A stretch of DNA of 63,334 nt. Source: a virus. Taxonomy: Duplodnaviria; Caudoviricetes. Shown here one piece after another: positions 1 to 63,334 of this stretch. How positions within the stretch are numbered: position 1 is the stretch's first letter; each line of letters begins with the position of its first letter. Position numbers and translations under genes: made by a program. The stretch covers positions 1 to 63,334 of the IMG/VR virus record IMGVR_UViG_3300020393_000006, one strand, 5' to 3'. The notes below the pieces were generated by a model. It did no database searches. It saw nothing but the letters and a program-made list of their open reading frames with translations, and was not told where the DNA came from.

Positions 1-4
1 TATC

Positions 5-193
5 ATGTCCCTGTTCGTTCACATCGTTCTCTGCACCCTTCGCGTCCTCTTCGGCCTCGGACTCGTCCTTGGCCTCGGGGCTCTCTGCTACCTGACCACT
101 GTCCACGAGTCCCTGCTCGTAACCATCTGTGGTGGTATCATGGTAGGTGCTTCCATCATCGCTGGCTGGGCTTACATCTGCCACGGCGAGTAA
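5..193 (+). CDS. Small membrane protein with two predicted TM segments; first gene of the left-arm array
   Basis: 62-aa hydrophobic ORF; its RBS (GAAAGGATCAC) lies at the window end (63318-63328) if the genome is circular. Confidence 0.7.
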   Translation: MSLFVHIVLCTLRVLFGLGLVLGLGALCYLTTVHESLLVTICGGIMVGASIIAGWAYICHGE

Positions 194-269
194 CAAGACA
201 ATGCCCCTGAGCCTCTGGCTCGGGGGCTCCTTGTTGATCTGGCAATAGTGCCGAAGAAAGGATCACATC

Positions 270-545
270 ATGAACAACCACTACGACTGCCCAATCACCG
301 TCTCTCACTTCTACACCGTTGCCGAAGGCGAAAGCCTCGAGCCCATCCGCTTCTTCCCCTCGTGGGAGGACGCCAACCTCTTCGTGGAGCGGATGGAACG
401 CAAGGAGTTCCCTCGCTGCCGAGAGTGGCACAACAACCCCAACATGGCGTTCTCCGTCGTACGAGCCTCCCAAGGCTTCGTCGTCCGGTGTGATAGCCGG
501 AACGGGGAGCCTCTCCTCTACCTCGGAAGGGAACGCAATCCCTGA
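270..545 (+). CDS. Hypothetical early protein (array unit)
   Basis: ATG follows AGAAAGGATCACATC; stop lies just before the next hairpin. Confidence 0.8.
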   Translation: MNNHYDCPITVSHFYTVAEGESLEPIRFFPSWEDANLFVERMERKEFPRCREWHNNPNMAFSVVRASQGFVVRCDSRNGEPLLYLGRERNP

Positions 546-620
546 CAACAACAGCCCCTGCGCCCATGGCGTGGGGGCTCCTTGTTGATCTGGCAATGGT
601 GCCGAAGAAAGGATCACATC

Positions 621-833
621 ATGAACATCGCACAAGTCTACCTCGACGCACTCGAACTCCTCGAAACCCGTGAGGTTCCTGCACACGACCCGACAACCAA
701 GTGTCGGTACATCTTCATCCTCAATGCCTGCTGTCAGGCAGCGGGGTACGGCGACATCGGCTGGGATTGCCCAACCGAGGACGCCAAGGCCCTCAGAGCC
801 CTCGCAAAGGGCATGGTGGACCTTCCCCTCTAA
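621..833 (+). CDS. Hypothetical early protein (array unit)
   Basis: ATG at 621 after AGAAAGGATCACATC; start trimmed from ORF 582. Confidence 0.8.
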   Translation: MNIAQVYLDALELLETREVPAHDPTTKCRYIFILNACCQAAGYGDIGWDCPTEDAKALRALAKGMVDLPL

Positions 834-917
834 CAACATCTCAAGCCCCTCAGACATCGTCTGGGGGGCTCCTTGTTGATCTGGGCAATGGTGCCCCATT
901 CAGAAAGGATCACTACC

Positions 918-1172
918 ATGGACAACTTCCCATTCAAGGACATGGCCCCTCACACTCTGGGGGACATCACCTTCTTCCCAACCCCTGCCGCTGCTCAAGC
1001 AGTCTGCCTCCGCTTCCAAGCCGAGCAAGACCCTGAGGATGTCGAGGAGGGGATCCACGGGCACGGTGAAACCTTCTCTGTACAAACCTCCGCCTTCGGA
1101 TGGGTTGTGCAGTTCGACAACGGCTCTCCTTGGCCTGAGGAAGCCGTACGCGGGTACTACACCGGCAAATAA
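918..1172 (+). CDS. Hypothetical early protein (array unit)
   Basis: ATG at 918 after AGAAAGGATCACTACC. Confidence 0.8.
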   Translation: MDNFPFKDMAPHTLGDITFFPTPAAAQAVCLRFQAEQDPEDVEEGIHGHGETFSVQTSAFGWVVQFDNGSPWPEEAVRGYYTGK

Positions 1173-1213
1173 CAGGATATGCCCTCAAGCCTCTGGCTTG
1201 GGGGCTCCTGTTT

Positions 1214-1325
1214 GATACCACAACATCTGCGCAATGCGCTGGGCTTCCTCCCATGGATGTTGTTGGCACGGCCCGTGTAGGGCAGACATGTGTCCGCGTT
1301 GGACACGTGCATCCATCCCACCTGA
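1214..1325 (+). ncRNA. Candidate structured small RNA (array unit without a credible ORF)
   Basis: No RBS or long ORF; stems CAACATC/GATGTTG, GCGCA/TGCGC, GCCC/GGGC, GTGTCC/GGACAC. Confidence 0.4.
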
Positions 1326-1396
1326 GCCCCTGACCTGACGAGGTTGGGGGCTCCTGTTTGATCTGAGCAATGGTGCTCACAGAAAGGATCACTATC

Positions 1397-1846
1397 ATGT
1401 TCAAGAACCTCTCATCCGATCAAGTCGTCTCCTCCCTCGACGATTGCCGTATCCTCGACGAGATCACCCATTACAGCAACTACGAAGGTGGTGGCATGGA
1501 ATGGATCGTCCGTGCGTACCTCGACCTCGAGACTGACAGCCTCCGCTTCGTCATGTTCACCGGTCGAATGCGCAAGGAAGCCGGTGGCGGAACCAATACC
1601 GAGTTGACCGGTATCACCGAGTTCACCGACATCAACGCAGTCAAGGACTGGCTGCACGGTGCCGAGGACGCCAAGGCTGAGGTGGCCTTCGAGTCGTACC
1701 AGACCCGCAAGGGGTACGGGTACGCCTCCCACCCCTTCGGTGGCTACGTCGACGACGACGAAGGTCGGCGGCACTTCAACAAGCCTGAGGGCTGGTGGAC
1801 CTATACCATCACCCCCGGCAAACTCGACTGGTCCGAGTTGGCCTAA
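1397..1846 (+). CDS. Hypothetical early protein (array unit)
   Basis: ATG at 1397 after AGAAAGGATCACTATC. Confidence 0.85.
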   Translation: MFKNLSSDQVVSSLDDCRILDEITHYSNYEGGGMEWIVRAYLDLETDSLRFVMFTGRMRKEAGGGTNTELTGITEFTDINAVKDWLHGAEDAKAEVAFESYQTRKGYGYASHPFGGYVDDDEGRRHFNKPEGWWTYTITPGKLDWSELA

Positions 1847-1865
1847 GTTTGGGATACCCATAGGA
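1844..1865 (+). promoter_or_regulatory. Putative T7-type phage promoter, copy 1
   Basis: TAAGTTTGGGATACCCATAGGA; differs at 2 positions from the copy at 22414. Confidence 0.6.
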
Positions 1866-2046
1866 CCCCGGCTTAGGTCTGGGCTATGGCCCACCCTAAG
1901 CCCACACCATAATACCCTTTATACCCTAGGTAGACCTAGGGTATAAAGATGGTGTGGTGTCGTCACTAGCAATCCAAGCCCCTCAGCCTCTGGCTGGGGG
2001 GCTCCGGTTTGATCTGGCAATTGTGCCTCAAGAAAGGATCCCTATT

Positions 2047-2229
2047 ATGCGTTTTCGCTCCAAACTTGACCCTGCCGACCTCGCCGCCCACCTCATCAAA
2101 GAGAAGGCTGGCGACGTCGCTCTGGCAATCTCCGAACTGACCAAGGCTCTGGACTCCCAGCGCTGGATCAGTTCGGACATGATCGATGTTCTCGAGCAAA
2201 CTCGGGCCATCTTGCGTCAGCAGGCGTAA
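2047..2229 (+). CDS. Hypothetical early protein (array unit)
   Basis: ATG at 2047 after AGAAAGGATCCCTATT. Confidence 0.75.
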   Translation: MRFRSKLDPADLAAHLIKEKAGDVALAISELTKALDSQRWISSDMIDVLEQTRAILRQQA

Positions 2230-2360
2230 AACAACACATGCCCCTCAGCCTCTGGCTGGGGGGCTCCTGTTTGATTGGAAGGCAATGTGCCACCTGATCA
2301 TTTCCTAGCCCTCTACGGGGCATTCACGGCCTCGTATGGCCATCTCAGAAAGGTTCTACC

Positions 2361-2543
2361 ATGAACGACAACAATGACATCCGTATCTCCATCCTCGACG
2401 AACTCGCTGCCGCCAACGACAGCCTTCGTGTCATCGAGGACAAACTCAACCAAGACCCCAACAACTGGGAGTTGCAGGGTGAGTTTGACGAGCAGCAGCA
2501 AGTCTGCTTGGCTCTCGAGGGCGATCTCGAGAACTGGGGCTGA
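2361..2543 (+). CDS. Small acidic early protein (array unit)
   Basis: ATG after AGAAAGGTTCTACC. Confidence 0.75.
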   Translation: MNDNNDIRISILDELAAANDSLRVIEDKLNQDPNNWELQGEFDEQQQVCLALEGDLENWG

Positions 2544-2662
2544 GCCCTACAATCGCACAGGAAGCCACGCGCCCATCGAGGGCCCGTGGCTCCTTTGTGA
2601 TCATGGAAGCCGACAGGCGGCCTCCAGATCCCAACAAACCGATTCTAGAAAGGATCACTATC

Positions 2663-3001
2663 ATGCCCATTACTATGAGCGATGAACTCTTCACCTTCCA
2701 ACGTCGTGCTGCCGAAGTCGCCTTGCTTCTTCAGCAACGCATTGATGATCAACGCGAACACGATGGCAAGGACGTTGTGCCAGTCATCATGCACTGGTCA
2801 GTTCCATCCTTGTTGGAGGAACTGAAATGGGAAACAGAACGAGTCTGCAACAGGTTCAACATCAGCAACATGGCCGAGATTGCCATGTATGCGCTGGACC
2901 ACTTAGAGATGGACGGGCTGATCCCTAGCGGATTCGCCGCTGAAGCCTATCACTATGCCGGTTCCGAACTGGGATGGAAACTCGAAGGCTACAACAACTG
3001 A
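2663..3001 (+). CDS. Hypothetical early protein (array unit)
   Basis: ATG at 2663 after AGAAAGGATCACTATC. Confidence 0.8.
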   Translation: MPITMSDELFTFQRRAAEVALLLQQRIDDQREHDGKDVVPVIMHWSVPSLLEELKWETERVCNRFNISNMAEIAMYALDHLEMDGLIPSGFAAEAYHYAGSELGWKLEGYNN

Positions 3002-3088
3002 AGTCTCTCCAAAACCCTTGCCCCTCAGCCTCTGGCTGGGGGGCTCCTTTTTGATGACAATGGTGTCATCACAACAGGAGATTGGCAC

Positions 3089-3328
3089 ATGCCTATCGAT
3101 CCAAAGCGACTTGCCGCTAAGCAAGACAACGTGACCCCCGAGGTCGAACCTATCATCCGTCAAACTCTCGAGTTTACGGAAACCGAGTACGCTCGATTCA
3201 TGGATCTCATCTTGGCTGCCGACGAGGAACTCACTCCCGGCGATGCTATCATCTACGGACATTACAAAGCCGCCCGAGTGCGTGCCAAGTTGACCGACGC
3301 AGCCGCTAAGGAGGTGTCCCGTGGCTGA
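3089..3328 (+). CDS. Hypothetical early protein
   Basis: AGGAG RBS; overlaps the next ORF. Confidence 0.75.
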   Translation: MPIDPKRLAAKQDNVTPEVEPIIRQTLEFTETEYARFMDLILAADEELTPGDAIIYGHYKAARVRAKLTDAAAKEVSRG

Positions 3329-3614
3329 TGAGAAATCAACCATCCGTGACTTCGGTCGTTACTGCCAAATCATCTTCGTTCGGGCCACCAAGGCCCAGAC
3401 GGGGACTGACATTTGGCCCAAGCAGGGCGACACCCTTGAACTCTACGACAAGATCTACGAGTTCAAGTTCGTCCCTCGTCGCCTCAAGTCTGGCAAGACT
3501 GGGGTGAAGGCACTGGCTCGGAAGGTCGATGCACCTACCGAGTCAGGTCGCCATGTCGTGGCTGAGGCTGCGACCAAGACAGAGCCTCAAGCGTCTGAGG
3601 AACTGCCCTTCTAA
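3321..3614 (+). CDS. Early protein with an SSB-like acidic tail (…SEELPF)
   Basis: GTG start with AAGGAGGT RBS; C-terminal acidic-PF motif. Confidence 0.7.
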   Translation: MADEKSTIRDFGRYCQIIFVRATKAQTGTDIWPKQGDTLELYDKIYEFKFVPRRLKSGKTGVKALARKVDAPTESGRHVVAEAATKTEPQASEELPF

Positions 3615-3700
3615 AAGTTGCCCCGCTTCGGCGGGGCTCCTTTTTGATAATGGCGAACGGTTCGTCACTATCACCGTTCCAAATCCATAGGAGGATAACA

Positions 3701-5692
3701 ATGGAACTTCTCATCAAAGCCTTGGTCGCGGCTCTTTGCGACCGTCGTAACCTCGCCGACTGTAGCGAGTGGCACACCCCTCTGGCGCAGTCTTTCCTGC
3801 GTTACTTCCGAACCAAGCACTCCAGCCGCACGCTGGCACGCTGGATCGAGAAGAACGTGGGTGTCTTCGCCCTGTCTCAGCGTGTCAGCGTTGAGTCAGC
3901 AACCCGTACTCTCGCCCAAATCGTGGGCGAGTGGAAGGCAGCAGGGATCATCGACACACGACACGGATCCCGTGGTACGCTTGTGTCGTGGCCCAACCAC
4001 AGCAGAGACGACTTCATTGTCTTGCCTCTGCTGGAGGAGCCAGCCTTCCACAGTGGCGACACTGGTGGAACGGGTACACGTGCCATCTGCGGTGGTCGTC
4101 CTCACAAGTATGTGAGCGACCAGCAGAAGGAAGCCCTCGATGCCATCCAAGGCGTTGCGTACAGCGTGCATCCCAAGATGCTTTGTGCTGCACTCGACGC
4201 ACTGGAGCGTGGGCTGTTCGACGACCAACCGAAACGCAGTTTCGTCTTGGAACGTCGGGCTCTCGAGTTCGCGCTTGAGAACCTTGCAGATGGTGAATCG
4301 TACTGGTTGCCGGTGTTCATGGATCACCGTGGCCGCATCTACACCGACTCAGGTGCATTGCTGTCCTATCAAGGCAGCGATGTTCACCGTGGGCTCTGCT
4401 GGTATGCAGATGCCAAGGATGTGGATGTCCTGAGTACCGCGTGGGCGGAGTTCCTCGAATCGGCACAAGCCGAGTATGGGGTCACTCCAGACAATGCAGA
4501 AAGCATTGCACAATCTGACATCACAGACGTAACTGGCAAGCAGTTTCGTCGGATGGCTTGTGCAATCGCCGTTGTCGAAGTCATGACCACTGGTCGGACT
4601 TCGTACATCTGGCAGCAAGATGCCACATGCTCTGGCATGGGCAACATTGCCTGCATCACGCGAGACCCCAAACTTGCCAAAGCAACTGCCCTTCTGGGCA
4701 AGATTGCTTCGACCGATGACCTCTACTGCCAGACCTCCTCAGAGGCTGTCAGCAACCCACGCTACTTCCGTCTCACTGAAAGCGGAAAGCGTGACGAGGT
4801 CATCTTCGACTTCAGCCCTGCGCTGGAGGATACGCAAGTTTGGAACGAGTTGGCGGCCCGCACGGCAGCCAAACACCCAGTCATGTTGTCGTCATACGGC
4901 AGCAGTGCATACAGCCTTGCTCAGTCATGGATCGTCGAATGCGGCATCCTTGATGATGACGGTAACGTCATGTCCGAGCAAGCAGCCAAGGATCTCGAGT
5001 TCGAGGACTTGCAAATGCTGGACTGGAGTGATCTCGTTGGCTCACCAACCGCGTTCACTATCTCAACTGCCAAAGCCCGCTCCATGGGAGCAACGCCTTG
5101 GGATTGGTTCCTCTGCCTTGCAACGGCGTACCAGCATGCACTCATGCATCTGTACCCCAGCATTGGAGAGTTCCAATCGCACATGAAGAAGATTGCCCGA
5201 AAGACATTTGTCAATCACGGCAGACCTTCCTTCTGGCGTTCGTCTGTCGGTATGCTTTGTGTCTATGCACCAGTCATCGCTGGTGATGAGGACACGCTGC
5301 AGTTCACCACAAGCAATGGTCGTCAGTCACTGACCCTGCCAGTCTTCAGCACTACGCCATGCGTAGATGACAAGACACAGCGGGCGAAAGACATCGACCG
5401 CTTGTCTGGACAATCGGCAATGCCGCCCAACCGCATCCACTCTGAGGATGCTTCGATCGTGGTACTCAGTGTGCTCGACGTTGCCGATGATGGCATCGTT
5501 GTGTCGCCGATCCACGACTCGTGGGGTACGCACATCTGCAATGGTATTCGGATGCGTCATGCAGTCCGCAACGCCATGATCAGTGTGCATGGCAAAGACC
5601 TGCTGTCCAAGCAGGAAAAGGATGCGGACATGTTGCCACTCCACCGTGGAGATTGGAACCTCTTGGAGATCCAAGATACCTTGATCCGGTGA
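3701..5692 (+). CDS. Compact T7-family single-subunit RNA polymerase (RNAP-1, ~663 aa)
   Basis: DHRGRIY…QGSD, motif A QDATCSG, motif B RTAAKHPVMLSSYG, PPNRIHSED, motif C IHDSWGT; AGGAGG RBS before ATG 3701. Confidence 0.92.
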   Translation: MELLIKALVAALCDRRNLADCSEWHTPLAQSFLRYFRTKHSSRTLARWIEKNVGVFALSQRVSVESATRTLAQIVGEWKAAGIIDTRHGSRGTLVSWPNHSRDDFIVLPLLEEPAFHSGDTGGTGTRAICGGRPHKYVSDQQKEALDAIQGVAYSVHPKMLCAALDALERGLFDDQPKRSFVLERRALEFALENLADGESYWLPVFMDHRGRIYTDSGALLSYQGSDVHRGLCWYADAKDVDVLSTAWAEFLESAQAEYGVTPDNAESIAQSDITDVTGKQFRRMACAIAVVEVMTTGRTSYIWQQDATCSGMGNIACITRDPKLAKATALLGKIASTDDLYCQTSSEAVSNPRYFRLTESGKRDEVIFDFSPALEDTQVWNELAARTAAKHPVMLSSYGSSAYSLAQSWIVECGILDDDGNVMSEQAAKDLEFEDLQMLDWSDLVGSPTAFTISTAKARSMGATPWDWFLCLATAYQHALMHLYPSIGEFQSHMKKIARKTFVNHGRPSFWRSSVGMLCVYAPVIAGDEDTLQFTTSNGRQSLTLPVFSTTPCVDDKTQRAKDIDRLSGQSAMPPNRIHSEDASIVVLSVLDVADDGIVVSPIHDSWGTHICNGIRMRHAVRNAMISVHGKDLLSKQEKDADMLPLHRGDWNLLEIQDTLIR

Positions 5693-5738
5693 GCAATCAC
5701 CACAGCCACAGGGCCCCGCTTCGGCGGGGCTCCTGTTT

Positions 5739-5947
5739 GAATGCCAGGCCAAGGCTTGGCATTCTTCAAAGACAAAAGGAATCGCTACGCTCATCTTCCT
5801 TTGTCCTCGCCGGACAGGCCTTTGATGCGCCTACGGCGTTCCCCAAGCAGGCGGTATGTAGCCCGCTTCGCGGTCGGGAGGATTGCCATTGGCTGCTGCA
5901 ATCTCGTTGATCCGCAGCAGAACGTGATCCTCCTTTCTGATTTGGAT
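5739..5947 (+). ncRNA. Candidate structured RNA between the last two array modules
   Basis: Stems GAATGCCAGGCC/GGCTTGGCATTC and GACAAAAGGA/TCCTTTGTC; no RBS-supported ORF. Confidence 0.35.
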
Positions 5948-5981
5948 GTCTATGGCCTAGCGGCCATAGGCTCCTTTTTTT
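5948..5981 (+). terminator. Intrinsic terminator closing the array
   Basis: GTCTATGGCC-TAGC-GGCCATAGGC hairpin followed by TCC and T7. Confidence 0.65.
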
Positions 5982-6129
5982 GCGAGAGGGCGTTGCCCCC
6001 TCGCGCTCCCCCACCAAGGGGCTTTCCCCCCCTTGGATCCCCCCCTTCACTATCACTCGGTACCGGCCTTAGTCTAGTACTAACACCCGAAACCGTTCGC
6101 CGCACCACACTCAATACAGGAGTCTAGTC

Positions 6130-6375
6130 ATGAAATGCTTTACAGTTTATGATCTGTGCCGCGTTATTGTCGAACAAGCTGACGCTCTTGAAAGAGCCTT
6201 GAATCGTTTTGATTCTGCTCTTGAAACCCTTGACAACAACGAAATCTGCATTGCTCACCGCAACATGGATATCATCTTGACTGTCATGATGGCTCTTGCT
6301 GACGAAGCAACCGATGCTTTGGCCGACGATCCTGACATCTACAAAGATGATGATGAATGCTGGGGCGACCACTAA
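6130..6375 (+). CDS. Hypothetical acidic protein
   Basis: AGGAG RBS; TAATG overlap with the next gene. Confidence 0.75.
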   Translation: MKCFTVYDLCRVIVEQADALERALNRFDSALETLDNNEICIAHRNMDIILTVMMALADEATDALADDPDIYKDDDECWGDH

Positions 6376-6815
6376 TGATTGCCCTGCTTAGTCTAATGCT
6401 TTCAACCGGAGCTGGAAAAGACATTGTCTTGACCGATGCTAACATCGATCGGCTCCTCGATGCAATCTGGTACGTCGAGTCTGGTTGCCGCAATGGCCCT
6501 ATCAAGGGCGATGGCGGTAACGCCCTCGGCCCTTTGCAAATCTGGCGTGCCTTCTGGCAGGACGCCGTTGAGTTCTCTGGACAAGGCGGCAAGTACGAAG
6601 ATGTTGCTGACATCAAGTACGCCAAGAAGACAGTTAAGAACTACTGGACTCGGTACTGCACCGAGCGGAGAGTAGGAAGAAAACCCACCCTTTGGCACGC
6701 AGCTGTCATGGTTAATGGTGGACCTAACGCCCATAAAGCCTCGGGCAAGAAGAAGGCTAACCTTGTAATTTACTGGGACAAAGTTTGGGCCCGGTACCAA
6801 GCCCTAGGAGGCTAA
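6375..6815 (+). CDS. Lysozyme-like / lytic transglycosylase-like protein with N-terminal hydrophobic signal
   Basis: AIWYVESG and GPLQIWRAFWQDA motifs (ES plus G-x-x-QI of the lysozyme superfamily, i-type/destabilase-like). Confidence 0.75.
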   Translation: MIALLSLMLSTGAGKDIVLTDANIDRLLDAIWYVESGCRNGPIKGDGGNALGPLQIWRAFWQDAVEFSGQGGKYEDVADIKYAKKTVKNYWTRYCTERRVGRKPTLWHAAVMVNGGPNAHKASGKKKANLVIYWDKVWARYQALGG

Positions 6816-6816
6816 C

Positions 6817-7224
6817 ATGTCTGACACTGACGACAAACGATGGGCACCTGATGCCTACTTGCATGAGTTCGTTTACTTCAACAAAGACGACTTTCCTAAC
6901 GCCACTGGCAGGACCATTTGGACCTGTGGCCAGTATTACTTCCTCGTGTCATCCATCATCAACGAAGAGATGGATGCCAGTGAGACCATGGTCTTTCAGT
7001 GCAACAGCATTGGAGTGAAGACCAACGGAAGCCAAGATCTGGCCTTTTGTAATGATCCATATCCGGAAGTTTCGATGGTCAAAGAACTTGTCCAATCCGC
7101 TTACCGGACCTTGCACGAAGACAAGCTTCGTGAATCCATTGAGCACTTCGTGCGTTACGAAGCGACTCCTGATCAACTTCAAAGCATCAAGACAATGCAC
7201 ATGACCCCTAGAGTCTTTGACTGA
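6817..7224 (+). CDS. Hypothetical protein
   Basis: AGGAGG RBS. Confidence 0.75.
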   Translation: MSDTDDKRWAPDAYLHEFVYFNKDDFPNATGRTIWTCGQYYFLVSSIINEEMDASETMVFQCNSIGVKTNGSQDLAFCNDPYPEVSMVKELVQSAYRTLHEDKLRESIEHFVRYEATPDQLQSIKTMHMTPRVFD

Positions 7225-7231
7225 GGTTTAC

Positions 7232-7336
7232 ATGACTCATTTTGTTGCTGATATCATTTTAGGCCTGATCATTGCATCAGGCGTGTTGACATTCATTTAC
7301 GTGCTTTGCACATGGGATAAAGGAGATTGGGTTTGA
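7232..7336 (+). CDS. 34-aa single-TM protein
   Basis: MTHFVADIILGLIIASGVLTFIYVLC…; GAGG RBS; below the ORF-track cutoff. Confidence 0.55.
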   Translation: MTHFVADIILGLIIASGVLTFIYVLCTWDKGDWV

Positions 7337-7443
7337 TTTACATCGATTTTGAAGCTACTATCGGACCAGATCTGATTGTAACGTTTTTTCTGGCAGGATG
7401 TTTAACAGCTCTTGCTCTTTCAATTGTCAAAAAATACCACTAA
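7333..7443 (+). CDS. 36-aa single-TM protein
   Basis: TTG start with AAGGAG RBS; hydrophobic core LIVTFFLAGCLTALALSIV. Confidence 0.5.
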   Translation: MIYIDFEATIGPDLIVTFFLAGCLTALALSIVKKYH

Positions 7444-7461
7444 TTTTTAGCGGAGAAACAA

Positions 7462-7851
7462 ATGACTTACCTTGATGATTGCAATCACGAGATTGCACAA
7501 CTTCGGGCTGCTATTCGAGAGTGCTATGCTCAGTCAATGAGCTACGAAGAAGAAGGCGATATTGAAAACGCCAATGTTTATCTTGAGCAAGCTGAAGATA
7601 TTCATAAAGAACTTCGTGCAGCACTCGATTACCGAGAGCAATGCAAAGAATCATGCCGATTTGATCCTACTGACTTGGACCAATCTTATCAGCTGGATGT
7701 TCTGCTCAATGAGCTGAATGTCATGGGTAGTCAGATTGAATACTTGCAAGATGAAAATGACTTCTTGCAGGACGAGCTCACAGATGCTGAGAAAGCTGTT
7801 CAGTTTTGGAAAGATCAAGCCATCTTTCGAGAGGATCGATCCAATGACTGA
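7462..7851 (+). CDS. Acidic coiled-coil hypothetical protein
   Basis: GGAG RBS; rich in D/E. Confidence 0.75.
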   Translation: MTYLDDCNHEIAQLRAAIRECYAQSMSYEEEGDIENANVYLEQAEDIHKELRAALDYREQCKESCRFDPTDLDQSYQLDVLLNELNVMGSQIEYLQDENDFLQDELTDAEKAVQFWKDQAIFREDRSND

Positions 7852-8008
7852 AGCAGAATTTGCCTTTGAAAACGAACCATGCGAAGAAGATGTTTTCTCT
7901 TCTGGATGGTACGACACTGAATACGGGGACGAAGTTCCCGATAACGTTTATGAAAACGGAATGTACCTCGGCGACGGGGTTTGGGTTTCAGAAGATTTCT
8001 TTGGATAA
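7844..8008 (+). CDS. Small, very acidic hypothetical protein
   Basis: ATG 7844 with GAGGA RBS. Confidence 0.65.
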   Translation: MTEAEFAFENEPCEEDVFSSGWYDTEYGDEVPDNVYENGMYLGDGVWVSEDFFG

Positions 8009-8019
8009 AGGAGATTGTT

Positions 8020-8616
8020 ATGACTATCGGAAAAGAACTGGACCAAGCGTTTTACAATCTCGGTCAACGCATCACCCGCCTCGAAAAGAAAGAAGTGGAG
8101 TACCCCATCGTCAACGACTTCGTTGACAAGGAAATGGTACTCGGTATCGAGTCAGGCTTGACTTCTCAGATCGAGAGACTCGAGTGCGAGCTCAATGATC
8201 GCGTAGACCGGCTCGAAGACGACATGGGCTTTGACCCTGACGACCTGCGCTGTGACCTTGAGTCGCAAATCGAGGAAGTTTCGGACAACTGGTCTTACCT
8301 CGATGACCGCGTCGACGACATCGACTGCATGAAGATCACCGAAGACGAAGCCCGCAACATCGCTATTGATGTTGTACGGGAAGAGATCAGTGAGGTCATT
8401 AGCGACTATGTCGAAGAGGCTGTCTGCCACGAAATCAACACTCGTGCTGTTGGTTTCACTGAGTACCTCAACATGTGCGATCGAGTCAAGGAACTCGAAG
8501 ATCGCCTCAACAAGCCCACCTTGGGCGCTCGTGTCCTACGATGGCTCCGCGAAGGACCATCTGCCAAGGAGCTGGCTACTAAATGGTATGCCAGTTTGCG
8601 CCGTGCCCGTGTATGA
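8020..8616 (+). CDS. Acidic coiled-coil hypothetical protein
   Basis: ATG 8020 with AAGGAG RBS. Confidence 0.75.
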   Translation: MTIGKELDQAFYNLGQRITRLEKKEVEYPIVNDFVDKEMVLGIESGLTSQIERLECELNDRVDRLEDDMGFDPDDLRCDLESQIEEVSDNWSYLDDRVDDIDCMKITEDEARNIAIDVVREEISEVISDYVEEAVCHEINTRAVGFTEYLNMCDRVKELEDRLNKPTLGARVLRWLREGPSAKELATKWYASLRRARV

Positions 8617-8744
8617 CGCTTTAGCCTTAATCCTTTCATCCCTGTTCTTTTCAGGATTAGCTACAATTGGATGGGCATTCTATGCCTTTCCGGTTGAGTG
8701 CAATAACTTTGTAAAGCGTGTAAAACGCTTTTTCAAAAAGTAAC

Positions 8745-8985
8745 CTACTGGGTTACTGCCGCAACCTACCAAGGAGATAAGACGGCTCCCGCATCTGCAG
8801 CAATGTATGTGTAAGCCGGGCTTCTACTACTAGCCCTGACGTAACAGGCACCCCTATGTTTGTGCGTTGCGTCAGTGTCTACCTCAGGAGGGTGAAGCAC
8901 CCAGCTGTACTGAGGATATGCCGTACCCCACAGGCAATACAACAAAGGTGGGTAGCAGGGGTGCGTCTGCTAAATCAACGCACAT
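8745..8985 (+). ncRNA. Candidate pseudoknotted non-coding RNA upstream of the tRNA
   Basis: GCACCCCT(8848)/AGGGGTGC(8957) crosses TGTGCGTTG(8861)/CAACGCACA(8976); internal stems CCTCAG/CTGAGG and GGGTG/CACCC. Confidence 0.45.
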
Positions 8986-8987
8986 CA

Positions 8988-9060
8988 GGTCCCGTAGCCC
9001 AACGGTAGAGGCAGAGGACTTAAAATCCTTCCAGTATGGGTTCGAATCCCATCGGGACTA
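8988..9060 (+). tRNA. tRNA-Leu(TAA), short variable loop, no encoded CCA
   Basis: Acceptor GGTCCCG/CGGGACT, anticodon arm GAGGA-CTTAAAA-TCCTT, T-arm ATGGG-TTCGAAT-CCCAT. Confidence 0.85.
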
Positions 9061-9065
9061 CTTGT

Positions 9066-9227
9066 ATGCTTGATACACTTGTTCGGGTTATACCCGCTAT
9101 CGTTGCTGTTTTATACGGCATTACCGCACTTGGCTACGCCTTGAAAAAAGATTGGCCTTGGGCACTCGTTTGGGGATGTTATTCCCTATCAAACATTGGC
9201 CTTATTCTGGCCGCAGCCAAGGAGTAA
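9066..9227 (+). CDS. Small membrane protein
   Basis: Two hydrophobic segments. Confidence 0.55.
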   Translation: MLDTLVRVIPAIVAVLYGITALGYALKKDWPWALVWGCYSLSNIGLILAAAKE

Positions 9228-9231
9228 TCCT

Positions 9232-10470
9232 ATGGATCTTGTTAACTTCCCTCGTCCCGGCAGTCCCATGGTAGACCACATGGATTGGGATTGGGTCTGT
9301 GAGTCTGGCATGGCCGGTGGCGATAACTCTATTCAACTAGACGGCAGCACTCACTTTACTAAACCTGAAGGTGGAATGAAGTTCTTCAATGTTTATGGAA
9401 TCTACGAACAAAATGTCAAGTTAAACAACTTGGTGCGGGGTTCTGGTGTTGAGTGGTACTTTATTCCATTGAACTGCGATATGTGGGCAGACAACGATGT
9501 CAACGAAGATGAGCGTTTTGCTCTCAAGCTTCGACAGCTTCCTTGCTATTCACGTACCGGATTAGCAACTGAGATTAGTCGGGTTTCTCGAGGGTGGGAT
9601 ATCCATTACATTAGTTCCTACAAGCCACAAGAAGCAGACACCACTATGGACGAGCAGTCTAATGATGAATGGCTCGATTGGTTCTTTTACAAGTACCACA
9701 AAGACGAGGTAGTCATGGAGCAGGCTCTTGATTCCTACGAAATGCAACGAGAAGCTGCTAAATTAGACGCTGCTCCACCTGTAGGTGAGCCTGCTATTCT
9801 CAAGCTAATGGCTCCTATTTACTTTCACTGCACAGACAAGAAAGATGGAACGCCTATCGTAGTTGAAAAGCACATTCGTGCTGTATACTTTGGCTTTGAA
9901 ACTTGCATTGCAGATACAGATGACTGTATGGAAAATATTTTCTACGATACTGAATGGGCTATGGATCGTGCTCACGAAGTGTGGTGGGATGTCTGTAACT
10001 GGAAACTTATTCCGTACATTCGTGACCTTGAACTAAACGCCGAAGAAGCTAAACGAATATTCGAAGATCGTGATATTATTCACGGCGATCTTTGTATTAC
10101 TCGACAAGATATTAATCAAGATCTTTTTGACTTGTGTTATGAGGGTTGTCGAGATCTTGATAATCCAGACTATCAAGATGAAGTTATGGAGTGCTTTACT
10201 GCAGCGGCTGAGCAACTTCTTGATCACATGTGCGATATTGTTGCTCAAGGTGGTGATCTATCAGACTTTACAGATCGAGAGCTTTATAACGGTGTAGATA
10301 TGGAAGCGTGGGATTGTTACCAAGCTTTTATTTATGTTAATGAAGACATTGAAGATCTTAGAGAGCGCCTTTATTCCGTTGGCGCTGGTGCAGATTTGCA
10401 CGGAGGCAATATAGCTTATTGGAACGGAAACATTGTATGCATCGACTTTGGTGCATGCTCATCAACTTAA
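9232..10470 (+). CDS. Protein kinase-like protein (positional analogue of T7 gp0.7)
   Basis: C-terminal DLHGGN…IVCIDFG catalytic-loop and DFG motifs; AAGGAG RBS before ATG 9232. Confidence 0.6.
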   Translation: MDLVNFPRPGSPMVDHMDWDWVCESGMAGGDNSIQLDGSTHFTKPEGGMKFFNVYGIYEQNVKLNNLVRGSGVEWYFIPLNCDMWADNDVNEDERFALKLRQLPCYSRTGLATEISRVSRGWDIHYISSYKPQEADTTMDEQSNDEWLDWFFYKYHKDEVVMEQALDSYEMQREAAKLDAAPPVGEPAILKLMAPIYFHCTDKKDGTPIVVEKHIRAVYFGFETCIADTDDCMENIFYDTEWAMDRAHEVWWDVCNWKLIPYIRDLELNAEEAKRIFEDRDIIHGDLCITRQDINQDLFDLCYEGCRDLDNPDYQDEVMECFTAAAEQLLDHMCDIVAQGGDLSDFTDRELYNGVDMEAWDCYQAFIYVNEDIEDLRERLYSVGAGADLHGGNIAYWNGNIVCIDFGACSST

Positions 10471-10477
10471 GGTAAAT

Positions 10478-10753
10478 ATGGAACGTATTTATAAAAAGGG
10501 CGACATTTGTTCGTTCTATCCTAACCCTATGATTTCAGGTGAAGGTCCTCAAAAAGACTTTCAATTTGATCTCGGACTTGGCGAGATGATCCGCATGGCT
10601 CGTCTTAATGATACAGCACTTAGCTTTGCTAGTGCTAAACAAGCTGCGCGCTTAAGCAATCAAGAAGAGCCCAGCATTACTGACCGCAAGTATGCGGACC
10701 TTAAGTACCACCCTCGGTACAAGAGGCAGTTCAAAGGAGAACGTAATGGATAA
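10478..10753 (+). CDS. Hypothetical protein
   Basis: Tightly packed + strand ORF; AAGG RBS. Confidence 0.65.
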   Translation: MERIYKKGDICSFYPNPMISGEGPQKDFQFDLGLGEMIRMARLNDTALSFASAKQAARLSNQEEPSITDRKYADLKYHPRYKRQFKGERNG

Positions 10754-10970
10754 CCCTATGATCGAAGTACCAGTTACCAGTCAAGCCCAAGAAGTATACT
10801 TCTTTGAAGTCACTCCAGATATTTTGAAAGAAACTGGTGTAACTAAAGCAGAAGAACTTGTTGTTCTTATTCAAAATGGCGCAGTTCATCCTTTTGATTT
10901 TGATGGCGACTGGGACACCTGTGACAGCGAAGTTCAACACATTTATTACGAGGAAGCAAGAGTATGCTGA
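10746..10970 (+). CDS. Hypothetical protein
   Basis: AAGGAG RBS. Confidence 0.7.
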   Translation: MDNPMIEVPVTSQAQEVYFFEVTPDILKETGVTKAEELVVLIQNGAVHPFDFDGDWDTCDSEVQHIYYEEARVC

Positions 10971-11404
10971 TTACTTATCGAGAACGTGACATTGATGGCC
11001 CTGAGTTCGCTTCTTACTACTACATGTCTGAAGCTTTGGGCTCATGGACCAAACGTCCTTTGGTTCAAATTATGGAAGACGGTACCTCCACCGGAAAGTT
11101 GCAGGGCGCTAACCCTGACGCTTGTTTGTCCGCTGCTCTTAACCGTGGAGAAACAGTCTACTTGGTTGGTGAAAATCCAACTAATGCGGGCAACATCTAT
11201 GTCCCTTATACACTGAGCATGATTAACGCTATGTTTACTGAGTTCAACGACTTTTGTCGGGACACTTACAACAACAACCACTTTGAAGGCTCAGACGTTA
11301 ACACAGCACCACAACATATTCTCGCAGAGCGAGACGCTGTGGGTGCTGAGTACGCAGACATCTTTATCCAATGGCTCCTCTACGGAGAGGTGCCCTTTGG
11401 CTAA
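10964..11404 (+). CDS. Hypothetical protein
   Basis: GAGG RBS; overlaps neighbouring genes. Confidence 0.7.
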   Translation: MLITYRERDIDGPEFASYYYMSEALGSWTKRPLVQIMEDGTSTGKLQGANPDACLSAALNRGETVYLVGENPTNAGNIYVPYTLSMINAMFTEFNDFCRDTYNNNHFEGSDVNTAPQHILAERDAVGAEYADIFIQWLLYGEVPFG

Positions 11405-11600
11405 ACAGTGGGCCATTGAAGTTCACGACAAAGCCAACGTCCGTTACGTTACGGATGAGGACTACAAGACACCGGCTCTCTTCAGTCTCCGCCGTGAAGC
11501 GCAGGCTGAAGCAGAGTCTATGAACAAACTAGTTAAACAAGATATATGGAAAGTTGTTGAATGGAAACCCACGACAAAACCGAAGAAGTCCGAATCCTAA
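11397..11600 (+). CDS. Hypothetical protein
   Basis: TTG start after GGAGAGGT. Confidence 0.55.
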   Translation: MAKQWAIEVHDKANVRYVTDEDYKTPALFSLRREAQAEAESMNKLVKQDIWKVVEWKPTTKPKKSES

Positions 11601-11920
11601 AGTGCATTGACCGTGATGTACATACTTTGGTAAACCTTTGGGGCGAAGAGACTTATGTAGAATACTATACCGGAAGTAGCAAATACTTGTATGAAATGCA
11701 CTTGCCCGATTTGTATTTAACAGAGGATGAAGAGGGCGATATTCCTGAGCCAGATCCAATGCAATACTATATTATTGATCAGTGGCTGGCGGAAAAGATG
11801 ATCCAAGATAGAGATCGCCGAGATCCTGTTATGGAAACAAATGATGGTTTGCATATCTGGGTGCGATGTGGCTGTGGTTATGGGCTTTACGACGACCTTG
11901 CTAAGTACTATATGAGTTAA
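11561..11920 (+). CDS. Hypothetical acidic protein
   Basis: ORF fills the gap before the promoter and RNAP-2. Confidence 0.65.
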   Translation: METHDKTEEVRILKCIDRDVHTLVNLWGEETYVEYYTGSSKYLYEMHLPDLYLTEDEEGDIPEPDPMQYYIIDQWLAEKMIQDRDRRDPVMETNDGLHIWVRCGCGYGLYDDLAKYYMS

Positions 11921-11939
11921 GTTTGGTACACCTATAGAG
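11918..11939 (+). promoter_or_regulatory. Putative T7-type phage promoter, copy 2, directly upstream of RNAP-2
   Basis: TAAGTTTGGTACACCTATAGAG; ends in CTATAG like the T7 consensus. Confidence 0.65.
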
Positions 11940-11976
11940 CAACTTGAGGTCTATAGATATACAAAAATGGAGCATT

Positions 11977-14448
11977 ATGGACGATAAAACACTTATCGGA
12001 CTAGAAATGGTTCGTGAAGAAGATATGCTTTTGGCTGGCTTACGACGGTACTGGGGTACTGCTCAGCTTCAGGATCCTTCAGAAACAGAACTAATTTCTA
12101 GCCAGTCTGCTGACAATCTACGTACTCCAGAAGAGCTTGTGATTCGCAGATATGGTTCTTATTTTCTTCCAGCATTTAACTCGATGCAGGATCGCATTGT
12201 AAACGGCATGAAGAACCACGCACAATGGGCTACGCCTGCGTTGTTTCTTACGCCAGAACACCTGTGCCTGCTTACTTTTAAGGCTCTGTTGCCTTCAGCA
12301 TATCCCAAGAGAGATCAAGGCGTTGGTGTCATCGGTAACAGGATTAAGCTCCAAAGCGCTGCTGAAAGTTTGGCTACTCAAACTTGGCAGCTCTTGCATT
12401 ACCTGCGTGCCAAAGAAGAATACCAAGAAATCTGGGAGTTCAGAACCAAACTAATTAAGAACTGGACACCGCAAAAACAAAAGAGATTTGTTAAAGAAGT
12501 TCTTGGCATGGCTGAGCTTTCAAAGAAAGAACGGCTAGCTTTTGGTGTGGCTATGATTCAGTGCGTTATTGATGCTGTTACTGATGAGCAGATAGAAGCC
12601 GGAGAGTACTATGCGAAGCGTCTTCTTATACGAGAAGGGGCTAACAGGACTACAACATACATTGAAGTAAATCCCACGCTAGTTCAAGAAATGTTGGACG
12701 ACCATAACTTTCGTCAATGGTTGAGACCTAAGTGGGGCCCAATGGTTTGTGAGCCTAACCCATGGATAAAGGATGAAAACAATCAATGGGTAGGCGGATA
12801 CTTGTTACCGGGAATGCAAATGAAATTTGTACGTCCTGCTACACCCGGCCATGATAACTATGGTAAAACAGAACCGGGAGATAAAGCAGTCCTTGCTATT
12901 AACAGGCTGCAGTCTACTCCGTATGCAGTAAATACGCAAGTCTTAGACATTATGCGTATGACTTTTCATTCTAACCTTGAGCTAGGAGAATGTCCTAAAT
13001 CTTCACAAAATGAATGGAGTTTCCCTGAGTACGACGGCGAACCAAAAAATGCCGATGGTACTTACAAAGATGATTTCAAACTACATCTAAAGAAATTAAG
13101 AGAATCTCATGAGGAGTGGGCAAAGGCATGGGCAGATCGTCTGCGCATGATTCAACGCTTAGATCTTGCAAGAGATATTTCAAAGTATCCTGCTTTCTGG
13201 TTGCCAATTACTATGGACTTCCGTGGTCGTTGTTATACTTCTACAGAAATGCTAAGTCCACAAGGCTCAGACTTTGATAAGGCTTTGTGTTGTTTTGGTA
13301 AGGCAAAACCATACACCGACAAAGCTCGATACTGGATGAAGGTACAGATTGCAAACTTGTTTGGACAAGATAAACTTTCATATGCCAATCGTATTGCTTG
13401 GTTTGAAGAAAACGAATCAGCTATACGAGATATTGCTAAGGATCCTATTAAGAATACTTGGTGGTCTGATGACGGCGATGATAAAAAGAAGTGGCAGCTT
13501 CTTGCTTCAATCCTAGATTACTATCGAGACGACGGAAAAAACCAAGTGGCCGTTCAAATGGATGGCTCTTGTAATGGCATTCAGCACTGGTCAGCTATTG
13601 GTAGAGACGAGATTGGAGCTGCTGCTACAAACTTGGTTTGGTCTGAACAACCTAATGATTTGTATCATGAAGTTGCAACAAAGGCTAACGAGCTGCTGTC
13701 TTATCCAAGAGACAATGAATGGCATAGTATTTGGCAGGACGTTTCTGTTAGCAGGAAATGCGCTAAACGTCCATGCATGACATACCCTTATGGTGTAACA
13801 GTTCGAGGCTGTATTGATGCTTTAAAGGCAGATGGACATTGTGATTGGGCAGGAGATAAAAAACTTGCTGCTGCTCAATATATTGGCAACTTGTTAATGA
13901 ATGAAGCAATACCAGCTGTTATTTCTGCATCTTATAAATATATGGCATGGGCAAAAGAAATTGCTAAACAAGCTAATGAAGCTAATACTTATGTTGAATG
14001 GACTACTCCTCTTGGAACTGTTGTTAAACATAATTATTACAAAGAAGAACGATTTCGTTTAAATGTAGATAATCAAAGAATTGTATTCGAAATTCCAAGT
14101 AAAGAAGATGCAAAACTATCTACTACAGAAATGGTAAGCGGAATTGCACCTAACTTCATACACTCATTAGATGCTACACATATGCTGGCTACTATTAATG
14201 CTATGTGGCATGATGATCTTAAATATTTTAGTATGATTCATGATTCATATGGTTGTCATGCTTGTGATGTAGAAGCAATGCAAAAACATATACGACAAAC
14301 TTTTTATTGGATGTATTCTTTTTACAATCCAGCAACAGAAGTTGCAGAAACTATGGCAGAAAAAACAGGACTAGATGCAATCTATCCACCAGAAAGCGGC
14401 GAATACGACTTGAAAGAAGTACTTATAGCTCCTTACTTTTTTGCTTAA
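11977..14448 (+). CDS. Full-length T7-like DNA-directed RNA polymerase (RNAP-2)
   Basis: PMVCEPNPW…GGY, DFRGRCY, PQGSD, motif A DGSCNGIQH, motif B RKCAKRPCMTYPYG, APNFIHSLDA, motif C IHDSYG, C-terminal YFFA. Confidence 0.97.
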   Translation: MDDKTLIGLEMVREEDMLLAGLRRYWGTAQLQDPSETELISSQSADNLRTPEELVIRRYGSYFLPAFNSMQDRIVNGMKNHAQWATPALFLTPEHLCLLTFKALLPSAYPKRDQGVGVIGNRIKLQSAAESLATQTWQLLHYLRAKEEYQEIWEFRTKLIKNWTPQKQKRFVKEVLGMAELSKKERLAFGVAMIQCVIDAVTDEQIEAGEYYAKRLLIREGANRTTTYIEVNPTLVQEMLDDHNFRQWLRPKWGPMVCEPNPWIKDENNQWVGGYLLPGMQMKFVRPATPGHDNYGKTEPGDKAVLAINRLQSTPYAVNTQVLDIMRMTFHSNLELGECPKSSQNEWSFPEYDGEPKNADGTYKDDFKLHLKKLRESHEEWAKAWADRLRMIQRLDLARDISKYPAFWLPITMDFRGRCYTSTEMLSPQGSDFDKALCCFGKAKPYTDKARYWMKVQIANLFGQDKLSYANRIAWFEENESAIRDIAKDPIKNTWWSDDGDDKKKWQLLASILDYYRDDGKNQVAVQMDGSCNGIQHWSAIGRDEIGAAATNLVWSEQPNDLYHEVATKANELLSYPRDNEWHSIWQDVSVSRKCAKRPCMTYPYGVTVRGCIDALKADGHCDWAGDKKLAAAQYIGNLLMNEAIPAVISASYKYMAWAKEIAKQANEANTYVEWTTPLGTVVKHNYYKEERFRLNVDNQRIVFEIPSKEDAKLSTTEMVSGIAPNFIHSLDATHMLATINAMWHDDLKYFSMIHDSYGCHACDVEAMQKHIRQTFYWMYSFYNPATEVAETMAEKTGLDAIYPPESGEYDLKEVLIAPYFFA

Positions 14449-14457
14449 GGAATAAAT

Positions 14458-14703
14458 ATGGACGATGCAAACAATCCTAAGTACCATGCTGAGCGTAAAG
14501 CTCAAGAAGGTCCTGCAGGAAAAGCAATTAGAGAACGATCAGGAGCTGGTAAAGGAGATAGAACATCTTCGGCATGGATTACTAGCGACAAATACCAAAG
14601 ATCAATGGCTGCAAATGATGCTTATGCCAATGGTGAAATTACATTAGAGGAATGGCGAGCAATCGTACATCCTAAGAAAACCGAAGGTCAAGGAGATGAC
14701 TAA
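14458..14703 (+). CDS. Hypothetical protein
   Basis: AAGGA RBS; TAATG coupling to the next gene. Confidence 0.7.
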   Translation: MDDANNPKYHAERKAQEGPAGKAIRERSGAGKGDRTSSAWITSDKYQRSMAANDAYANGEITLEEWRAIVHPKKTEGQGDD

Positions 14704-15404
14704 TGGCACGAGTCCTTGTTATAGGTGATACTCATTGTCCTACGATGTTAGACGGATACGTCGACTTCTTATGTGACATTAGAGATTCGTGGGATTGTGA
14801 TCGTATTGTTCACATTGGAGATCTAGTTGATTGGGCTAGTATCTCTTATCATCCAAAAGCTCCAAGCTTAAAGAACTCTGAAGCAGAGTTTGAAACAGCA
14901 TACGAGCAAGTTCAAGAGCTTTATCATGCTATGGGCAATAACGTAGACTGGCTCGTGGGAAACCACGATGCGCTTACAGAACGACAAGCTACGGACCTTG
15001 GGCTACCATTAAAGGTGCTTAAGGAATATGATGAACTCTGGGGACTTGAAGGATGGAATGTTATTCCGCGCTTTGGAAACATTACTATTGATGGAGTGTT
15101 TTATCAGCACGGAGACAGAGGCAAGGGTGGTCGAATGGCTGCACTTAATAATGCAAAGGCTGAGTTTTGCTCAGTAGTCCAAGGCCATTCGCATAGTCAA
15201 GCTGGTGTTGAATACCACGCTAATTCAAACTTGCGAGTCTTTGGAATGCAAGTAGGTTGTGGTGTAGACTACCGGAAGGCTGCTATGTCTTACGGCGTAA
15301 AGTTTAATGCTAAACCAATCTTAGGTTGCGGTGTAGTTATTGACGGAACTACTGCAGTCTTTGAGCCAATGCCTCTTGGCAATAAATATGGTGTGCTTAA
15401 GTGA
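14703..15404 (+). CDS. Calcineurin-like metallophosphoesterase
   Basis: GDTH, HIGDLVD, GNHD, HG and GHSH motifs. Confidence 0.9.
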   Translation: MARVLVIGDTHCPTMLDGYVDFLCDIRDSWDCDRIVHIGDLVDWASISYHPKAPSLKNSEAEFETAYEQVQELYHAMGNNVDWLVGNHDALTERQATDLGLPLKVLKEYDELWGLEGWNVIPRFGNITIDGVFYQHGDRGKGGRMAALNNAKAEFCSVVQGHSHSQAGVEYHANSNLRVFGMQVGCGVDYRKAAMSYGVKFNAKPILGCGVVIDGTTAVFEPMPLGNKYGVLK

Positions 15405-15503
15405 AAAGATCATTCGGGCAAACCTTAGCTTTCTACTCTGTTACGTACGGAGTACCCCTAATAATTGTATTAATTAATTTGATTTTAATCAAGGAGTTTA
15501 TTT

Positions 15504-16061
15504 ATGGCTAATAAATACGCAAAAGCATTTATCTCAGATAAAGTCGAAGTTGTTTGGTCACACCTTCACAAGCCAGATACTAAGTTTGGAAACCCAAACC
15601 ACAACATTACTGTAAAGCTTACTGACGAGTTGCAGGCTTGCATTCAAGATGCTGCTAAAACTGCAGGCTTTACTAATATTACTAAGATTAATGGTATTGG
15701 CGAACGTGATGAACATGGCAAAGTTCTCAAGGTAAAGAACTCTCAGTACATTAAGGACAATCCCGGTGCTAGCTCTTACCCTTGCGTTGATGGAAACGCT
15801 AAAGCTACAGAAGCAGTTCCCTTTGGTGGAGATGTTGTTAAGCTGAAGCTTGTTCCATGTTGCTTAGATCGAGATGGATCATTGAGCCTGTATCTTGATG
15901 GTTGTCAAATCATTGAGAAGAACGAACGTGAAGCAAACGGCAGTGGATTCTCTGCAGAAGAAGGCGCTTACGATGGTTCGGCAGCAACTGGTTTTGTTGA
16001 CTCTTCCGAAACTTTGGCTGAAGAAGTTACTGAAGAAGCTGACGTAGACCTTCCGTTCTAA
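15504..16061 (+). CDS. Single-stranded DNA-binding protein (gp2.5-like)
   Basis: WSHLHKPDTKF N-terminus, acidic DVDLPF tail, position in the replication module. Confidence 0.8.
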   Translation: MANKYAKAFISDKVEVVWSHLHKPDTKFGNPNHNITVKLTDELQACIQDAAKTAGFTNITKINGIGERDEHGKVLKVKNSQYIKDNPGASSYPCVDGNAKATEAVPFGGDVVKLKLVPCCLDRDGSLSLYLDGCQIIEKNEREANGSGFSAEEGAYDGSAATGFVDSSETLAEEVTEEADVDLPF

Positions 16062-16072
16062 GTTGAAGTCTC

Positions 16073-16435
16073 GTGCATCGCGTCAACGTAAAACCGTTGA
16101 GCATGAACGAGGCGTTTATGGGCAGGAAAAGAAAGACTGCCGCTTATAGAAACTACGAAATAAAAGTTCCACCGGAACTTCCAGATTTAAACATACCGAC
16201 ATCAGGGCCTCTTGCTTTAAGCCTCATTGCAGGCTTAAGCAATAGGGCTGCTGATATAGATAATGTTATTAAACCTTTCGTAGATATCCTGCAAAGCCAC
16301 TATGGCTTCAACGATAATAGAATATACAACCTTGAAGTTGTAAAAGTAAAAGTTCCAAAGGGTGAAGAATATATTTCATTCAGTCTGTCCCCTATGGAAT
16401 CAGAACCAACAAATGACGGTAGTCCTCCAGCATAG
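16073..16435 (+). CDS. RusA-like Holliday junction resolvase
   Basis: PLSMN…, DIDNVIKPFVDIL…NDNRI. Confidence 0.8.
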   Translation: MHRVNVKPLSMNEAFMGRKRKTAAYRNYEIKVPPELPDLNIPTSGPLALSLIAGLSNRAADIDNVIKPFVDILQSHYGFNDNRIYNLEVVKVKVPKGEEYISFSLSPMESEPTNDGSPPA

Positions 16436-16462
16436 TGCTGGGGGGCTTGATGGAGAATAACT

Positions 16463-16858
16463 ATGCCTATGTACTATCCTGAGTGGAGCAAGCACACCAT
16501 CGAAGAATCAACCGACGCTATCCTCGCCATGTGTGGTGAGGATCTCGCAGCCAAGGTACACTTTGGTTTCTATGCGGAGGTCGAATGTGAATGGAGCATC
16601 TACGACTTTAACCCAAGCGATCCCGAAGACTACCCTGAGCCCCCAAGCTTCAGGGACTACACCATCGAGGAGCTAACGCTCTATATCAATGGGGAAGAAG
16701 CCCATCCGGGAGACACGTTGTACACCTTGTGTAACGACTGGGCCCGAGAACAAATCAGATACTACGACTACGAAAATGGCCTCGAGTTTGTTGAACGGGA
16801 CAACCCAGCCGACGAGTACGATGGCGATTACTATGATGACTACACGGAGAGTGATTAA
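16463..16858 (+). CDS. Acidic hypothetical protein, GC-richer than its neighbours, preceded by an array-like hairpin
   Basis: GGAG RBS; hairpin at 16422-16446. Confidence 0.75.
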   Translation: MPMYYPEWSKHTIEESTDAILAMCGEDLAAKVHFGFYAEVECEWSIYDFNPSDPEDYPEPPSFRDYTIEELTLYINGEEAHPGDTLYTLCNDWAREQIRYYDYENGLEFVERDNPADEYDGDYYDDYTESD

Positions 16859-18576
16859 TGTGTGATCAAGAGTTTGAACTTACACATGTTGTAGATCGTG
16901 AACCTTGTCCTCAGTGTAGAGAAGAAGGTAAAGATAGTACAGGAGATAATCTAGCAAGATACAACGACGGACATGGTCACTGCTTTGCTTGTGGGTATCA
17001 CGAAAAAGGCGATGGCACTGCTAAGAAAAGTAAACCAGTAGAAATCGAAGGTAGTTGGTCTCCATACAATGGAGCTTTTGCAGATCTATCTGACAGGCAA
17101 ATTAATGCTAAGACTTGTCGTTTGTATGGATACAAAAGCGCAAAAGCAGGTAATCAAGAGTTTCAATTTTGGAACTGCTTTGACACCGATGGAAAACTAG
17201 TAGCACAAAAGCTCCGAAAGGTAGGAGCAAAGGAATTTAAGTGGCACGGAAACGGACGGAACCCTACTTTATTTGGTCAGAACCTCTTCAAGAAGGGTGG
17301 CCGACGATTAATAATTACAGAAGGCGAGATCGATTGCATGACGATCAGCCAACTGATGGAAAACAAGTGGCCAGTAGTAAGCATCCCAAATGGGTCTGCC
17401 TCCGCCCCGAGAGACATCAAGACAAACTTGGACTTCGTGGCAAGCTACGATGAAGTCGTACTGTGCTTTGATAACGATGAACCGGGTCGAGAAGCAGCAA
17501 AGGCTGTAGCAGAAATCTTACCTCCGGGTAAGTGCAAAATTGCTAGAACTATGCTTAAGGATGCAAATGAGCATTTGTTGTCAGGAGAAACACAATCTCT
17601 TATTAACGCTTTGTGGGAGGCTCAGCTTTACTCTCCGGATGAGATTTTGCATGTGTCAAATATTATGGCACAAGAAGACTTGTCAGAGCAGGAAGTTTGG
17701 GCTTTTCCTTGGAATCAAATGACTGATTACTTGATTGGTCAACGATCTGGAGAGATTACTTTATGGACTTCTGGTACAGGCTCAGGCAAATCTACTATTG
17801 TTCGAGAGCTTATGTATCACCACTTGCAAGAAGGCAGATCTGTCGGTGCTATTATGTTAGAAGAAACACCAACTGAAACTATTGATGATCTGATTTCTAT
17901 TCGAATTGGCAAACCTGTACGTGCATTACGAGCAGGTAGAATGATGAATGACTTGCGGGGCCGTATGGGTCTTGATCCTGTTTCAATTAATTTATCAGAA
18001 GATTACACAGATGATGAATACTATGATGCAAAAAAGTGGTTAGCTGATACAGGGTTTTATGTATACGATCATGAAGGTCATAATGCTATGGCTAACTTGC
18101 TTGCTCGCATGGAATACATGGCAACGTCGCTTGGAGTAAAAGTTATTATTTTAGATCATATTACTGCTGCTGCAACAGCAATGCTAGAATCAGATGATAA
18201 CAATAGCGAGCGCTTACTTATTGATACAATCATGAAACATCTTCGATCTCTATGTGTTAGAACAGGAGTTCATATTGATGTTATTTCACAGCTAAAGAAA
18301 TCGGAGAAAGCATATGAAGAGGGCAGTAGAATTACTCTTCAAGACCTTAGGGGTTCAGGTTCTTTGGCTTCTGTTCCTAATACCGTTGTTGGTCTTGAGC
18401 GCAACAGGCAAGCTAACGACGAAGAAGAAGCCAACACAACTATAGTTCGTGTTCTTAAGAATCGTTTGACAGGCAGAGCTGGTATATGTACTGGTTTGTA
18501 TTATGACGCATCAACAGCATCTTTGTCTGAAGTAGATCCAACATTCCAATCTAATGCGGAGTTCTCTAGTGTCTAA
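16858..18576 (+). CDS. DNA primase-helicase (T7 gp4-like)
   Basis: Zn finger CPQC…CFAC, TOPRIM ITEGEID and FDNDEPG, Walker A GTGSGKS, ILDH, LRGSG, KNR. Confidence 0.97.
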   Translation: MCDQEFELTHVVDREPCPQCREEGKDSTGDNLARYNDGHGHCFACGYHEKGDGTAKKSKPVEIEGSWSPYNGAFADLSDRQINAKTCRLYGYKSAKAGNQEFQFWNCFDTDGKLVAQKLRKVGAKEFKWHGNGRNPTLFGQNLFKKGGRRLIITEGEIDCMTISQLMENKWPVVSIPNGSASAPRDIKTNLDFVASYDEVVLCFDNDEPGREAAKAVAEILPPGKCKIARTMLKDANEHLLSGETQSLINALWEAQLYSPDEILHVSNIMAQEDLSEQEVWAFPWNQMTDYLIGQRSGEITLWTSGTGSGKSTIVRELMYHHLQEGRSVGAIMLEETPTETIDDLISIRIGKPVRALRAGRMMNDLRGRMGLDPVSINLSEDYTDDEYYDAKKWLADTGFYVYDHEGHNAMANLLARMEYMATSLGVKVIILDHITAAATAMLESDDNNSERLLIDTIMKHLRSLCVRTGVHIDVISQLKKSEKAYEEGSRITLQDLRGSGSLASVPNTVVGLERNRQANDEEEANTTIVRVLKNRLTGRAGICTGLYYDASTASLSEVDPTFQSNAEFSSV

Positions 18577-18724
18577 AACTAAACTAACTGAAAGCGAAGC
18601 CTTAGGCTTAATTGAAATTTTACAATTAGTAGTAAGCCATCCAAACAGAATTGATTATGTTGATGCTGATCTGATGGCTGCTATTACTTGGATCAATAAA
18701 CAACTAATTGAACGGAGAATCTAA
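18569..18724 (+). CDS. 51-aa hypothetical protein
   Basis: GTG start with GGAG RBS; TAATG coupling to the DNA polymerase. Confidence 0.55.
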   Translation: MSKTKLTESEALGLIEILQLVVSHPNRIDYVDADLMAAITWINKQLIERRI

Positions 18725-20529
18725 TGGCTCATTATGTCTGGGATATTGAAGGCAATGGTCTTCATGAAATTACTTTAGATCAGAAAGGACAACCTACAAT
18801 TGAATGCGATACTGTGCATTGTTTGGTTGCAGTCGATGCCCAGACTGGAGACATGAAAACTTTCCGTCCCCATCAAATTAGAGAAGGATGGGACTTACTA
18901 TGCAAAGCAGATTCTATTATTGGTCACAATATTTTAGGATATGATATTCCAGTTATGGAACGAATTACTGGCAAACGTTTGCCTGATACTGTAAAAGTAA
19001 TCGATACTTTGCTTATGGCAATGCTTTTATGGCCTGATAGAAGTAGTTGTCCTGCAAATGGTTACAGCCTAAAGAATATTGCATTGTATTATGGTGGTAA
19101 TCAAAAGTCAGATTATGACGGAGGATGGGAAGAGTTTAATGAAGACATGCTTAAGTATTGTCAGCAAGATGTAAGAACAAATCTTAACATCTTTCAAAGG
19201 CTTTCTTCTGACTGTAAAGGACGAGTGCCTGCTAATGTTTTTCAACTTGAGCATGATTTTTCTAGAATTATTTGCGACCAAACAGCACATGGTTGGTACT
19301 ATGATCTGAATGGTGGTGAAAAATTACTAATGGATATCCTTCTCAGAAAACGAGGAATCGAAGATCAACTTCGAAAAATTTTTCCTGATATTAAAGAAGA
19401 ACTAAAAACACCGCAGTATTGGATTGATCCTCAATCAGGCAACCAATACACAACTAAAAGCGATGTTAAAGGCAAAGGATCAGGTGCTATCAAAGCTAGG
19501 CTTGTAAAGGGGCCTAATAAATACAAACTTATTCCATTCAATCCCGGCAGCTCTTTACAAATCGCAAAGCGACTTAAAGATAAGTATGGCTGGCAAGCTA
19601 AAGTAAATGAAGAAACAGGCAAGCCTATCTGTGGAAGCGAAGAGCTTGAACAACTTGAGTTCCCAGAAGCCAAGCTACTGCTAGAATATAGGGATGTGGA
19701 TAAGCTCCGTGGTCAGGTCGAAGATTGGAATGCTCGAGCTGGATACAGCCGAGATGGTCGAATACATGGTACTCTAAAAACACTTGGTACAGTTACTGGC
19801 AGAACAGCTGCAACACAACCAAATATTCAGCAGGTTTCTGGAGAAAAATCTGCTAGAGAACTATGGCAACCTACGCCTAACTTGGTTCAAGTAGGCGCTG
19901 ACCTTTCTGGTCTTGAGCTTAGATGTTTAGCGCATTACATGGCTCCTTATGATAACGGAGACTATGCTGACTTGATTTTGAATGGTGATATTCATACTGC
20001 AAATCAAAAAGCTGCTGGACTTGAAACAAGAAACCAAGCTAAAACATTTATTTATGCTTTGATTTATGGTGCTGGTAATGCTAAAATTGGCAGCACTGTA
20101 GGAGGATCAGCACATAAGGGTGGAAAACTTAAGAGCACATTCTTTGAGAATCTTCCTGCTCTTAAAACTGTTATTGATCAAGCTGTCGATTGTGCAGCTA
20201 ATCATGGAGAAATTAAAATGCTAGATGGAAGAATATGCCCTGTTCGATCTAGCCATAAAGCCTTAAATGTTTTGCTTCAGGGAGCTGGTGCAATTATTTC
20301 CAAAACATGGTGTGTAATTGCAAACCAAAAAGTAAAAGAAGAAGGACTACGAGCACATCAGATTGGATTTATTCATGATGAAATGCAATGGGAGTGTAAT
20401 CCCTTTGATGCTTCTAGGTTATGTGAAATTTTAACTGCATCTTCTTTACTTGCTGGCGAAAAACTAAACTTTCGAATGCCTGTAGATTCTGAAGCAACTA
20501 TTGGAACAAGCTGGGCGGAGTGCCACTAA
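18724..20529 (+). CDS. Family A DNA polymerase with 3'-5' exonuclease (T7 gp5-like)
   Basis: WDIEGN, GHNILGYD, YCQQD; DLSGLELR; RNQAKTFIYALIYGAG; IHDE; WAECH. Confidence 0.97.
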   Translation: MAHYVWDIEGNGLHEITLDQKGQPTIECDTVHCLVAVDAQTGDMKTFRPHQIREGWDLLCKADSIIGHNILGYDIPVMERITGKRLPDTVKVIDTLLMAMLLWPDRSSCPANGYSLKNIALYYGGNQKSDYDGGWEEFNEDMLKYCQQDVRTNLNIFQRLSSDCKGRVPANVFQLEHDFSRIICDQTAHGWYYDLNGGEKLLMDILLRKRGIEDQLRKIFPDIKEELKTPQYWIDPQSGNQYTTKSDVKGKGSGAIKARLVKGPNKYKLIPFNPGSSLQIAKRLKDKYGWQAKVNEETGKPICGSEELEQLEFPEAKLLLEYRDVDKLRGQVEDWNARAGYSRDGRIHGTLKTLGTVTGRTAATQPNIQQVSGEKSARELWQPTPNLVQVGADLSGLELRCLAHYMAPYDNGDYADLILNGDIHTANQKAAGLETRNQAKTFIYALIYGAGNAKIGSTVGGSAHKGGKLKSTFFENLPALKTVIDQAVDCAANHGEIKMLDGRICPVRSSHKALNVLLQGAGAIISKTWCVIANQKVKEEGLRAHQIGFIHDEMQWECNPFDASRLCEILTASSLLAGEKLNFRMPVDSEATIGTSWAECH

Positions 20530-20867
20530 TGACTACAATTTATATCGCTGGTCCCATGACTGGTTATGAACTTAATAATTTTCCACGATTTAATGAAAAA
20601 GCAGAACAATTACGAAAACTTGGTTGGATTGTGCTTAATCCTGCTGAATTAGATATTGAAGCTGGTTTTGATCCTTCGGAAGAGTTTACTCCTTTAGATT
20701 ATATGAGAGCTGCTCGAAGAGACTTACATGCTATTTCAGGATCAAATGCTATTTATTTATTAGATGGCTGGGAAAATAGTATTGGAGCTCGATGGGAGTG
20801 GGCTTATGCTAAAAATATGTCTCTCAATATTTATTATGAAACTCCTTTACCTCCGGAGACAACATGA
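20529..20867 (+). CDS. DUF4406 / nucleoside deoxyribosyltransferase-like protein
   Basis: IYIAGPMTG…LNPA…GWENSIGARWE. Confidence 0.75.
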   Translation: MTTIYIAGPMTGYELNNFPRFNEKAEQLRKLGWIVLNPAELDIEAGFDPSEEFTPLDYMRAARRDLHAISGSNAIYLLDGWENSIGARWEWAYAKNMSLNIYYETPLPPETT

Positions 20868-21670
20868 AAGTTATTGGATTTACTGGACAAGCAAAAAGCG
20901 GAAAGAGTTTTTTAAGCAAAGAATTAGCTCGTATTGCTTTTGAATCGGGATTTATTCCTAATTTAGTTTCTTTTGCTGGCGCTTTAAAAAGAAATGCTAT
21001 TGCTGCAGGTTTTTCTAAAGAAGATAATCCAAGAGAATACAGAAAATACTGCCAAACAGAAGGCGCTGCTCGAAGAGCAGAAGATCCAGACTATTGGATT
21101 AAACTTACTGTAAAAGAAATAAATAATATTTTACAGAAAGAATATGAATGTTTAGATCGCGGAGATAAATACTGGGAACATGTAGTTATTATTGACGATG
21201 TTCGATACCAGAATGAGATTGATACAGTACTTCGTATGGGCGGTAGCATGATTCACGTATGCGCTGGAAAGAGATTGCCTACTCCTTATGCAAACTTTAG
21301 AAAGCATGAATCGGAAAAACTTGCTAAAGCTTTGGATAGGACTAAAGGGCAAGGCAAACGTTTTGAAAAGTTTTACAAAACAAAAATGCCTTGGGGAGAA
21401 CCATGCGAAACAGAAGTAGTTTGGTTTGATAATTCTGGTCCAGACGAAAATGGAAAAGTAATGATTGAAGCAGTAGCTCCTTTAGTTTTAGGTACTCATT
21501 TATTTACAGAAAACGATCGAGAGGAAGTAGGAATACAACAACTTAGCGAAGAAGATCGTGCTGCGTTGTTAGAAGAGATTCAAAAAACATTAGACCTTTT
21601 ATTTGATTGGGTTGAAGATCAAGAAGACTTTGAGGATTTAGAAGATGATGCCGACACAAGCAGTGATTGA
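20864..21670 (+). CDS. Deoxynucleoside monophosphate kinase
   Basis: P-loop GQAKSGKS, SFAGALK, IDDVRYQNE, HESE. Confidence 0.8.
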   Translation: MKVIGFTGQAKSGKSFLSKELARIAFESGFIPNLVSFAGALKRNAIAAGFSKEDNPREYRKYCQTEGAARRAEDPDYWIKLTVKEINNILQKEYECLDRGDKYWEHVVIIDDVRYQNEIDTVLRMGGSMIHVCAGKRLPTPYANFRKHESEKLAKALDRTKGQGKRFEKFYKTKMPWGEPCETEVVWFDNSGPDENGKVMIEAVAPLVLGTHLFTENDREEVGIQQLSEEDRAALLEEIQKTLDLLFDWVEDQEDFEDLEDDADTSSD

Positions 21671-22400
21671 TGGTGATTGGATAGCTTATACTGCTGCTTG
21701 CTATGCAGAAAATGAAGGATTCAATTGGTTAGAGGAACGGATTAATTATGACCTTAACGATTTGGGAAGCAATTTTGACCGTGTCGCTATTGCGTTTAGC
21801 TGTTCTCGCGCTGACAATTTTCGTCGTGATTATTGGAACTTGTATAAAGCTAATCGTGACAAAAGAGAAAAACCGCAATTCTTAAAAGATGCAATGGATA
21901 TGCTTCATGATAAAGCAGAAATGGTTGTGGAACGACCAAGACTTGAAGCTGATGATTTAATGTCTATGTTATTATGTCAAGGCTGGTGTTGTATTGCTAT
22001 TGATAAAGACATGCGAACTGTTCCGGGTTGGCATTGGAATCCCCGAAAAGAAGATAATCCAGTAGAAGTTAATGAAGAAGATGCTGCAGCTTTTGAAAGA
22101 ATTCAAATGGTAACTGGAGACAGTACTGATAATATCTTTGGAATTCTAGGACGAGGCGAAGCATGGGCTAAGAAACAGTTAAACTGGCATTGGCCTTCTA
22201 TTTTGCAAGAGAACCGAGATGCTTTTAATAATCCCAGCAAACGATATGTTGAAAAACGAGATCGAATTATTAATGAAGCTGGAATTAATGACGCAGATGA
22301 ATATTTTGAGGCACAATATAAGTGTCTTCACCTTCTTAGGCCTGAGGAATATGATAAAGAAACTGGCGCAATAACGCATACCTTTCCTTGGAATGTGTAA
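21645..22400 (+). CDS. 5'-3' exonuclease (T7 gp6-like)
   Basis: IDGD, YKANR, LEADD, DKD, GDSTDNIFG. Confidence 0.92.
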   Translation: MMPTQAVIDGDWIAYTAACYAENEGFNWLEERINYDLNDLGSNFDRVAIAFSCSRADNFRRDYWNLYKANRDKREKPQFLKDAMDMLHDKAEMVVERPRLEADDLMSMLLCQGWCCIAIDKDMRTVPGWHWNPRKEDNPVEVNEEDAAAFERIQMVTGDSTDNIFGILGRGEAWAKKQLNWHWPSILQENRDAFNNPSKRYVEKRDRIINEAGINDADEYFEAQYKCLHLLRPEEYDKETGAITHTFPWNV

Positions 22401-22413
22401 TATTACGCCATGT

Positions 22414-22435
22414 TAAGTTTGGTACACCCATAGGA
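22414..22435 (+). promoter_or_regulatory. Putative T7-type phage promoter, copy 3, upstream of the lysis/late block
   Basis: TAAGTTTGGTACACCCATAGGA in an intergenic gap; followed by hairpin CCCTCTG…CAGAGGG. Confidence 0.65.
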
Positions 22436-22569
22436 CAGCAACATACCAAAGTACCCTATGTACATACAAAAGTTGTCCATTTAATTAATCATCTCCTTGG
22501 CCCTCTGGAGGCCCTCTTGTTTATCTTGAGGGTCTCAGAGGGACTTAGGGAGACATCAAGGAGAAATAA

Positions 22570-22959
22570 ATGACTGAAGAAACTATTCCAGAAGTTAAGG
22601 ACAATGTTCCTGAAATTAAAGAACAAGGACAAAAAGAAACCTTTAAGGCAAAGTCTGTAAACTTTGTTCCTTCTCATCTTACTGAAATTGTTCGTAATCT
22701 TGGACATGCAGTTGAACACTTAGTAAAAGCACAAGAACATGCCTTACCCGGAGATCAAGCAGTATTTGTTGCATTGGCTGTACAAATTGATGCAGTAGCA
22801 GAGCTGTTTATTTCTTCGGCTGAAGCAGCAGTTAAGTCTGCTGAAGAGAAGTGTCCAGCAGATAAAGAAAAATCAGAATGCTGTGGAAATCCTAATGAAT
22901 GCACAGAAGAACCAGAAGCATATAAGATTCAAGAAGAAGAGGATGATGTTGAATGCTAA
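22570..22959 (+). CDS. Hypothetical protein
   Basis: AAGGAG RBS. Confidence 0.75.
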   Translation: MTEETIPEVKDNVPEIKEQGQKETFKAKSVNFVPSHLTEIVRNLGHAVEHLVKAQEHALPGDQAVFVALAVQIDAVAELFISSAEAAVKSAEEKCPADKEKSECCGNPNECTEEPEAYKIQEEEDDVEC

Positions 22960-23387
22960 CTGCTGAACTTCTTACAACCCTCGGCGGATCTGTTGCAGGG
23001 TTTGTAATGAAGCTCTTAGCAATTCGCTCACAACAACAAAACGACATTATGATGCGAGCTCTTGAACGAGATAAGCATCGTGAAGAAGCAGCAAATTCTG
23101 CAGCACAACGTGTAAATGTAAGTGCTGGAAAGTTTGTTCGTCGTTCAATTGTTTTAGCTATTCTTTTTGCTGTGGTGTTTATTCCTCTGTTAGCCCCTAT
23201 GTGGGGCTTACCAGTTGTAGTAGAAGGCGATGTGCCTGGACGTTCTGTTTTGTGGGGTTTAATTACTGAAGCTCCAACAAAAATGTTTACAGAAATTAAC
23301 GGCGTCTTACTAATTCCAGAATTACGTCAAGTATTACTGGCTATTGTAGGATTTTACTTCGGTACTGCTAGCGCTAAAGCTCGATGA
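22953..23387 (+). CDS. Putative holin (3-TM type)
   Basis: Hydrophobic segments; C-terminal IVGFYFG. Confidence 0.6.
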   Translation: MLTAELLTTLGGSVAGFVMKLLAIRSQQQNDIMMRALERDKHREEAANSAAQRVNVSAGKFVRRSIVLAILFAVVFIPLLAPMWGLPVVVEGDVPGRSVLWGLITEAPTKMFTEINGVLLIPELRQVLLAIVGFYFGTASAKAR

Positions 23388-23572
23388 AATATTTACTATG
23401 CTTGCTGTTATTTGGATGTAGCAGTATTCCTATTGCTTCGGTAGAGCAAGAACCTACCGCAATCACAACTACATTTAACCAACCCCAAAATATTGATAAG
23501 CCAAAGGTAGATCCTGTGTGGTATTTACTAGCAGGCTTAGCACTGCTCTGGCTTTTGCTTGAGGATAATTAA
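23384..23572 (+). CDS. Small lipoprotein with C-terminal TM segment (possible unimolecular spanin)
   Basis: Lipobox LLLFGC and C-terminal hydrophobic helix; adjacent to the holin. Confidence 0.5.
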   Translation: MKYLLCLLLFGCSSIPIASVEQEPTAITTTFNQPQNIDKPKVDPVWYLLAGLALLWLLLEDN

Positions 23573-23712
23573 TGCTTATTACTTTTTTACGAACGATTGA
23601 ACGATCGTTGTTAGCTTCTATTGACTTTTTAATTTCTATTGTTGCAGGAATTACAGGTGGGATCACTCGTGGTCTTCGTAGTTTCCAAGACTGGATTCGT
23701 AAAGCAATCTAA
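23572..23712 (+). CDS. 46-aa hypothetical protein
   Basis: GAGG RBS; TAATG coupling. Confidence 0.5.
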   Translation: MLITFLRTIERSLLASIDFLISIVAGITGGITRGLRSFQDWIRKAI

Positions 23713-23721
23713 GGAGTTATT

Positions 23722-24153
23722 ATGGATACTTTAAAGTTCTTTTGTATTACGCCTGACCTTCGCCCTAAAATTGCTACATCTGGTTCTGCTGGTTTAGATT
23801 TACGAGCAGACAAATGGACTACAATTGAAAAGGGACAACAAGTAAAGGTAGCTACTGGTGTTATTGCTGAGATTCCTGACGGTTACGTTGGGCTTCTTAT
23901 TCCGCGATCATCGCTTGGAGCAAAAGGACTTAAGCTCGTTAATACTATTGGCGTCATTGATTCTGATTACCGTGGAGAAATCATGGCTATCGTTGAGAAT
24001 ACATCTGACGTCCCCTTTGACATTGATCGAGGCGAAAGGTTTGTACAACTTGTTGTTGTGCCTTGCCCTCATATGAAAGTCGAAGAAGTCGAACTTAATG
24101 ATTTATCTGATACAGAAAGGGGAGATGGTGGATTTGGATCTACCGGCAAATAA
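23722..24153 (+). CDS. dut: dUTP diphosphatase
   Basis: AGLDL, PRSS, GVIDSDYRGE, RGDGGFGSTG. Confidence 0.97.
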   Translation: MDTLKFFCITPDLRPKIATSGSAGLDLRADKWTTIEKGQQVKVATGVIAEIPDGYVGLLIPRSSLGAKGLKLVNTIGVIDSDYRGEIMAIVENTSDVPFDIDRGERFVQLVVVPCPHMKVEEVELNDLSDTERGDGGFGSTGK

Positions 24154-26096
24154 TGCTTCCCACTTTATACCAAGAATTTATTCACCTTTCCCGTTACTCT
24201 CGTTGGCTTGCTGAAGAAAACCGACGAGAAACTTGGGAAGAAACAGTTGCACGATACTTTGATTTCTTTGAAGAACATCTTAAGGAAGAGTGTGACTATA
24301 CTGTACCAGCAGATCTTAGAGAAGAACTCGAGACTGCTGTGTTAAACTTAGAGATCATGCCTTCAATGCGTGCTCTCATGACAGCTGGCCCTGCACTCGC
24401 TAGAGATAACGTGGCTGGCTACAATTGTGCTTTCGTAAGCGTCAACCGCCTCCGTGCTTTTGATGAGATTCTATATGTTCTCATGTGCGGCACTGGAGTA
24501 GGCTTTAGCTGTGAAGATGAAGAAGTTAAACAAATTCAACCTGTTGCCGAAACCTTCCATGATACTGATACGACTATTGTAGTTGCTGACAGTAAGATTG
24601 GATGGGCTAAGGCATACAAAGAATTGATTGCTCTTCTGATTCAAGGACAGATTCCTCAATGGGATACGTCTAAGGTTCGACCAGAAGGCGCACGCCTCAA
24701 GACCTTCGGAGGGCGTGCTTCGGGACCAAGACCACTGGAAGAGCTGTTTAAGTTTACAGTGGCTACGTTCCGTGGAGCGGCTGGTCGTAAGCTCTCATCC
24801 ATTGAGTGCCACGACATCGTATGTAAGATTGCAGAAATTGTGGTCGTAGGCGGAGTTCGACGCTCCGCTCTGATTTCACTGTCTAGCTTGAACGATGACC
24901 GTATGCGTCATGCTAAGGATGGGCAGTGGTGGAACACTTCGCCTCATCGCGCACTTGCTAACAATAGTGCAGTATACGAGGGCGATGTGTCCGTAGGCCA
25001 GTTCATGGAAGAATGGCTGGCTTTATATAACTCCAAATCAGGAGAACGTGGTATCTTTAATCGAGATGCCGCAAAGAAACTGGTTGGTCGTACTGACGTT
25101 CGAGATCCAGAGGTTCATCGAACTAGATCAGTTGACTATGCTTTTGGTACTAATCCCTGTTCTGAAATTATCTTACGAGATTCAGAGTTCTGTAACTTGT
25201 CGGAAATTGTAGTTCGAGCAGATGATACGCCTAAGACTTTAAGAAAGAAAGCACGACTTGCTTCTATTCTAGGTACGTGGCAAAGTACTCTTACCAACTT
25301 CCGTTACCTTGGCTCTTCTTGGAGAAAGAACTGCGAAGAAGAACGATTGCTTGGAGTCTCAATGACTGGCATTATGGACAATGCTTACACTAATGGTAAA
25401 AAAGATGGAATTAGAAGTCTTCTCGAAATGCTTCGAGAGGATGTTATTGAAGCCAATCGAAACCATGCAGCTGACTTAGGCATTGAACAATCAGTTGCTA
25501 CTACTTGCGTGAAGCCATCAGGAACTGTCAGCCAATTGGTTGATGCCGCCTCTGGTATTCATGCACGCCATAACCCGTACTACATACGTACGGTTCGTGG
25601 AGATAACAAAGATCCTTTGTGTGAGTTTATGAAAGCAGCAGGCTTCCCACATGAACCTTGTGTCATGAAGCCAGATAATGTAACCGTATTCTCATTTCCA
25701 ATGAAGGCTCCAGAAGATTCTGTTTACCGAAACGATATGACTGCTCTTGAGCAGCTTGAGCTTTGGCTTACCTATCAGAAATACTGGTGCGAACATAAGC
25801 CCTCTGTAACTATTAGTGTCAAAGAACACGAATGGGTTGAAGTAGGTGCTTGGGTATGGAATCATTTGGACTTGATCAGCGGCATTTCATTCTTGCCTTT
25901 TTCAGATCACTCGTACCAACAAGCTCCATACCAAGATTGTGTCGAAGATGAGTATTACTTACTTGCGGCAACACTTCCAAAAAATGTTGACTGGACTGAA
26001 CTCCAGAAATACGAACAAGAAGATACAACAACTGGTACACAAACTATGGCATGCACTGGCAGCTCTTGTGAACTAGTAGATATTGGTGGAACTTAA
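24153..26096 (+). CDS. nrdJ: Class II (B12-dependent) ribonucleotide reductase
   Basis: RRETWEE, YNCAF, TNPCSEI, CVKPSGT, C-terminal ACTGSSCE; no beta-subunit gene. Confidence 0.9.
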   Translation: MLPTLYQEFIHLSRYSRWLAEENRRETWEETVARYFDFFEEHLKEECDYTVPADLREELETAVLNLEIMPSMRALMTAGPALARDNVAGYNCAFVSVNRLRAFDEILYVLMCGTGVGFSCEDEEVKQIQPVAETFHDTDTTIVVADSKIGWAKAYKELIALLIQGQIPQWDTSKVRPEGARLKTFGGRASGPRPLEELFKFTVATFRGAAGRKLSSIECHDIVCKIAEIVVVGGVRRSALISLSSLNDDRMRHAKDGQWWNTSPHRALANNSAVYEGDVSVGQFMEEWLALYNSKSGERGIFNRDAAKKLVGRTDVRDPEVHRTRSVDYAFGTNPCSEIILRDSEFCNLSEIVVRADDTPKTLRKKARLASILGTWQSTLTNFRYLGSSWRKNCEEERLLGVSMTGIMDNAYTNGKKDGIRSLLEMLREDVIEANRNHAADLGIEQSVATTCVKPSGTVSQLVDAASGIHARHNPYYIRTVRGDNKDPLCEFMKAAGFPHEPCVMKPDNVTVFSFPMKAPEDSVYRNDMTALEQLELWLTYQKYWCEHKPSVTISVKEHEWVEVGAWVWNHLDLISGISFLPFSDHSYQQAPYQDCVEDEYYLLAATLPKNVDWTELQKYEQEDTTTGTQTMACTGSSCELVDIGGT

Positions 26097-26097
26097 T

Positions 26098-27153
26098 ATG
26101 ATTTTAGAGCTTTTGCTTTTAACTAGTGATCCTGCTGGACCTCCAGCTGATCCAAATGTAGTAGATATGTGGATTGATGACCTTGGACGTTTAACCCCCT
26201 TTGGTCGGACGTTTGATGTCTACATCCAAACAGGGTTTGATCCTGATTTTTCTTATCCTAATGGTGAACCCCGACGCCCGTATATGATCGGCAGTACCCG
26301 TGGTAACGAGTCGCCGACGCGCGCTTTTGGCTGGGCCATTGAAGGTGACGTATTCAAGAACCACAATGACAACACTTACCCGTGGCTAGACAACTGTCAA
26401 GAGTGCATTGACTATTGGACAATAGACACTGGGATTGAGTGTCCTGAACCCGGTGCTTACTGGGATTGCATTCAAACTAATCCTTACCAACGAACCAATT
26501 ACCTTGGAGCTAAGTTTACTCCCGTCAATTGGGTGTTCGAGGGGCCAGAGGGATGCTGCCCACGGAAAGCTGATCTGGTTGATCTTGAGTACGCATGGTG
26601 CGACTCATGGCTTTTGCACGGCCCACTCGGTAAAAAGTACGGAAACGTTAACCCACAATACAAGTATCCGCTGGTGCAGCAACAACACAAGGATTTGATT
26701 ACTCCACATTACTCTTTGAATCGAGTGTTGAAGTTTTGGCCTCACCGTGAAGACATTGTTGGTCAACAGTGTTGCTCGTCCCCATCACAGAACGACTACG
26801 GCGATCTGATCCGTTGGAATGCTGACGTTGACTGGGAGAGCGAGAAGTGGCCCGGCTCGTTTCACATCGCACGATTCACCGGCCCCGACTACTTTGCTTC
26901 TGGCGGTGTGGTGCGGTTTGCTTGTGGCAACGGGCATCCATGCGATCCAGTATATTACTCGGTCGGCTACTACCCCGACAACTCCTGCCCTTCCGATTTA
27001 AATGAAGATGGTGTTGTTGGATTTGAAGATCTTCTTCAAGTTTTATCTGACGTTGCTGCAGCTAAGTATCACCCTCAAACTAACAATGGCTTTAATGCTA
27101 TTATTAAAGTTTTATCCGAATATGGACCCTGCGAAAGCGGAGGCATCGGATAA
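26098..27153 (+). CDS. Cys/Trp-rich protein with a C-terminal dockerin-like Ca-binding motif
   Basis: CPSDLNEDGVVGFEDLLQVLS…YGPC. Confidence 0.7.
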   Translation: MILELLLLTSDPAGPPADPNVVDMWIDDLGRLTPFGRTFDVYIQTGFDPDFSYPNGEPRRPYMIGSTRGNESPTRAFGWAIEGDVFKNHNDNTYPWLDNCQECIDYWTIDTGIECPEPGAYWDCIQTNPYQRTNYLGAKFTPVNWVFEGPEGCCPRKADLVDLEYAWCDSWLLHGPLGKKYGNVNPQYKYPLVQQQHKDLITPHYSLNRVLKFWPHREDIVGQQCCSSPSQNDYGDLIRWNADVDWESEKWPGSFHIARFTGPDYFASGGVVRFACGNGHPCDPVYYSVGYYPDNSCPSDLNEDGVVGFEDLLQVLSDVAAAKYHPQTNNGFNAIIKVLSEYGPCESGGIG

Positions 27154-27220
27154 TATTTATAGAAACTATGGCTTACCGGCTATAGTTTTCTTTTATTTAC
27201 CCAGTCCCAAAGGAGATATT

Positions 27221-27487
27221 ATGGTTAATGACCCACGAATACGCCAGTTAGCTGGTATTGAAGCTGCTTTGCGCGCAAACACAGGTGGCTGTCAAAATGC
27301 ACATCCTTGGATTAAACCTCTTTGGTTAGAAGTCCAACGATTACGTAAGGAATTAGAGTCTGCTACAAAAGTAGAAGAAGTTCCGCAAAAAACAGCTACT
27401 GAAATACTAAAAGAAAAAAATGAAGCAAATAAACCTAAACCCCGTGCTTCGAGAAAATCTACTAAGACCAAAACTAAACAAGATTGA
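27221..27487 (+). CDS. Hypothetical protein
   Basis: ATG 27221 after AAGGAG. Confidence 0.7.
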   Translation: MVNDPRIRQLAGIEAALRANTGGCQNAHPWIKPLWLEVQRLRKELESATKVEEVPQKTATEILKEKNEANKPKPRASRKSTKTKTKQD

Positions 27488-27881
27488 AATATGGTTTTGG
27501 GAACAAATGCCTTATGACTATAGGCATTGGTGGATTGGCACATGTAGTAAATTAGCTCATTGTGCTATAGTTCTTGGGGATTGGCAACTAGGAGTACATA
27601 CTACTGGAAATAAATGGGATTATATTCCTGCAACACATCCATGGTATCAATCTCCAGATTATATTGTAAATTGCGGATATACCGCTAATACTTATTTAGA
27701 TTTTATGTATCTAGAAAAAGATAAATTAAAACCATTTTCTATATGGTGGCGTTCTTGTGCTAGATATGGATTAGGTTTTAATATTGATTTAGGTACAGGA
27801 TATTGTACCACAACAGTAAATAATTTTTTATGTTTGCCTAAATCTATTTTAACTGTAGATGATTTATGGGAAGCACTATGA
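27420..27881 (+). CDS. Hypothetical protein (start uncertain)
   Basis: ORF fills the gap; His and Cys spacing (AHCAI…YCTT) loosely resembles permuted papain-like enzymes. Confidence 0.5.
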   Translation: MKQINLNPVLRENLLRPKLNKIEIWFWEQMPYDYRHWWIGTCSKLAHCAIVLGDWQLGVHTTGNKWDYIPATHPWYQSPDYIVNCGYTANTYLDFMYLEKDKLKPFSIWWRSCARYGLGFNIDLGTGYCTTTVNNFLCLPKSILTVDDLWEAL

Positions 27882-28075
27882 AAGAAATTCCAAGAATAGA
27901 GCAAGAGCTTATCGATTGTTTAAATGAACGATTTAAACTAACTGAAGCTCATTTAAAAGAACCTGAATGGGACAGAGCTTTTTTAGCTGGACAACGATCA
28001 GTCATTCAGTTTTTATCTAGTGTTCGGATTGCTCAAGAAGAAAAGAACAAACAATCTATAACAAAAAGGGTATAA
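27878..28075 (+). CDS. Conserved small pre-portal protein
   Basis: AFLAGQRSVIQFL motif typical of podovirus pre-portal ORFs. Confidence 0.6.
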   Translation: MKEIPRIEQELIDCLNERFKLTEAHLKEPEWDRAFLAGQRSVIQFLSSVRIAQEEKNKQSITKRV

Positions 28076-28077
28076 AC

Positions 28078-28401
28078 ATGAAACCTAAAATTGTTCAACC
28101 AACAGCAAGTCCCGGCTTAAGTCAAGCAGAACTTGATGCTCAGCTTGAAGAACAACGATTGCAAGCAGAGAGAGATGCTGCTGGTGCAAAAGCTGCTGCT
28201 GAAGCAAGAGAAAAGAAACGTAAAGAAGAAGAAAAACGTAGAGCTATTGCTAATGCGCAACAAATGGAACTTAAACGAGTTCGAGATCAAAGAGCGCAAA
28301 GGTTTGGAGTTAAACAAGTAGCAGCACAACGACGAGTTGCTCAACAAACTGCTCAATCTGGCGGTGCTTATTCTTCTATTGCTGGAACAGGATATAATTA
28401 A
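28078..28401 (+). CDS. Putative small virion protein (gp7.3-like position)
   Basis: Charged helical ORF coupled to the portal gene. Confidence 0.6.
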   Translation: MKPKIVQPTASPGLSQAELDAQLEEQRLQAERDAAGAKAAAEAREKKRKEEEKRRAIANAQQMELKRVRDQRAQRFGVKQVAAQRRVAQQTAQSGGAYSSIAGTGYN

Positions 28402-30026
28402 TGGCTTATGCAATGTCTGAAAAAAGCATTGCGGATCGATTTTTTGCACTAGATTCTTTACGTAGAGCAAAGTTAGATAGAGCTCGAGGCTGTGCAGCCT
28501 TAACCTTACCTGAACTTCTTCCACCATATGGATGGACAGAAACAGAACAACTAGAGCCTCCATATTCTTCTGTGCCTGCAAGGGGAGTTAACGCTCTTGC
28601 AAGCCGAATGATGTCGGCTCTTCTTCCTCTAAATGATATGCCTTTCTTTCGATTTGGTGTACCATCAGGAGAGTCTTTGGCTCTTGAAGCTAAAGAATAT
28701 TTAGAGTCTTTATCTTATCAGGTGTTTAAAAAATTAACGCAAAAGAATTTAAGAGAAACTATTTATCAAGCATTACAGCAATTACTTGTGCTTGGAGATA
28801 CTCTTATTATTTTAGATGACGACATGACTTTTCGAACTTGTAGATTAGATCATTATGTTGTTCGTCGAGATTATAAAGGCGATGTAATTGAAATCATTTT
28901 CTTAGAGCACACTGCATATTCACATGATGAAAATGCACAGAATCCAGTACGATCTGTTATTCCGGGCTCAAGTATGGTTATGAAAAAAGGCTACGATTGT
29001 TTATATCACCGAGTTATTTGGTTAGATGAAGAGCAAGAGTGGCATCAAACTACAGAGCTAGATGGTAAAATTATTGCTGAGGGAACATATAAGATTTCTC
29101 CACTTATCCCTCTTCGCTGGCAATCTATTGTCGGAGAAAACTATGGGCGTTCACATGTTGAATGCAACATTGGTGATATTAAGTCACTTGAGGCTTACAC
29201 TGCCTCGCTTATTGAAGGACTTGCTGCAGGGTCGTCATTTTGGATGGGTGTTGACCCATCAGGTATTACTGCTCTTGATGACATCGCATCTCAACCTAAT
29301 GGTGCATGGGTTGCAGCTAGACAACAAGATGTTTTTACATTGTCTCCTTCAGCAACCATGAATCCACAAATTCAAGTTACATCTACCGCTGTTGAAAAAA
29401 TGCGACAAGAAGTAGGACGAGCATTTTTAATGTCTGGTGCTGCTATTCCGCAAGGAGATCGTGTTACTGCTACAGCAGTTAGAATGGTGGGTGAAGAACT
29501 TGAGCAAGTTCTTGGGGGAGTTTTCTCTTCTATTGCTCGAGATTTATTACAACCTATTGTTCGCCGTACTTTTTATTTAATGGTAGATAACGAGGAAGTA
29601 GATCCTCGTCTTAAGAAACAATTTGAAGCTGAAGAAGGTGTTCTTTCTGTTGATATTGTTACTGGTCTTCAGGCTCTTAGTCGTGAATCAGATCGGGAAC
29701 GATTGATGCAAATGGGAGAAATGGTTCGTAATCTTCCTTCTAATGCTGTACAAAATTTTAGATGGGATGCATATGCTTCTGCCTTAATTACTGCTCTTGG
29801 TTTTGATCCTCGTAACTGGGTTCGATCTCCAGAAGAAGTAGCTATGGAGCAAGGAGCAGTAGCAGCACAAGAAACAAATGCTGCCTTAGCCCAAACAATG
29901 GCTCAACCAGCAGCCCAAGCTATGGCCCAAGCGGCACAGCCAGCTATAGAAGAAGCTATTAATCAGGCTCCCGAAGAAAATGCAGAAGCAGCTATAGCTG
30001 TTGCTCAGCAAATGATGGGACAATGA
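28401..30026 (+). CDS. Portal / head-to-tail connector (gp8-like)
   Basis: ARGVNALASR, LLPLN, RW…GENYGRS, RVTATAVR, TGLQALSR. Confidence 0.95.
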   Translation: MAYAMSEKSIADRFFALDSLRRAKLDRARGCAALTLPELLPPYGWTETEQLEPPYSSVPARGVNALASRMMSALLPLNDMPFFRFGVPSGESLALEAKEYLESLSYQVFKKLTQKNLRETIYQALQQLLVLGDTLIILDDDMTFRTCRLDHYVVRRDYKGDVIEIIFLEHTAYSHDENAQNPVRSVIPGSSMVMKKGYDCLYHRVIWLDEEQEWHQTTELDGKIIAEGTYKISPLIPLRWQSIVGENYGRSHVECNIGDIKSLEAYTASLIEGLAAGSSFWMGVDPSGITALDDIASQPNGAWVAARQQDVFTLSPSATMNPQIQVTSTAVEKMRQEVGRAFLMSGAAIPQGDRVTATAVRMVGEELEQVLGGVFSSIARDLLQPIVRRTFYLMVDNEEVDPRLKKQFEAEEGVLSVDIVTGLQALSRESDRERLMQMGEMVRNLPSNAVQNFRWDAYASALITALGFDPRNWVRSPEEVAMEQGAVAAQETNAALAQTMAQPAAQAMAQAAQPAIEEAINQAPEENAEAAIAVAQQMMGQ

Positions 30027-30047
30027 ATTAAATTCAAGGAGTAAACA

Positions 30048-31007
30048 ATGACAGAAGAACAAGAAAATGCTGAAGTTGTTTCAGAAGAGCAGGTTTCTAT
30101 TCCTGCTACTGAAGAAACACCAACTCCAGCAGAATCGCAGCTTAGTCAAGAAGCTCAGCAATACTCGTATGAACGAGATATGTTTGTTCGTGGAGCTGAA
30201 GCTAATCAAATGAATTTACCCGGCAACTTTAAAGACTTTGGGGATTACTTCGATAGTCTTAAAGAAGCACAGGGTCAATATACTGCAGCAAGACAAGAGT
30301 TAGCTCAGCTCAAAGCAAATGAAGCTACTCGTTTTGCGACTGGTGAACAACCAGAAATTGAAGTAGAAACAGAAGGATCTTCTGAACTTCCTGAGAATCT
30401 TGAAATTAAGGAACCAGAAGCAGAAGTAGAAGCAGATCCAGAGAATCCTGATGACTACGAAATTTACGAAGTAGGCATGACTGAAGAAGAAAGCATGCAA
30501 TGGACTACTGAGTTTATGGAAACAGGAGAACTTACAGAAGATACAATGAATAGTATTCTTAACTCTTTTCCGGGTGCAACTCCAGAAATGGTTATGACAT
30601 ACTTTGAAGGTATGCGAGCTGTTGATCAAACTTCAATGATGGGCGCTGCTGAAACTGTAGGCGGCGTTGAAAACTTAAATAATATTTTAGCTTGGGCTGG
30701 AGAAAACCTTTCTCCTGCAGAACGAGAAGCAGCTAATGAAGCTCTTTCTGGACCTATGGCTAACTATACACTGATGGGATTGCAAGCTCAGTATCAGAAT
30801 GCTATTTCTAATACTCGGCAGGCGACAGAGCCATCACAAATTCCGGGTAGGGTTGCAACTTCGTCTGCTGCTCAGACTATCCAACCCTATGACAATCGAG
30901 CACAAATGAATGCCGATATGTCTAACCCACAATATTACTCTGATCCGAACTTCCGCAGCTTTGTGGAACAACGGTTACGAATGACCCCTTGGGTCACTGG
31001 CGGATAA
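30048..31007 (+). CDS. Capsid scaffolding protein (gp9-like)
   Basis: Acidic; VGG…WAGENL; M..P.Y..DP.FR..V; lies between portal and capsid genes. Confidence 0.85.
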   Translation: MTEEQENAEVVSEEQVSIPATEETPTPAESQLSQEAQQYSYERDMFVRGAEANQMNLPGNFKDFGDYFDSLKEAQGQYTAARQELAQLKANEATRFATGEQPEIEVETEGSSELPENLEIKEPEAEVEADPENPDDYEIYEVGMTEEESMQWTTEFMETGELTEDTMNSILNSFPGATPEMVMTYFEGMRAVDQTSMMGAAETVGGVENLNNILAWAGENLSPAEREAANEALSGPMANYTLMGLQAQYQNAISNTRQATEPSQIPGRVATSSAAQTIQPYDNRAQMNADMSNPQYYSDPNFRSFVEQRLRMTPWVTGG

Positions 31008-31187
31008 TAATGTTTAGTGGTGAATTCTTATTTAAACGTGACTATGCTAGGCATACTCGAACGGTAGAGTAAGAATAATCCCTAAGAATGCTGACTCCCT
31101 TCGAGGTAATAATCAAGCGCTTAGCATCTAAATAAAATCCCCACATTACTACATTATTTTTAATGCCAATCAAAAGGAAAATTTACT

Positions 31188-32402
31188 ATGGCATACTCAG
31201 GTTCAGGTAGTATTACCTATCCCGATTTACCCCTAACTCGATGGGGTGCTAACAACAGTACTCCACAGACTGGTTACACCGCTGCTATCAGCGATGTCGA
31301 TCTGTGGATCCCAACTTGGTCCGGCGAAGTTATGCACGCTTATGACCAATATAACATTTTTGAGCCTATGGTCGATACTCGTACCATCGTTAATGGAATT
31401 AGCATTGAATTCCCAGTGACCGGCACCATTGCCCTTAAGGACAAGTGGGAAGCTGGTGAAGAGCTGAGCGGTGGCGGATCAACGACTAAGAAATACAGCA
31501 TTTCTTTGGATCGTCGTCCAATCGCTGCTCACTTCGAGCTGGATAACATTGACGTCATGCGTGAGCAGTTCGAGTTCCGATCTGAGCTTGCTCGTCAAGC
31601 TGGTTTGACTCTCGCTAACGAGCGTGACCGTCAAATTGCTCGCTTGATTGTTAAGGCTGCTAAGGCGGCTTCTCGTTTGCCCAATGCTGGTGGAGCAAGT
31701 GGTGTGAATGCTGCTGGTGCAGGTACGGCATACTTCTATGCTGATAGCAACACCGGATCGGCTGAGGTTGATGTTATTTCTGATAACGAAACTGGAGCAT
31801 TGGCTATTCTTTCTGCAATTGAAGCAGAACTGGTTAAGTATCGTGAACTCGATATTCCAGAAGGTGCTTTGATGGTTGCTGTTACGCCAGCCATGTTTAA
31901 CGAAATCCGTCGTTTGGGTATTGCTGAAGCAACGACTGGCTCTAAGCCTTCTGGTCTCGGAAATAACCAAAATGCCCCATACTACGGAACTGTTGGTGGT
32001 GGTGTTTCGGTCCCCGGATTCGAAGGTTCGCTTAACTACATGGGTGCAATGATTGTGGCTACTAACCACCTCCCAAGCACTGACTTTACTACCGGCGATG
32101 CTAACTATCAAGTTGATGGCCGCTTTGTTAAGGCTCTTATGTTCCAGCGTAGCGCTGTTGCTTCCGTGAAGAAGCAAGGTCTTAAGGTTGACTCCGTTGA
32201 AGACGTCCGTCGTAACACCGTGTTTACGGTTGCTTCGATGTACTCTGGTGGTGGCATCTTGCGACCAGAACTTGCTTCGGTTGTTCTTACCGGCGATGGC
32301 GCTGAGAGTGATCCTTTCATTGTTTCGGATATCGATGCTACAGAAGCTAGTAGCAAGGAATTAGGTTACACTCGTAAGGTTTACCTTGGCAACATTGACT
32401 AA
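31188..32402 (+). CDS. Major capsid protein (gp10-like)
   Basis: WSGEV, RTIVNG…FPVTG, LANERD, GILRPE; followed by a terminator. Confidence 0.92.
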   Translation: MAYSGSGSITYPDLPLTRWGANNSTPQTGYTAAISDVDLWIPTWSGEVMHAYDQYNIFEPMVDTRTIVNGISIEFPVTGTIALKDKWEAGEELSGGGSTTKKYSISLDRRPIAAHFELDNIDVMREQFEFRSELARQAGLTLANERDRQIARLIVKAAKAASRLPNAGGASGVNAAGAGTAYFYADSNTGSAEVDVISDNETGALAILSAIEAELVKYRELDIPEGALMVAVTPAMFNEIRRLGIAEATTGSKPSGLGNNQNAPYYGTVGGGVSVPGFEGSLNYMGAMIVATNHLPSTDFTTGDANYQVDGRFVKALMFQRSAVASVKKQGLKVDSVEDVRRNTVFTVASMYSGGGILRPELASVVLTGDGAESDPFIVSDIDATEASSKELGYTRKVYLGNID

Positions 32403-32423
32403 TAAAATTTAATACACACTCGA

Positions 32424-32455
32424 GCCCCCTGCCCTAACGGGTGGGGGGTTTATTT
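32424..32455 (+). terminator. Terminator after the capsid gene (T-phi-like)
   Basis: GCCCCCTGCCC-TAAC-GGGTGGGGGGT followed by TTATTT. Confidence 0.75.
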
Positions 32456-32491
32456 AGACATACAATTTAACCCCAGAAAAGGAGGCCTTAC

Positions 32492-33190
32492 ATGGCCGGT
32501 ATTACGCAACTCGAGGCTATCAACTACATGTTAGTTCAAGCCGGAGAGCAGCCAGTTACGGCTCTCACCGGCACTGGTCTCGGTACAGACACAACCATGT
32601 CTTTATTTATCTTGGATGTTGTAACCAAGGAAGCACAGGAACGTGGTTTAGATGAAAATGTTTACGAGCAAATTGTCCCATTAAACTTAACGGACAATTC
32701 TATTCCTGTGCCTTACAATGCTATTGATGTATACACAAGAGACGAACTTCGTGTTACAGATAGCAGCGGTGAATCTAAAGGTCAGATGAATGTATCTATT
32801 CGTGACCAAAAACTTTACAACGTAACAGAGCAAACCTTTGATTTTTCTGAATATAACACTGGAGACATTGTTACTCAGGGTGGCTTTAGATTGGTCTTTA
32901 AGGTTTACTTAGACTTCGATGATTTGAATCCTACTACTAAACGACTGATCATGGAAGAATCTGCACGACGCTACCAGCTGGCTACCCAAGGGGATCAGGC
33001 AGTTGATAGCATGATGTCGCAGCGAGCTCAGCTGTCTCGTATTAACAGCCGAGCAAATGACTTTAACAATAAAGGTAGAAACCTTTTTGACGGCAGTGAT
33101 CCTCGTAGATTGTTTGCCGTTGATCGTAGGTTCCCTTATTATTATGGTACAGATAACCCAGTAGATTCTGCACGACGAGGACTACGATAA
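32492..33190 (+). CDS. Tail tubular protein A (gp11-like)
   Basis: TQLEAINYMLVQAGEQPV N-terminus; synteny. Confidence 0.88.
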   Translation: MAGITQLEAINYMLVQAGEQPVTALTGTGLGTDTTMSLFILDVVTKEAQERGLDENVYEQIVPLNLTDNSIPVPYNAIDVYTRDELRVTDSSGESKGQMNVSIRDQKLYNVTEQTFDFSEYNTGDIVTQGGFRLVFKVYLDFDDLNPTTKRLIMEESARRYQLATQGDQAVDSMMSQRAQLSRINSRANDFNNKGRNLFDGSDPRRLFAVDRRFPYYYGTDNPVDSARRGLR

Positions 33191-36177
33191 TGGCAGCACA
33201 AAATACTACGATTAAAGTTCCTTCAATGATGGGAGGAGTTAGCAAAAGTTCTCCTTCTAAACGAAGGCCAGATCAAGTAGAAGAAGCAGAAAATGTTTTC
33301 TTATCTGCAGAAGAAGGATTGCAAAAGCGACAAGCTACAAAGTTTATGCCGCTTACAGATGCAACCCTTAAAGGCAAACTTGATATTACTGGAGCTAGTC
33401 CTTCGCATGAGTTAATTTATTATGAGTTTCGATTAGCTAAAAATAAATCGGCATTAATAGTTATTAATGTTTTTGCTTCTACTCCTTCTGATCGTGTTCA
33501 GATTTTTGATGCTACTACTGGAAATAAAAAACCTGAGTGGCTTTCTCTTACAGGCAGTAGTCAAGAAACTTCTTTCTTTAATTACCTTATTGAAGGAAGT
33601 TTACCTCCTCTTGAACGTTTACGTTTAGTTCGTATTAAATCTTCTCTTGCTATTTTAAACGTAGAAGTAGAAGCTAAATTTTTAAATATAAACGAAGGAC
33701 AAGCTTTAGAGTATACTGCTCCTCGAACTACATTGCGTTTTCAAGGTAATGATGGAACTACTTCTACTAAACTATATTTTGAGGGAATTGGTTTATATCC
33801 AAGACCCGGAGTAGTTAGAGGAACAACCGATGACACTGGTAGCCAAGTTGGACAAATAGAATTAAAAAATGAAAGTTTTATTGATTGTGAAGATGCTATC
33901 GGTAGGCCTATTGATCCTGAGGCCAATGTATTAGATGACACTGGTCAAGCTAATATTAAATTTACTGCTTTTGAAAAAAATCATTTTGATTACGATAATC
34001 TAATTAAAGAACCCTCTTCACTTATTGATCGACAACCAAATACCGATACAGGTGTTATGGTTGATACTCAGGATTCTATTGCTGTAAACTTTTTCTTTGA
34101 AGTAGGAGGAGCTCCTGATGCTCCTCGATCTTATGATACTTCTACTACCCATATTGATGGTAAAAAAGAACATCATTTTCCTATATTTAGAACTCCATTT
34201 ATTAGAAACTCTGATCCAGTAAGACAAGCTATGGTTGCTTTGCACTCAAATGGTGTACAAGAAGCTACATGGACGTTTCAGGTTAATGATAACCTTACAC
34301 AAAATCCTGCAGATCGAACAGCAGAACCCCGATTTGGTTCCGCTTTATTTGGATCTCCCCATTTAGGTGATGGTTTTATTTTTGAAGTTAAAAATGCTGT
34401 AGCTGGAGCTCCTCGTGGGTTTTACAGAACTATTGCTACTCCTGCAGGTAATGAATTTTTTAAGACAACGTCTAATGAATTTAAGACAGATAGTAGTGGA
34501 AATATTTTATTTGAAGATCCCGGCGCAGATGGCGGCGAGTCTGTAAATGGAGAAGGACCAGTTGTCTATAAGCCTATTTTCTGTCAACTTTTTCCTAGAA
34601 TTAATTCATCTGATTATTCTCCTCAGTTTAGTGTAAGTCATACAAATGAACTTCCTTTTTATCAAAGAATTAGATCTCCGGAAAAGGGATCTGTTTTAGA
34701 TCGTTCTACTTTTCCGCACTTAATTGCATTTAATAATAAAACAAATCCCAATGAAACTCGATTTGCTATAGGACAACTTCCTTTAACACCACGATTTAAT
34801 GGAGATAATACAACAAATCCGGGTCCTTCTTTTATTGCTAATACTGCTGATCCTTATAGTACAACAGCTCCTACTGGAGCAAAAATTAGTTCTATAGGTT
34901 ATTGGAGAAATAGGCTTTGGTTAGCTTCCGGTACTACTATTGTATCTTCTCAAGCAGGAAATCAATATTCTCTTTTTATTGACGACGCTGATACTCTAAC
35001 CGAAAGAGATCCATTAGATATTTCTCTTTCTGATTCTGATGCTGCTACAATTAACTGGATTGTTCCTTTTGAGCGTTCTTTGTTTTTGGGTACAGATGGT
35101 TCTCAGCAGTTTGTTTTAACGGGATCAGATAACTTTATTTCTCCAACAACAGCAGCGCTAGACTCAACATCTCAACATTCAATTTCTGCTGCTTCTCGTC
35201 CGTTTAAAGTTGGACCATTTTTATTCTTTAGTGATGCAGGACGTTTATTCTTGTATCAGGGTAAAGCAGGAGAAGGTGAAGGTCGTTCTATTGATGTGTC
35301 TAGCCATGTTTTAGGTTACTTCCCTAATAATATTTCTCAATCTGTTTCTGTGCCTGAAGAAGATATTATTTTGTTTAAATCTTCTGATGTTGGCGATGAA
35401 AAAACTATTTATGTTATGCGACGGTATACTACTGATGCTCAAGGAAACTTTGCTAGCGCTTTTTGGAAATGGAAGTTTAGAGAAACCGTAGAAAATTTTT
35501 ATTCTTTTGGTTCTGAAGTTTATGTTATTTTAAAAGACAGCGACAATAAAAGGCAGATTGAAAAACTTCCTATTAGAGCTACTAGTGTAACTGATACATT
35601 ATTAGATGGCCAACAATCTATTACTGGCTCGTATTCGGCAACAACAGGTAAAACAACTTGGACTTTAGATTTTGATCCAACAGAAGCCATTGGCGTATAC
35701 GAAAAGAACAAACAAGCTTTTTCTTCTTTTGATATAACAGTTAATGGAAATCAATGGCTTGTTTCTGTATCTGGAGATTTTTCTGAAGCTCCAACAACTT
35801 TTGGATTTAAATATGATATGGAAGTAGAGCTATCTCCTTTTATTTTACGGGACGGAAATAACGTAACTTCTGATGCTTCTTTGCAAATTAAAGACTTAGC
35901 TACCCGTCACTTTAATACAGGAACATATGAAATTGGTGTTTCTCGTAGAGGTCGATACGAAACTAAAGCTACATTCGATCCATATCGAACTACTAATCCT
36001 TTTATTACAGAGGATGAATCATACTTCCAAGAAAACGGACAAGCACAAGCACGGATTTCAGGATCAGCTGATGACATTAGTATTAAGTTAAAATCAGATG
36101 GTTTTGTTCCAGTTAATATTACAAACGTGGAGGCTAGAGTCACGGCTCAAATTGGGCGTGATACGGCAATTGATTAA
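33190..36177 (+). CDS. Tail tubular protein B (gp12-like)
   Basis: GGVS…Q…GLQKR, PSFI…ISSIGYWRNRL, AFWKW. Confidence 0.88.
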   Translation: MAAQNTTIKVPSMMGGVSKSSPSKRRPDQVEEAENVFLSAEEGLQKRQATKFMPLTDATLKGKLDITGASPSHELIYYEFRLAKNKSALIVINVFASTPSDRVQIFDATTGNKKPEWLSLTGSSQETSFFNYLIEGSLPPLERLRLVRIKSSLAILNVEVEAKFLNINEGQALEYTAPRTTLRFQGNDGTTSTKLYFEGIGLYPRPGVVRGTTDDTGSQVGQIELKNESFIDCEDAIGRPIDPEANVLDDTGQANIKFTAFEKNHFDYDNLIKEPSSLIDRQPNTDTGVMVDTQDSIAVNFFFEVGGAPDAPRSYDTSTTHIDGKKEHHFPIFRTPFIRNSDPVRQAMVALHSNGVQEATWTFQVNDNLTQNPADRTAEPRFGSALFGSPHLGDGFIFEVKNAVAGAPRGFYRTIATPAGNEFFKTTSNEFKTDSSGNILFEDPGADGGESVNGEGPVVYKPIFCQLFPRINSSDYSPQFSVSHTNELPFYQRIRSPEKGSVLDRSTFPHLIAFNNKTNPNETRFAIGQLPLTPRFNGDNTTNPGPSFIANTADPYSTTAPTGAKISSIGYWRNRLWLASGTTIVSSQAGNQYSLFIDDADTLTERDPLDISLSDSDAATINWIVPFERSLFLGTDGSQQFVLTGSDNFISPTTAALDSTSQHSISAASRPFKVGPFLFFSDAGRLFLYQGKAGEGEGRSIDVSSHVLGYFPNNISQSVSVPEEDIILFKSSDVGDEKTIYVMRRYTTDAQGNFASAFWKWKFRETVENFYSFGSEVYVILKDSDNKRQIEKLPIRATSVTDTLLDGQQSITGSYSATTGKTTWTLDFDPTEAIGVYEKNKQAFSSFDITVNGNQWLVSVSGDFSEAPTTFGFKYDMEVELSPFILRDGNNVTSDASLQIKDLATRHFNTGTYEIGVSRRGRYETKATFDPYRTTNPFITEDESYFQENGQAQARISGSADDISIKLKSDGFVPVNITNVEARVTAQIGRDTAID

Positions 36178-37610
36178 TGGGTACGACTACTTCTTATACA
36201 ATTAATGGGAATAATGGACCCACTTATTCCATTGGCAATGCTTTAGACTGGCACAGCAAAGCTCTTATTAAAGATCAATTAAGAGTTGAGCGAGCAACTA
36301 CTGCAGGGCAATTTGTAACACTGACTCTTACTTCAGATTATATTGTAAATGAAGAGTTAGATACTGTAACCTTTCTTGACAGCGAAGGACTTCCACAAAA
36401 CCAAGGAACTGGAGTTGAACTTAGGTTTACTCGAGTAACTAAAGAAGATGGTTTCTATGCTTCTATGGAAGAGCTTGGAGCTGCTTCCGCTTTCTCTGCA
36501 TTATCTAATGATGAACAACTTCAGAATAGAATGCAAGAAGTAGAAGCACGCTTAGATCAAGTTACAGGCGATATTGCCCTAACCTTTAATGGAGATCTTG
36601 TTACTTCTTTAGTAGCAGGTACAGGAATTAGCATGGTAGTTAATTCTGCTGGAGCATTAACTGTTACTAATAGTGGCTCTGGTACTGGCGATTCTGGCAA
36701 TGGCAATGATTTTAATACTGCTACTTTTGATTCGCCTATTGCAACTCAAACTGCCGATTCTAATCCTATTTTAGATTTAACATTTGATACAGCAGGGCTT
36801 CATAATGATGCATCTTTGCTGTCTTATTTAACTACTAATTCTTATGCTACACAAAGTTATGTAAGTGATAATACACTTACGCCTACTCAAGTTACTAATG
36901 AAATTTCTTCTAGGTTAAGTGATTATGAGGTTAAGTCTTTAGCTGCAGGCAATAATATAGGCCTTACTACTGATCCAGATGGAACTGGACAGGTTACTGT
37001 AGCTTACACAGGTCCTAATCCTGTTTCTGTTGCTAACCCAACTGGTGCTATTTTAATGTGGGGTGGACCCATTGCAAACCAAAATGAAGCACCAGATGGA
37101 TATTTGTGGTGTAATGGTAATGCGGTTAGTAGAGCTACCTATTCAGATTTGTTTGATGTTATTGGAACAACTTATGGAGCTGGTGATGAAAGTAGCACAT
37201 TTAATCTTCCAAACATGTTAGGGAATGTTGCTGTTGGTGCTCAAAGCCTTCAGAACTATAACCTAGGAGATACTGGCGGTGAAGCTGAGCATACCCTAGA
37301 AGATAATGAACTCCCTAAGCACAGGCACGCTGACCTTAATGACGATACACGGATTTCTATTAGTACAGAACGTGCTAGCGGCAATTCACAGAATGTATCG
37401 ACAAGTCGGCTGCAACGAGGCAGTCTTGCGTCTAACGTTTCTGGTACAGTAGAGACTAACTTCTACTCCGCCACGCAAGGTGATGGCACTCCGCTATCAA
37501 ACCGTACAGGATCGACTCTCTATCCTGCCACAGGAAGCAGTGCTTTAAACCAAACTAACCTTTCATTAATGCAACCTTATGTTGCTATTAACTACATTAT
37601 TAAAACCTAA
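36177..37610 (+). CDS. Tail fibre with tail-collar domain
   Basis: PTGAILMWGG…PDGYLWCNG…VSRATYSDLF…TFNLP; ends QPYVAINYIIKT. Confidence 0.88.
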   Translation: MGTTTSYTINGNNGPTYSIGNALDWHSKALIKDQLRVERATTAGQFVTLTLTSDYIVNEELDTVTFLDSEGLPQNQGTGVELRFTRVTKEDGFYASMEELGAASAFSALSNDEQLQNRMQEVEARLDQVTGDIALTFNGDLVTSLVAGTGISMVVNSAGALTVTNSGSGTGDSGNGNDFNTATFDSPIATQTADSNPILDLTFDTAGLHNDASLLSYLTTNSYATQSYVSDNTLTPTQVTNEISSRLSDYEVKSLAAGNNIGLTTDPDGTGQVTVAYTGPNPVSVANPTGAILMWGGPIANQNEAPDGYLWCNGNAVSRATYSDLFDVIGTTYGAGDESSTFNLPNMLGNVAVGAQSLQNYNLGDTGGEAEHTLEDNELPKHRHADLNDDTRISISTERASGNSQNVSTSRLQRGSLASNVSGTVETNFYSATQGDGTPLSNRTGSTLYPATGSSALNQTNLSLMQPYVAINYIIKT

Positions 37611-37621
37611 GGAGGACTGAT

Positions 37622-39445
37622 ATGACTTTATCTCTTTCGAATATTTATACAGCCCCTTCTTTAGGGCTTTCGCAACCTCAGTTTGATGTGTCGGCTTTGT
37701 CAACTCATCCTTCTGTAACGTTTGGCAATCAAGTTATAATTACTGCTACTCCTTCGGGATCTTCAACCCCAGTAACTCTTGTTGAGGGCGTTGATTGGAA
37801 CTACAATAGGTTTACAGATAAAGTAACTTTTGTTTCTGGTGCTGTGCCAAATGGAGCAACAATTTTATTTAGCATGAATCCAAGCTTTACTTCTTTTGCA
37901 GATACGTTTAGCGATTTAGGATCAGCTCCAGCTAAGGCAACTAAGCTTCGAGATGACCATTTGCTAACTTTGTGTCAGGATTTAGATAATAGAATTAATT
38001 TGGTTTCTACTGGCAACGTTACTGCAGTTTTTAGCTTACTGAATACTGCTGGTGATTCTTTAAATGGAGACATTACACTTCAGAGCGATTCTAATATTAA
38101 TATTAGTTTTAGTTCTCAGGTTATTAACTTTAGTGCTCCTCAAGTAGGAACAAATGCTACTAATATTGGAACATTACAAACTAGTTTAGGGACAGCTGAA
38201 AGCAATATTGCTACACTTCAAAGTAAAAACTTTGTACCAGATACTGCTACTGCTTCTACTGGTGACGTAGTAACATACGATAGTACAAGTAACATTGTTT
38301 GGGCTGCTCCAACAGGTGGTTCTGGCGGAGATCCTACTAATTTAAATGGTCTTAATGATGTTACCTTAAGCAGTGTAACTGCTAATCAAGTTTTAGTATC
38401 TGATGCAGATGGTAATTTTACTAATCAAAATTTTGCTGCTAGCAATATTACAGGATTAGCAGCTGTTGCTACTAGTGGTAGTTATTCTGATTTAATTAGT
38501 AAACCTAATATTACTGTAACAGATAATAGAGTAACTCCAGCTACTTGTGATTTTGAGTTTGTGCAAGCAAATAATACTGCTGGATCTGTGCTAAGATACG
38601 ATGGATCTAATTTTAAGTTAGACAAATTAAATTTTGATGATCTTGCAGGAGGTGTAGGTTTCCAAGACCTCACAGGTACTCCTAACTTTGGTATTGAAGA
38701 TTTAGATGATGTTGCTAATTATGATCCTAATGGAAACGATGCATTAAAAGTTGCCCAGTTAAATAGTCTTGGAAATCAAGTTATATGGCAAACATTGCCG
38801 AGCCAAACTGCAGGTGAAGCTCAAATTTGGAGTGCTTACTTTGACTATGATCCAACAGCAGCAGATTTAAATGATGTTGGTAATCCTAGCGCTGTTTCTG
38901 CTAATGGTTACGTTGCTTTTAGAAATGATCCTTTATGGAATTTTAGCCCTTCTGTAATACGGGGTCAATTTAGAGGCACATCTGGAAATACTACTGTAGT
39001 AAACTGGGACTCAACTAATACGGGTGGTAATGTAGTTTATACAACATTAAATCCTCCCGGCGCTTTGATGCAACCGGGCGATGGTTTTGGTGCAAATTAT
39101 GCTTTTGCGGTTTCAAGTGATGGCATTTATCGCGTTCGCTTGCAAGGTGTATTTAGTTGTAATCATACTTTACAATCCTATCAAATTAAACCTCTTACTA
39201 TGGCTGTATTAAAAAATCAAATCGCAGATGGATCCCCTAGTTGGGGAAGAGATCCTGTAATTGCACGAGCTGATACTAATGTTTCGTCAGGATCAGACGA
39301 AGGAGCTGATGATATTGTTGTAAGTTTATCTTGTGAAAGAATTATTAGTTTAAATTCAACTGATAGGCTTTTTTGTGTTGTTAATCAAAGGACACAAAGT
39401 GTTTATATGTCAAGTGCTAATTGGATTATTGAAAAGATAGGCTAA
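37622..39445 (+). CDS. Second tail fibre / receptor-binding protein
   Basis: S/T/N-rich; LNDV repeat; VATSGSYSDL..KP motif. Confidence 0.75.
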   Translation: MTLSLSNIYTAPSLGLSQPQFDVSALSTHPSVTFGNQVIITATPSGSSTPVTLVEGVDWNYNRFTDKVTFVSGAVPNGATILFSMNPSFTSFADTFSDLGSAPAKATKLRDDHLLTLCQDLDNRINLVSTGNVTAVFSLLNTAGDSLNGDITLQSDSNINISFSSQVINFSAPQVGTNATNIGTLQTSLGTAESNIATLQSKNFVPDTATASTGDVVTYDSTSNIVWAAPTGGSGGDPTNLNGLNDVTLSSVTANQVLVSDADGNFTNQNFAASNITGLAAVATSGSYSDLISKPNITVTDNRVTPATCDFEFVQANNTAGSVLRYDGSNFKLDKLNFDDLAGGVGFQDLTGTPNFGIEDLDDVANYDPNGNDALKVAQLNSLGNQVIWQTLPSQTAGEAQIWSAYFDYDPTAADLNDVGNPSAVSANGYVAFRNDPLWNFSPSVIRGQFRGTSGNTTVVNWDSTNTGGNVVYTTLNPPGALMQPGDGFGANYAFAVSSDGIYRVRLQGVFSCNHTLQSYQIKPLTMAVLKNQIADGSPSWGRDPVIARADTNVSSGSDEGADDIVVSLSCERIISLNSTDRLFCVVNQRTQSVYMSSANWIIEKIG

Positions 39446-39448
39446 TTA

Positions 39449-39697
39449 ATGGAATATCCTTTAGTTTTAGTACATTGGTTAGATCACGAAAGCAGTGGCG
39501 GTCCAGAATGGGAAGATTTAGAGTCTCAACTTGAATGGGCTGCAGAGCTTCCTCCGATCGGACAGACTGTTGGTTGGGTTATTTGGGAAGGCGAAAAGCA
39601 TATTGTTCTAGTTGATACTATTATGAATAATACAGAAACTGGTACTGCCCACAAAATCTTAAAACAAAACATTATCTTTAAACAGGAGCTACAATGA
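39449..39697 (+). CDS. Hypothetical protein
   Basis: V.W.D…TVGW motif common in phage ORFs. Confidence 0.65.
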   Translation: MEYPLVLVHWLDHESSGGPEWEDLESQLEWAAELPPIGQTVGWVIWEGEKHIVLVDTIMNNTETGTAHKILKQNIIFKQELQ

Positions 39698-39900
39698 TGG
39701 ATGAACGATTAGCAAAACTAAGAGACATGCTTATTGATAGCACTATTGAATATCTTAAAGAAGAAATTTCTGATAAGTCTATTAATTCTGCCCGAGCTGT
39801 GCTAAAAGATTTAGCCCCTCGAGAAGATATTGAACTTAGTGAAAAACAAGCTGAACGTATTCAGCAGGCTATGGGCGATGCGCCTTTTAAAATTAAGTAA
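39694..39900 (+). CDS. Terminase small subunit (gp18-like)
   Basis: Size, INSARAVLKD motif, directly upstream of TerL. Confidence 0.65.
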   Translation: MMDERLAKLRDMLIDSTIEYLKEEISDKSINSARAVLKDLAPREDIELSEKQAERIQQAMGDAPFKIK

Positions 39901-39946
39901 TCGTGGGGACTGCCATAATAGGTAGTCTTCGCATTAAGGAAATACT

Positions 39947-41698
39947 ATGACTGATATATCAAATAGGATAAACCCTAGTATGATTCCGGATAATGTTCCG
40001 GACGAAGCTGTTCAAGATTTCCGTAACTTTGCGTATTACGTTATGAAATACATGGGTTATGGAGAACCAACTCCTATCCAGTATGGAATTTGTGAATCGC
40101 TTCAAAATTATAATACTGATATGATTTTAGCAGCAGGTCGAGGTACAGGCAAATCTGTAATTACTTCTATGCTTGCTTCTTGGTGGCTGCTAAGAGATCC
40201 TAACGTAACAATCCTTGTTACTTCTGCTACAGCTCAAAAAGCTATTGACTTTATGAGCATGACAAGACAAATTTTGCAGGTTGTTCCTTTTATGAATCAT
40301 CTGCTTCCCGGCGAAGATGATGTGGATAATGCTCTTGCTTTTAATTCAGCAGCAAGAGTAAAAGTTAGTCAGGATAAATCTGTTTCGGCTGCTGGTATTA
40401 TGTCTCAAATTGTAGGTAAACATGCTGATTATATTGTTGGTGATGACTTAGAAGTTCGAGGCAATTGCGATACACAAGAAGCTAGAGACAAACTATTAGG
40501 ACGAATACATGAGTTTGAATCTATCCGCAATAAAGGAGGGCGTGTCATTTTTCTTGGTACTCCCCATACTCGTGACTCTAACTATAATAAGCTGGCTGCA
40601 GCTGGGTATCCTTTTATTAAGTTTCCTTCTGAGTTTCCCGATCCAACTATTCCTTCTCGCATGGAAAACATTGCTCCATGGATTATGGAACGTATGGAAG
40701 AACTGGAAGCAGAACCAAGTGAAGCTACTCAGCCCGAACGTTTTGATAAAGAAGTATTAATGGAAAGATATGCAAAAATTGGACCAGCAAACTATGCTCT
40801 TCAGTTTTTGTTAGATACTTCTATTTCTGATGATGAAAAATATCCAATCAAACTAAATAACATTATTTGTACAGACGTTGGTTTAGATATGTTTCATCAA
40901 AAAGTACAACATGCTAGATCTACTCCAGTAGATTTTGCAACCTATGGTATGGCTGGAGACAGGGTATTTAAACCTATGTATAAAAGCGATAACATGGAAG
41001 ACTACATTGTTACAACTCTTCACGTTGATCCTTCTGGTCGTGGTAAAGATGAAACAGGTTTGGTTGTAGCTTCTGCTACTCCAACAGGTTATATCTGCGT
41101 TCATGAAATGATTGGACTACCCGGAGGCTATGATGAACAAACACTTACATCAATAGCTAAATTAGCTAATCAATATAAATGCCAGTTAATTAGATACGAA
41201 GGAAACTTTGGCGATGGCATGTTTGGTCAGTTACTTTTACCTATTGTTAAACGAGTTTGTGGTCAAGTAGGCGTCGAAGAGTTTAAAGTTGTAGGACAAA
41301 AAGAACGAAGAATTTTAGATGTTCTTGAACCCGTCATTGCAACACAACGATTAGTTTTTGATCCACGTGCAATGAATGATAAAGAAAATCAAATACAGTT
41401 AACTAGACTTACATATAAACGCGGCGCATTGAAACATGATGATAGAGTTGATGCTCTTTCACATGCTATTAGTTATTACTCTGAAATGCTTGGAGTAGAT
41501 GTTGATGCTGTAATTGCAGCTAATGAGCATAAAGCATACAAAAATGAAGTTGCTTTATGGGCTGATGATAGTCGTCGCAATGATATGATTATTAAAACTT
41601 GCACATCCGGCGCAGCTCGGATTGATAATCCTAAACCAAAGCTTTATAAACAAGGTCGTTTAATAAGCTGGAAAAATATGAAGAAAGGAGGCCTGTAA
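39947..41698 (+). CDS. Terminase large subunit (gp19-like)
   Basis: AGRGTGKS, IVGDDLE, LGTP, VDPSGRGKDE, HDDRVDAL. Confidence 0.96.
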   Translation: MTDISNRINPSMIPDNVPDEAVQDFRNFAYYVMKYMGYGEPTPIQYGICESLQNYNTDMILAAGRGTGKSVITSMLASWWLLRDPNVTILVTSATAQKAIDFMSMTRQILQVVPFMNHLLPGEDDVDNALAFNSAARVKVSQDKSVSAAGIMSQIVGKHADYIVGDDLEVRGNCDTQEARDKLLGRIHEFESIRNKGGRVIFLGTPHTRDSNYNKLAAAGYPFIKFPSEFPDPTIPSRMENIAPWIMERMEELEAEPSEATQPERFDKEVLMERYAKIGPANYALQFLLDTSISDDEKYPIKLNNIICTDVGLDMFHQKVQHARSTPVDFATYGMAGDRVFKPMYKSDNMEDYIVTTLHVDPSGRGKDETGLVVASATPTGYICVHEMIGLPGGYDEQTLTSIAKLANQYKCQLIRYEGNFGDGMFGQLLLPIVKRVCGQVGVEEFKVVGQKERRILDVLEPVIATQRLVFDPRAMNDKENQIQLTRLTYKRGALKHDDRVDALSHAISYYSEMLGVDVDAVIAANEHKAYKNEVALWADDSRRNDMIIKTCTSGAARIDNPKPKLYKQGRLISWKNMKKGGL

Positions 41699-42336
41699 TG
41701 GCCGATCCCGTATCAGCAACTATTGCTATCGGTAGTCAGGTTTTAGGCTCTGTAGCTGGAGCACGAGCTGCTAATGCTCAAGAAGCCCAGCGAAATCAAG
41801 CAGCACTTGATCAATTTAATGTACAACAGTACAATGCTGAAGCACAGGTTATCCAATCAAACATGCGTGGCCGATTGCGTTCTGCTGCAATTGCTAAACA
41901 AAATAGAACTATTGAGCGTAATTCTTTACGTGAACTTTATTTAAATTCTGAATCTTTGCAAATTGAGCAAAAAAATAGAAAGTCTGATTTAGTTCGAAAA
42001 AGCAATGAACATGCTGCAATGATTAATACTCGAACTGAGCAGTCTAATATACAATTAGATTCTGCTATGGCTGATCGATTACAAAATCTTCAAACAAAAG
42101 AACTGCTTAAAGGAGTAAGTGATACGAATAGGCAGTTTGGTATTCAGCGCCAAAACCTTATAGAATCTCGAAAAAAACAATTAGCTTCTCGTGGTGATGA
42201 AACTTTTGTAGCTCAGCGTTTTTATCGTGGAACTCAAGGTAACTTTTATGACAACAGTTCTGCTCGCATGACTGGAGCTCTTATTGAAAGTGCTGGCTCT
42301 ATAGCTGGCGGAATTTACGGATATAATAACCCATGA
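41698..42336 (+). CDS. Internal virion protein (gp14-like)
   Basis: MADPVS-type N-terminus, A/Q-rich, G/A-rich C-terminus. Confidence 0.65.
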   Translation: MADPVSATIAIGSQVLGSVAGARAANAQEAQRNQAALDQFNVQQYNAEAQVIQSNMRGRLRSAAIAKQNRTIERNSLRELYLNSESLQIEQKNRKSDLVRKSNEHAAMINTRTEQSNIQLDSAMADRLQNLQTKELLKGVSDTNRQFGIQRQNLIESRKKQLASRGDETFVAQRFYRGTQGNFYDNSSARMTGALIESAGSIAGGIYGYNNP

Positions 42337-45300
42337 GTCAGTTTCAACAACCACAAGATAATAGATATATTCGCCCCGGAGTTTTAGATCTTGGGACTGG
42401 ACGCCAATTTGATAGATTGTCTGTTTCTACTAGAGGAGAAGGCAATATTGGAACTGGTGCTCAAGGTGGTGGGTTTGTTCAAGGTCAATCTCGTGTAGGA
42501 ACTGGTCTTTCAGGCGTTGATCCTTTAGCTCAAATTCTTGGCACTGTATCAAAAAGTGTTGATAATTTTATGCGAGCAGATAAGTTAATGGCTGAAGCTG
42601 TAGATAATCAAAGAAATAAAGAACTAGATAAACTAGAAGAACAGCTTCAAAATGCTATTGCTTTAGGGGAAGATTCTCCAGAAAAAATGGCAGAAGATCA
42701 TCGCAATCGTGTAGATGAGTATTATAGAAAAACAGGTAAATTACCTAAACGTGGTACTTCTCGTAAACGGTTTGGCGAAATAAGAACAAAAGCTGAACAA
42801 TCTGTTCGTAATTTTGAGTTTGGAAACGAATTTAACGAACATTTGGATAAAATGAGCACCTTTGCTGGACGAACTGAAGATGAAATTCCTGAAATTTTGT
42901 CTTTTAGAGCTCGCTATGAAGGTGGACCCCATGAAGAAAAGGCAATTGAACTTACTCAACAAGCTTTAAATAGTGCTCAAGCTCGATCGCAACAAGCAGA
43001 AGATCGAGATAATGCAAGAATTCTTGCAAATAGATTTGATCAACAACTTGTAACTGATAAAATTATTTCCTATGAAAACGGAAAACAAGTTATTAATGTT
43101 GAAAAAATTATTAGTATGGCTTCATCTGGGCCAAATGCTTTTGATTTAAGTGATCCTGATGCTATAGACAAATTAGGGGCTATGTTTATTAGTAGCATTG
43201 ATATCAGCGATATGGATCAAAGAAGTCAAGATATATATCTTCGAGAATTTTCAAAATTTTTTGCTATTCGTGGACGAGAGTTTATTCCTGCAGCTCGACA
43301 ACATTTGCAAGAGCTTGATCGACGCGAGCAGCGTATTCAACATCAAGCAGAATGGAAAGAAAGTTTACTTTCTGGAGTAGTTGCTCCTCCTACTTCTACT
43401 AATCCTTTTGTAAATTTGACTAATTATTTACAATCTACAGCTACAGCTTTTGCAACTTTAACTCCACAAGCACAAGAAGCTGATCGATTAGATAAAATGG
43501 CTGCATTTATGGTAACTGGCACTTCTAGATATGATGCTCTTCCATTAGATCAAAGACAAAAAGATGATCCTTCACAACGTGTTATGAAAATCATGGGCTA
43601 TTTATTACAAGATAGTATAGATATTGCTGATGATCTTGAAAATCCAGAAGATGCTCTTCAAGTTATGGCTGATGCTCGTAAAGCCATGCCACGTACTCTT
43701 GATGAAGCAATTATGACAGGGCTAATTCCACTTGTAGATGGTCAACCTCCTAAAGGCATGGATGAAACTACATGGAATAGTCTTAGAAAAAATATGGATC
43801 AAACAATGCGAGCTGAACAAGCTAAACATATTAAACCAGTATTTGAGCGTGGTGTAGAACAAGCTACAATTACTGGCGATTTTATGCAACTTGGTCGACT
43901 TAATAATCAACTTATTCTTTTATCGGGAGAAGCTGATCTTGGATTAGCTGGTCCGTATGGAATGCTTGAAGACGGCAACTCAATTGAAATTCTTCCAGTA
44001 AGTCAAGCAGGCAGAGAGTTTTCAGACCTTGCTTTATCTCTTCATAGAGCAAATAATAAAATGAAGGGAAATATCTCTAGTAGCAGTAGAACCCATAATA
44101 TGCTTAAATTTGGATTTGATGCAGAACAAGGAGATCAAAGTAGCTATGTGTCTATTCAAGAAATTAGTGACTCTCCTGTTATGCGTGCTACTGGTAAATC
44201 TATGAGTGATTATCTTAAAGCTAATCCAGATGATGTTTCTGGAGCCTTAGCTGCCGTTTCTGGAACTATTAATAGTATTGATTATGATCCAAATAATCCT
44301 ATTAATGCATTTGATGAAACACGTGCTGTTATTGCTGCATTAGAACAAACTTCAGATGTACCAGCTACTGTAGCTCAAGCTATGGTAGATGCTGCAATGG
44401 TTGTTGGTTATGCTAGAACTAGAGGTACAGAAAATGGAGATGCTTCTATTGTTGTTAATTCAGATTTAACTGGTAGAATCATGTCTGCTATGGGTAGTTC
44501 AACCTCTTCTGCTTTGACTGGAGAAAATGGAATTTTTATTGGTACATTGTACGAAGCATTAGGAACTAATCCTCAAATACGTAAAAAAGTATTTGGAGAA
44601 CATCTCGATCGTGCTGAATTAACCTCCAATCTAATCAAACGTACAGGTGTTACTTTTGACCCCGAAAAGTATAACTGGAGTGGAGCAATTGATATTCCTG
44701 TTTTAGAGAGACAACAAGCTGTTAAAGGTTTTGATAATTTAGACGATTTAGCTAGCTCAAGTGATCAAGGATATCTTAGTATTGCTGATAAAGTTCTTAA
44801 AGTTGCTTTAGATCCGGTTGGTGAACTTTCTATGCCTGATGGTATTCCTTCTGAATTGCAAGAGGGTTTATTAGCTATGCATGCAAATGTTGATGAGCAT
44901 ATGCAAACAATACGCAAACAGTATGGAATTCCCGAAGAAATGACAATGGGAAGTTTTCTTAGTTTAGTTGCTCCAGAAATTATAGATGATCTTCAAATTA
45001 CCGTAGCTTCTGCATTTGGTGATCAAAATCAATATCAACAAATGATGAGTGATCCTGAAAAAATGGCATCCGTTTTAAGCGTTGGTTTAGAAGATGCAAT
45101 TCAAAGGTCTCTTGCAGGTAAGACTGTAATGGGTCTTCAGCCTTACTCTGATCCTGAAGGATCTTTAGCTCATCTTGTTCGTGAAGTTGGTCAAGAAAAT
45201 GCTAACCCTGCAGCAATTGCTGATAGAGTTTTTGATACTTCTATTCATGACAGTGCTCTTGGTGCTGGTCATGAGTATGTTCTTGGAAATGAGCAGGTAA

Positions 45301-45842
45301 TTTATGAAAAGGTTTTTACAGATTCTTTTCCTAATTTACTTGGAGATACACCTTTTCAACAAGTATGGGAAATTGCTTCAACAGGTAAAAATCCAGAAGA
45401 TGTAAGTTTTTTTGATCTTGTTAAAGCTAAACTTGTAGACGTTGATGGTGCTCCAATTAGAATAACACAACAAGAACTAAATAAAACTCAAATTGAAACA
45501 TTATCAGACGGATCTATAGAAATGACTTTTCCGTCTATTGGGCAAACTTTAAGGTATCGTCCTTATAGAAGTCTTAATGATATGGATTTTGCTCCTTTAG
45601 GTAGAGATACTGATCCAACAAGAATACTTGGTCCTGTTAAAACGCTTGATCCTACTCGTGCTTTTGAAGCTGCTGTAATGCGATCTCCGGTATTTGGAAT
45701 CCGTGCAGCTAATATTCAAGCTCAAGAAGAAGCTAATAAAAAGATTATTGAAAAGTATGATACAAACGGTGATGGCAAGCTAACTGGTGCTGAGCGCGAT
45801 GCTGTGAGGCGTGACAGAAATCAAGCAAAGCGAGGAGGATAA
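42333..45842 (+). CDS. Large internal virion protein (gp15-like) with C-terminal EF-hand
   Basis: Synteny and size; KYDTNGDGKLTGAER. Confidence 0.6.
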   Translation: MSQFQQPQDNRYIRPGVLDLGTGRQFDRLSVSTRGEGNIGTGAQGGGFVQGQSRVGTGLSGVDPLAQILGTVSKSVDNFMRADKLMAEAVDNQRNKELDKLEEQLQNAIALGEDSPEKMAEDHRNRVDEYYRKTGKLPKRGTSRKRFGEIRTKAEQSVRNFEFGNEFNEHLDKMSTFAGRTEDEIPEILSFRARYEGGPHEEKAIELTQQALNSAQARSQQAEDRDNARILANRFDQQLVTDKIISYENGKQVINVEKIISMASSGPNAFDLSDPDAIDKLGAMFISSIDISDMDQRSQDIYLREFSKFFAIRGREFIPAARQHLQELDRREQRIQHQAEWKESLLSGVVAPPTSTNPFVNLTNYLQSTATAFATLTPQAQEADRLDKMAAFMVTGTSRYDALPLDQRQKDDPSQRVMKIMGYLLQDSIDIADDLENPEDALQVMADARKAMPRTLDEAIMTGLIPLVDGQPPKGMDETTWNSLRKNMDQTMRAEQAKHIKPVFERGVEQATITGDFMQLGRLNNQLILLSGEADLGLAGPYGMLEDGNSIEILPVSQAGREFSDLALSLHRANNKMKGNISSSSRTHNMLKFGFDAEQGDQSSYVSIQEISDSPVMRATGKSMSDYLKANPDDVSGALAAVSGTINSIDYDPNNPINAFDETRAVIAALEQTSDVPATVAQAMVDAAMVVGYARTRGTENGDASIVVNSDLTGRIMSAMGSSTSSALTGENGIFIGTLYEALGTNPQIRKKVFGEHLDRAELTSNLIKRTGVTFDPEKYNWSGAIDIPVLERQQAVKGFDNLDDLASSSDQGYLSIADKVLKVALDPVGELSMPDGIPSELQEGLLAMHANVDEHMQTIRKQYGIPEEMTMGSFLSLVAPEIIDDLQITVASAFGDQNQYQQMMSDPEKMASVLSVGLEDAIQRSLAGKTVMGLQPYSDPEGSLAHLVREVGQENANPAAIADRVFDTSIHDSALGAGHEYVLGNEQVIYEKVFTDSFPNLLGDTPFQQVWEIASTGKNPEDVSFFDLVKAKLVDVDGAPIRITQQELNKTQIETLSDGSIEMTFPSIGQTLRYRPYRSLNDMDFAPLGRDTDPTRILGPVKTLDPTRAFEAAVMRSPVFGIRAANIQAQEEANKKIIEKYDTNGDGKLTGAERDAVRRDRNQAKRGG

Positions 45843-45844
45843 CT

Positions 45845-46123
45845 ATGTTTATGATTCCTGATGGAGATAATTGGCTTGATCCTGAAACAGGAGAAGTTAT
45901 AGATCTTCAAGGTTTTGAAGTTAATGGTAAGCGAGAAAGCCTTGAACGAACTGAAACGGGTTATCGAAAACACCCGCTTCCTGATAATTTAATTATAGCT
46001 AGAGGTGCTGCTCATGGTCAGCTCTCTGGCGAAGACTATCGTCTTTTAATAGATAGCGGATACGATGCAGTTAATATTGCTAATCGTAACTCACAATTTA
46101 TTTTAATGGGGATGAAAAAATAA
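45845..46123 (+). CDS. Hypothetical protein
   Basis: GAGGAGG RBS. Confidence 0.7.
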   Translation: MFMIPDGDNWLDPETGEVIDLQGFEVNGKRESLERTETGYRKHPLPDNLIIARGAAHGQLSGEDYRLLIDSGYDAVNIANRNSQFILMGMKK

Positions 46124-46190
46124 TATTTACCTGAGCCTACTTAGCGGGAGGCTTAGGTCTTCCTAACATACGTCACCCAGCAGGAGCTGC

Positions 46191-49100
46191 ATGATAATGT
46201 CTGATAAAGATAATTTATTTTCGGTCTTGGGAAATCTTCGTTCAGCAGATGAAACCCTTGACACTTTACGCAGAAAGCGTGAAATTACTGATAACATTTT
46301 AGAAAACAATAGTAAGCTTCAAGAGCAAGACCTTTCAGGCCAATACTGGTATGATGCTGAACAAGGTGCTTTTAAAGATGATGCCACTGATACTGATTAC
46401 GCTGATGCCGTAGAAGCTGAGTGGGATTTAGGAGCTGCTGATACTCCACGTGGATTAACTGGTGCTTATAATCGTAAACGATTTCTTGACCGATCTCAAT
46501 CTATGTTATCTCTTGCTCGTACTATTCGAGGAATTGATAATAATGCGACTTTAGATGCATTAGCTAAATCAGCTAAATACGACTATAGTGAGTCTGGTTG
46601 GGCTCAAATGGGTCGTGGTGCAGTAGGAGCTATTAACATATTTCAAGATATGACTGCTGATACTAAGCAGTTCAAAGAACAAGTTAAAGCTGAAATTGGA
46701 GCTGGTGTTCCACAAGATTTAGAATTACACTTCACTCCTGAAAAGTTTGTGAAGGCTGTTCGTGAAACTAGAGCTACTGCTTTAGCTATGGATGAATATG
46801 GCATTACTGCCGAAAGCTTAAAAGGCGTTTCTAATTACGCTGATGCTGTTGAAGCCTTATCTACCCAATTGTGGATGCGAGGTCGAGAGCAGCGAGCTAG
46901 TCAACAAGTATTATCTAAAAGCGAAAGTACGCTTAAATTTGCTGCTAACTTAGGTAATATGATTCTTCAAGATCCTGATATGGCTGCAGAAATTGGATTA
47001 GAAGTTGGATCAACAATTGCTGTTGGAGTTATTTCTGCTGGTACTGCTATACCTGCATTCCTTGCAGCTAGAATTGCCCGTCGTGGTGCTTCCTTAACTA
47101 AACAGGGTTTAAGTATTACTAAAATTCAACGAAAGTTGGAAAGAGGAGAAAGCATTACTCGAGGATGGGAAGCTGTAGCACGTGCTGCAGAAACAGCTCA
47201 TATGTATAAACCCGGTTTATCTACTGGTGGTAATATTTTTGAAGCTGTTGCTCGCTCCGGTAAACTTGGAACACGTGCTTCTCAAACAAGTGCTTTTATT
47301 GCAGGCCAAATGGTAGATGGATTTATAGGTGGAGCTGGTGCTCGCTATAGATCTAATGTATTTACTAATGCTGAAGCAGTAGGACTTTACGGAGATTATG
47401 CTGATTTAGTACCCGAAACTGACCGTCTTATGTTAGATGGAGGTATGGGTATGGTATTTTCTACTTTCTTAGGATTAGGCTTTCGATTTGGTGGCCGTAA
47501 ATTCTTAAATCAATTTAGAGAAAATAAACCACAACTAGGTTTTGATGACTTTGCTCAACAAAAACTTGATGCAGCAAGAACCGAAAAAGAACAACTTCGT
47601 GCTCTTTATGGGACAGATGATGTCTCTGGAGTTAAAGCTTATCAAGCTGCACGAGCAATGAATAATGATGCTACTCTTCAAATCTCTTTAGCAACTAATA
47701 AAGATTTAGGACCTGAACAACTTCCAGATTTTACTAAATTAATTGGAAACTTAAATCAAGGCATTCCAAGCATTGAGTTTAATTTTGCTCTTGGTCGTGT
47801 CATTGACAATTTAAAGGGTCGCACAATTAGTGAAGAGTCTTTAGCTCTTCGAGTTCTTGAAGATCCCGGATTTATTCGGGCCCTTGAAGGCAATGAACGC
47901 TTGACTCCAGAAGCTTTACAAAATAAAATTAAATATCAACGTGCACATCTTGCCCGTCTTACGGGAGAACGTGATGTTGATCCTGATATTGATAAAAAAA
48001 TAAATGAAGGCAAATCACGAGAAGAAGCTATAGCTGAACTTCGTGCTGAGCGTCTTGAAGAAATTAAACAAAAACAAGCTGAACTTGAAGAACGTGAAGC
48101 TATAAAAGCTGCTGAAGCTGAAGCTGAAGCTATTCGTAAAGCAAAAGCTGAAGAACAACGACTTAAAGAAGAAGCCGATAAAGCTGCTGAAGATGTTGTT
48201 AAGGCTAAAGCAGAAGCTGAAGCTGCTCGTAAGGCTGCTGAAGAACAAGAAGCAGAACTAGAAGCTAAAGCTAAAGAATCTCCTGAAGAAGAAATTGATT
48301 CAGGTCAGCTTCAGACTGTAAAAGCTAAAGCTGAAGAAGCTGAAACTAAAGTTACAGAAGCTGATAAACAACTTGCTGCTATTACGCAAAAACAAGAAGA
48401 GTTTGATTTTGATGCTGCTCTTAAAAAACAACAAGAACGGCAACGTGCTGATCGTGCTGTTGTTGATAGAGAACGTGAAGCTTTATCCCAACGAGAAGAA
48501 GATATTCGACTAGGCCGTAAAGGCGGAGCTGGTGGATTAGATGATACTGCATTAGTACATGTTGACTATCAAAAAACTCTTGAGCTCGAACAAAAGAAAC
48601 AAAAACTCGAAAGAGCTGAACGATACTTAGGTGAATCCGAAGCCCTTCAGCCTGACAATGCTTGGATCCGGCGTAACATCGATCCAGAGTGGGACCGAGA
48701 AGGTCCTGAAGTAGTTAGTCGTGCTGAGGTTAAAAAAATTATTGAGGCTCGAAAACAAAAACTTGAAGAAGAAGCTAAAGAAGTAACAGACCAAGACCTT
48801 GCAAATCAAGAGATTCTTGATAACGAAGGAGTACGTGCTGATGCTGAGCTTTTCCTTGAAGGACAAAAAGTCCAAACTCAAGCTTTACATAATGCATTCT
48901 TAGCTGCTGGTCGTGGAGACTTTACTGGAGATCCTGCAAGATTTAGATCTGTACGTGTGCGTACCGATGATCAAGCAGAAATTGATACTCTTGCTGCTCG
49001 TGAAGATGCTAAAAAAAGAAACGCTAAGTATAGCCGAGAAGACGACCTTGATTCTCTTAGAGAAGCTGAAGTTGGTCTGGCTGCGCTTCAGCGCCAACCT

Positions 49101-52100
49101 AGTCTTGGTACTAAGACAGAAGATATTGGCACTGCAACTTACGATTCACTAGCTGCTGTCTTTGCTGATACTAAGACTCTAAAGGACATTGATCTTGAAA
49201 ACGTCTTTGGAGAAGCCATCGTTGAAGGCACTACGCCTGCTACGATGCGATTCGACATGGATAAAGCTCGTCAGGTAATTCGTCAGCGTATTGATGCTGC
49301 TGAACCAATTCAGCGAAATCCTGATGCTCTTCTTACTCCTCAACAGCTCCGACTCCGTCAGGCGTCTGAGATTGCTGACTGGAGAGCATCTAACGCTGCA
49401 CGTAGGGCTGCTGATTCTGAGTCCGGCTTTGCTGGAGCTGCAGATGCCCAAGCGTGGGAAGACGGTTTCTGGTCCTCCTTGATGCTTCGTCTAAAAGAGA
49501 CAGGCAATAATAAAAATGCTGCATATCTTCGTAGCCCTCAGGCGCTTAAAGATTACATCAACAGTCAGTTTATTCCCTACATGCGAGGCGAGCTGATTGA
49601 TCTGGGCAACGGTAAGTCTGACTTTGTTACACCAAAAATGGCAGCATTTGCTATTGCAGATATTGTTCACGGTAAGTCAGATGGCCGTACCCGATATAAA
49701 ACTACTATTAATGAACTTAACGAAGAGACAGGAGTTACTACACAAAAAACTACTGACTCTGAGTTTATTGAACGCATATCCCATGCTCAGCCCGGAACTG
49801 ATCGAGAGATTGCTCGAGTCTTGGCTAAGCTAGAGTACGATGCTCGTATGGAAGCAATTGTTCGCCTTGATTTTGATAGCCCCGGCCAGCCCTCGCTGGA
49901 TCAAGCTATTAAGTTTATTAAGGATGGAAATCTGCAGCAGGATAATAATCGAGCTCTTAACCGTGAGGAGTTTGCTACTAGAGCTTTTTGGATTCCTCCT
50001 GCCCTTCGTACAAATCTTGACCGCATAGATGAAGATATTGATGCACGTATTGAACGAGTAACTAATGAATTGCTTGAAGAAGACTTTACGGCTTATGATA
50101 TTCTTCACGACGACTTTAAGACCCGTCAGGGGGATTGGGGTGTTGCGGTTGAAGATGCCAATGGTATATTCTTTAAAAACCATGGCGTTGCTGGTGGATT
50201 CCCTGTTGCTTCTGCTATGCCAAATCCTGAGGAAGGATACTCCTTTGGTATGGCTGTTCTTGATGCTCATATGCTCTTGCACCCACAAACGTGGATGGAT
50301 ACTATCTCTGCTCAGAAGCGGGGACAAATGTTACGTGATGAGATTACTGCATTAGAAGCAAAGGATAAACTGTCAGATGCTGAGGCTAAGCGCCTACAAG
50401 TTTTGAAGTCAGGCTCCTATGTTACTTCTATTGATGGTAGTCAAAACGGTGTGCGCCATGCGCATGCTATGGCCATGCTTGAAGGCGAGCAAGCTTTTGA
50501 GACTCTTGCTGAGTTTGTTGCTAAAGGAACTGGCAAAAAACGTGACTTTTATCAAGACCTTCGTACAACTACTCTTAAATTTTTCCAAGAAACTGATGAT
50601 CCCCGTGCCAAGATTTGGTTGAATCTTGGTTTGGTCCAAGACGCAGTCAAGGGCCGTAAGTTTGCTAAAAAACCTGTTATGGTTTTGCCCTATGGCGCAG
50701 GCAAAAAAGCTATTACCAACTCTATTCGAGATAGCCTAAAAGAATTACCTGCTGAAAAACTTCGTGAATTTGATGCTGAAGCAGATCGAATCGGCGCTAG
50801 TCGAGAAGAGCTTATTAACTATCTTGGAACAGAATGGTTTGGTAAACAACAAGAAAAGAAAGCTGGGCTTATCCAGAAGGCTCTTGACCTTCCTGATGCA
50901 GATGCTCAAATGAAAGTCATTATGGCTGATTCTTCAAAAACTGACCCGTATCGCCAGCTTGCTGACGAACCGGATCGTTCGGTTGCTTTGAAGGGTATGC
51001 TTGATGAAGCACAAAAGCTTTCTGAAAATACTGGAATGGATCTTGAAGAAGCATTTTATGCTGTACAAATTCAAACTCGAGCTTTAGCAATTACTCGAGC
51101 AGATGATATTCCTCTTGAAGCTGCAGCTCAAATGGCGCGTCGTCAATTTGCTCGTGAAATGAACTTGATGCATGAGGCTAAAAAGTCAGGAGATTATTCA
51201 AAGGTTATTGCAGCCGGTGAAGCTGGTGAAATGGGCTTTGTAGAAAACTCCCTTCGGGCAATGATGCGTTCTGAATATGTTCAGTCTGAGTCTGCTCAGG
51301 CTCGGGCTACCATGGATCAAACTGGTCAGGCTGGTGCTCGTATTCAACTTCCAGAAGAAGCTGAAGGCTCGTTCTTTGCTCAGCAGCTTATGGACTGGCG
51401 TAGCCGTATGGTTACTCCAAGAAACCAAGAGTTCTTTGCTAAGGGTCGTAAGTCTGAGCGGGCAGTAATGGATATTCTGCAAGTTCTAGAAGAAGGCGAA
51501 TCTGTTGTATACAAAACTTCTAAAGCTGAAGCTGAAGCTGATTTGCATCGAGTAGATGACGATTCTTTAACTTCTGACGAATGGTTTGCTAAACATATTG
51601 ATGAAGAAAAAACAATTGCTTCTGGAGTCTTTGGTCTTCGTGATGTAGAGCTAAGAGATCGTCCTCGTGGAAAATCTAAACGTCGCGTTCTTGAAGAAAA
51701 AGCTATGAGCCTTAAAGGTAAAGAGCTTGAAGCTGAACTGAAGCGTCTTAATATTAAAAACTATTCACGAATGAAAGCCGTTGAAAAACGTGCAGCTGTT
51801 CGTGATGCTTTAATTGAAGCTGAAAAGCTAAGAATTAAAAAGCTTGTAGTTAAGTCTGCTATGGCTGAAGCTGCTCCAGAGTTTGCTCCTCCTGTTCGTC
51901 TTGATGAAGCAGGTAATGTAGCTCAAATGAGTCGCTTAACTGAAGCTGAAAAAATGGATCGATGGGAAGCTCACTCTGAAGATATTCGTAACTCAAATTC
52001 TCGTGCTAGCGAAATCTATAGTAGATTAGATAAAGACGGGAAGAAAGCATACGAAAAAAACTATGGTCGACCAATGGAATCGCTTGTCGGTCCTAATGGA

Positions 52101-55100
52101 GAGCCTATGGTTCAAGAAAAGGTTATTACTTCTGAAGCCTTTGCAAAACTTGAAGATGCGGGTGAAGTTAGTCCTCAAGCTTCTCAAACTATGGGTGGTG
52201 CTTTAGGTACAAGACCTATTCATCCTACTGAAGCTACTGACATGATGCTTGGTGTTCCTGCTGTACGTGAGCTTGCTCAAAATCGCAGCATGGGACAGCA
52301 GGGTATTACTACTAAAACAAAAGATGGTAAAATCCAAAAAACAACCAAGCGTATTGAAATTGATGGAGAAGCTTCTGGACTTCAAGCAGTACGCCGAATT
52401 CAAGATGGAGGAGATATTGTTTCTCGAGCTGAGCGTCATCGTGTTACACATACAGATGAAACTCAGCTACCTATTATTGATAAATCAGAAGAAATGTTTG
52501 ATCCTGAGTTACTTGGACGAATGCCTGATGAAACTCGAGATTTAATGATTCAAACTACCCTTACCCGTCATGCTACTAAGTTTGGTCTTAGTGATCTTGT
52601 CGAGGCAGAAGAGTGGGGCGAAATATATGCTCACCTTGTGTGGCGTAAAAATATGGAAGCTTACGGTAAAGATCTTAAAAAGCTGCAAACTATGGCGCAG
52701 CGTAAAAATGAATCTTCCGAAGCTTATATGAAACGTCGCCAAGAAGCAGAAATGAAACTTTTTGCTAAGTGGGAACAAACTACACGAGAAACTCGAGAAG
52801 GATTTGAAAAAGCGGCTAATGATGAGTGGGATTCTCATAAGATTGATCCGTTTAAGAAAATCCAAACTGTAGATGCTCGTGATGCTGAGGGTAAACCTCT
52901 TACTCGTCGTGAAGCTATTCTTAGATCTGCTAAGTTGCGATCTGATGGTAGCTTACGCTCTGATGTAAGCGCAGCTCAACGTACTAATATTGATTTAATC
53001 GCTGGTGAATCTATTGATGGTGTTCGTCATGCTGGTTCAGAAATGCCTGCTCCAATTGAAATGTCTTCAATGTCTACAGTTGGCGGTCTTTTACCTATGG
53101 CAGGTCGAAGTGATAATAAAATTTATGCTTCTAATGGTGAAGATCTTGGATCTCAAGGCTTTGCTCGTTCTCGTAAGGCTAATGGCCAAGCAGGAGAGTA
53201 CGTAGCATTTGACGATCTTTCAGATAATGCAATTCTTAAAGTTCACTTTGTTCACTCAAAAGACCGAGCAGGAGCTACTGGTTCTGTCGGAATGAGAGAA
53301 GATATTTCTCTGCTTGCAGGCTTAACTACCTCTAATGGTAAAACTATGACTGTTGCAGAAGCTCGGGATTTATTGGCAAATGCTGGATCAGAATCTGGTG
53401 AAGGTTCTATTATTGCTGGCTCTAAAGGTAATGTACGTTTCTTTACAACAGATGGTATTGAAGTAATTGATGGTATTTTTGCTGGTCATAATATTCGTCG
53501 TAATGGTACTCGTAATGAACATTATTGGATTCTTCAAAACTCTGCAAACCGATTCTTAGGAGATCGCTTATCTGTTTCTGCCCTTACACAGCGTCCCGTT
53601 CGTAGGCATAAGTCTACTTGGGAATTAATGGATGATCGAGTTCGTAGGAAAACTGCAGGCACTCGCATTGCTAATGAAAATAAAGTTATGCTTGATTGGC
53701 TAAAGGAAAAAGATCCTAAGGCTATTAAGACCTCTTCATTCCTTGGTAATGTGATGGACTTAGGACAATACTGGGCTCGTCCCGAGTTTCGTGATAGGTT
53801 GTATATGTCTGAATATGATCGTACTCTTGCAGATGCTAAACAACGTTTAGGCATTGAAGCTACTGAAATTACTAATAATGTTCATAGCGAAACAATTACT
53901 AATCTTCGTAATTATATGTTAGATGTGCCTGAAGGAAAATTAGTTAGTGAGGCTACTATTAGATCTTTAGCTAATGAAAGCACTAGAACTCGACGTACTG
54001 ATTCTGATATTACAGGCGAACCTTCTCGAACTCTTGTTAGAACAGGAAACAATCGTAAAGATGTTGTAACAGATAATTGGATTACTAAGACTACTCCTGC
54101 TGAATTAGTTAAGGGTAAAAAACAGTTTTCTGCTGATCAAGTAAATGATCTTATTGCAGATCTTGAGGCTGATCAAGATTCATTTAATCCATCTATTAAA
54201 GATCCAATTGAAGCTCGAGAGGGTGATGAAGGATTCCTTGGTAGTCGGATTACTCCTAATGAGATTAAGTTTGCTAAGCAGATCGCAGGATTGCAGATGC
54301 TGTCGGGCAATGATCTTATGGTTATTGATGCCGATTACATTGCTCGCATGGCTCCAGCAACTATGGAAGGTATTAAAGCTTCTTCTGGTATGCGTGTTGA
54401 AAATATTGTGGTTTTAGCCAATGAAGGCATTGCCCACATGCGTAAGATGCGTAAGCTTGTCAGCTTGGCAAACCAAGATGGAGTTACTGGTCATGGTATG
54501 ACTGGTCTTATTTTGCGTTTAGCTTCTGATGGCGAGATTGATCTCGATAATGTTACTGATGCAACCTACGCTAGGATTAACCGAGCATGGCATGACCATG
54601 AAGTCGGCGGCGCTGATCGAGGTGCAGATAATCTTAATAGTCCTGAAGTTATTTCACATTACCAACATCAAATTAATAATGCTAAGAAGATCCTTGCCTC
54701 TGAAGATAAGGATCCGTTTAGCGACACTACTACTCGCACCTTCCAAGGTGACTTCGTAGACCAAGCAGGCCAGAAGCGTTCTCCTGAATACTTTATGGAA
54801 GCAGACAACTATAGTCGCCTCTCTGGAGAGCATGCTAGGTTCAATGACTTCTTAGAGGATTTGTTGGCTTCGGAAACCTTGGACTTGCCTCAAGTTCGTA
54901 TGCTTCGTGCTACGACTGCTCAAATGGATGGTCGTATCTTTGCTGGCCTAAAGCTTGAAGAGCTGACTGATGCTGACTTCCGCGCTCAAGCAAAAGAGCT
55001 AGGTCTTGGGTCTGCTAAGAAGGCACGTGCTCGTGCGTTGTCTTACAGTAAGGGAAGCTTTGGCTTGTCTCTACTCAAAGGACGCATAGGTCGAGATATC

Positions 55101-58100
55101 GATGCCGTAGATGTTATTCTTCACGAAGTCGGACACGTGTCTATTAACCGAATGCTTGCAGAAAACTCTCCTGAGCTTGAGGTTGCGCGTAACATGGCTA
55201 AGTCTGCTGAAGGTGAAGCTGCTCTCCGTGAAATGGTTAAAGTCATGCATGGTGGTAAGTTTACTCAAGAAGCTGCTAGACAGTTTAAATATTTTAAAAA
55301 AGATCCTGATGAGTTTTTAGCAGCATGGTTCTCTTATACTATGATGTCTCGAACTCTGGATGATAAGGCTACTATTGTTGCTGCCTATCGAGCTCATAAA
55401 GGCTGGGGCACTGCAATTGCTAATATTGTGCGTAAGATGGCATCATATGCTTATCGGCGTATGTCTGGATTCTCTAGAGCCCTTTCAGGCTTGGAGCCCA
55501 GCTACGGTCGTAAAATGAACGAGATCATGGACCACCTTGCTGGTCGTACTGATGTTGCTCCAATGGATAAGCCTAATAACTTTGCTGCTTTTCACGCAGA
55601 AGCTGATGGACGAGCTGCAAATGTTAAAGCAGCAGAAGCTGAAGTCGAAGCTCTTAGAGCTGCAGGTGTTGAAGAAAATGAGCCTCTTATGATAAATGCT
55701 TTAAAAGATCTTCAAACTGCAATTGATGAAGCGTTAGATACTTCAGATCCCGCCCACTTTGGTGGAGATGGATTTGGTGGTCGTACTCTTCGAGACTTCC
55801 TTGCTGAAAAAGTTGAAGAACGATTTACCGAAGATGGTATTATAAACTTTGGACGCATGGTTAAAGAAGACCCAACTGCTGCTGAACAATTTCTTGCTGT
55901 TCATCTTTTACCTAAATTGCAAGAAGGTCGTTATGCGAATGTAGAAGGCGTAACTCGATCAATGGTAGAAGACTCAAGAATGACTACTAGCGAAAAAGTT
56001 AGTTTACGTACTCGAATGGATAATATCATTTTATCTCCTTCAAATGCTTCACATACAGTTAATTCTAGAGTTCAGCTTCAAATTGGAGATACTAGATTTT
56101 CTCTTATGCAGCTTATATCAGAACTTGTAGATAACCATTCAGTGCTTACACAAGCTCGTTTAAATGGAAATCAATTTAGTACTCTTACTGCTCAAGCTCG
56201 AGCTTTAGAATCAAATATAGTTCGTCCTATGGCTATGCTAGATGATGAACTACGTATGGCTTTGGCTAAAAGCACTAATAATCTCCGTGGTAAATCACGA
56301 ACATTAGCTACTGCAGGAAATGAAGATTTTCAGATGCAGTTAGCAAGTCTTCGTGAAATAGCCGGTAAACGTAATCTTCCTAGAGGAACTAAGCTACGAA
56401 AAACAGCTGATGCAGAGTTTGAAAAACTTGATCCACAAGTTAAAGAAGTTGTTGATAAAATGACTAAACAATTTGCTAAAGCTTCGGGCGAAGTTAAATC
56501 TGCTGCTCGATTGGCTAATCTTATTGGACAACGACGTGCTGAAGCTTCTGGTCTTGTGCCTATTCGTTTACGTGCAGAACATATGACTGATAAATCTAAA
56601 GTTGGAGGATTTGGTCCTGAACTGACTAAACGATATGAATCTAGTATGCTTAAGTCTAAAGACTTAGATATGGATACATTAATTGGTGTTGGTTTACTTC
56701 CTTCTCCCGGTAAAGTTATTGATGAACAGGACTTATATACATATCTTAAAAATGCAGAAAAGAATGGATTTGTAGATAAAGACGCTCTTGAAATATTTGC
56801 TTCTTCTCCACGATTCCGCGAAACTGTTCAAGCTATTCGAAAAGGCGGATTTGCAGAAATTCCTGCTATGGATGAAATTCTTACAATTAAGGGACGAAAT
56901 CTCTATATGCGTGGTATTTCTGAAGGCACAGATGCTTTTACTTCTGATGGAGGTAAACACATAACTGCACGTTTTACAGAAGAAGTAGTTAAATCTGGAT
57001 CTGCTGCTGGTAAAGTATATTATCAAACTAATAGCTCTGGCGCTCAACTTCGTGCTCTTGGCCTTGGTCGTCGTGCTGGCTCTACCTCTTATTATTTTGG
57101 TGGAGATGCTTATATGGATGTAGATACACTTTTTGATGAACTTGGAGAATTTTTTGATTACGATGTGCGTACAGGTTCGGCAGCATTACAGCGCGGTATT
57201 GGAATGCAATCTGCTGATGCAGCTAATATGAGCCGTGCCTTTGAAGCAATTGGTATGAAAGTTCGCGGATTATCTGTTAAGTCTATTCTTGATCTTTTAG
57301 ATGATATGGCTTTACGTCGTGGTAATCATGCAGCTAATGATACAATGAAACACGGTGTAGATCATCTTCGTAAAGCGTATGAACGTTTAGGTGGTGGATT
57401 ACCTACTTATGAGCGAACTGGCAATATTGTTGCCGATGGTTTAGCTCGTAATGCAACTAATGTTGCAATGCTTAAATATGGTGGTAATCTTGGTGTAGCT
57501 ATGCTTGCTGAAACCGCAGTAACAACTATGGTTGATATTGCTCCTCGTATGCTTATTACTCCAGTAAAAACAATGACAATGGTTTGGAGATCTATGACTG
57601 AAAGTATGTCTCCAATTCGTAAAACTCAAGTAGCAAGACAGCTTCTTTATGGAATGCATATTGCTCGAGATACTGTTTCTATGCGTTCATTTGATAGAAA
57701 TGTAGATGACCTTGCAGTAGCTGATCCTAATACAGGCTGGCTTACTAATACATTACGTACTGGTGCTGGTCTTACCTCTAAGTTTTCTCTTGCCCCAACT
57801 GTGCAGACTTTTAACAAAGCTTTTGCTGCTTCGGGTGCAATGGATGATTTGCTTACCCACCTAGATTCTGCTGTGCGTATGCGCGAGCTGTTAGATGAAG
57901 CAGGCGGAGTTAAGAATAAAAAGGAATTCCAAGAGCTGGCTAAAAAAGCAGGCTTTGGGCGGAACTGGACTCTGGCTTTGCGTATGCAGGATGCAGGACT
58001 TCTTGATCCGTCAACAATCTCTCAGATTCGTGAGTTTGCTAATTCATCTGATGCTATGACTACTCGTATTCTTGATATTGATTCATGGTCAGATGAAGCA

Positions 58101-58928
58101 GCTAAATCTGCTGCTTCTCGTAGTTCTAAAGCTACTGAAATGGATACTGCAATTCGTGGTGTTCGCTACTTTATAGAAGAAGCAATTGCTAAGAATAACG
58201 TTGAACCTCGTGTTCTTGATATGAAGCTTACAAATAATACTGGTTGGTCTAAACTTATGGATGTTTTCTTATCATGGCCTCGTGCTTTTTATGCACAAAA
58301 ATCTGTTGTTCGTCCCGGCTCTGCATTTGCTGGAGGCGCTGGACATATTGCAGCTTTTTATGCAGCTCAGGCTACATGGGATGCCATGTATACCACGATC
58401 CAAGATTTGGCTCGAGGTGAAGATGAAGATAAAATCTTAAATGAAGTTACTAATGATCCAGCAGGTTGGTATATGTCGAAAGCTGCACGTATGCCTTTAT
58501 TTGGAATTTACTCTCAAGGTCTTGAAATGCTTGTAGATATAGGTCGTAATAAAGCTGCTAACTTAGGTGCTCCTATTGGATATCATACACGAGGTCAAGG
58601 AGATATTGACCTTGGATCAGCTCCAGTAATTGCAGCTATGAATAACTTTGCTACAACTATGATGGATGCTACAGAAGTTCTTTACGGAACAACTATTGGT
58701 AAAACTAATTCTCTTAGCACTAAAGATCCTCAAACTATGAATGCTTTTAATGGTATTTTAGATATGATTCCTTTAGCTAATATGCTTCCTGCTAAAGTTA
58801 TGCGAGATTTATGGCAAGAAAAACCTAATAGCATGAATGCTGCTCGTGGTCAAGCATATTACGAAATGCTGCAAATGAAACGTCAACACGCTTATTGGCG
58901 TAAGCAACTTATAAATAAATACAGATAA
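46191..58928 (+). CDS. 4245-aa multidomain internal virion protein with a T7/N4-family RNAP domain and a zincin motif (putative virion RNAP, RNAP-3)
   Basis: Motif A-like SIDGSQNGVRH (D~1415), RDFYQ, motif B RKFAKKPVMVLPYGAG (R~1489), HEVGH (~2978) with downstream EFLA; gp16-like position. Confidence 0.8.
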   Translation: MIMSDKDNLFSVLGNLRSADETLDTLRRKREITDNILENNSKLQEQDLSGQYWYDAEQGAFKDDATDTDYADAVEAEWDLGAADTPRGLTGAYNRKRFLDRSQSMLSLARTIRGIDNNATLDALAKSAKYDYSESGWAQMGRGAVGAINIFQDMTADTKQFKEQVKAEIGAGVPQDLELHFTPEKFVKAVRETRATALAMDEYGITAESLKGVSNYADAVEALSTQLWMRGREQRASQQVLSKSESTLKFAANLGNMILQDPDMAAEIGLEVGSTIAVGVISAGTAIPAFLAARIARRGASLTKQGLSITKIQRKLERGESITRGWEAVARAAETAHMYKPGLSTGGNIFEAVARSGKLGTRASQTSAFIAGQMVDGFIGGAGARYRSNVFTNAEAVGLYGDYADLVPETDRLMLDGGMGMVFSTFLGLGFRFGGRKFLNQFRENKPQLGFDDFAQQKLDAARTEKEQLRALYGTDDVSGVKAYQAARAMNNDATLQISLATNKDLGPEQLPDFTKLIGNLNQGIPSIEFNFALGRVIDNLKGRTISEESLALRVLEDPGFIRALEGNERLTPEALQNKIKYQRAHLARLTGERDVDPDIDKKINEGKSREEAIAELRAERLEEIKQKQAELEEREAIKAAEAEAEAIRKAKAEEQRLKEEADKAAEDVVKAKAEAEAARKAAEEQEAELEAKAKESPEEEIDSGQLQTVKAKAEEAETKVTEADKQLAAITQKQEEFDFDAALKKQQERQRADRAVVDREREALSQREEDIRLGRKGGAGGLDDTALVHVDYQKTLELEQKKQKLERAERYLGESEALQPDNAWIRRNIDPEWDREGPEVVSRAEVKKIIEARKQKLEEEAKEVTDQDLANQEILDNEGVRADAELFLEGQKVQTQALHNAFLAAGRGDFTGDPARFRSVRVRTDDQAEIDTLAAREDAKKRNAKYSREDDLDSLREAEVGLAALQRQPSLGTKTEDIGTATYDSLAAVFADTKTLKDIDLENVFGEAIVEGTTPATMRFDMDKARQVIRQRIDAAEPIQRNPDALLTPQQLRLRQASEIADWRASNAARRAADSESGFAGAADAQAWEDGFWSSLMLRLKETGNNKNAAYLRSPQALKDYINSQFIPYMRGELIDLGNGKSDFVTPKMAAFAIADIVHGKSDGRTRYKTTINELNEETGVTTQKTTDSEFIERISHAQPGTDREIARVLAKLEYDARMEAIVRLDFDSPGQPSLDQAIKFIKDGNLQQDNNRALNREEFATRAFWIPPALRTNLDRIDEDIDARIERVTNELLEEDFTAYDILHDDFKTRQGDWGVAVEDANGIFFKNHGVAGGFPVASAMPNPEEGYSFGMAVLDAHMLLHPQTWMDTISAQKRGQMLRDEITALEAKDKLSDAEAKRLQVLKSGSYVTSIDGSQNGVRHAHAMAMLEGEQAFETLAEFVAKGTGKKRDFYQDLRTTTLKFFQETDDPRAKIWLNLGLVQDAVKGRKFAKKPVMVLPYGAGKKAITNSIRDSLKELPAEKLREFDAEADRIGASREELINYLGTEWFGKQQEKKAGLIQKALDLPDADAQMKVIMADSSKTDPYRQLADEPDRSVALKGMLDEAQKLSENTGMDLEEAFYAVQIQTRALAITRADDIPLEAAAQMARRQFAREMNLMHEAKKSGDYSKVIAAGEAGEMGFVENSLRAMMRSEYVQSESAQARATMDQTGQAGARIQLPEEAEGSFFAQQLMDWRSRMVTPRNQEFFAKGRKSERAVMDILQVLEEGESVVYKTSKAEAEADLHRVDDDSLTSDEWFAKHIDEEKTIASGVFGLRDVELRDRPRGKSKRRVLEEKAMSLKGKELEAELKRLNIKNYSRMKAVEKRAAVRDALIEAEKLRIKKLVVKSAMAEAAPEFAPPVRLDEAGNVAQMSRLTEAEKMDRWEAHSEDIRNSNSRASEIYSRLDKDGKKAYEKNYGRPMESLVGPNGEPMVQEKVITSEAFAKLEDAGEVSPQASQTMGGALGTRPIHPTEATDMMLGVPAVRELAQNRSMGQQGITTKTKDGKIQKTTKRIEIDGEASGLQAVRRIQDGGDIVSRAERHRVTHTDETQLPIIDKSEEMFDPELLGRMPDETRDLMIQTTLTRHATKFGLSDLVEAEEWGEIYAHLVWRKNMEAYGKDLKKLQTMAQRKNESSEAYMKRRQEAEMKLFAKWEQTTRETREGFEKAANDEWDSHKIDPFKKIQTVDARDAEGKPLTRREAILRSAKLRSDGSLRSDVSAAQRTNIDLIAGESIDGVRHAGSEMPAPIEMSSMSTVGGLLPMAGRSDNKIYASNGEDLGSQGFARSRKANGQAGEYVAFDDLSDNAILKVHFVHSKDRAGATGSVGMREDISLLAGLTTSNGKTMTVAEARDLLANAGSESGEGSIIAGSKGNVRFFTTDGIEVIDGIFAGHNIRRNGTRNEHYWILQNSANRFLGDRLSVSALTQRPVRRHKSTWELMDDRVRRKTAGTRIANENKVMLDWLKEKDPKAIKTSSFLGNVMDLGQYWARPEFRDRLYMSEYDRTLADAKQRLGIEATEITNNVHSETITNLRNYMLDVPEGKLVSEATIRSLANESTRTRRTDSDITGEPSRTLVRTGNNRKDVVTDNWITKTTPAELVKGKKQFSADQVNDLIADLEADQDSFNPSIKDPIEAREGDEGFLGSRITPNEIKFAKQIAGLQMLSGNDLMVIDADYIARMAPATMEGIKASSGMRVENIVVLANEGIAHMRKMRKLVSLANQDGVTGHGMTGLILRLASDGEIDLDNVTDATYARINRAWHDHEVGGADRGADNLNSPEVISHYQHQINNAKKILASEDKDPFSDTTTRTFQGDFVDQAGQKRSPEYFMEADNYSRLSGEHARFNDFLEDLLASETLDLPQVRMLRATTAQMDGRIFAGLKLEELTDADFRAQAKELGLGSAKKARARALSYSKGSFGLSLLKGRIGRDIDAVDVILHEVGHVSINRMLAENSPELEVARNMAKSAEGEAALREMVKVMHGGKFTQEAARQFKYFKKDPDEFLAAWFSYTMMSRTLDDKATIVAAYRAHKGWGTAIANIVRKMASYAYRRMSGFSRALSGLEPSYGRKMNEIMDHLAGRTDVAPMDKPNNFAAFHAEADGRAANVKAAEAEVEALRAAGVEENEPLMINALKDLQTAIDEALDTSDPAHFGGDGFGGRTLRDFLAEKVEERFTEDGIINFGRMVKEDPTAAEQFLAVHLLPKLQEGRYANVEGVTRSMVEDSRMTTSEKVSLRTRMDNIILSPSNASHTVNSRVQLQIGDTRFSLMQLISELVDNHSVLTQARLNGNQFSTLTAQARALESNIVRPMAMLDDELRMALAKSTNNLRGKSRTLATAGNEDFQMQLASLREIAGKRNLPRGTKLRKTADAEFEKLDPQVKEVVDKMTKQFAKASGEVKSAARLANLIGQRRAEASGLVPIRLRAEHMTDKSKVGGFGPELTKRYESSMLKSKDLDMDTLIGVGLLPSPGKVIDEQDLYTYLKNAEKNGFVDKDALEIFASSPRFRETVQAIRKGGFAEIPAMDEILTIKGRNLYMRGISEGTDAFTSDGGKHITARFTEEVVKSGSAAGKVYYQTNSSGAQLRALGLGRRAGSTSYYFGGDAYMDVDTLFDELGEFFDYDVRTGSAALQRGIGMQSADAANMSRAFEAIGMKVRGLSVKSILDLLDDMALRRGNHAANDTMKHGVDHLRKAYERLGGGLPTYERTGNIVADGLARNATNVAMLKYGGNLGVAMLAETAVTTMVDIAPRMLITPVKTMTMVWRSMTESMSPIRKTQVARQLLYGMHIARDTVSMRSFDRNVDDLAVADPNTGWLTNTLRTGAGLTSKFSLAPTVQTFNKAFAASGAMDDLLTHLDSAVRMRELLDEAGGVKNKKEFQELAKKAGFGRNWTLALRMQDAGLLDPSTISQIREFANSSDAMTTRILDIDSWSDEAAKSAASRSSKATEMDTAIRGVRYFIEEAIAKNNVEPRVLDMKLTNNTGWSKLMDVFLSWPRAFYAQKSVVRPGSAFAGGAGHIAAFYAAQATWDAMYTTIQDLARGEDEDKILNEVTNDPAGWYMSKAARMPLFGIYSQGLEMLVDIGRNKAANLGAPIGYHTRGQGDIDLGSAPVIAAMNNFATTMMDATEVLYGTTIGKTNSLSTKDPQTMNAFNGILDMIPLANMLPAKVMRDLWQEKPNSMNAARGQAYYEMLQMKRQHAYWRKQLINKYR

Positions 58929-58937
58929 GGATCCACT

Positions 58938-59279
58938 ATGGATTTTGAATACTCACCATGGCCTGATATGAATAGCTTCCTTGATTTTTTGGAAGTAGAC
59001 ATGGAAGAGCCTACTCCTGAGCTGGATATGTCCGGCGCAATTGGGAGCGTTATGGAAGAGTTTTCATCTGATGCTAATATCTCAGCTATGGCTGGGACAG
59101 CTCCGGCTGTCCCAGTTGTGCCTGAGACTCAACCCCAGCCTGAAGTTGTATCAACTACAGCTCCAATGGCACCTAAGCCATTGGCTGGGGCGGGAGCTCC
59201 AGATGGGCTTTCACAATTAACACAAACGGGGCAACCAGCTGCAGAAGATTCTAGAGCTGATTCGCTTTTCGGAGAATAA
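58938..59279 (+). CDS. Acidic, Pro/Ala-rich hypothetical protein
   Basis: AAGGA RBS. Confidence 0.65.
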   Translation: MDFEYSPWPDMNSFLDFLEVDMEEPTPELDMSGAIGSVMEEFSSDANISAMAGTAPAVPVVPETQPQPEVVSTTAPMAPKPLAGAGAPDGLSQLTQTGQPAAEDSRADSLFGE

Positions 59280-59280
59280 A

Positions 59281-60384
59281 ATGATGACGATTTATATTGG
59301 AGCAACTCCCAATGAAGCGAGGCTACAATCTGGTGGATTTAGAGATATTTCTCCACAAAATAAAAAGAAATTAAGAGATGGACAAAGACTAGCTAAAACA
59401 ATTCCCGGTATTTTAAAAAAGTTTGAAGTCAAAGAAACTCCTGATGGAAGTGGTGAATTTTACGTAAGGTATAATAAGGATACCTTTGGCGGAAGATTTA
59501 CTAATAAGTATACTGCTTTTGGTTCTGTAATGGGAACATACTTACGTAGAGGCGGAACATCTGCTATTAAGGATATTGAAGACGATTTAAAACTGTGGAC
59601 TCCATTTACGTCTTCTATATATAATACGTCTGCAAACTTTGGAGCTAGTGGTCCTCCGCTAGTTGGTTGGTGGAACTCTCAAAATAAAACGGTAAATGCA
59701 AGTAATGATGTTACGTCATTAACTGATTTGTCAGGTAATGGAAACAATATGGGAGCCATGCCTACAACTAGTTTTCCAAGCACAACAGGTGCAAGCACTT
59801 TAAATGGCATTCAAGGTATTAGGTTTACTTCTGGTGAAGCTATGAAAACTTCCGGTAATGTGGGAGATATTGATGCCCAACAGTTTGAAATGATTGTAGT
59901 TGTCAAGGGTGAAACTGCTATGATGGGTTCAGGTATTGAATACGCTTTAGGTTGGGGAACAACTACTGACGGCCATGCTGTTGGTTATTTTGATGTATCT
60001 AATTTTGGTCTTCACGTTTATTATCATAAGTCTGGTTCAACTCAGCAGACTCAAAATGTAAGTGTTGCATCGAGTACCTTAGAAAGCTCAGCAGCTATTC
60101 TTGGCATGGGTAAAAAAAGTTCTTCAGTAGCTAGACTAATGTTAAATGGTACTGAAATCAAACAATTTGGCTATGACAACGATACAGCTAATAATCCAGT
60201 TTATCTTGGAACTCGTGCTGCTGTTGCTCCCACTTTAAATGCAACCATTTATGAAGCTATTTGTTTTATAAATAGTTCAGATGATGATAGACAAAAAGCA
60301 GAGGGATATTTGGCTCATAAGTATGGAGTTCAAGCAAACCTTCCTTCTGACCATCCTTATAAAACAAATGCGCCAACGGCATGA
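59281..60384 (+). CDS. LamG/concanavalin-like domain protein (possible virion decoration)
   Basis: GWW…V..L.DLSGNGN; IYEAI; QKAEGYLAHKYG…LPSDHPYK. Confidence 0.65.
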   Translation: MMTIYIGATPNEARLQSGGFRDISPQNKKKLRDGQRLAKTIPGILKKFEVKETPDGSGEFYVRYNKDTFGGRFTNKYTAFGSVMGTYLRRGGTSAIKDIEDDLKLWTPFTSSIYNTSANFGASGPPLVGWWNSQNKTVNASNDVTSLTDLSGNGNNMGAMPTTSFPSTTGASTLNGIQGIRFTSGEAMKTSGNVGDIDAQQFEMIVVVKGETAMMGSGIEYALGWGTTTDGHAVGYFDVSNFGLHVYYHKSGSTQQTQNVSVASSTLESSAAILGMGKKSSSVARLMLNGTEIKQFGYDNDTANNPVYLGTRAAVAPTLNATIYEAICFINSSDDDRQKAEGYLAHKYGVQANLPSDHPYKTNAPTA

Positions 60385-60830
60385 CTGATTGTCCTAAATG
60401 CAGAGAACGAGATAGTAAAGCAGCTAATTCTTGCGAAACAAAGTATAAAGCTCTTGAAGCTAAATACCAAAAGCTTGTAATTACCTTTGCTATTATTTCG
60501 GGGGTTATTGGAAAAGAAATTGTAGACAAAGCTGTAAATTTACTTACACCTGTTGAAAAAGTTATTTCTCCTGTTTCTAAATCTACGGAGTTAGACACAG
60601 GGTCTTCTGGTAGTTTGGGATTTGCCCGAACCTATCCAAGAATTTATACAGCATCTAATTCAGTTTTGTTTGCTGAGGTTCCTCCGCTTTTGCCGGATTT
60701 AGGATTTTACAATCCTTTAAATCCACTTCCTGATTTATATGAGGATTATATTATCCTTCCAGAGATAGGTATGTCTCCTCTTGTAGGAGCCTTGCCTTTT
60801 TTAAGAAAGAGTAGAAAACGAGATGGGTAA
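60381..60830 (+). CDS. Protein with a PEP-CTERM-like C-terminus
   Basis: ILPEIG, hydrophobic stretch, then RKSRKR. Confidence 0.5.
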   Translation: MTDCPKCRERDSKAANSCETKYKALEAKYQKLVITFAIISGVIGKEIVDKAVNLLTPVEKVISPVSKSTELDTGSSGSLGFARTYPRIYTASNSVLFAEVPPLLPDLGFYNPLNPLPDLYEDYIILPEIGMSPLVGALPFLRKSRKRDG

Positions 60831-60984
60831 GAAAGATGCCTGTTATCATAAAGTAAAGTCACGCTACTCTGTCTGGCCTAGCGCCTATGCTTCTGGTGCG
60901 CTCGTTAAATGTCGTAAGGTTGGCGCAGCCAACTGGGGCAAGGGCGGAAAGAAGAAGGTGAAGGGACGAAAGAAACGTGGCTAA
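60823..60984 (+). CDS. 53-aa basic protein
   Basis: KDACYHKVKSRYSVWPSAYASGALVKCRK, a motif I recognise from marine phages; below the ORF-track cutoff. Confidence 0.7.
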   Translation: MGKKDACYHKVKSRYSVWPSAYASGALVKCRKVGAANWGKGGKKKVKGRKKRG

Positions 60985-61210
60985 TTTTGACAAAGAAAAA
61001 AAGCAGGGCTTGCATGGTTGGTTTTCCCGCAATCGCGGAAAGGGTTGGATTGACTGTAAGACTGGCAAACCTTGCGGGCGCAAGTCTGCTAAGGGTGGAA
61101 GTAAACGTCCTTATCCGGCGTGTCGACCAACTAAAGCTATGTGCACTGCTGCAAAGAAAAAGAAAAAGGGTCCAGCTCGAATCTCTTGGAAAAAGGGAGC
61201 TAAAAAGTGA
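60977..61210 (+). CDS. Small basic Cys-containing protein
   Basis: GLHGWF…WIDCKTGKPCGR…YPACRP. Confidence 0.7.
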   Translation: MANFDKEKKQGLHGWFSRNRGKGWIDCKTGKPCGRKSAKGGSKRPYPACRPTKAMCTAAKKKKKGPARISWKKGAKK

Positions 61211-61581
61211 AGCGTAGAGATCCAGCTAAAGGTACAGGCAAAAAGCCAAAGGGTTCTGGCCGTAGATTATATACTGACGAAAATCCTAAGGATACTGTAC
61301 CAGTTAAGTTTAGTAGCGTGAGTGACGTTAAAAGAACACTAGGTCAAGCTAGTTTTAAGTCTAAGTCTCACAAAAGACAATCTCAAATTATTAATCTTAT
61401 TGAACAACGCTCAAGAGTTGCTAAAGCTAGAACAAAAGATCCAGCCAAGAAACGAAGTTTAACTGCTGCTCATTCTTATATTTCTAAAAAGAAAGAAGCA
61501 AGTAAACGCAAAACCCAACTCATGAGAAAAAACAAAAAGAGTCCAGCTCGGGTCTCTTGGAAAAAGGGAGCTAAAAAATGA
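61170..61581 (+). repeat. ~40-bp direct repeat encoding near-identical C-termini (PAR[I/V]SWKKGAKK)
   Basis: 61170-61210 vs 61541-61581. Confidence 0.85.
61207..61581 (+). CDS. Small basic protein
   Basis: GTGKKPKGSGRRLYTDENPKDTV. Confidence 0.7.
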   Translation: MKRRDPAKGTGKKPKGSGRRLYTDENPKDTVPVKFSSVSDVKRTLGQASFKSKSHKRQSQIINLIEQRSRVAKARTKDPAKKRSLTAAHSYISKKKEASKRKTQLMRKNKKSPARVSWKKGAKK

Positions 61582-61724
61582 AAAGAAAAGTTAAAGCAAA
61601 AAAGAAATTTAAACCACATCCAATGTATGACAAAAATGGTAAAATGGTTTTTGCTAAAACATTCGATGAACATATAGCTCTTGGGAAGAAAGGATATGGG
61701 CATACAAAGCCTAAGGGTAAATAA
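61578..61724 (+). CDS. 48-aa basic protein
   Basis: ATGA/TAATG coupling; FKPHPMYD…KGYGH. Confidence 0.65.
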   Translation: MKRKVKAKKKFKPHPMYDKNGKMVFAKTFDEHIALGKKGYGHTKPKGK

Positions 61725-62014
61725 TGGCTTCTAAGAAAGACATGCCCTGTAACCGAGTACGACCTTCAACCGCAAAGGGCAAAAAGAAAATGGTCAAAGC
61801 CTGTGCCAATGGTCAGGAAAAGATTGTTCATTTTGGTGCTAAAGGTTACGGACATAACTATTCAGCTGCTGCACGCAAGAGTTTTAAAGCTCGACACAAA
61901 TGCAGCTCTGCAACTAACAAATTATCAGCCCGCTATTGGGCTTGCAAACATCTCTGGAAAGGCAAAGGCGGCTCGACTGCTTCATCTCCTAGAGGTAGAA
62001 AAGGTAAGTATTAA
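61724..62014 (+). CDS. Small basic protein
   Basis: KIVHFG…RKSFKARHKC…ARYWACKHLW. Confidence 0.75.
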   Translation: MASKKDMPCNRVRPSTAKGKKKMVKACANGQEKIVHFGAKGYGHNYSAAARKSFKARHKCSSATNKLSARYWACKHLWKGKGGSTASSPRGRKGKY

Positions 62015-62127
62015 TGAAACATGCTAAAGCTGGAATGAAATCATCAAAGTCTATGGCCACTAAGTCTGGTAAAAAGATGGTTAAGACTAAGAAGAAGAAG
62101 AAACCCGGAAAGACTGGGGGTTATTAA
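62014..62127 (+). CDS. 37-aa Lys-rich protein
   Basis: TAATG coupling on both sides. Confidence 0.55.
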   Translation: MKHAKAGMKSSKSMATKSGKKMVKTKKKKKPGKTGGY

Positions 62128-62288
62128 TGCATTATAACCCCGGTTCGAGTCCAATGCGTCCCCCTACAGGGGGGCCTAAGCCCCAAGTGCGTACATATCC
62201 GTGCGCATGTGGGCGGACTACCACTATTCAATACCCTACAACGCCTATGATGCCTAAAGGTATGCCTAAATCAGGAAAGAAATCATGA
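62127..62288 (+). CDS. 53-aa Pro-rich basic protein
   Basis: TAATG/ATGA coupling. Confidence 0.5.
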   Translation: MHYNPGSSPMRPPTGGPKPQVRTYPCACGRTTTIQYPTTPMMPKGMPKSGKKS

Positions 62289-62491
62289 CATTTAACGATA
62301 TTCTTCCGATTATTAACGTGTTTGGTGTTATTGCAGGTGCCGTGTGGAGTGTTGCTAAGATCTCTTCAGCAATCACCTTGTTAAATTCATCTGTAGGACG
62401 GCTTGAAGACGCTGTTGAGAAGATGAATAACAAATTAGACGAGCATGAAAACCGCCTTTCACACTTAGAGGGCGGCACACGTGGCAGCTAA
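62285..62491 (+). CDS. Small protein with TM segment plus coiled coil
   Basis: N-terminal hydrophobic helix; LDEHENRLSHLE. Confidence 0.65.
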   Translation: MTFNDILPIINVFGVIAGAVWSVAKISSAITLLNSSVGRLEDAVEKMNNKLDEHENRLSHLEGGTRGS

Positions 62492-62759
62492 ACGTAAGGT
62501 TAAGGTCCGAAAGACTGCAAAGTACTACCGGAATAACCCCGATGCCCGACAAAAGAAAGCTGCTTACGATACTGAATATCATTCTACTCCACAACGAAAA
62601 AAGTATCGGCGTAAGTTGGCCAAGGCCCGCCGAAAGGCAGGGATTATGGGCAAAGGTGGCAAGGATATGTCTCATACTAAAAGGGGCAAGCTTGTTATCG
62701 AAGACAGATCTAAGAACCGCGCTCGTCAAGGAGCAGGCGGTAAACCTAAAAGGAAATAA
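62481..62759 (+). CDS. Basic protein with a degenerate HNH-like motif
   Basis: GKDMSH…NRAR. Confidence 0.6.
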   Translation: MAAKRKVKVRKTAKYYRNNPDARQKKAAYDTEYHSTPQRKKYRRKLAKARRKAGIMGKGGKDMSHTKRGKLVIEDRSKNRARQGAGGKPKRK

Positions 62760-62762
62760 GCT

Positions 62763-63020
62763 ATGGGAGCACCTGCAATGATTGGCTATGCCCTCGGCAA
62801 ACGCAAGGGCAAAAAAAGAGCTATGAAAGGTATGGGTATGAAGCGTCCTACTAAACGAGCTTTAGATGCGCAGCGGCGTATGGCTATGCAAGAAGAAACT
62901 AAAGCTAAGTTTAGCAAGATGGCTCAAGAAACTGAAAAAGTTCCTTATTCTGGATTTAATAATAGAATGAGTACCATGATGCGGACGATAATGAAACGAC
63001 GCATGCAAGGAATGATGTAA
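62763..63020 (+). CDS. Basic Met-rich hypothetical protein
   Basis: AAGGA RBS. Confidence 0.65.
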   Translation: MGAPAMIGYALGKRKGKKRAMKGMGMKRPTKRALDAQRRMAMQEETKAKFSKMAQETEKVPYSGFNNRMSTMMRTIMKRRMQGMM

Positions 63021-63039
63021 CATTCTTTAGTAACCCCTA

Positions 63040-63096
63040 GCCCAGACCAGAGATTCCATTATGACGAATTTGTTGTAAGTAGTCTCTGGTCTGGGC
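63040..63096. repeat. 14-bp perfect inverted repeat (long hairpin) at the end of the late region
   Basis: GCCCAGACCAGAGA (63040-63053) / TCTCTGGTCTGGGC (63083-63096). Confidence 0.85.
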
Positions 63097-63280
63097 GAGT
63101 GGGGTAAAATGGGGTCGTGTATTCAAAGCATACACTCCGCTTACGCTTCGCCTAACAGCCCCCGGTACCCCCCGCACGCGGGTCCCCCCGGCTTGGCCCA
63201 TGCCTCTGGCATGTGCCGTTCCTTTTCGATGTGTCATTCTGTCCTGTCCTACGTTGGGGCGGGAGGATGATTGCAAACCA

Positions 63281-63334
63281 CAGGACACCCACGGGTGTAC
63301 CTGCTTTTATCGATCTTGAAAGGATCACTATCAT
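63281..63334 (+). promoter_or_regulatory. Variant array module leading into ORF 5..193 across the circular junction
   Basis: CAGG-ACACCC/GGGTGT-CCTG hairpin, 8-nt spacer, GAT at 63312, then GAAAGGATCACTATCAT. Confidence 0.7.

Follow-up and report, generated by a model that had tools for sequence, protein, structure and literature searches.

A repeated hairpin and T-rich signal before the early genes of an uncultured marine T7-like phage

The source phage is an uncultured marine T7-like virus with a near-identical hairpin and T-rich signal before each small early gene, and the question is what this repeated signal does there. The window, which is the whole stretch of DNA analysed (63,334 nt), opens with ten small early ORFs on the + strand between 5 and 3614 (5-193, 270-545, 621-833, 918-1172, 1397-1846, 2047-2229, 2361-2543, 2663-3001, 3089-3328 and 3321-3614), the last two of which share a single cassette. 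None of the ten matched PHROGs at E 0.01 or reached the Pfam cut-off, and by these comparisons all ten are classed as ORFans. The last gene of the array is RNAP-1 (3701..5692, +), a 663-aa single-subunit RNA polymerase, one of three RNAP-like genes in the phage. The cargo had been described in the first-pass annotation as unrelated ORFs of 60-663 aa, and this size range was confirmed.

Copies of the module and their positions

The motif GGCTCC-N5-GAT (GGCTCCNNNNNGAT) has 10 exact + strand matches, all at 225-3648, compared with a mean of 0.36 and a maximum of 3 in shuffles. Together with two degenerate copies, at 5729 (GAA replaces GAT) and 5970 (a T-run without GAT), these make up the 12 copies of the first-pass annotation. 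GGCTCC is invariant in 25/25 copies and GAT nearly so, a constancy for which a plain terminator has no need. A covariance model trained on 13 copies, as had been proposed (module 5 being outside the training set), recovered the element on the + strand of the early arm and confined it there, bar one weak match at 16413; a partial match at 59172-59190, in coding sequence, was below threshold (E 0.36).

All modules lie on the + strand. Module 1 (203..269, 64.8 bits) consists of the first hairpin (HP1) at 203-227, the tail TCCTTGTT and GAT at 236-238, followed by hairpin 2, GAAAGGA and the ATG at 270. Modules 2 (553..620, 59.5 bits) and 3 (844..917, 59.6 bits) have HP1 at 553-579 and 844-870 with loops CAT and ATC, GAT at 587-589 and 878-880, and ATG at 621 and 918, respectively. 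Behind the GAT (1214-1216) of module 4 (1181..1323, HP1 1181-1205, 62.7 bits) lies a structured unit, about 110 nt long, that holds neither an ORF nor a ribosome-binding site. Module 5 (1324..1396, 36.5 bits; HP1 1324-1353 with a 4-nt loop, GAT 1360-1362) continues through hairpin 2 into the core TCACTATCA at 1389-1397 and the ATG at 1397. Module 6 (1977..2046, 66.4 bits) has HP1 at 1977-2003, GAT at 2011-2013 and ATG at 2047, and it is preceded not by a stop codon but by a class B promoter and a long-hairpin region (1847-1965). In module 7 (2240..2360, HP1 2240-2264, GAT 2273-2275, 72.4 bits), hairpin 2 (2273-2300) is followed by two further hairpins before the ATG at 2361. Module 8 (2564..2662, 12.7 bits) has a divergent HP1 (2564-2590, with a C-C mismatch and a 5-nt loop), GAT at 2599-2601, hairpin 2 and the core TCACTATCA at 2655-2663, with ATG at 2663. 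Module 9 (3020..3088, HP1 3020-3044, GAT 3053-3055, 71.1 bits) carries a 7-bp hairpin 2 and AGGAG before the ATG at 3089. In module 10 (3620..3700, 31.7 bits), a short HP1 (3620-3637, TTCG loop) and GAT at 3646-3648 are followed by a hairpin 2 with TCACTATC as its 3' arm (core at 3665-3673), then AGGAGG and the RNAP-1 ATG at 3701.

Behind RNAP-1 the hairpin-GGCTCC-T-run combination stands in tandem and gene-less at the end of the early arm. Module 11 (5708..5764, 18.8 bits), with a variant HP1 and GGGGCTCC-TGTTT-GAA, has a strong second hairpin at 5739-5764 and no gene behind it; in the series of tandem stops with which the arm ends, it would come first. Module 12 (5948..6006) comprises a hairpin at 5948-5971, GGCTCC, T7 and a hairpin at 5982-6006, with neither GAT nor a gene behind.

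At the other end of the window, the variant already noted at 63281 proved to be real: the left-end element (63281..63334, +) has a hairpin at 63281-63303 that leads through CTTTTATC to GAT (63312-63314), with CCTGCTTTTATC at 63300-63311, and continues through GAAAGGATCACTATCAT into the ATG at window base 5. Its CCTGCTTTTATC is invariant in the relatives L118, L119 and L122. Upstream of it, a weaker copy was found by the covariance model at 63187-63231 (10.2 bits, E 2.1), with an HP1-like hairpin (63196..63230, +) of loop TCT followed by GTTCC-TTTTC-GAT.

The distance between the stop codon and HP1 is 5-20 nt in nine of the ten modules behind an ORF and about 130 nt in module 6, so that the described closeness of stop codons to the next hairpin holds for all but the latter.

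Structure of the hairpins, the tail and the leader

The HP1 stem was described as usually 11 bp with a loop of 3-5 nt. Seven of the 12 window copies have a stem of 11-12 bp and a 3-nt loop, while the stems of modules 10 and 11 are 7-9 bp, both with TTCG loops, and that of module 12 is 10 bp. Loop sequences include TCT, CAT, ATC, TGAC, TTCG and ATCGA. Pairing is kept in 167/167 cells, with two-sided changes at 5/11 pairs (16 copies, in an alignment fitted to the covariance model); 0/500 shuffles matched this, and slid controls paired at 41-70%. The claim that stem sequence varies under conserved pairing was thus borne out, and so was the bias towards + strand G-T pairs: the 15 distinct hairpins contain 162 Watson-Crick pairs, 14 G-T, no A-C and one C-C mismatch, which is common to module 8 and its copy in the relative L115. 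HP1 behaves as a sense-strand RNA hairpin, the wobble pairs reflecting selection on the sense and not on the template strand.

The N5 spacer is T-rich, as reported (81 T, 17 G, 2 C and 0 A in 20 window-clade copies). GAT lies 8 nt past the stem in 10/12 window copies and 17/20 clade copies, and not always, as first stated. The tail keeps a fixed distance to the HP1 stem base, not to the loop, and pairs with the sequence flanking the stem on its upstream side, a degree of pairing reached by only 2 of 20000 permutations. The mean duplex energy was -5.31 kcal/mol for cognate flanks and tails and -3.78 for non-cognate ones; TGCTT with AGCA and TCCTGT with ACAGGA are examples, and the lower stem is visible in folds. 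A generic terminator scan of positions 1-20000 gave 46 sites against 17.0 expected, with HP1 copies in the top nine rows.

Hairpin 2 begins at GAT or within 1-2 nt of it in most modules. Part of the GAT conservation is explained by hairpin 2, at whose base GAT pairs with an ATC further downstream, and GAT is regarded as a candidate start site only. In the offset control, mean energy was -9.84 at offset 0 and -11.12 at offset -1, so a stem that starts exactly at the G of GAT was not demonstrated. Compensatory changes occur in both HP1 and hairpin 2, including two two-sided changes in module 9 hairpin 2 relative to the L115 ortholog.

The core TCACTATCA has five exact copies in the window, all on the + strand and each just 5' of genes. 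With one mismatch allowed, no genome-wide enrichment was found (21 against 17.3 expected). A TCACTATCA(C) core on the + strand at 6047..6055 heads the middle region, and it stands in the same place after RNAP-1 in L113/L114, L116 and L118. The core is family-wide among these phages, and in more distant relatives it forms the 3' end of a 20-nt T7/Syn5-like promoter. No sigma-70-like sites were found on the + strand of positions 1-6000.

Relatives and cassette turnover

The cassettes had been proposed to be exchangeable, and comparison of relatives agrees with this. In L114 exactly module 8 and its gene are missing, and in an RNA contig of another relative the module-5 leader is joined to the gene at 2663; the differences thus amount to one cassette lost and one leader swapped. 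The module consensus is unchanged in a phage with just 44% identity in RNAP-1. Gene-less hairpins (modules 11 and 12 and three in L114) lie within a conserved non-coding stretch, and a stem based on C5/G5 with a T-run is also found behind the capsid gene (32422-32451) and behind two genes of the low-GC relative L118.

L090/L022, an unrelated T7-like phage that encodes an integrase and an RNAP of 796 aa, has five modules of the form hairpin-GGGGCTCC-TGTTTGAT (three copies) or hairpin-GGGGCTCC-TGCAAGGAT (two copies). Behind each of the five lies a box resembling the Syn5 promoter as given in PMC3950665. Strong hairpins also stand 5' of AGGGCACCACTCACTATCAC in L119 (four copies) and L116 (two), and one L119 hairpin, about 85 nt ahead of the promoter, ends in GGGGCTCC and a T-rich run.

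Stop and restart and the alternative readings

On balance we lean towards a two-part module, with a terminator or attenuator first and a restart region behind it, since L090/L022 and more distant relatives place such hairpins 5' of ordinary single-subunit-RNAP promoters. In the sense RNA, HP1, CUCC and the U/G-rich tail would together be a factor-independent terminator or attenuator to which a phage-type RNA polymerase responds, the tail pairing with the A/C-rich flank right behind the stop codon into a lower stem, and they would also serve as the 3'-end hairpin of the upstream message. The stretch between GAT and the start codon, hairpin 2 included, would carry the restart signal and leader, and the T7-type core TCACTATCA is the best candidate for that signal. 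The structure, the selection on the sense strand, the pairing of flank and tail, the distribution of copies and the differences between the cassettes of relatives are shown by the data, whereas termination, the position of any start site and the assignment of polymerases to signals are what we infer here. The strand bias, the lower stem, the T-rich tail at a fixed 8 nt, the gene-less copies and the family-wide stop shape argue for this reading, as do the separate promoters in L090/L022, L119 and L116, TCACTATCA itself, the lack of sigma-70-like sites in the region scanned and the cassette turnover. The earlier interpretation is partly supported: the modules are real and structured, and a combined terminator/promoter or processing site belongs to the right family of ideas, but the N4-type component is not supported.

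Some observations sit less easily with stop and restart. TCACTATCA is degenerate in five gene-bearing modules (1, 2, 6, 7 and 9), for a classical terminator the U-tract is weak, being interrupted (UCC comes first), module 6 has no preceding gene, and the role of hairpin 2 is left without explanation.

A possible but clearly less probable reading is that of dual use, in which a single-subunit-RNAP promoter, spanning about -14 to +3 with its start at the G of GAT, is made up of the HP1 3' arm, CTCC and the T-rich N5; the same bases with the 5' arm would terminate the upstream transcript, and hairpin 2 would be a 5'-terminal stabilising stem of the new message. The block GGGGGCTCC-N5-GAT (about 17 nt, fixed spacing) is the only strictly conserved one across all ten gene-bearing modules and the sole element before every one of their cassettes; its size is that of a single-subunit-RNAP promoter, which also speaks against stop and restart. 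In a register of our own reading, a start at G puts CTC at -9 to -7, like the T7 promoter TAATACGACTCACTATAGGG quoted in PMC3950665. The onset of hairpin 2 near GAT, the similar layout of the left-end element (hairpin, 8 pyrimidine-rich nt and GAT) and one relative's RNA contig that terminates 2 nt 5' of the module 5 GAT are consistent with dual use, as is, by elimination, the presence of three RNAP-like genes for two ordinary T7-like motif classes (TCACTATCA and TTTGGnnnACnnATAG, the latter with three copies). However, GGGGCTCC-TGTTTGAT also occurs in L090 with a different ordinary T7-type RNAP and its own Syn5-like box, and two of the five L090 copies have a spacer that is one base longer and not T-rich. 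Tandem copies occur without genes, N5 and the upstream flank covary although a melting region would not require this, and L118 and L122 keep the C-terminus of the giant protein described below without having the module.

Somewhat less probable still is processing, whereby one long early transcript from the left-end element would be cut by a host or phage endonuclease in the single-stranded inter-hairpin linker. Of the two ends so created, HP1 would shield the 3' one and hairpin 2 the 5' one, comparable to the RNase III sites that separate early genes in T7. Two hairpins around a fixed 8-nt linker of invariant sequence, an upper stem, internal loop and lower stem of about 16-18 bp together, and selection on the sense strand would all suit a cut site, and some RNA contigs span HP1 into the next gene (1979-2107 and 2577-2658, for example), but these libraries may contain DNA. 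The contig ends (1358, 1979, ~2358, 2577, 2609, 3047 and 3672), which come from assembled contigs of such libraries, fit no single model. A cut site does not need the strong bias of T over A in the tail, the tandem copies closing the arm fit stops better than cuts, and relatives have clear promoters behind the hairpins.

The analogy with coliphage N4, which the first-pass annotation favoured, is improbable. HP1 would be extruded from supercoiled DNA, and the injected giant protein would bind the template-strand hairpin and start just downstream. The giant ORF (4245 aa) has no cysteine, carries DGSQNG and R-x3-K-x7-YG, and matched PF00940 with E 1.8e-4 and 20.9 bits, below the cut-off of 22; the Atlas clusters closest to it, at 0.87, are RNAP families, a lead only. 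It looks weakly like an RNAP-domain carrier, and nothing was found that links it to the modules. The suggested reading by a virion RNAP is not supported. The loop has 3 nt in 7/12 copies; its common form, read on the template strand, is AGA, whose middle base is a purine. By our reading, the conserved T-G wobble would appear on that strand as a C-A mismatch, above which 5 bp of top stem remain, and the N4 register would put the start at the tenth base (G) of the 3' arm. According to PMC4496689, N4 uses a hairpin on the template strand, with specific bases in loop and stem, and starts 11 nt from the loop centre; for LUZ7 the distance is 13-14 nt (PMC9163698). Here, in contrast, 21 nt separate the HP1 loop centre from the G of GAT (18 nt in short-stem copies), which is held to the stem base. 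Loop and upper stem vary freely, whereas recognition in N4 is specific at -11, -10 and -8, and 14/14 wobble pairs favour the sense strand. The module is also missing from the relatives that retain the giant protein's C-terminus.

The least credible reading gives the element no part in expression and sees in it a recombination scar or a palindrome of REP or MITE type that has spread across the intergenic gaps. Mutual similarity, intergenic location and coincidence with cassette indels would suit it, but orientation is strictly one-stranded, the copies keep a fixed place between stop and start codons, both hairpins show compensatory changes, the consensus is the same in the phage with only 44% RNAP-1 identity, and a 19-nt probe against 185,579 species genomes gave nothing comparable, only three chance matches without hairpin context.

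With stop and restart, the repeated cassette would insulate each ORFan early gene. The closest known kind is the PeSL cassettes of T4-like phages, which likewise offer homology for swapping, and here, too, the repeated cassette would provide homology for the exchange of cassettes between phages.

The hairpin array and its genome

The motif GGCTCC-N5-GAT, which follows the first hairpin (HP1) of each module, was found as 10 exact matches in the window, all on the + strand between 225 and 3648 (0.36 expected), and degenerate copies at 5729 and 5970 bring the total to the 12 counted in the first-pass annotation. The variant that it had placed at 63281 is real and was joined by another, so that two left-end variants (63196-63230 and 63281-63314, both +) carry an HP1-like hairpin, the tail and GAT. 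A covariance model trained on 13 uniform HP1 copies recovered copies outside the training set at 1317-1363 (36.5 bits), 3611-3649 (31.7 bits) and 5713-5740 (18.8 bits). Its only returns outside the early arm of the window were one weak match at 16413 and a sub-threshold partial match inside the coding sequence at 59172-59190. In the replication region, at 16421-16452, an HP1-like hairpin (CCTCCAGCA TAG TGCTGGGGGG) is followed by CTTGATGGAG and ATG, with a model score of 13.8 bits (E 0.16).

Covariation, proposed earlier as a check on the array, was evaluated on this model, and both pairing and two-sided changes exceeded shuffles. In an alignment that had been fitted to the model, 167/167 cells of 16 copies were paired and 5 of the 11 pairs changed on both sides, which 0 of 500 shuffles matched; slid controls for the pairing reached at most 70%. 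The lower five pairs (GCCCC/GGGGC) are constant and the upper six covary. The array is real, well conserved and structured.

The window takes in the whole virus record (63,334 bases), which is classed as linear with a completeness estimate of 100%. Its long ORFs are all on the + strand and follow a T7-like order (primase/helicase, DNA polymerase, ribonucleotide reductase, portal, capsid, tail tube, T7-type terminase). Two of them encode clear single-subunit RNA polymerases, RNAP-1 (3701-5692, +, 663 aa), which is the last gene of the array, and RNAP-2 (11944-14448, +, 834 aa). The giant ORF at 46191-58928 (+, 4245 aa) had no PHROG, Pfam or PDB sequence match as a whole. It contains zero cysteines, the strings DGSQNG and R-x3-K-x7-YG, and RNAP motif A/B-like strings at residues 1415 and 1489. 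The piece at 49641-52190 scored E 1.8e-4 against PF00940, at 20.9 bits under the cut-off of 22, and the closest Atlas clusters of the ORF are RNAP families (0.87), which is a lead only. HEVGH is present at residue 2978. Homologs of the last 500 residues, at the C-terminus, are encoded at the 5' ends of two metagenome loci of relatives, L118 and L122 (E 1e-32 to 1e-37), despite a weak module match or none there.

The G+C content is 56-58% in the early arm (1-6000) versus about 37-48% elsewhere in the genome, and that of the RNAP-1 gene ranges from 32% to 61% across relatives. The protein of 6357-6815 is 82% identical to its counterpart in the relative L116, and RNAP-1 is only 36% identical to RNAP-1 of the same locus. 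The early arm looks to have been swapped between lineages. TATCAT is found at both record ends (1-6 and 63329-63334), and joining the ends with this overlap produces GAAAGGATCACTATCATG, a standard leader, ahead of the ORF at 5-193. Judged by these termini, the record is probably a circularly permuted assembly cut within a module.

HP1 as a predicted stop signal

Among 15 distinct HP1 hairpins, 162 Watson-Crick pairs, 14 G-T pairs, no A-C pair and one C-C mismatch were counted. The wobble pairs, estimated to represent about 6-7 independent events, would be A-C mismatches on the template strand. The count of 14 G-T against 0 A-C bears out the sense-strand fold of the first-pass annotation and argues that HP1 is under sense-strand selection.

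The class I (T-phi type) terminator of T7 RNAP is described as a stable stem-loop followed by a U-run (bioRxiv 10.1101/2021.01.11.426313). HP1 forms a stable G+C-rich stem-loop in the sense RNA, with stem-only folding energies of -16.6 to -25.2 kcal/mol and z-scores of the module folds of -2.9 to -4.9. A U-rich tract comes right after the stem: over 20 copies, N5 is composed of 81 T, 17 G, 2 C and 0 A, is preceded by TCC and has its position set by the stem base. The tract is interrupted, and termination may therefore be only partial. HP1 lies 5-20 nt past the stop codon in 9 of the 10 modules preceded by an ORF, and this position downstream of genes is held even with no gene behind. A generic terminator scan of 1-20000 gave 46 sites versus 17.0 expected, and HP1 copies occupied the first nine rows.

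The A/C-rich flank between the stop codon and HP1 pairs with the T/G-rich tail (TGCTT with AGCA, TCCTGT with ACAGGA, TGTCTGAT with ATCAGCAG). Cognate flank-tail duplexes averaged -5.31 kcal/mol versus -3.78 kcal/mol for non-cognate ones, which was reached by 2 of 20000 permutations, and the lower stem is visible in whole-module folds, often with the stop codon within it. HP1 thereby extends further than in the first-pass annotation. Since the flank and tail pair and the folds include both, an RNA spanning upstream flank, HP1 and tail must exist.

The 437-nt stretch after RNAP-1 (5693-6129) is non-coding; it aligns with the relatives L113 and L114 via the hairpins alone, and its indels are not multiples of three. 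It contains modules 11 and 12, the L114 equivalent has three hairpin-GGCTCC-T-run elements, and a gene stands behind none of these. The same stretch includes AAAAGGAATCGCT-CGCTCATCTTCCTTT and terminates in TTCACTATCACTCGGTACCGGCC. A C5/G5-based stem with a T-run was also found behind the capsid gene (32422-32451) and behind two units of the low-GC L118, and this stem base looks like a general stop shape of the family. The first half of the module is best read as a stop signal, at which termination is predicted.

The Shine-Dalgarno sequences of the downstream genes (AAGGA, AGGAG) are complementary to the invariant CUCC(U) behind HP1, and in the fold of module 9 the upstream flank UCUCC, not the tail, pairs with GGAGA. 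By such pairing, read-through transcripts might mask the next ribosome-binding site.

The source for class I gives class II signals (ATCTGTT) as short and sequence-specific, with a U-tract downstream as an aid and termination 6-8 nt further on; rrnB T1 belongs to both classes, and class II termination by T7 RNAP is said to be abolished by any base change (bioRxiv 10.1101/2021.01.11.426313). The module resembles the T7 terminators in uniting a hairpin, an invariant short sequence and a T-rich run. It differs from them, as they appear in the cited part of that source, in that its invariant sequence is CTCC-TKTTT-GAT instead of ATCTGTT and its U-run is interrupted; in addition, there are 12 copies in 6 kb versus one or two per genome. 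A T7 class II signal was rejected for the tail, which resembles ATCTGTT without matching it.

GGCTCC is unchanged in 25 of 25 copies, which a plain terminator would not require. GGGGGCTCC-N5-GAT, the sole element ahead of all 10 gene-bearing cassettes, matches a single-subunit-RNAP promoter in its size and fixed spacing, and the left-end element is built to the same plan; the block also occurs in gene-less copies and, with a different RNAP, in L090, a locus of another T7-like phage. Because of the invariant GGCTCC, the promoter-like block and the left-end layout, two rivals to a stop signal with a restart region behind it are kept. The first, rather improbable, is a true dual-use element, terminator and promoter in the same bases. 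The second, for which we see a still smaller chance, is a processing site. In T7, the RNase III sites of the early genes are irregular intercistronic hairpins, and a hairpin is left at the 3' end of each message; to our knowledge, they have no near-identical shared sequence, no T-rich tail and no promoter-like cores behind them. The module hairpins are likewise intercistronic in a T7-like early region, and a processing role for them is a prediction only.

The second half of the module and candidate promoters

A second hairpin, HP2, is always present after GAT, with a variable sequence. It is kept by compensatory change, since GATGACA/TGTCATC of module 9 corresponds to GATATCA/TGATATC in the relative L115, with two pairs altered on both sides; the HP2 stems of modules 7 and 8 are also unlike those of the orthologous modules in L114 and L115. 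HP2 of the long-leader modules has TCACTATC as its 3' arm and the complement of this as its 5' arm, which thus starts with GAT; the short modules pair GATC with the same four bases inside GGATCAC. Since GAT pairs within HP2, its invariance is partly structural. An HP2 starting exactly at +1 was not supported by the offset control, as closed stems at GAT were no better than at offsets of -1, -2 or -5. The wobble count of HP2 (174 Watson-Crick, 12 G-T) carries no information, since the folding program has no means of returning A-C pairs.

Scanning the + strand of 1-6000 for sigma-70-like sites gave none, the first one lying at 6125, and host sigma-70 promoters were set aside for the early arm; this arm is apparently free of host-type promoters. 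A sigma-54 reading of TGGCA-N5-TGCC in HP2 was discarded, the spacing being wrong as judged by eye. TCACTATCA, a T7-type core, has exact copies at 1389, 2655, 3665, 6047 and 63325 (+), each just ahead of a gene. It is kept after RNAP-1 in L113/L114, L116 and L118, and in L119 and L116 a 20-nt consensus has it as its 3' part. The core is degenerate in modules 1, 2, 6, 7 and 9, and with one mismatch allowed it is not enriched genome-wide (21 found versus 17.3 expected). Since five exact + strand copies precede genes and the core is conserved after RNAP-1 in relatives, TCACTATCA is the best candidate for a family-wide promoter core.

A second T7-like motif, TTTGGnnnACCnATAG, has three exact copies at 1848-1863, 11922-11937 and 22418-22433, one of them just ahead of RNAP-2. 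Behind the first copy, a long hairpin dense in CCTAGG/CTTAGG words occupies 1866-1965, with like stretches at the matching place in L119 (1830-1950) and L118 (7965-8045), and could be a replication origin or a protein-binding array. CCTGCTTTTATC is unchanged in four relatives, low-GC ones included (window 63300-63311, L118 6714, L119 112, L122 6963), 20-55 nt ahead of the first early gene, and three of the four have it behind a hairpin. It is a better candidate than the clade-specific modules for the first promoter after DNA entry. At 7510-7546 of L118, a strong hairpin with a T-rich tail (z-score -7.6) holds a TCACTATCAC core in its 8-nt loop; a transcript begun in this loop would be without the 5' arm and so escape the stop. 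Between modules 4 and 5, the stretch 1217-1323 has neither ORF nor ribosome-binding site and folds into several hairpins; it would be a small RNA if modules start transcripts, and otherwise a structured spacer.

Parts of the early arm were found as assembled contigs in three metatranscriptome runs from two studies. Their ends at 1358, 1979, ~2358, 2577, 2609, 3047 and 3672 are those of assembled contigs, and no single model accommodates them all. The left ends at 3672 and ~2358 match the TATC/A register and that at 1358 matches GAT, none of them decisive. Adapter read-throughs (one just past the GAT of a relative's module 7, two within genes) are uninformative either way, as are the uncovered parts. 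Contigs also break at repeats, as in a DNA run at 248-276 and 598-628.

Relatives, known systems and meaning

RNAP-1 has 7 relatives in the protein database, and a metagenome scan with it gave 35 loci, of which 10 (L113-L122) are clear orthologs. HP1-GGCTCC-N5-GAT is kept in L115 (RNAP-1 identity of 71%) and in L113/L114 (44%); the HP1 consensus of these loci matches window modules 6, 7 and 9 exactly. L116 and L119 (36-38%) are without the module and have strong hairpins ahead of a 20-nt T7/Syn5-like repeat, AGGGCACCACTCACTATCAC (4 copies in L119, 2 in L116); one L119 hairpin, about 85 nt ahead of this promoter-like repeat, has GGGGCTCC and a T-rich run at its end. In the low-GC relatives L117-L121 the module model had no match, and in L122 one weak match (14.3 bits, E 0.43).

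The module recurs in a quite different uncultured T7-like phage with a 796-aa RNAP and an integrase (L090; L022 has identical modules). At 6500-9150 (- strand) of L090, five near-identical modules of about 120 nt precede early ORFs, each with a GGGCACC box, a hairpin, GGGGCTCC, then TGTTTGAT (3 copies) or TGCAAGGAT (2 copies), and then GGCACCCGACAAGG. The latter is close to the Syn5 promoter, which is given as ATTGGGCACCCGTAA with the start at the next G (PMC3950665). In L090, GCTCC can pair with a GGAGC just past GAT. On these layouts, the hairpin lies upstream of a separate candidate promoter of ordinary type in three lineages.

Nucleotide searches with window 1-6000 and with the L090 array against 50,697 phage records gave no match, and neither the RNAP-1 protein nor its alignment found a relative among viral contigs. 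The pattern GGGGCTCCTNNTTGAT occurred in 104 stretches of viral contigs, with repeated hairpin copies only in L022 and L090; the other multi-match loci were attributed to chance. A 19-nt HP1 probe gave 3 matches in species genomes, none in a hairpin context, and thus no pointer to a host.

The comparison of relatives supports the recombinable cassettes of the first-pass annotation through loss, leader swap and relocation; among the RNAP-1 orthologs, the module itself is kept in L115 and L113/L114. Orthologs of the genes at 2361 and 3321 are present in L114, which lacks module 8 and the gene at 2663; L115 has both of the latter. In an RNA contig of a relative, the module-5 leader (42/42 bases identical) is fused to the gene at 2663, and the HP1 variant GCCCTCAAGCC stands ahead of an ORF-less unit in the window and ahead of RNAP-1 in L115. 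For all 10 small early ORFs no protein family was found (ORFans).

This turnover recalls the PeSL (promoter-early stem-loop) of T4-like phages, a stem-loop terminator with an early promoter and a Shine-Dalgarno sequence beside ORFans, which drives modular shuffling (PMC2839356; PMC4122927). Both are small repeated composite elements running from a stop to the next start, with a G/C-tract stem-loop as terminator or attenuator and then a promoter and Shine-Dalgarno sequence, terminator and promoter being putative in the modules. Both have ORFan early genes on their flanks, and both serve for indels and swaps of cassettes among relatives. In 10 modules, a stem-loop, a candidate promoter and a Shine-Dalgarno sequence fill the stop-start gap in repeated form, and the ORFan neighbors with their indels and swaps are found here as well. 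The sigma-70 early promoter is not: PeSLs, as the cited portions of those reports describe them, belong to myoviruses and use a sigma-70 consensus promoter and the host polymerase, whereas the window has no sigma-70-like site on the + strand of 1-6000 and its phage, of T7-like type, encodes two or three polymerases of its own and has a hairpin-GGCTCC-T-rich-GAT block followed by a second hairpin. Promoter and terminator activities have been measured for PeSLs and are predicted for the modules. The module is best read as a terminator-restart cassette behaving as described for PeSL in another type of phage.

The first-pass annotation had likened the modules to the hairpin promoters of phage N4. 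The hairpin that N4 vRNAP recognizes lies on the template strand and has a loop of 3 bases with its centre at -11; the enzyme makes contacts at -11, -10 and -8, opens the base of the stem at -5/-4 and begins RNA synthesis at +1 (PMC4496689). In LUZ7, early transcription begins 13-14 nt away from the centre of the hairpin (PMC9163698). The phages share several hairpin elements ahead of early genes, a T-rich spacer and G downstream, and a giant cysteine-free protein, in the window a possible virion RNAP with motif-like strings. On the template strand, a conserved T-G pair becomes a C-A mismatch, leaving a 5-bp stem and a 3-nt loop with G at the N4 start position. However, relative to the N4 and LUZ7 promoters as set out in the cited parts of these papers, the parallel fails in geometry, in loop and stem bases, and in strand. 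The HP1 stems are mostly 11-12 bp instead of 4-7 bp (5-7 bp for the N4-type geometry), and GAT is always 8 nt from the stem base, whereas its distance from the loop centre is 21 nt, shortened to 18 nt for modules 10 and 11, with no fixed 11 nt or 13-14 nt to the start. Upper stems and loops (TCT, CAT, ATC, TGAC, ATCGA, TTCG, TAGC) vary, the consensus template bases would be A at -10 and C at -8 where N4 is specific for G at both, besides a purine at -11, and the wobbles indicate the sense strand. In addition, the gene order is T7-like, not N4-like. An N4-like mechanism is unsupported, and we regard an N4-type promoter as very improbable.

No cultured phage is closely related. The best match to RNAP-2 (30% identity) is in Alteromonas phage vB_AspP-H4/4 (Foturvirus), a marine T7-like phage with two annotated RNAP genes, near the left end and before the structural genes. 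It contains no GGCTCC-N5-GA motif and no module array, and tblastn (E 1e-3) of 11 early-arm and two downstream window proteins against it gave no match. Hairpin, terminator, intergenic or multiple-RNAP wording does not occur in PMC11880802, and a narrow literature search found no such cassettes for T7-like phages.

On present evidence the module array is not a new kind of system. A bolder proposal, which we hold to be improbable, is that the modules are DNA-phage 'gene junctions': an element of about 35 nt would stop the polymerase by its RNA hairpin and restart it 8 nt on via the 3' arm and CTCC-T5-G. A virion polymerase, once injected, would then move along the entering genome by hopping between cassettes, with each ORFan a self-contained and swappable unit. 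If true, the junction would embody a stop-start logic that the literature searched does not report for T7-like phages; the junction recurs in a second, unrelated marine T7-like phage.

For the terminator-restart cassette, sequence-specific recognition is likely, since the element is near-identical across polymerases of 44% identity and recurs in an unrelated phage. It would provide a compact, very well conserved stop, and possibly start, signal for non-model single-subunit polymerases. In T4-like phages, composite terminator-promoter cassettes whose promoters are of host type are a demonstrated driver of gene shuffling (PMC2839356; PMC4122927). The same design in a marine T7-like phage, whose early genes seemingly depend on its own polymerases, would make the cassette principle a general one and not a peculiarity of T4.

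Follow-up and report, generated by a model that had tools for sequence, protein, structure and literature searches.

The window analysed here, a 63,334-bp stretch from an uncultured marine phage, carries a gene for a compact single-chain RNA polymerase (RNAP) of the T7 family. The enzyme has intact T7-type catalytic motifs and a T7-like fold, its short length is conserved among its relatives, and its gene is paired with one for a canonical T7-like RNAP. It is a real, conserved, miniaturised, and probably active DNA-dependent RNA polymerase. The explanation we favour, at a probability of roughly 0.55, is that it would serve as a stage-specific polymerase with its own promoter class in a multi-polymerase programme.

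The gene and its boundaries were defined by the following elements:
3620..3637, + strand: upstream GC hairpin GCCCCGCTTCGGCGGGGC, an exact 18-mer with a 7-bp stem and a TTCG loop, followed by TCCTTTTTGAT
3689..3694, + strand: Shine-Dalgarno AGGAGG, read from the sequence, 6 nt before the ATG at 3701
3701..5692, + strand: gene of the compact T7-family RNAP, 663 aa plus stop
5713..5730, + strand: downstream hairpin, the same as the upstream one, followed by TCCTGTTTGA, taken from the listing of terminator-like sequences

The open frame extends over 3644..5692 on the + strand. Within it the ATG at 3701 is the likely start and yields 663 aa, and the 99%-identical representative of the corresponding database cluster is 663 aa long too. 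The initial annotation had described an unsplit enzyme whose gene is flanked by identical hairpins, and both points were borne out: the ORF of 663 aa is uninterrupted, the relatives are single-chain as well, and GCCCCGCTTCGGCGGGGC (18 nt) occurs exactly twice in the window, at the two sites listed (two matches in 0 of 100 shuffles). The upstream copy looks like an intrinsic terminator closing the preceding unit. The gene lies inside a GC-rich block (GC 0.56-0.58 vs. ~0.40 in the rest of the genome) made up of short units, each with a terminator-like hairpin, conserved 5' elements, and a small ORF.

An upstream frameshifted segment that would restore a full-length enzyme was searched for, and no such segment was found. 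All near-length matches of the compact RNAP (7/7) measure 629-663 aa at a coverage of 97-100%. Six relatives of less than 99% identity (629-663 aa) begin at the same N-terminus, which argues against a restoring segment upstream and equally against the compact RNAP being a truncation. The small ORFs upstream of the gene gave no RNAP-related Pfam or PHROG match. A frameshift or a split N-terminal domain upstream was also ruled out by the terminator-like hairpin and the Shine-Dalgarno sequence that precede the ATG.

Profile searches placed the protein among the RNA polymerases. Pfam RNA_pol (PF00940) matched residues 305-641 (E = 8.7e-23; 81.3 bits against a cut-off of 22), and phrog_414, "RNA polymerase", matched residues 191-657 (1.7e-45). 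In the sequence alignment to T7 RNAP, query residues 184-248 corresponded to T7 394-459 and residues 552-636 to T7 758-843. The motifs of the compact enzyme, and the canonical RNAP with which it was compared, are located as follows:
4322..4336, + strand: DxRGR motif, D208-H-R-G-R212, from alignments
4613..4636, + strand: motif A, QQDATCSG, with the catalytic D307; D307 and G312 are invariant
4859..4900, + strand: motif B, with R387, K391, M395, Y399, and G400, from alignments
5438..5518, + strand: H580 and D583 (PNRIHSEDAS) and motif C (IHDSWGT, H605-D606), from alignments
5678..5689, + strand: C-terminus TLIR, in which I662 does not vary across the 7 sequences of alignment A1
11944..14448, + strand: canonical T7-like RNAP ("RNAP-2"), 834-aa frame, phrog_414 at 6.7e-172 and Pfam at 6.6e-81

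Residue inspection, together with an alignment of 111 sequences in which R212, D307, G312, K391, D583, and D606 are invariant, confirmed the earlier reading that all catalytic motifs are intact. DHRGR at residues 208-212 agrees with the earlier placement of this motif ~207 aa from the start, and the C-terminus is TLIR as described. For the canonical RNAP the motif had been put at ~413; we located DFRGR at residues 425-429 counted from TTG. The earlier figure presumably rests on a later start, and the gap of ~210 residues between the two enzymes holds.

An AlphaFold model of the compact RNAP (pLDDT 94.2, pTM 0.93) had the T7 RNAP elongation complex 8dh1_L as its best structural match (Z = 36.2). 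The predicted model superposed on 8dh1_L with an rmsd of 3.2 Å over 453 residues, at an identity of ~20% in structural alignments, and Foldseek returned T7 RNAP at E = 4.1e-21. Model residues 105..662 are equivalent to T7 266..882, and the last model residue aligns with T7 residue 883. As modelled, the right-hand fold of palm, fingers, and thumb is superposable on that of T7 RNAP. The compact enzyme shares fold, catalytic residues, and C-terminal end point with T7 RNAP (883 aa; PDB 1cez, 1qln, 1msw, 8dh1), whereas its N-terminal region has 104 residues instead of 265 (~160 fewer), its thumb region is ~50 residues shorter, and it ends in LIR where T7 RNAP ends in FAFA. The regions concerned, and a hairpin of the model, are:
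3701..4012, + strand: residues 1-104, the N-terminal domain, which in the predicted secondary structure consists of four helices and a beta-hairpin (85-96)
4013..4321, + strand: linker and shortened thumb, residues 105-207, ~104 residues vs. ~156 in T7 (266-421), with model helices 140-150, 158-169, and 182-194
5276..5350, + strand: long beta-hairpin, residues 526-550, at the position of the T7 specificity loop, with model strands 526-537 and 540-550

Residues 1-104, which stand in for T7 residues 1-265, form a winged-helix-like domain in the model. Folded alone (pLDDT 77.7), this domain had its best match in T7 RNAP 74..254 (103 residues aligned, Z = 7.2), a weak match with a score in the range of common ones, and winged-helix domains came level with it (Z 6-7); a Foldseek search with the domain gave no match at E <= 0.001. 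There is no match to RPOL_N (Pfam) in the compact RNAP, where 104 residues precede the equivalent of T7 residue 266, and a weak one in the canonical RNAP. The full N-terminal promoter-binding domain of a canonical Autographiviridae RNAP (about 265-325 residues) is not present. The initial annotation's "lacking" is nevertheless an overstatement, because a folded domain of 104 residues takes the place of the T7 N-terminal domain and the hairpin at the specificity-loop position is present. The sequence of the hairpin varies among relatives (A1 columns), and the sequence alignment with T7 resumes at query residue 552.

Among the relatives, the catalytic residues are invariant and full length is kept down to 37% identity. 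In a tree of 69 rows (quick LG+G4 search, midpoint root), the compact RNAP fell in a 36-row clade (SH-aLRT 95) holding only proteins of 476-663 aa, a composition that is biased because the rows are the query's own best matches. All members of the clade come from metagenomes, and the clade is apart from N4 RNAPII. As sampled, it appears to contain the smallest one-chain T7-type RNA polymerases of this analysis. The literature searched yielded no characterised member and no biochemical study of a single-chain T7-type RNAP of ~650 aa.

A profile scan of IMG/VR with the wider alignment A4 retrieved 12 related records (none were found with the close-family alignment A1), and pairing was examined in 10 of them. 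In nine of the 10, a frame of 483-651 aa for a compact-clade RNAP is followed 7-13 kb downstream, on the same strand, by one of 810-850 aa for a canonical RNAP, as in the window, where the latter starts 8.2 kb downstream of the compact RNAP gene, again on the same strand. The tenth record stops 1.6 kb downstream of its compact RNAP gene. The same order of compact RNAP, 827-aa RNAP, and primase/helicase was seen in the related 61-kb contig L009. The orthologue in this contig has a GC content of 0.35, low like that of its own genome, which argues that the compact RNAP gene is older than the GC-rich block. Searches by tblastn of 50,697 deposited phage genomes with three queries (P0012, P0027, and the compact RNAP itself) produced only partial matches to canonical RNAPs (20-31% identity). 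A recent duplication of the window's canonical RNAP was rejected as the source of the compact RNAP (27% identity over partial alignments; separate clades).

The extra ~650-aa RNAP and the giant protein of this phage group are already in print (PMC12361551, Commun Biol 2025). In the parts of that paper available to us, an additional ~650-aa RNAP is described in 23 genomes of AG-10.1, a group of marine Autographiviridae, upstream of the typical RNAP (~800 aa) and surrounded by small genes of unknown nature, which corresponds to the 663-aa enzyme of the window, whose neighbouring small ORFs have no family. Also matching are the large genomes and a protein of 3274-5566 aa, sometimes with PF00940 (63,334 bp and a 4245-aa ORF in the window), and both AG-10.1 and the window are marine and uncultured. 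In the same parts of the paper it is suggested that different RNAPs serve different genes in these phages, and that the extra RNAPs are of horizontal origin. The extra RNAP is treated there only at the level of annotation and tree, and neither its function nor a promoter, a structure, or a dissection into domains is given in those parts. The cultured T7-like Alteromonas phage vB_AspP-H4/4 (Foturvirus) likewise has two single-subunit RNAP genes, gp3 (708 aa, located in the early region) and gp29 (796 aa, ahead of the structural genes), at positions that differ from those in the window. The canonical RNAP of the window is nearest to gp29 (30% identity over 87%; neighbours in the tree), whereas gp3 lies outside the compact clade and has 26% identity to the compact RNAP over query residues 109-401 only.

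In the favoured explanation, the compact RNAP would appear ahead of the canonical 834-aa RNAP, encoded 8 kb downstream on the same strand; "early" is read from gene order only. It would recognise its own promoter class unaided and transcribe genes of the early or middle stage, after which the canonical RNAP would serve the replication and structural genes. We prefer this explanation because of a conserved upstream element, sigma-70-like sites that are not enriched, the pairing with a canonical RNAP, and the division of genes among RNAPs suggested in the available text of PMC12361551. The element is:
3665..3674, + strand: TCACTATCAC, a conserved element in cis that lies 27 nt before the start codon and is a candidate core of a phage-RNAP promoter

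In 4 distinct sequences of the GC-rich clade (window, L006, L004, and L007/L010) this 10-mer precedes the orthologous start by 27-29 nt, and its flanks differ among the four. We take it to match positions -8..-2 of the T7 promoter, TCACTAT. Positions 1-16000 contain 10 sigma-70-like sites against 17.9 expected, and the only one on the + strand is at 6125. Two metatranscriptome runs yielded contigs that span parts of the compact RNAP gene, a weak support because DNA carry-over is possible. One of these RNA contigs begins at 3672, near TCACTATCAC, which is a weak hint given that contig ends are not transcript ends; no start, strand, or level can be read from the contigs, and uncovered parts carry no meaning.

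Counted against the stage-specific role is that no repeated promoter consensus was found outside the GC-rich block among repeat families, genome-wide 11-mers (a result dominated by coding bias), or shared intergenic k-mers; exact TCACTATCA occurs 5 times, always on the + strand and only inside the GC-rich region. So is the N-terminal domain, whose match to T7 reaches only Z = 7.2 and which, like the thumb, resembles that of N4 RNAPII.

This resemblance leads to a tentative and rather unlikely alternative, put forward in the initial annotation by analogy with N4: the compact RNAP would be a single-chain equivalent of N4 RNAPII, unable to open duplex promoters unaided, and would rely on a small phage-encoded protein that binds ssDNA or on a template that is structured or already melted. 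N4 RNAPII had been cited there as split, cofactor-dependent, and similar in size, and the size comparison is correct: in the N4 record and the parts of PMC4496689 available to us, it consists of gp15 and gp16 (269 + 404 = 673 aa; PDB 6dt7/6dt8/6dta), with a truncated N-terminal domain and thumb. The near-equal total size and the two truncations are common to both minimal T7-family enzymes and favour this alternative, the more so as a small N-terminal domain and a short thumb accompany cofactor and ssDNA dependence in N4 RNAPII (PMC4496689, same parts). Like the compact RNAP, N4 RNAPII comes from a phage with more than one RNAP, where it is an early product (PMC4496689, same parts). It is a heterodimer that requires gp1 and gp2, whereas the compact RNAP is a single chain. 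BLASTP against the N4 RNAPII chains aligned query residues 100-242 with gp15 115-269, the DxRGR block included, at an E of only 0.014 (0.021 for the other match). In the tree N4 gp16 pairs with P0036, on the opposite side from the compact RNAP, and the A1 profile retrieved mitochondrial RNAPs and T7 (1e-22), whereas 6dt7_B, a chain of N4 RNAPII, was not among its matches at E <= 0.01. These comparisons indicate that the compact RNAP is not close kin of N4 RNAPII. The model also speaks against a need for help at the promoter, with both an N-terminal domain bearing a beta-hairpin and a long specificity-loop-like hairpin. No homologue of N4 gp1 or gp2 was detected in the window by tblastn (best E = 0.085, within the giant gene); this counts against the alternative, but decides nothing about cofactors, because those of the gp1/gp2 type are fast-evolving ORFans.

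If a cofactor of this kind were used, the candidate partner would be the larger of two proteins encoded next to the enzyme:
3089..3614, + strand: a pair of small ORFs that overlap each other, one of 79 aa and one of 97 aa (the latter at 3321..3614), just upstream of the compact RNAP

An acidic tail and LPF form the end of the 97-aa protein and of its homologues in L006 and L004, and we take this end to resemble the C-terminal tip of bacterial SSB. Conservation of the 79-aa and 97-aa proteins is confined to the GC-rich subclade (L006, L004/L005, L010); L008, L009, and L011-L013 have neither of them upstream of the orthologue, which weakens the case for such a partner. In its favour, AG-10.1 phages are without the usual SSB gene, according to the available text of PMC12361551. 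Neither protein belongs to a Pfam or PHROG family, and Protein Atlas gave sub-threshold leads only for the 97-aa protein (best 0.85; Phage_SSB cluster 0.78). A complex prediction of the compact RNAP with the 97-aa protein scored 0.00, which is no verdict either way.

An unlikely extension of the stage-specific role is a three-polymerase relay independent of the host RNA polymerase, leading from a giant protein to the compact RNAP and on to the canonical RNAP. Its first member would be:
46191..58928, + strand: giant protein of 4245 aa, part of which is RNAP-like (motif A-like DGSQNG and motif B-like RKFAKKPVMVLPYGAG)

By these motifs the giant protein is a possible third polymerase. In such a relay the giant protein, as a gp16-like component of the virion that is ejected and has an RNAP-like domain, would initiate transcription in the GC-rich block of short units and thereby also that of the compact RNAP gene. 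Early/middle transcription would next be amplified by the compact RNAP from TCACTATC-type promoters, some of them yielding leaderless mRNAs, and replication and late genes would then pass to the canonical RNAP. A search of five related records with the giant-protein query P0157 gave no match, but it had no positive control and is uninformative. If the relay were true, an N4-style programme would have evolved within Autographiviridae, with a single-chain minimal polymerase replacing N4 RNAPII; the available text of the review PMC4496689 calls three RNAPs unique to N4.

We regard it as very unlikely that the compact RNAP is a dedicated polymerase making primers or R-loops for a replication origin. 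Priming of replication by single-subunit RNAPs is established for T7 and for mitochondria, and such a role would agree with the finding of no target promoters outside the GC-rich block. However, the phage encodes a primase/helicase (phrog_239, 1e-166), and the compact RNAP gene sits among small early-type ORFs outside the replication module, paired with the canonical RNAP and not with replication genes. That the gene is a passenger or decaying paralogue from horizontal transfer, with a dispensable function, is scarcely credible: the GC of its block and the horizontal origin suggested in the available text of PMC12361551 would fit, but its catalytic residues and length are kept in distant relatives, its synteny with the canonical RNAP extends across a deep clade, and the L009 orthologue has the GC of its own genome.

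The pairing of a compact with a canonical RNAP, sometimes joined by a giant RNAP-motif protein, suggests that the uncultured marine phages of this globally distributed group transcribe their genes by relays of several polymerases. For in vitro transcription and genetic circuits, orthogonal single-chain enzymes of small size would be useful, and the naturally minimised N-terminal domain, set against that of T7, could reveal the minimum for promoter recognition and melting.

Promoter discovery outside the GC-rich block also returned an AT-rich motif, AATAATATTTA, with 11 sites against 2.8 expected, which could be tied to neither RNAP. Because its ends overlap, the record looks circularly permuted.

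The window, a complete virus record of 63,334 bp, has two ends that overlap by a few bases inside a repeated 5' element, and for this reason the assembly looks circularly permuted. The gene for the compact RNAP, a T7-family polymerase, was placed as follows:

3644-5692, + strand: open frame
3701, + strand: ATG start codon, 6 nt after AGGAGG (3689-3694), yielding a protein of 663 aa

The same length, 663 aa, is seen in a protein-database cluster representative with 99% identity. Pfam RNA_pol (PF00940) matched residues 305-641 (E 8.7e-23), and phrog_414 'RNA polymerase' matched residues 191-657 (1.7e-45; positions 374-808 of the 816-position profile); the compact protein has only ~190 residues to set against the first ~370 profile positions of an ordinary phage RNAP. 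Sequence alignment paired T7 RNAP 394-459 with residues 184-248, and T7 758-843 with 552-636. The initial annotation held that the catalytic motifs were intact, and all five blocks were found:

D208-H-R-G-R212: DxRGR block
D307: block QQDATCSG
R387, K391, M395, Y399 and G400: third block
H580 and D583: block PNRIHSEDAS
H605 and D606: block IHDSWGT

Six of these residues or their neighbors (R212, D307, G312, K391, D583, and D606) were invariant in an alignment of 111 family members, and D208, R210, Y214, R387, Y399, H580, and H605 were conserved in at least 90%. The C-terminus reads TLIR and identical hairpins flank the gene, both as first described; exact copies of the hairpin 18-mer GCCCCGCTTCGGCGGGGC lie at 3620 and 5713 and occur nowhere else in the window. 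The DxRGR motif had been put at ~207 aa, against ~413 aa in the canonical RNAP (11944..14448, + strand). The first value stands (208-212), whereas the second was adjusted, with DFRGR at 425-429 counted from the TTG of the 834-aa frame.

The 111-sequence alignment served as input for an AlphaFold2 model, which had a mean pLDDT of 94.2 and a pTM of 0.93. The best Foldseek matches were T7 RNAP complexes (E 4.1e-21) and mitochondrial RNAPs. VIA-align superimposed model residues 105..662 on 266..882 of a T7 elongation complex (Z 36.2, rmsd 3.2 A, 453 residues), compared with a Z of about 20 for N4 mini-vRNAP. The model contains the whole catalytic body corresponding to T7 266-883 and ends at the same place as the T7 C-terminus. 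The span between the equivalents of T7-266 and T7-421 is about 104 residues as opposed to about 156 in T7, and the thumb is therefore shortened in the model. A long beta-hairpin (526-537 / 540-550), variable in sequence among the relatives, directly precedes the stretch aligned to T7 758 onwards and occupies the position of the T7 specificity loop.

Residues 1-104 were modeled as four helices followed by a beta-hairpin (85-96), with a pLDDT of 77.7 when folded alone. In the VIA search with this segment no row reached Z 8; among the top rows T7 RNAP 74..254 (Z 7.2, 103 residues aligned) tied with winged-helix domains (Z 6-7) of ORC2, Fur, HlyU, and the SmtB/ArsR type. Foldseek gave no match at E <= 0.001 for these residues, and its weak top rows were winged-helix regulators. 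Whole-model alignments to T7 initiation-state structures do reach the T7 N-terminal domain (1aro, 4..659 on 77..878; 1cez, 8..663 on 146..883). The original claim that most of the promoter-binding domain is lacking appears overstated. In our reading of the models, the domain would not be absent, residues 1-104 being a pared-down, winged-helix-like remnant or replacement of it, and we hypothesize that hairpin 85-96 is the counterpart of the T7 intercalating hairpin.

An exhaustive HMMER search returned 1174 representatives at E <= 1e-3 and only 6 at E <= 1e-30; many of the next-best matches are 476-640 aa long. A tree (LG+G4, quick search, SH-aLRT support) was built from 69 rows comprising the best matches of 440-1100 aa to the query, T7 RNAP, N4 gp16, gp3 and gp29 of Alteromonas phage vB_AspP-H4/4, the canonical RNAP, and its orthologue from the 61-kb related contig L009. 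The compact RNAP fell inside a 36-row clade (support 95) consisting solely of proteins of 476-663 aa, with T7, mitochondrial-size proteins, the canonical RNAP, H4/4 gp3, and N4 gp16 on the opposite side; because the rows are those most similar to the query and the rooting is arbitrary, this separation is meaningful and the direction of change is not. The canonical RNAP was sister to the 827-aa L009 protein, beside H4/4 gp29. Where a simple pattern detects it, DxRGR lies at residue 119-218 in the compact clade, which places our protein at the top of its size range. Database entries were consulted for ten clusters, of which nine belong to the compact clade and one (P0036) groups with N4 gp16. 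All were of metagenome origin, and the few names were 'hypothetical protein', 'DNA-directed RNA polymerase', or 'RNAP2'. Searches of 50,697 deposited phage genomes with the compact RNAP and two clade members gave just partial matches to canonical RNAPs at 20-31% identity. Three members of the clade (P0039, P0045, and P0060; 476-488 aa) appear to be complete T7-type RNAPs, with DxRGR at 119-125 and motifs A and C present, and judged by sequence they would rank with the smallest RNAPs made of one chain; contigs of up to 22 kb carry 486-aa members of the P0039 cluster. At three metagenomic loci (L014, L016, and L026) the RNAP is split over adjacent ORFs (219+389, 361+171, and 192+310+153 aa), so that split RNAPs occur outside N4-like phages too, unless these are assembly frameshifts.

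The canonical RNAP (phrog_414, 6.7e-172) is encoded 8.2 kb downstream on the same strand, followed by primase/helicase, DNA polymerase, ribonucleotide reductase, and portal and tail genes, an order shared with L009. Scanning IMG/VR with the compact-clade alignment yielded 12 loci, and full records were searched for 10. Nine of these encoded two RNAPs on one strand, 7-13 kb apart: one of the compact clade, in open frames of 483-651 aa, and a canonical one of 810-850 aa. The tenth stops 1.6 kb downstream of its compact gene. A weak RNA_pol match was also seen in a 5140-aa frame of one of the 10 records. A published uncultured group of marine Autographiviridae with unusually large genomes, AG-10.1 (PMC12361551, 2025), has an additional RNAP. 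According to that paper, all members encode a 3274-5566-aa protein, PF00940 was found in four of these, and its authors suggest that the extra RNAPs are horizontal in origin and that different RNAPs serve different genes. In every feature that could be compared the window agrees with AG-10.1. The compact gene belongs to this kind of additional RNAP, described so far at the level of annotation, and the existence of the extra polymerase is therefore already known; that basic discovery is in print. New here are the domain anatomy, the wider compact clade, the cis elements, the N4 comparison, and the finding that a canonical RNAP nearly always accompanies the compact one.

GC content is 0.56-0.58 in bases 1-6000 and about 0.40 elsewhere in the window. 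At least 11 short units make up the array in the GC-rich block (1-6100 and 63100-63334), and each includes an ORFan. A unit has a GC-rich terminator-like hairpin, whose T.G wobbles on the + strand, or TTCG loop, suggest a function at the RNA level. Next come GGCTCC(T/G)nTTGAT, a small inverted repeat (present in most units) with a co-varying stem (GGCA/TGCC, GGGCA/TGCCC, GAGCA/TGCTC, GACA/TGTC), and AGAAAGGATCACTATC immediately 5' of the ATG of the ORFan. The compact RNAP gene is itself such a unit, as had been proposed, though its leader is longer. In four distinct relatives (the window, L006, L004, and L007/L010), which differ in flanking sequence, the 10-mer TCACTATCAC is found 27-29 nt 5' of the start codon; it is absent in the AT-rich subclade (L008, L009, L011-L013), where the RNAP gene abuts upstream ORFs. 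All five exact copies of TCACTATCA in the window are on the + strand of the GC-rich block; the element matches T7 promoter positions -8..-2, a resemblance only. Sigma-70-like sites fell below shuffles (10 found, 17.9 in shuffles), with none on the + strand within the array. Contigs of other samples link units in a different order (e.g. 1399 joined to 2675), which suggests that units are shuffled as modules at the conserved elements. C runs and G-rich inverted repeats (e.g. CCCCCACCAAGGGGCTTTCCCCCCCTTGGATCCCCCCC) mark both block borders (5975-6100 and 63120-63215).

We favor, at a probability of roughly 0.55, a stage-specific phage RNAP that would be produced ahead of the canonical enzyme, would read its own promoter class, and would then pass transcription over to the canonical RNAP. 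The gene sits among small early-type genes and has its own conserved upstream element. The initial annotation, whose observation as a whole was borne out and whose interpretation was supported in part, had an enzyme like N4 RNAPII, dependent on a ssDNA-binding cofactor or a structured template. This we regard as unlikely: N4 RNAPII carries the same two truncations, of N-terminal domain and thumb, but the two are not kin, and the compact RNAP would be a functional analogue; homologues of N4 gp1 and gp2 were not found in the window. A candidate cofactor is a 97-aa upstream protein:

window 3321-3614: 97-aa protein
L006:964-1257: homologue
L004:909-1211: homologue

All three finish in an acidic tail plus LPF, which resembles the C-terminal tip of bacterial SSB. 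The protein could be a ssDNA-binding cofactor or an SSB-tip mimic, but it is limited to one subclade. Truncation of a longer gene is ruled out: a near-length search gave seven proteins (629-663 aa, 97-100% coverage), of which one is the 99%-identical representative and the other six, relatives 37-71% identical, all have the same N-terminus as the compact RNAP; the ATG is preceded by a Shine-Dalgarno site and by a terminator-like hairpin whose tail is T-rich; and neither the two upstream ORFs (79 and 97 aa) nor eight other small ORFs of the region had a significant Pfam or PHROG family or were RNAP-related, so no frameshifted upstream segment restores a full-length enzyme. A multi-polymerase relay is a testable proposal, and these compact enzymes, as yet uncharacterised as a class, could be of use.

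A further protein with polymerase-like motifs is encoded in the window:

46191-58928, + strand: giant ORF, 4245 aa, after the terminase gene and two further ORFs (212 and 1169 aa)

None of these three ORFs had a PHROG family; the size order is reminiscent of the T7 gp14/15/16 ejection proteins. The giant protein contains SIDGSQNGVRH (with DGSQNG) and RKFAKKPVMVLPYGAG, which are like T7-RNAP motifs A and B; motif C was not recognised. Pfam RNA_pol scored 16.7 bits on the protein alone and 22.3 bits in the genome search. Against the 111-sequence alignment, hhalign gave a probability of 95.9% over the A-B region for the single sequence and 97.5% (E 6.5e-12) for ten homologues plus the window's own segment, the greedy alignment covering residues 1069-1765. 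By tblastn the same ~120 residues match canonical phage RNAPs at 30-37% identity. Homologues are 2869-4584 aa long. The protein may be an injected polymerase, in which case the phage would run an N4-like three-polymerase programme; that an ejected virion protein with polymerase activity sets up such a programme we consider improbable.

The phage sequence was found in marine metagenomes of 11 studies, and two metatranscriptome runs yielded contigs that match portions of the compact RNAP gene. One of 238 nt matches 3672-3909 with zero mismatches, its first base being the last base of TCACTATC, and another (about 2358-2548) begins where a small ORF of the array has its ATG; such contigs are hints only and prove neither transcript ends, strand, nor transcription. 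Allowing one mismatch, the AT-rich motif AATAATATTTA has 11 sites (2.8 expected) and is a candidate promoter or terminator-adjacent element. Four lie at late-region gene ends or intergenic boundaries:

27149, + strand: AATAATATTTA site
31006, + strand: AATAATATTTA site
32401, + strand: AATAATATTTA site
46119, + strand: AATAATATTTA site

A tRNA-Leu gene (anticodon TAA) at 8988-9061, in the middle region of the window, could suit the AT-rich codons used in the bulk of the genome.

Follow-up and report, generated by a model that had tools for sequence, protein, structure and literature searches.

Three separate genes derived from single-subunit RNA polymerases of the T7 type (ssRNAPs) are present in the window (the whole stretch of DNA analyzed here, 63,334 nucleotides), conserved and in the same order in a second lineage: a compact enzyme (RNAP-1), a full-length T7-like enzyme (RNAP-2), and a giant protein of virion-like composition with an ssRNAP-derived core. 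Covarying hairpins form an array in the early region. On balance, we consider it probable that this phage combines a T7-like backbone with an N4-style injected polymerase and that two more phage polymerases follow it, a relay that we infer from the gene order and the N4 precedent. The original prediction had placed three highly divergent RNAP genes in this DNA; the Pfam and PHROG matches of RNAP-1 and RNAP-2 and motifs A and B of the giant bear this out, and RNAP-1 and RNAP-2 share 27% identity over 222 aa. The features are, with coordinates in the window:

3701..5692, + strand: RNAP-1, a compact ssRNAP of 663 aa (PF00940, 81.2 bits; phrog_414, E 1.9e-45)
8988..9061, + strand: tRNA-Leu(TAA) (ARAGORN), in the middle region, RNAP-1/RNAP-2 interval
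11977..14448, + strand: RNAP-2, a full-length T7-like ssRNAP of 823 aa (PF00940, 272.8 bits; phrog_414, 574.7 bits)
41698..45842, + strand: two Cys-free proteins (212 aa and 1169 aa) directly 5′ of the giant, candidate internal-virion or ejection proteins
46191..58928, + strand: the giant, 4245 aa, a candidate virion RNA polymerase (by size, core motifs, and 0 Cys)
50058..51470, + strand: RNAP-derived core of the giant, with HDDF (H1306 D1307), motif A, motif B, and DWRSR (D1735–R1739)
53244..53264, + strand: FVHSKDR segment of the giant (H2355 and D2358 invariant in a 10-row alignment)

The window is best read as the whole genome (~63 kb) of a marine podovirus, uncultured, whose backbone is T7-like (Autographiviridae-like). 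By PHROG matches, a T7-type portal, scaffold, capsid, tail tubular A and B, terminase, gp2.5-like SSB, primase-helicase, and Pol I are present and, together with a phage RNAP, they make up a backbone like that of the Autographiviridae (T7 supergroup). The TerL is 36–39% identical to those of the 12 listed isolates, T7-like podoviruses throughout, and the MCP is 26–29% identical. Since the termini of the record share TATCAT and the leader at the 3′ terminus runs on into ORF 5–193, the record is circularly permuted or broken within a repeat. We found no Pfam match for 10 neighboring or unfamiliar proteins.

RNAP-1 lies in ORF 3644–5692, with its true start, judged from relatives, at the ATG at 3701. 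It is a T7-like ssRNAP by its match to PF00940 (81.2 bits, E 9e-23, for a cut-off of 22 bits). The 7 aligned relatives (27–71% identity) all keep D227, R229, and R231 of T/DxxGR, D326 of motif A, K410, Y418, and G419 of motif B, and H624 and D625 of motif C. The N-terminal domain is shorter than usual by about 200 aa, and T/DxxGR is at residue 227, versus 425 in RNAP-2. Hairpin units flank the gene directly, at 3620–3648 on the 5′ side and at 5713–5741 on the 3′ side. RNAP-2 is enclosed in ORF 11944–14448, with replication genes just 3′ of it. Its 272.8 bits to PF00940 and its catalytic motifs make it a T7-like ssRNAP as well, with D425/R427/R429, D540, R604/K608/Y616/G617, and H766/D767 invariant in 12/12 relatives. 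Its N-terminal domain matches PF14700 at 23.6 bits, below the cut-off of 30.1; among the 19 relatives at E ≤1e-60, that domain is precomputed for 10. The best isolate match of RNAP-2 is gp29 of Alteromonas phage H4/4 (30% identity, E 6e-85).

The giant has a single hydrophobic segment (aa 272–296), an Ala/Glu/Lys-rich stretch (~aa 500–1000), the RNAP-derived core (~aa 1290–1760), and then a long C-terminal part in which an HExxH (aa 2978–2982) is invariant. It belongs to a small family, with 10 clusters at 90% identity and 14 representatives at 50% identity. Motif A reads D1415 G Q N G and motif B R1489-x3-K1493-x7-Y1501 G1502. Residues D1415, R1489, K1493, and Y1501 are invariant in 14/14 aligned rows, with relatives of 27–60% identity, and G1502 is invariant in the 10-row giant alignment; the motif B spacing, R-x3-K-x7-YG, is identical in the giant and RNAP-2. 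With hhalign, the motif A–B stretch aligns to the RNAP-2 family at a probability of 95.5–97.0% (E 9e-11 to 1.6e-8). A tblastn search with 1200 aa of the giant against 50,697 phage records returns ordinary ssRNAP genes only, at query aa 208–353, and the core matches the ssRNAPs of Alteromonas phages R8W and H4/4 at E 9e-9 and 7e-8, respectively. With phmmer, proteins of ~800 aa align to the giant where ssRNAPs have motifs A–B. The predicted fingers (aa 1451–1567) superpose on T7 RNAP (3e2e_A) with Z 11.1 and an rmsd of 1.8 Å over 94 aa, and on human mtRNAP with Z 9.6; the next matches are at ≤5.9. Among the ESM Atlas neighbors, 19/30 are RNA_pol clusters and one is an N4 vRNAP cluster (0.90), a lead only.

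The check with the Pfam RNA_pol model put forward in the original prediction holds for RNAP-1 and RNAP-2 and is borderline for the giant, which scores 16.7 bits as a protein (hmmscan), below the 22-bit cut-off, and 22.3 bits in a six-frame search of the record (at 50427–50771). Two relatives of the giant reach 36.6 bits (a distant one) and 16.9 bits, and the Pfam alignment in the giant spans only ~100 of the 448 model positions. Against the PDB, phmmer with the giant yields nothing at E ≤1, and a profile of 10 giants yields only one low-complexity match (E 0.13). Two AlphaFold2 models are poor (aa 1190–2389 with 14 rows, pLDDT 55.7, pTM 0.33; aa 1200–1820 with 20 rows, pLDDT 59.8, pTM 0.29); in both, pLDDT is <50 around motif A, HDDF, and DWRSR and in the palm regions. 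Foldseek with the aa 1190–2389 model (pLDDT 55.7) retrieves nothing from the PDB at E ≤0.001. The ssRNAP homology of the giant is secure for motifs A and B and the fingers only.

On either side of these motifs, HDDF, which precedes motif A by 108 aa, finds its best match in motif C of RNAP-2 (hhalign P 1.5e-4 to 4e-3, probability 8–51%), and DWRSR (234 aa past Y1501) aligns best to T/DxxGR (P 3e-3 for RNAP-2 and 1.7e-3 for RNAP-1). The HD of HDDF and the DWRSR residues are invariant within the giant family, and DWR.R is found in 12/12 members checked. With a motif C-like HDDF preceding motif A and a T/DxxGR-like DWRSR following motif B, the core is rearranged or mis-read: The spacing of both elements matches the canonical motif positions, whereas their sequence and conservation match the swapped order. 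A C-A-B motif permutation is known in birnavirus RNA-dependent polymerases. We do not take a permuted order as established in the giant, since the canonical order fits the spacing equally and the hhalign probabilities are low. Further on, FVHSKDR resembles NFIHSLD and NRIHSED, which precede motif C in RNAP-2 and RNAP-1, respectively, with weak hhalign values (P 0.075 versus RNAP-2 737–751; P 0.023 versus RNAP-1 575–611).

In sequence and place, the giant has the traits of a virion or ejected protein. It stands at the end of the structural module, after the two Cys-free proteins, and contains 0 Cys in 4245 aa, as do 13/13 relatives counted (P 6e-27 at the background Cys frequency of the window); RNAP-1 and RNAP-2 contain 14 Cys each. 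The scaffold, the capsid, tail tubular A, and both proteins 5′ of the giant are likewise devoid of Cys. Those two proteins, of 212 and 1169 aa, have no PHROG or Pfam match and are candidate internal-virion or ejection proteins solely by position; the same arrangement with the giant occurs in G004 and G003, the two other records found with three RNAPs. The giant itself matches 0 PHROG families, and its C-terminal 796 aa have no tblastn match in the 50,697 phage records.

The early region and the elements at the opposite end of the record comprise:

63106..63126, + strand: AAAATGGGGTCGTGTATTCAA, a conserved non-coding element of 21 nt where the GC-rich early region sharply begins
63199..63334, + strand: first early unit, a hairpin (63199–63231) with a CCTTTTCGAT tail, a second hairpin, ACCTGCTTTTATCGAT, and the leader AAAGGATCACTATCAT
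1..5980, + strand: GC-rich early region (56–58% GC versus ~40% elsewhere) with the hairpin-plus-leader array
203–238, 553–589, 844–880, 1181–1216, 1324–1362, and 1978–2013, + strand: array units
2240–2275, 2580–2600 (variant), 3020–3055, 3620–3648, and 5713–5741, + strand: array units
5948–5980, + strand: additional related hairpin

The array consists of twelve hairpin-plus-leader units, all on the + strand, each before a small ORF or RNAP-1. A unit contains a large hairpin, an invariant tail (CTCC, a T-rich stretch, and TGAT), a small leader hairpin, and the RBS; in the first early unit, the leader AAAGGATCACTATCAT crosses the record terminus into the ATG at base 5 of the window. The array seen in the original prediction is real: GGGCTCC..TTGAT is invariant in 11/11 aligned copies, and 94.1% of the cells are paired versus 86.2 ± 1.9 in shuffles (0/500 reach it), with compensatory changes at 5 pairs. 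The stems have 10–13 bp. In the large hairpin, a U·G pair is kept in 7/8 copies, because of which a strict search for perfect stems misses most of the array. Proper pairing of the large hairpin is confined to the + strand or to RNA, which suits a terminator or an RNA element more than it does a template-strand hairpin of the N4 type. The copies satisfy the generic intrinsic-terminator pattern, and 38 terminator-like sites occur in 1–12,000 where 9.8 ± 3.5 are expected. With a sigma-70-like consensus, which may not be that of the host, the same scan gives 5 sites (8.9 ± 3.2 expected), with none on the coding (+) strand of 1–5700. There is none in 63,020–63,334 either.

The element AAAATGGGGTCGTGTATTCAA occurs once in the window and in none of 100 shuffles. 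Across IMG/VR, its exact pattern is found elsewhere only in G004 and G003, and its position relative to the first early hairpin is the same in all three genomes. It is a candidate genome-end signal or first early signal. The hairpin-tail motif and the 21-nt element are kept between lineages with only ~31–35% protein identity. Two classes of cis element had been proposed; the large hairpin with its conserved tail and the small covarying leader hairpin are there, and a separate class of middle or late promoters was not found. No consensus for such promoters emerges from a reading of the intergenic regions, from exact 9- and 10-mer counts over 6,000–63,100, or from blastn-short comparison of these regions across the three genomes; only coding repeats and the early elements turn up.

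The co-occurrence of the three RNAPs with the array elements, suggested for a survey of IMG/VR, recurs in G004 (60,954 bp, CheckV 100%) and G003, with all three genes in the same order and at 31–35% protein identity. In G004, tRNA-Leu(TAA) and tRNA-Arg(TCT) are immediately 5′ of the RNAP-2 gene. IMG/VR scans with the single protein of RNAP-1 or RNAP-2 retrieve nothing, and the relatives were found with alignment queries. Scans of genome contigs give no match. A metagenome scan with the RNAP-2 alignment, whose patterns are too generic, gives 80 loci with one close relative (L007, 70% identity, 3.8 kb). An RNAP-2 homolog (P0024) and a giant homolog (P0010) appear to share one contig, judged only from their equal longest contig of 58,789 bp, which is absent from these 80 loci.

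The GC content raises the question of a chimera, which the original prediction had named as a refuter: The record might join a GC-rich phage (the early module and RNAP-1) and an AT-rich phage (the rest). GC3 is indeed uneven (RNAP-1, 64%; RNAP-2, 31%; giant, 22%), the 21-nt element shared exactly with other lineages lies right at the left GC border, and the record begins and finishes within a repeated leader. Against this, contigs of 63,447 and 63,090 bp carry variants of all three genes at ≥90% identity; those of RNAP-1 and RNAP-2 are found on contigs of 64,500 and 64,533 bp as well, and those of the giant also on a contig of 62,926 bp. These near-identical variants on several assemblies of ~63–64.5 kb, together with the gene order of the second lineage, largely refute a chimera, which we find hardly credible and reject.

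In N4 (Schitoviridae), the order is the virion RNAP gp50, then RNAPII (gp15/gp16), then the host RNAP. N4 injects its own polymerase but depends on the host for the late stage of transcription; T7 works the other way round, with the host first and the phage later. The giant shares with gp50 a size of ~3500–5000 aa, an ssRNAP core in the middle third between long N- and C-terminal parts (here ~aa 1300–1750 of 4245), and the absence of Cys; PMC13492108 gives a Pol domain at 1008–2104 of 3500 with an NTD and a CTD on either side, and PMC3821669 reports an N4 vRNAP free of Cys. In both phages, early genes at one genome end have hairpin-containing signals ahead of them, and a second, small ssRNAP (~660–670 aa) serves (in N4) or would serve (here) the next stage. 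The N4 P2 promoter, as derived from an oligonucleotide given in PMC13492108, has on the coding strand a hairpin, TTTT, and a start G, in the same layout as the array hairpin, its T-rich tail, and the invariant TGA. The backbone here is T7-like, RNAP-1 is one polypeptide whereas N4 RNAPII is two, a third, full-length T7-like RNAP is present where N4 relies on the host enzyme, and there are twelve array units versus three early promoters, with longer hairpins (stems of 10–13 bp) and a conserved U·G pair. Outside generic ssRNAP motifs, the giant has no detectable sequence similarity to gp50: tblastn finds none, Schitoviridae records are 0 among 10 tblastn matches, and vRNAP Pfam families give nothing at E ≤0.1. 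In these comparisons, the N4-type vRNAP shows up only as structural rows of Z 5.5–5.9 and the language-model neighbor at 0.90.

Autographiviridae with two ssRNAPs exist (PMC5658483). Alteromonas phage vB_AspP-H4/4 (Foturvirus, Autographiviridae) likewise has a T7-like head–tail module and two ssRNAP genes, gp3 at the left end and gp29 further on. The latter, the best isolate match of RNAP-2 (30%), is also among the best of the A–B segment of the giant (E 7e-8). The tblastn matches of the giant core in H4/4 are to gp29 only, with no giant carrying a polymerase region seen; gp3 is only 26% identical to RNAP-1, the genome is 47.6 kb versus ~63 kb, and the hairpin repeat is absent from the annotation of the record, the annotation alone being compared. 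The giant also resembles T7 gp16 (IVP-D) and polyvalent ejected proteins in its place behind two Cys-free proteins where the structural module ends. According to Hardies et al. (PMC4819975), IVP-D homologs host cargo domains, the N4 vRNAP included. Since its C-terminal 796 aa match no isolate and it has no PHROG or Pfam match, the giant would belong to IVP-D by position and composition only. We found no isolate or paper with the present combination of three ssRNAPs, in keeping with the original prediction, whose author knew of no described phage of this kind; the literature covered, which excludes subscription journals, gave N4-type systems (where the third polymerase is the host's) or unrelated work.

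In the relay that we favor, the Cys-free internal-virion giant with its ssRNAP-derived core is probably packaged and ejected along with the DNA, and it would most likely transcribe the GC-rich early region, where the twelve units stand ahead of the early ORFs including RNAP-1. RNAP-1, the compact enzyme, would come next and, probably aided by helper proteins, express the middle genes, RNAP-2 among them; RNAP-2 would express the replication and structural genes. With two phage RNAPs and a giant with an embedded polymerase core, transcription of the whole genome without the host enzyme is possible. A more far-reaching version, in which the whole programme does run on the three phage ssRNAPs without the host enzyme and the injected polymerase has a permuted palm, which would be the first in an ssRNAP, we consider unlikely. 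An alternative to the relay is a scheme of two polymerases, as in H4/4. In it, the giant is an ejection or internal-virion protein with a non-catalytic ssRNAP relic that binds DNA or NTPs or has no role, the host RNAP reads the early genes, and the hairpins are intrinsic terminators or RNA-stabilizing elements. This scheme, for which Autographiviridae with two ssRNAPs provide a precedent (PMC5658483), accommodates the confinement of secure homology to the A–B segment, the low pLDDT of the palm regions with their non-canonical motif order, and hairpins that match a terminator pattern and keep U·G pairs. It does not lead one to expect that D1415, R1489, K1493, and Y1501, which bind NTP and metal, stay invariant down to 27% identity in a relic; the invariant TGAT past the T-run, kept between lineages, is unneeded in a terminator; and a terminator behind each early ORF would still demand a promoter before each ORF. 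Nor does a sigma-70-like site (with a consensus that may not be the host's) appear on the early region's coding strand. We regard it as somewhat unlikely.

The roles of three active polymerases might also be divided otherwise than in a relay. T7 RNAP aids DNA entry and primes replication; RNAP-1 could, for example, serve genome entry or make replication primers, or the gene sets of RNAP-1 and RNAP-2 could overlap. The ~200 aa that RNAP-1 lacks are of the N-terminal promoter-binding domain, and neither a distinct middle nor a distinct late promoter consensus was found, both of which suit such a division. The order of early units, RNAP-1, small genes, RNAP-2, and replication genes is nevertheless kept in two lineages, as the relay predicts, and we take this alternative to be quite improbable.

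On the favored reading, the relay, this lineage appears to join the N4 and T7 solutions in a single small genome of T7-like build, every stage having a phage polymerase available to it. If true, it would be a minimal self-contained transcription system, immune to defenses and inhibitors directed at the host RNAP, and it would provide up to three new orthogonal polymerase–signal pairs for synthetic biology (with the compact enzyme of 663 aa, the T7-like enzyme, and the hairpin-associated enzyme). The lack of detectable similarity between the giant and gp50 fits the idea that an ssRNAP core was inserted independently into an ejected virion protein, which bears on the origin of virion polymerases. 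Given its odd motif order, the structure of the giant would be informative on how far the palm of an ssRNAP can be rearranged.

Three separate, highly divergent genes related to T7-type single-subunit RNA polymerases (ssRNAPs) are present in the window, where the original prediction had placed them. Pfam and PHROG matches identify RNAP-1 and RNAP-2; hhalign, tblastn and invariant residues identify the polymerase-related part of the giant protein.

3701–5692, + strand: RNAP-1, 663 aa, with its start at 3701 set by comparison with relatives
8988–9061: tRNA-Leu(TAA), in the middle region
11977–14448, + strand: RNAP-2, 823 aa, a full-length T7-like enzyme
46191–58928, + strand: the giant, 4245 aa

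The window, an entire IMG/VR virus record (63,334 bp; CheckV completeness 100%), has sizeable ORFs on the + strand only. By PHROG matches, the replication module is T7-like (gp2.5-like SSB, primase-helicase, Pol I-type DNA polymerase, exonuclease and ribonucleotide reductase), as is the head–tail module (portal or head-tail adaptor, scaffold, major head protein, two tail tubular proteins, a tail-fibre-like protein and the large terminase). The large terminase is 36–39% identical to those of the 12 isolates listed, all T7-like podoviruses, and the capsid protein only 26–29% identical to isolates, by which the phage belongs to a deep-branching, uncultured lineage within the T7 supergroup. The large terminase (region 39947–46190) precedes the candidate internal-virion genes and the giant, an order found identically in G004, an IMG/VR record that also has all three genes. 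In T7, the large terminase stands last in the late operon. The tRNA-Leu(TAA) is in keeping with late genes that use AT-rich codons; in G004, tRNA-Leu(TAA) and tRNA-Arg(TCT) occur directly upstream of RNAP-2 (locus L118, 4884–5036). At the right end, a 74-nt direct repeat (61157–61230 and 61528–61601, 82% identity) bridges the borders between small Lys-rich ORFs, whose products are small, basic and probably paralogous.

On Pfam RNA_pol, the expectation of three polymerases is borne out for RNAP-1 (81.2 bits) and RNAP-2 (272.8 bits); the sole Pfam signal of the giant as a protein (16.7 bits, aa 1414–1525) is below the cut-off. RNAP-1 also matches phrog_414 (E 1.9e-45), and its T/DxxGR, motif A Asp, motif B Lys/Tyr/Gly and motif C His-Asp are invariant across 7 relatives (27–71% identity). 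The T/DxxGR is at residue 227 in RNAP-1 versus 425 in RNAP-2, which leaves the N-terminal domain of RNAP-1 some 200 aa short of the usual length. The cores of the two enzymes are only ∼27% identical. The closest isolate match of RNAP-2 is gp29 of Alteromonas phage H4/4 (30% identity); RNAP-1 is 26% identical to gp3, the early polymerase of that phage.

Despite the sub-cut-off score, the homology of the giant's segment aa 1414–1525 to ssRNAPs is secure, because several searches and the invariant residues agree. The segment scores 22.3 bits in a six-frame Pfam search of the record, and for a distant relative the score is as high as 36.6 bits. With phmmer against 1.84 billion representatives, the 14 matches comprise the giant's own small family and three ∼800-aa proteins (E 6e-5 to 1e-3), which align where ssRNAPs carry motifs A–B. 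With tblastn of the polymerase region against 50,697 phage records, the matches, in 10 records, are to bona fide ssRNAP genes only (best E 9e-9), all confined to aa 208–353 of the 1200-aa query. The A–B columns of the giant family align with the RNAP-2 family in hhalign at a probability of 95.5–97.0%. Down to 27% identity, none of the residues D1415, R1489, K1493 and Y1501 varies in any of the 14 aligned rows; G1502 is likewise fixed in a 10-row alignment. The two AlphaFold models of the core are poor overall; the confidently folded part, aa 1451–1567, contains motif B and, as modelled, superposes on the fingers of T7 RNAP (Z 11.1, rmsd 1.8 Å, 94 residues) and on human mitochondrial RNAP (Z 9.6). 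Further matches among 48,161 chains have Z ≤5.9, the N4 mini-vRNAP (5.9) among them. In two protein-database relatives of the giant, P0005 and P0013, a PF07498 domain (precomputed Pfam) is inserted around motif A; it is absent from the window's giant.

Around this segment, the order of the motifs looks unusual.

108 aa before motif A: IHDDFGT (family consensus, with an invariant His-Asp), resembling motif C of RNAP-2 (IHDSYG) and RNAP-1 (IHDSWG)
234 aa after Y1501: MDWRSR, resembling T/DxxGR of RNAP-2 (MDFRGR) and RNAP-1 (MDHRGR)
giant aa 2352–2358: FVHSKD, resembling the NFIHSLD that precedes motif C (hhalign weak, P 0.023–0.075)

The top hhalign match of the IHDDFGT segment is motif C of RNAP-2 (P 1.5e-4 to 4e-3), and that of the MDWRSR segment is T/DxxGR of the RNAP-2 and RNAP-1 families (P 3e-3 and 1.7e-3). 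In MDWRSR, the D, the W and both R are invariant or nearly so, with DWR.R in 12 of 12 members. In RNAP-2, 115 aa separate T/DxxGR from motif A, and 151 aa the motif B Tyr from the motif C Asp. By position, the HDDF and DWRSR sites occupy the canonical T/DxxGR and motif C places; by sequence and conservation, they look swapped. The core may be either canonical with unusual motifs or a rearranged palm. In both cases, two invariant Asp candidates are present beside motif A, compatible with a predicted catalytic activity.

The giant has several features of a virion protein. It adjoins, downstream, two proteins of 212 and 1169 aa without family assignment at the end of the structural block. It contains no Cys, nor do 13 of the 13 relatives counted (2,869–4,995 aa); RNAP-1 and RNAP-2 each contain 14, and in replication proteins Cys makes up 1.5–3.7%. 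Were Cys as frequent as in the rest of the window's genes, a 4245-aa protein would have none with a probability of 6e-27. The scaffold, the capsid, tail tubular A and the upstream 212-aa and 1169-aa proteins are likewise Cys-free. There is a single hydrophobic segment (aa 272–296). In the C-terminal half, an HExxH (LHEVGH; aa 2978–2982, window 55122–55136) has H2978, E2979, G2981 and H2982 nearly invariant (at least 90%, 10-row alignment); the region has no Pfam or PHROG match and could be a candidate metallopeptidase-like module.

In the available text of PMC3821669, the N4 vRNAP is without cysteine, which is linked to passage through the tail and periplasm, and that of PMC13492108 gives its plan as NTD 1–919, Pol 1008–2104 and CTD 2123–3500. 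The giant shares this domain plan as well as the absence of Cys. Homologues of internal virion protein D are described, in the portion available, as hosting cargo domains, the N4 polymerase included (Hardies et al., PMC4819975). The giant matches no PHROG family, and neither PHROG nor tblastn against the 50,697 phage records shows sequence similarity to gp50 or gp16-type proteins; the arrangement accordingly has the look of a separate fusion event, or of a fusion whose similarity has been lost by divergence. The family is rare: 10 clusters at 90% identity among 5.8 billion, 2 further loci in IMG/VR, and none in contig scans of 185,579 species genomes.

An IMG/VR scan with the RNAP-1 alignment gave 17 loci, with two full-length relatives (35% identity) in G004 (60,954 bp, 123-bp end repeat, CheckV 100%) and G003 (a 38,215-bp fragment). 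The three genes co-occur there with the hairpin-tail motif of the early region: both records have an RNAP-2-type gene, a giant (more than 4,294 aa and 5,003 aa; 31–32% identity to the window's polymerase region) and a small number of motif copies, at least 2 per genome. The gene order is identical in the three: large Cys-free protein, ∼100-aa ORF, giant, ∼4 kb, early small genes, RNAP-1, small genes with tRNA, RNAP-2, replication, structure and terminase. Since G003 and G004 share 93–98% nucleotide identity in places, they are counted as one further lineage.

The composition of the window prompted the reading, already raised in the original prediction, of a chimera of two phages. A GC-rich early module (63,110–63,334 and 1 to ∼6,050) has 56–58% GC and sharp borders; GC3 is 64% in RNAP-1 versus 31% in RNAP-2 and 22% in the giant. 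Against a chimera, each of the three genes has, in the window's own species, variants (at least 90% identity) on contigs of up to 63,447 and 63,090 bp, and RNAP-1 and RNAP-2 additionally on contigs of 64,500 and 64,533 bp; the synteny with G004 and G003 contradicts it also. The module is foreign in composition, and by the lengths of these contigs the GC jump is genuine. The homologous module of G004 is not GC-rich (RNAP-1 GC3 25%). The jump may stem from the exchange of a module or from selection connected with DNA entry or hairpin extrusion. TATCAT is common to both record ends and a conserved early-gene leader (63,314–63,334) continues directly into the ATG at base 5, so the record is either circularly permuted or broken inside a repeat.

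Twelve array units, all on the + strand, run from ∼63,110 across the record end to ∼5,980, before the early ORFs and RNAP-1. Each is composed, in order, of:

a GC-rich hairpin with a 10–13 bp stem
an invariant tail, GGGCTCC-(T-rich)-TGAT
a small hairpin (4–7 bp) with an ATGG-type loop
an AAAGGA ribosome-binding site, then ATG

In eight aligned copies, 94.1% of cells pair, versus 86.2 ± 1.9 in shuffles (0 of 500 reach 94.1%) and 39–57% with slid partners, and five pairs show compensatory changes. A U·G pair of the large hairpin is kept in 7 of the 8 copies, so that the hairpin forms best on the + strand or in RNA. In the available text of PMC13492108, a hairpin on the coding strand of the N4 P2 promoter (an oligonucleotide) is followed by four T and the initiating G; the units have a like layout, with hairpin, T-rich tail and invariant TGA. 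Sigma-70-like sites are not enriched in 1–12,000 (5 versus 8.9 ± 3.2 expected), and none occurs on the + strand of 1–5,700 or in 63,020–63,334. The array copies also match a generic terminator pattern (38 sites in 1–12,000 versus 9.8 ± 3.5 expected). We read the units as sites where a phage polymerase, most likely the injected one, starts transcription; the chances that they act as promoters, with or without a further role, are about even, and a role as terminators only is rather improbable. Within the promoter reading, the large hairpin may double as the terminator, or RNA end, of the gene before it.

A 21-nt non-coding element (63106–63126) lies exactly where the GC-rich region begins. In IMG/VR outside the window, it occurs in G004 and G003 only (locus L122, 8249–8269, − strand; locus L123, 8082–8102, + strand), identical save one Y position across three genomes with only ∼31–35% protein identity; it may mark a genome end, a packaging site or the first promoter. 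Runs of C/G (CCCCCC/GGGG; partly palindromic, e.g., GGGTCCCCCC) are present at both borders of the early region (5980–6100 and 63,130–63,200) and recur likewise placed in G004 (reverse strand, ∼6,040–6,110) and G003. Directly after RNAP-1, between two hairpins, a possible short minus-strand ORF (∼33 codons, 5790–5950) has an early-leader-like AAAGGAGGATCAC upstream and no clear start codon.

The original prediction named no described phage with this combination; likewise, our literature searches gave no phage with three ssRNAP-type genes, and tblastn found no relative of the giant among the 50,697 isolate records. Phage H4/4 has two ssRNAP genes (PMC5658483). N4-like phages use three polymerases and, in the available text of PMC3821669 and PMC13492108, the third is that of the host, whereas here the third is phage-encoded. 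The phage would thus combine an N4-like injected-polymerase strategy, with packaging and activity of the giant predicted, with a T7-like backbone and a third polymerase of its own.
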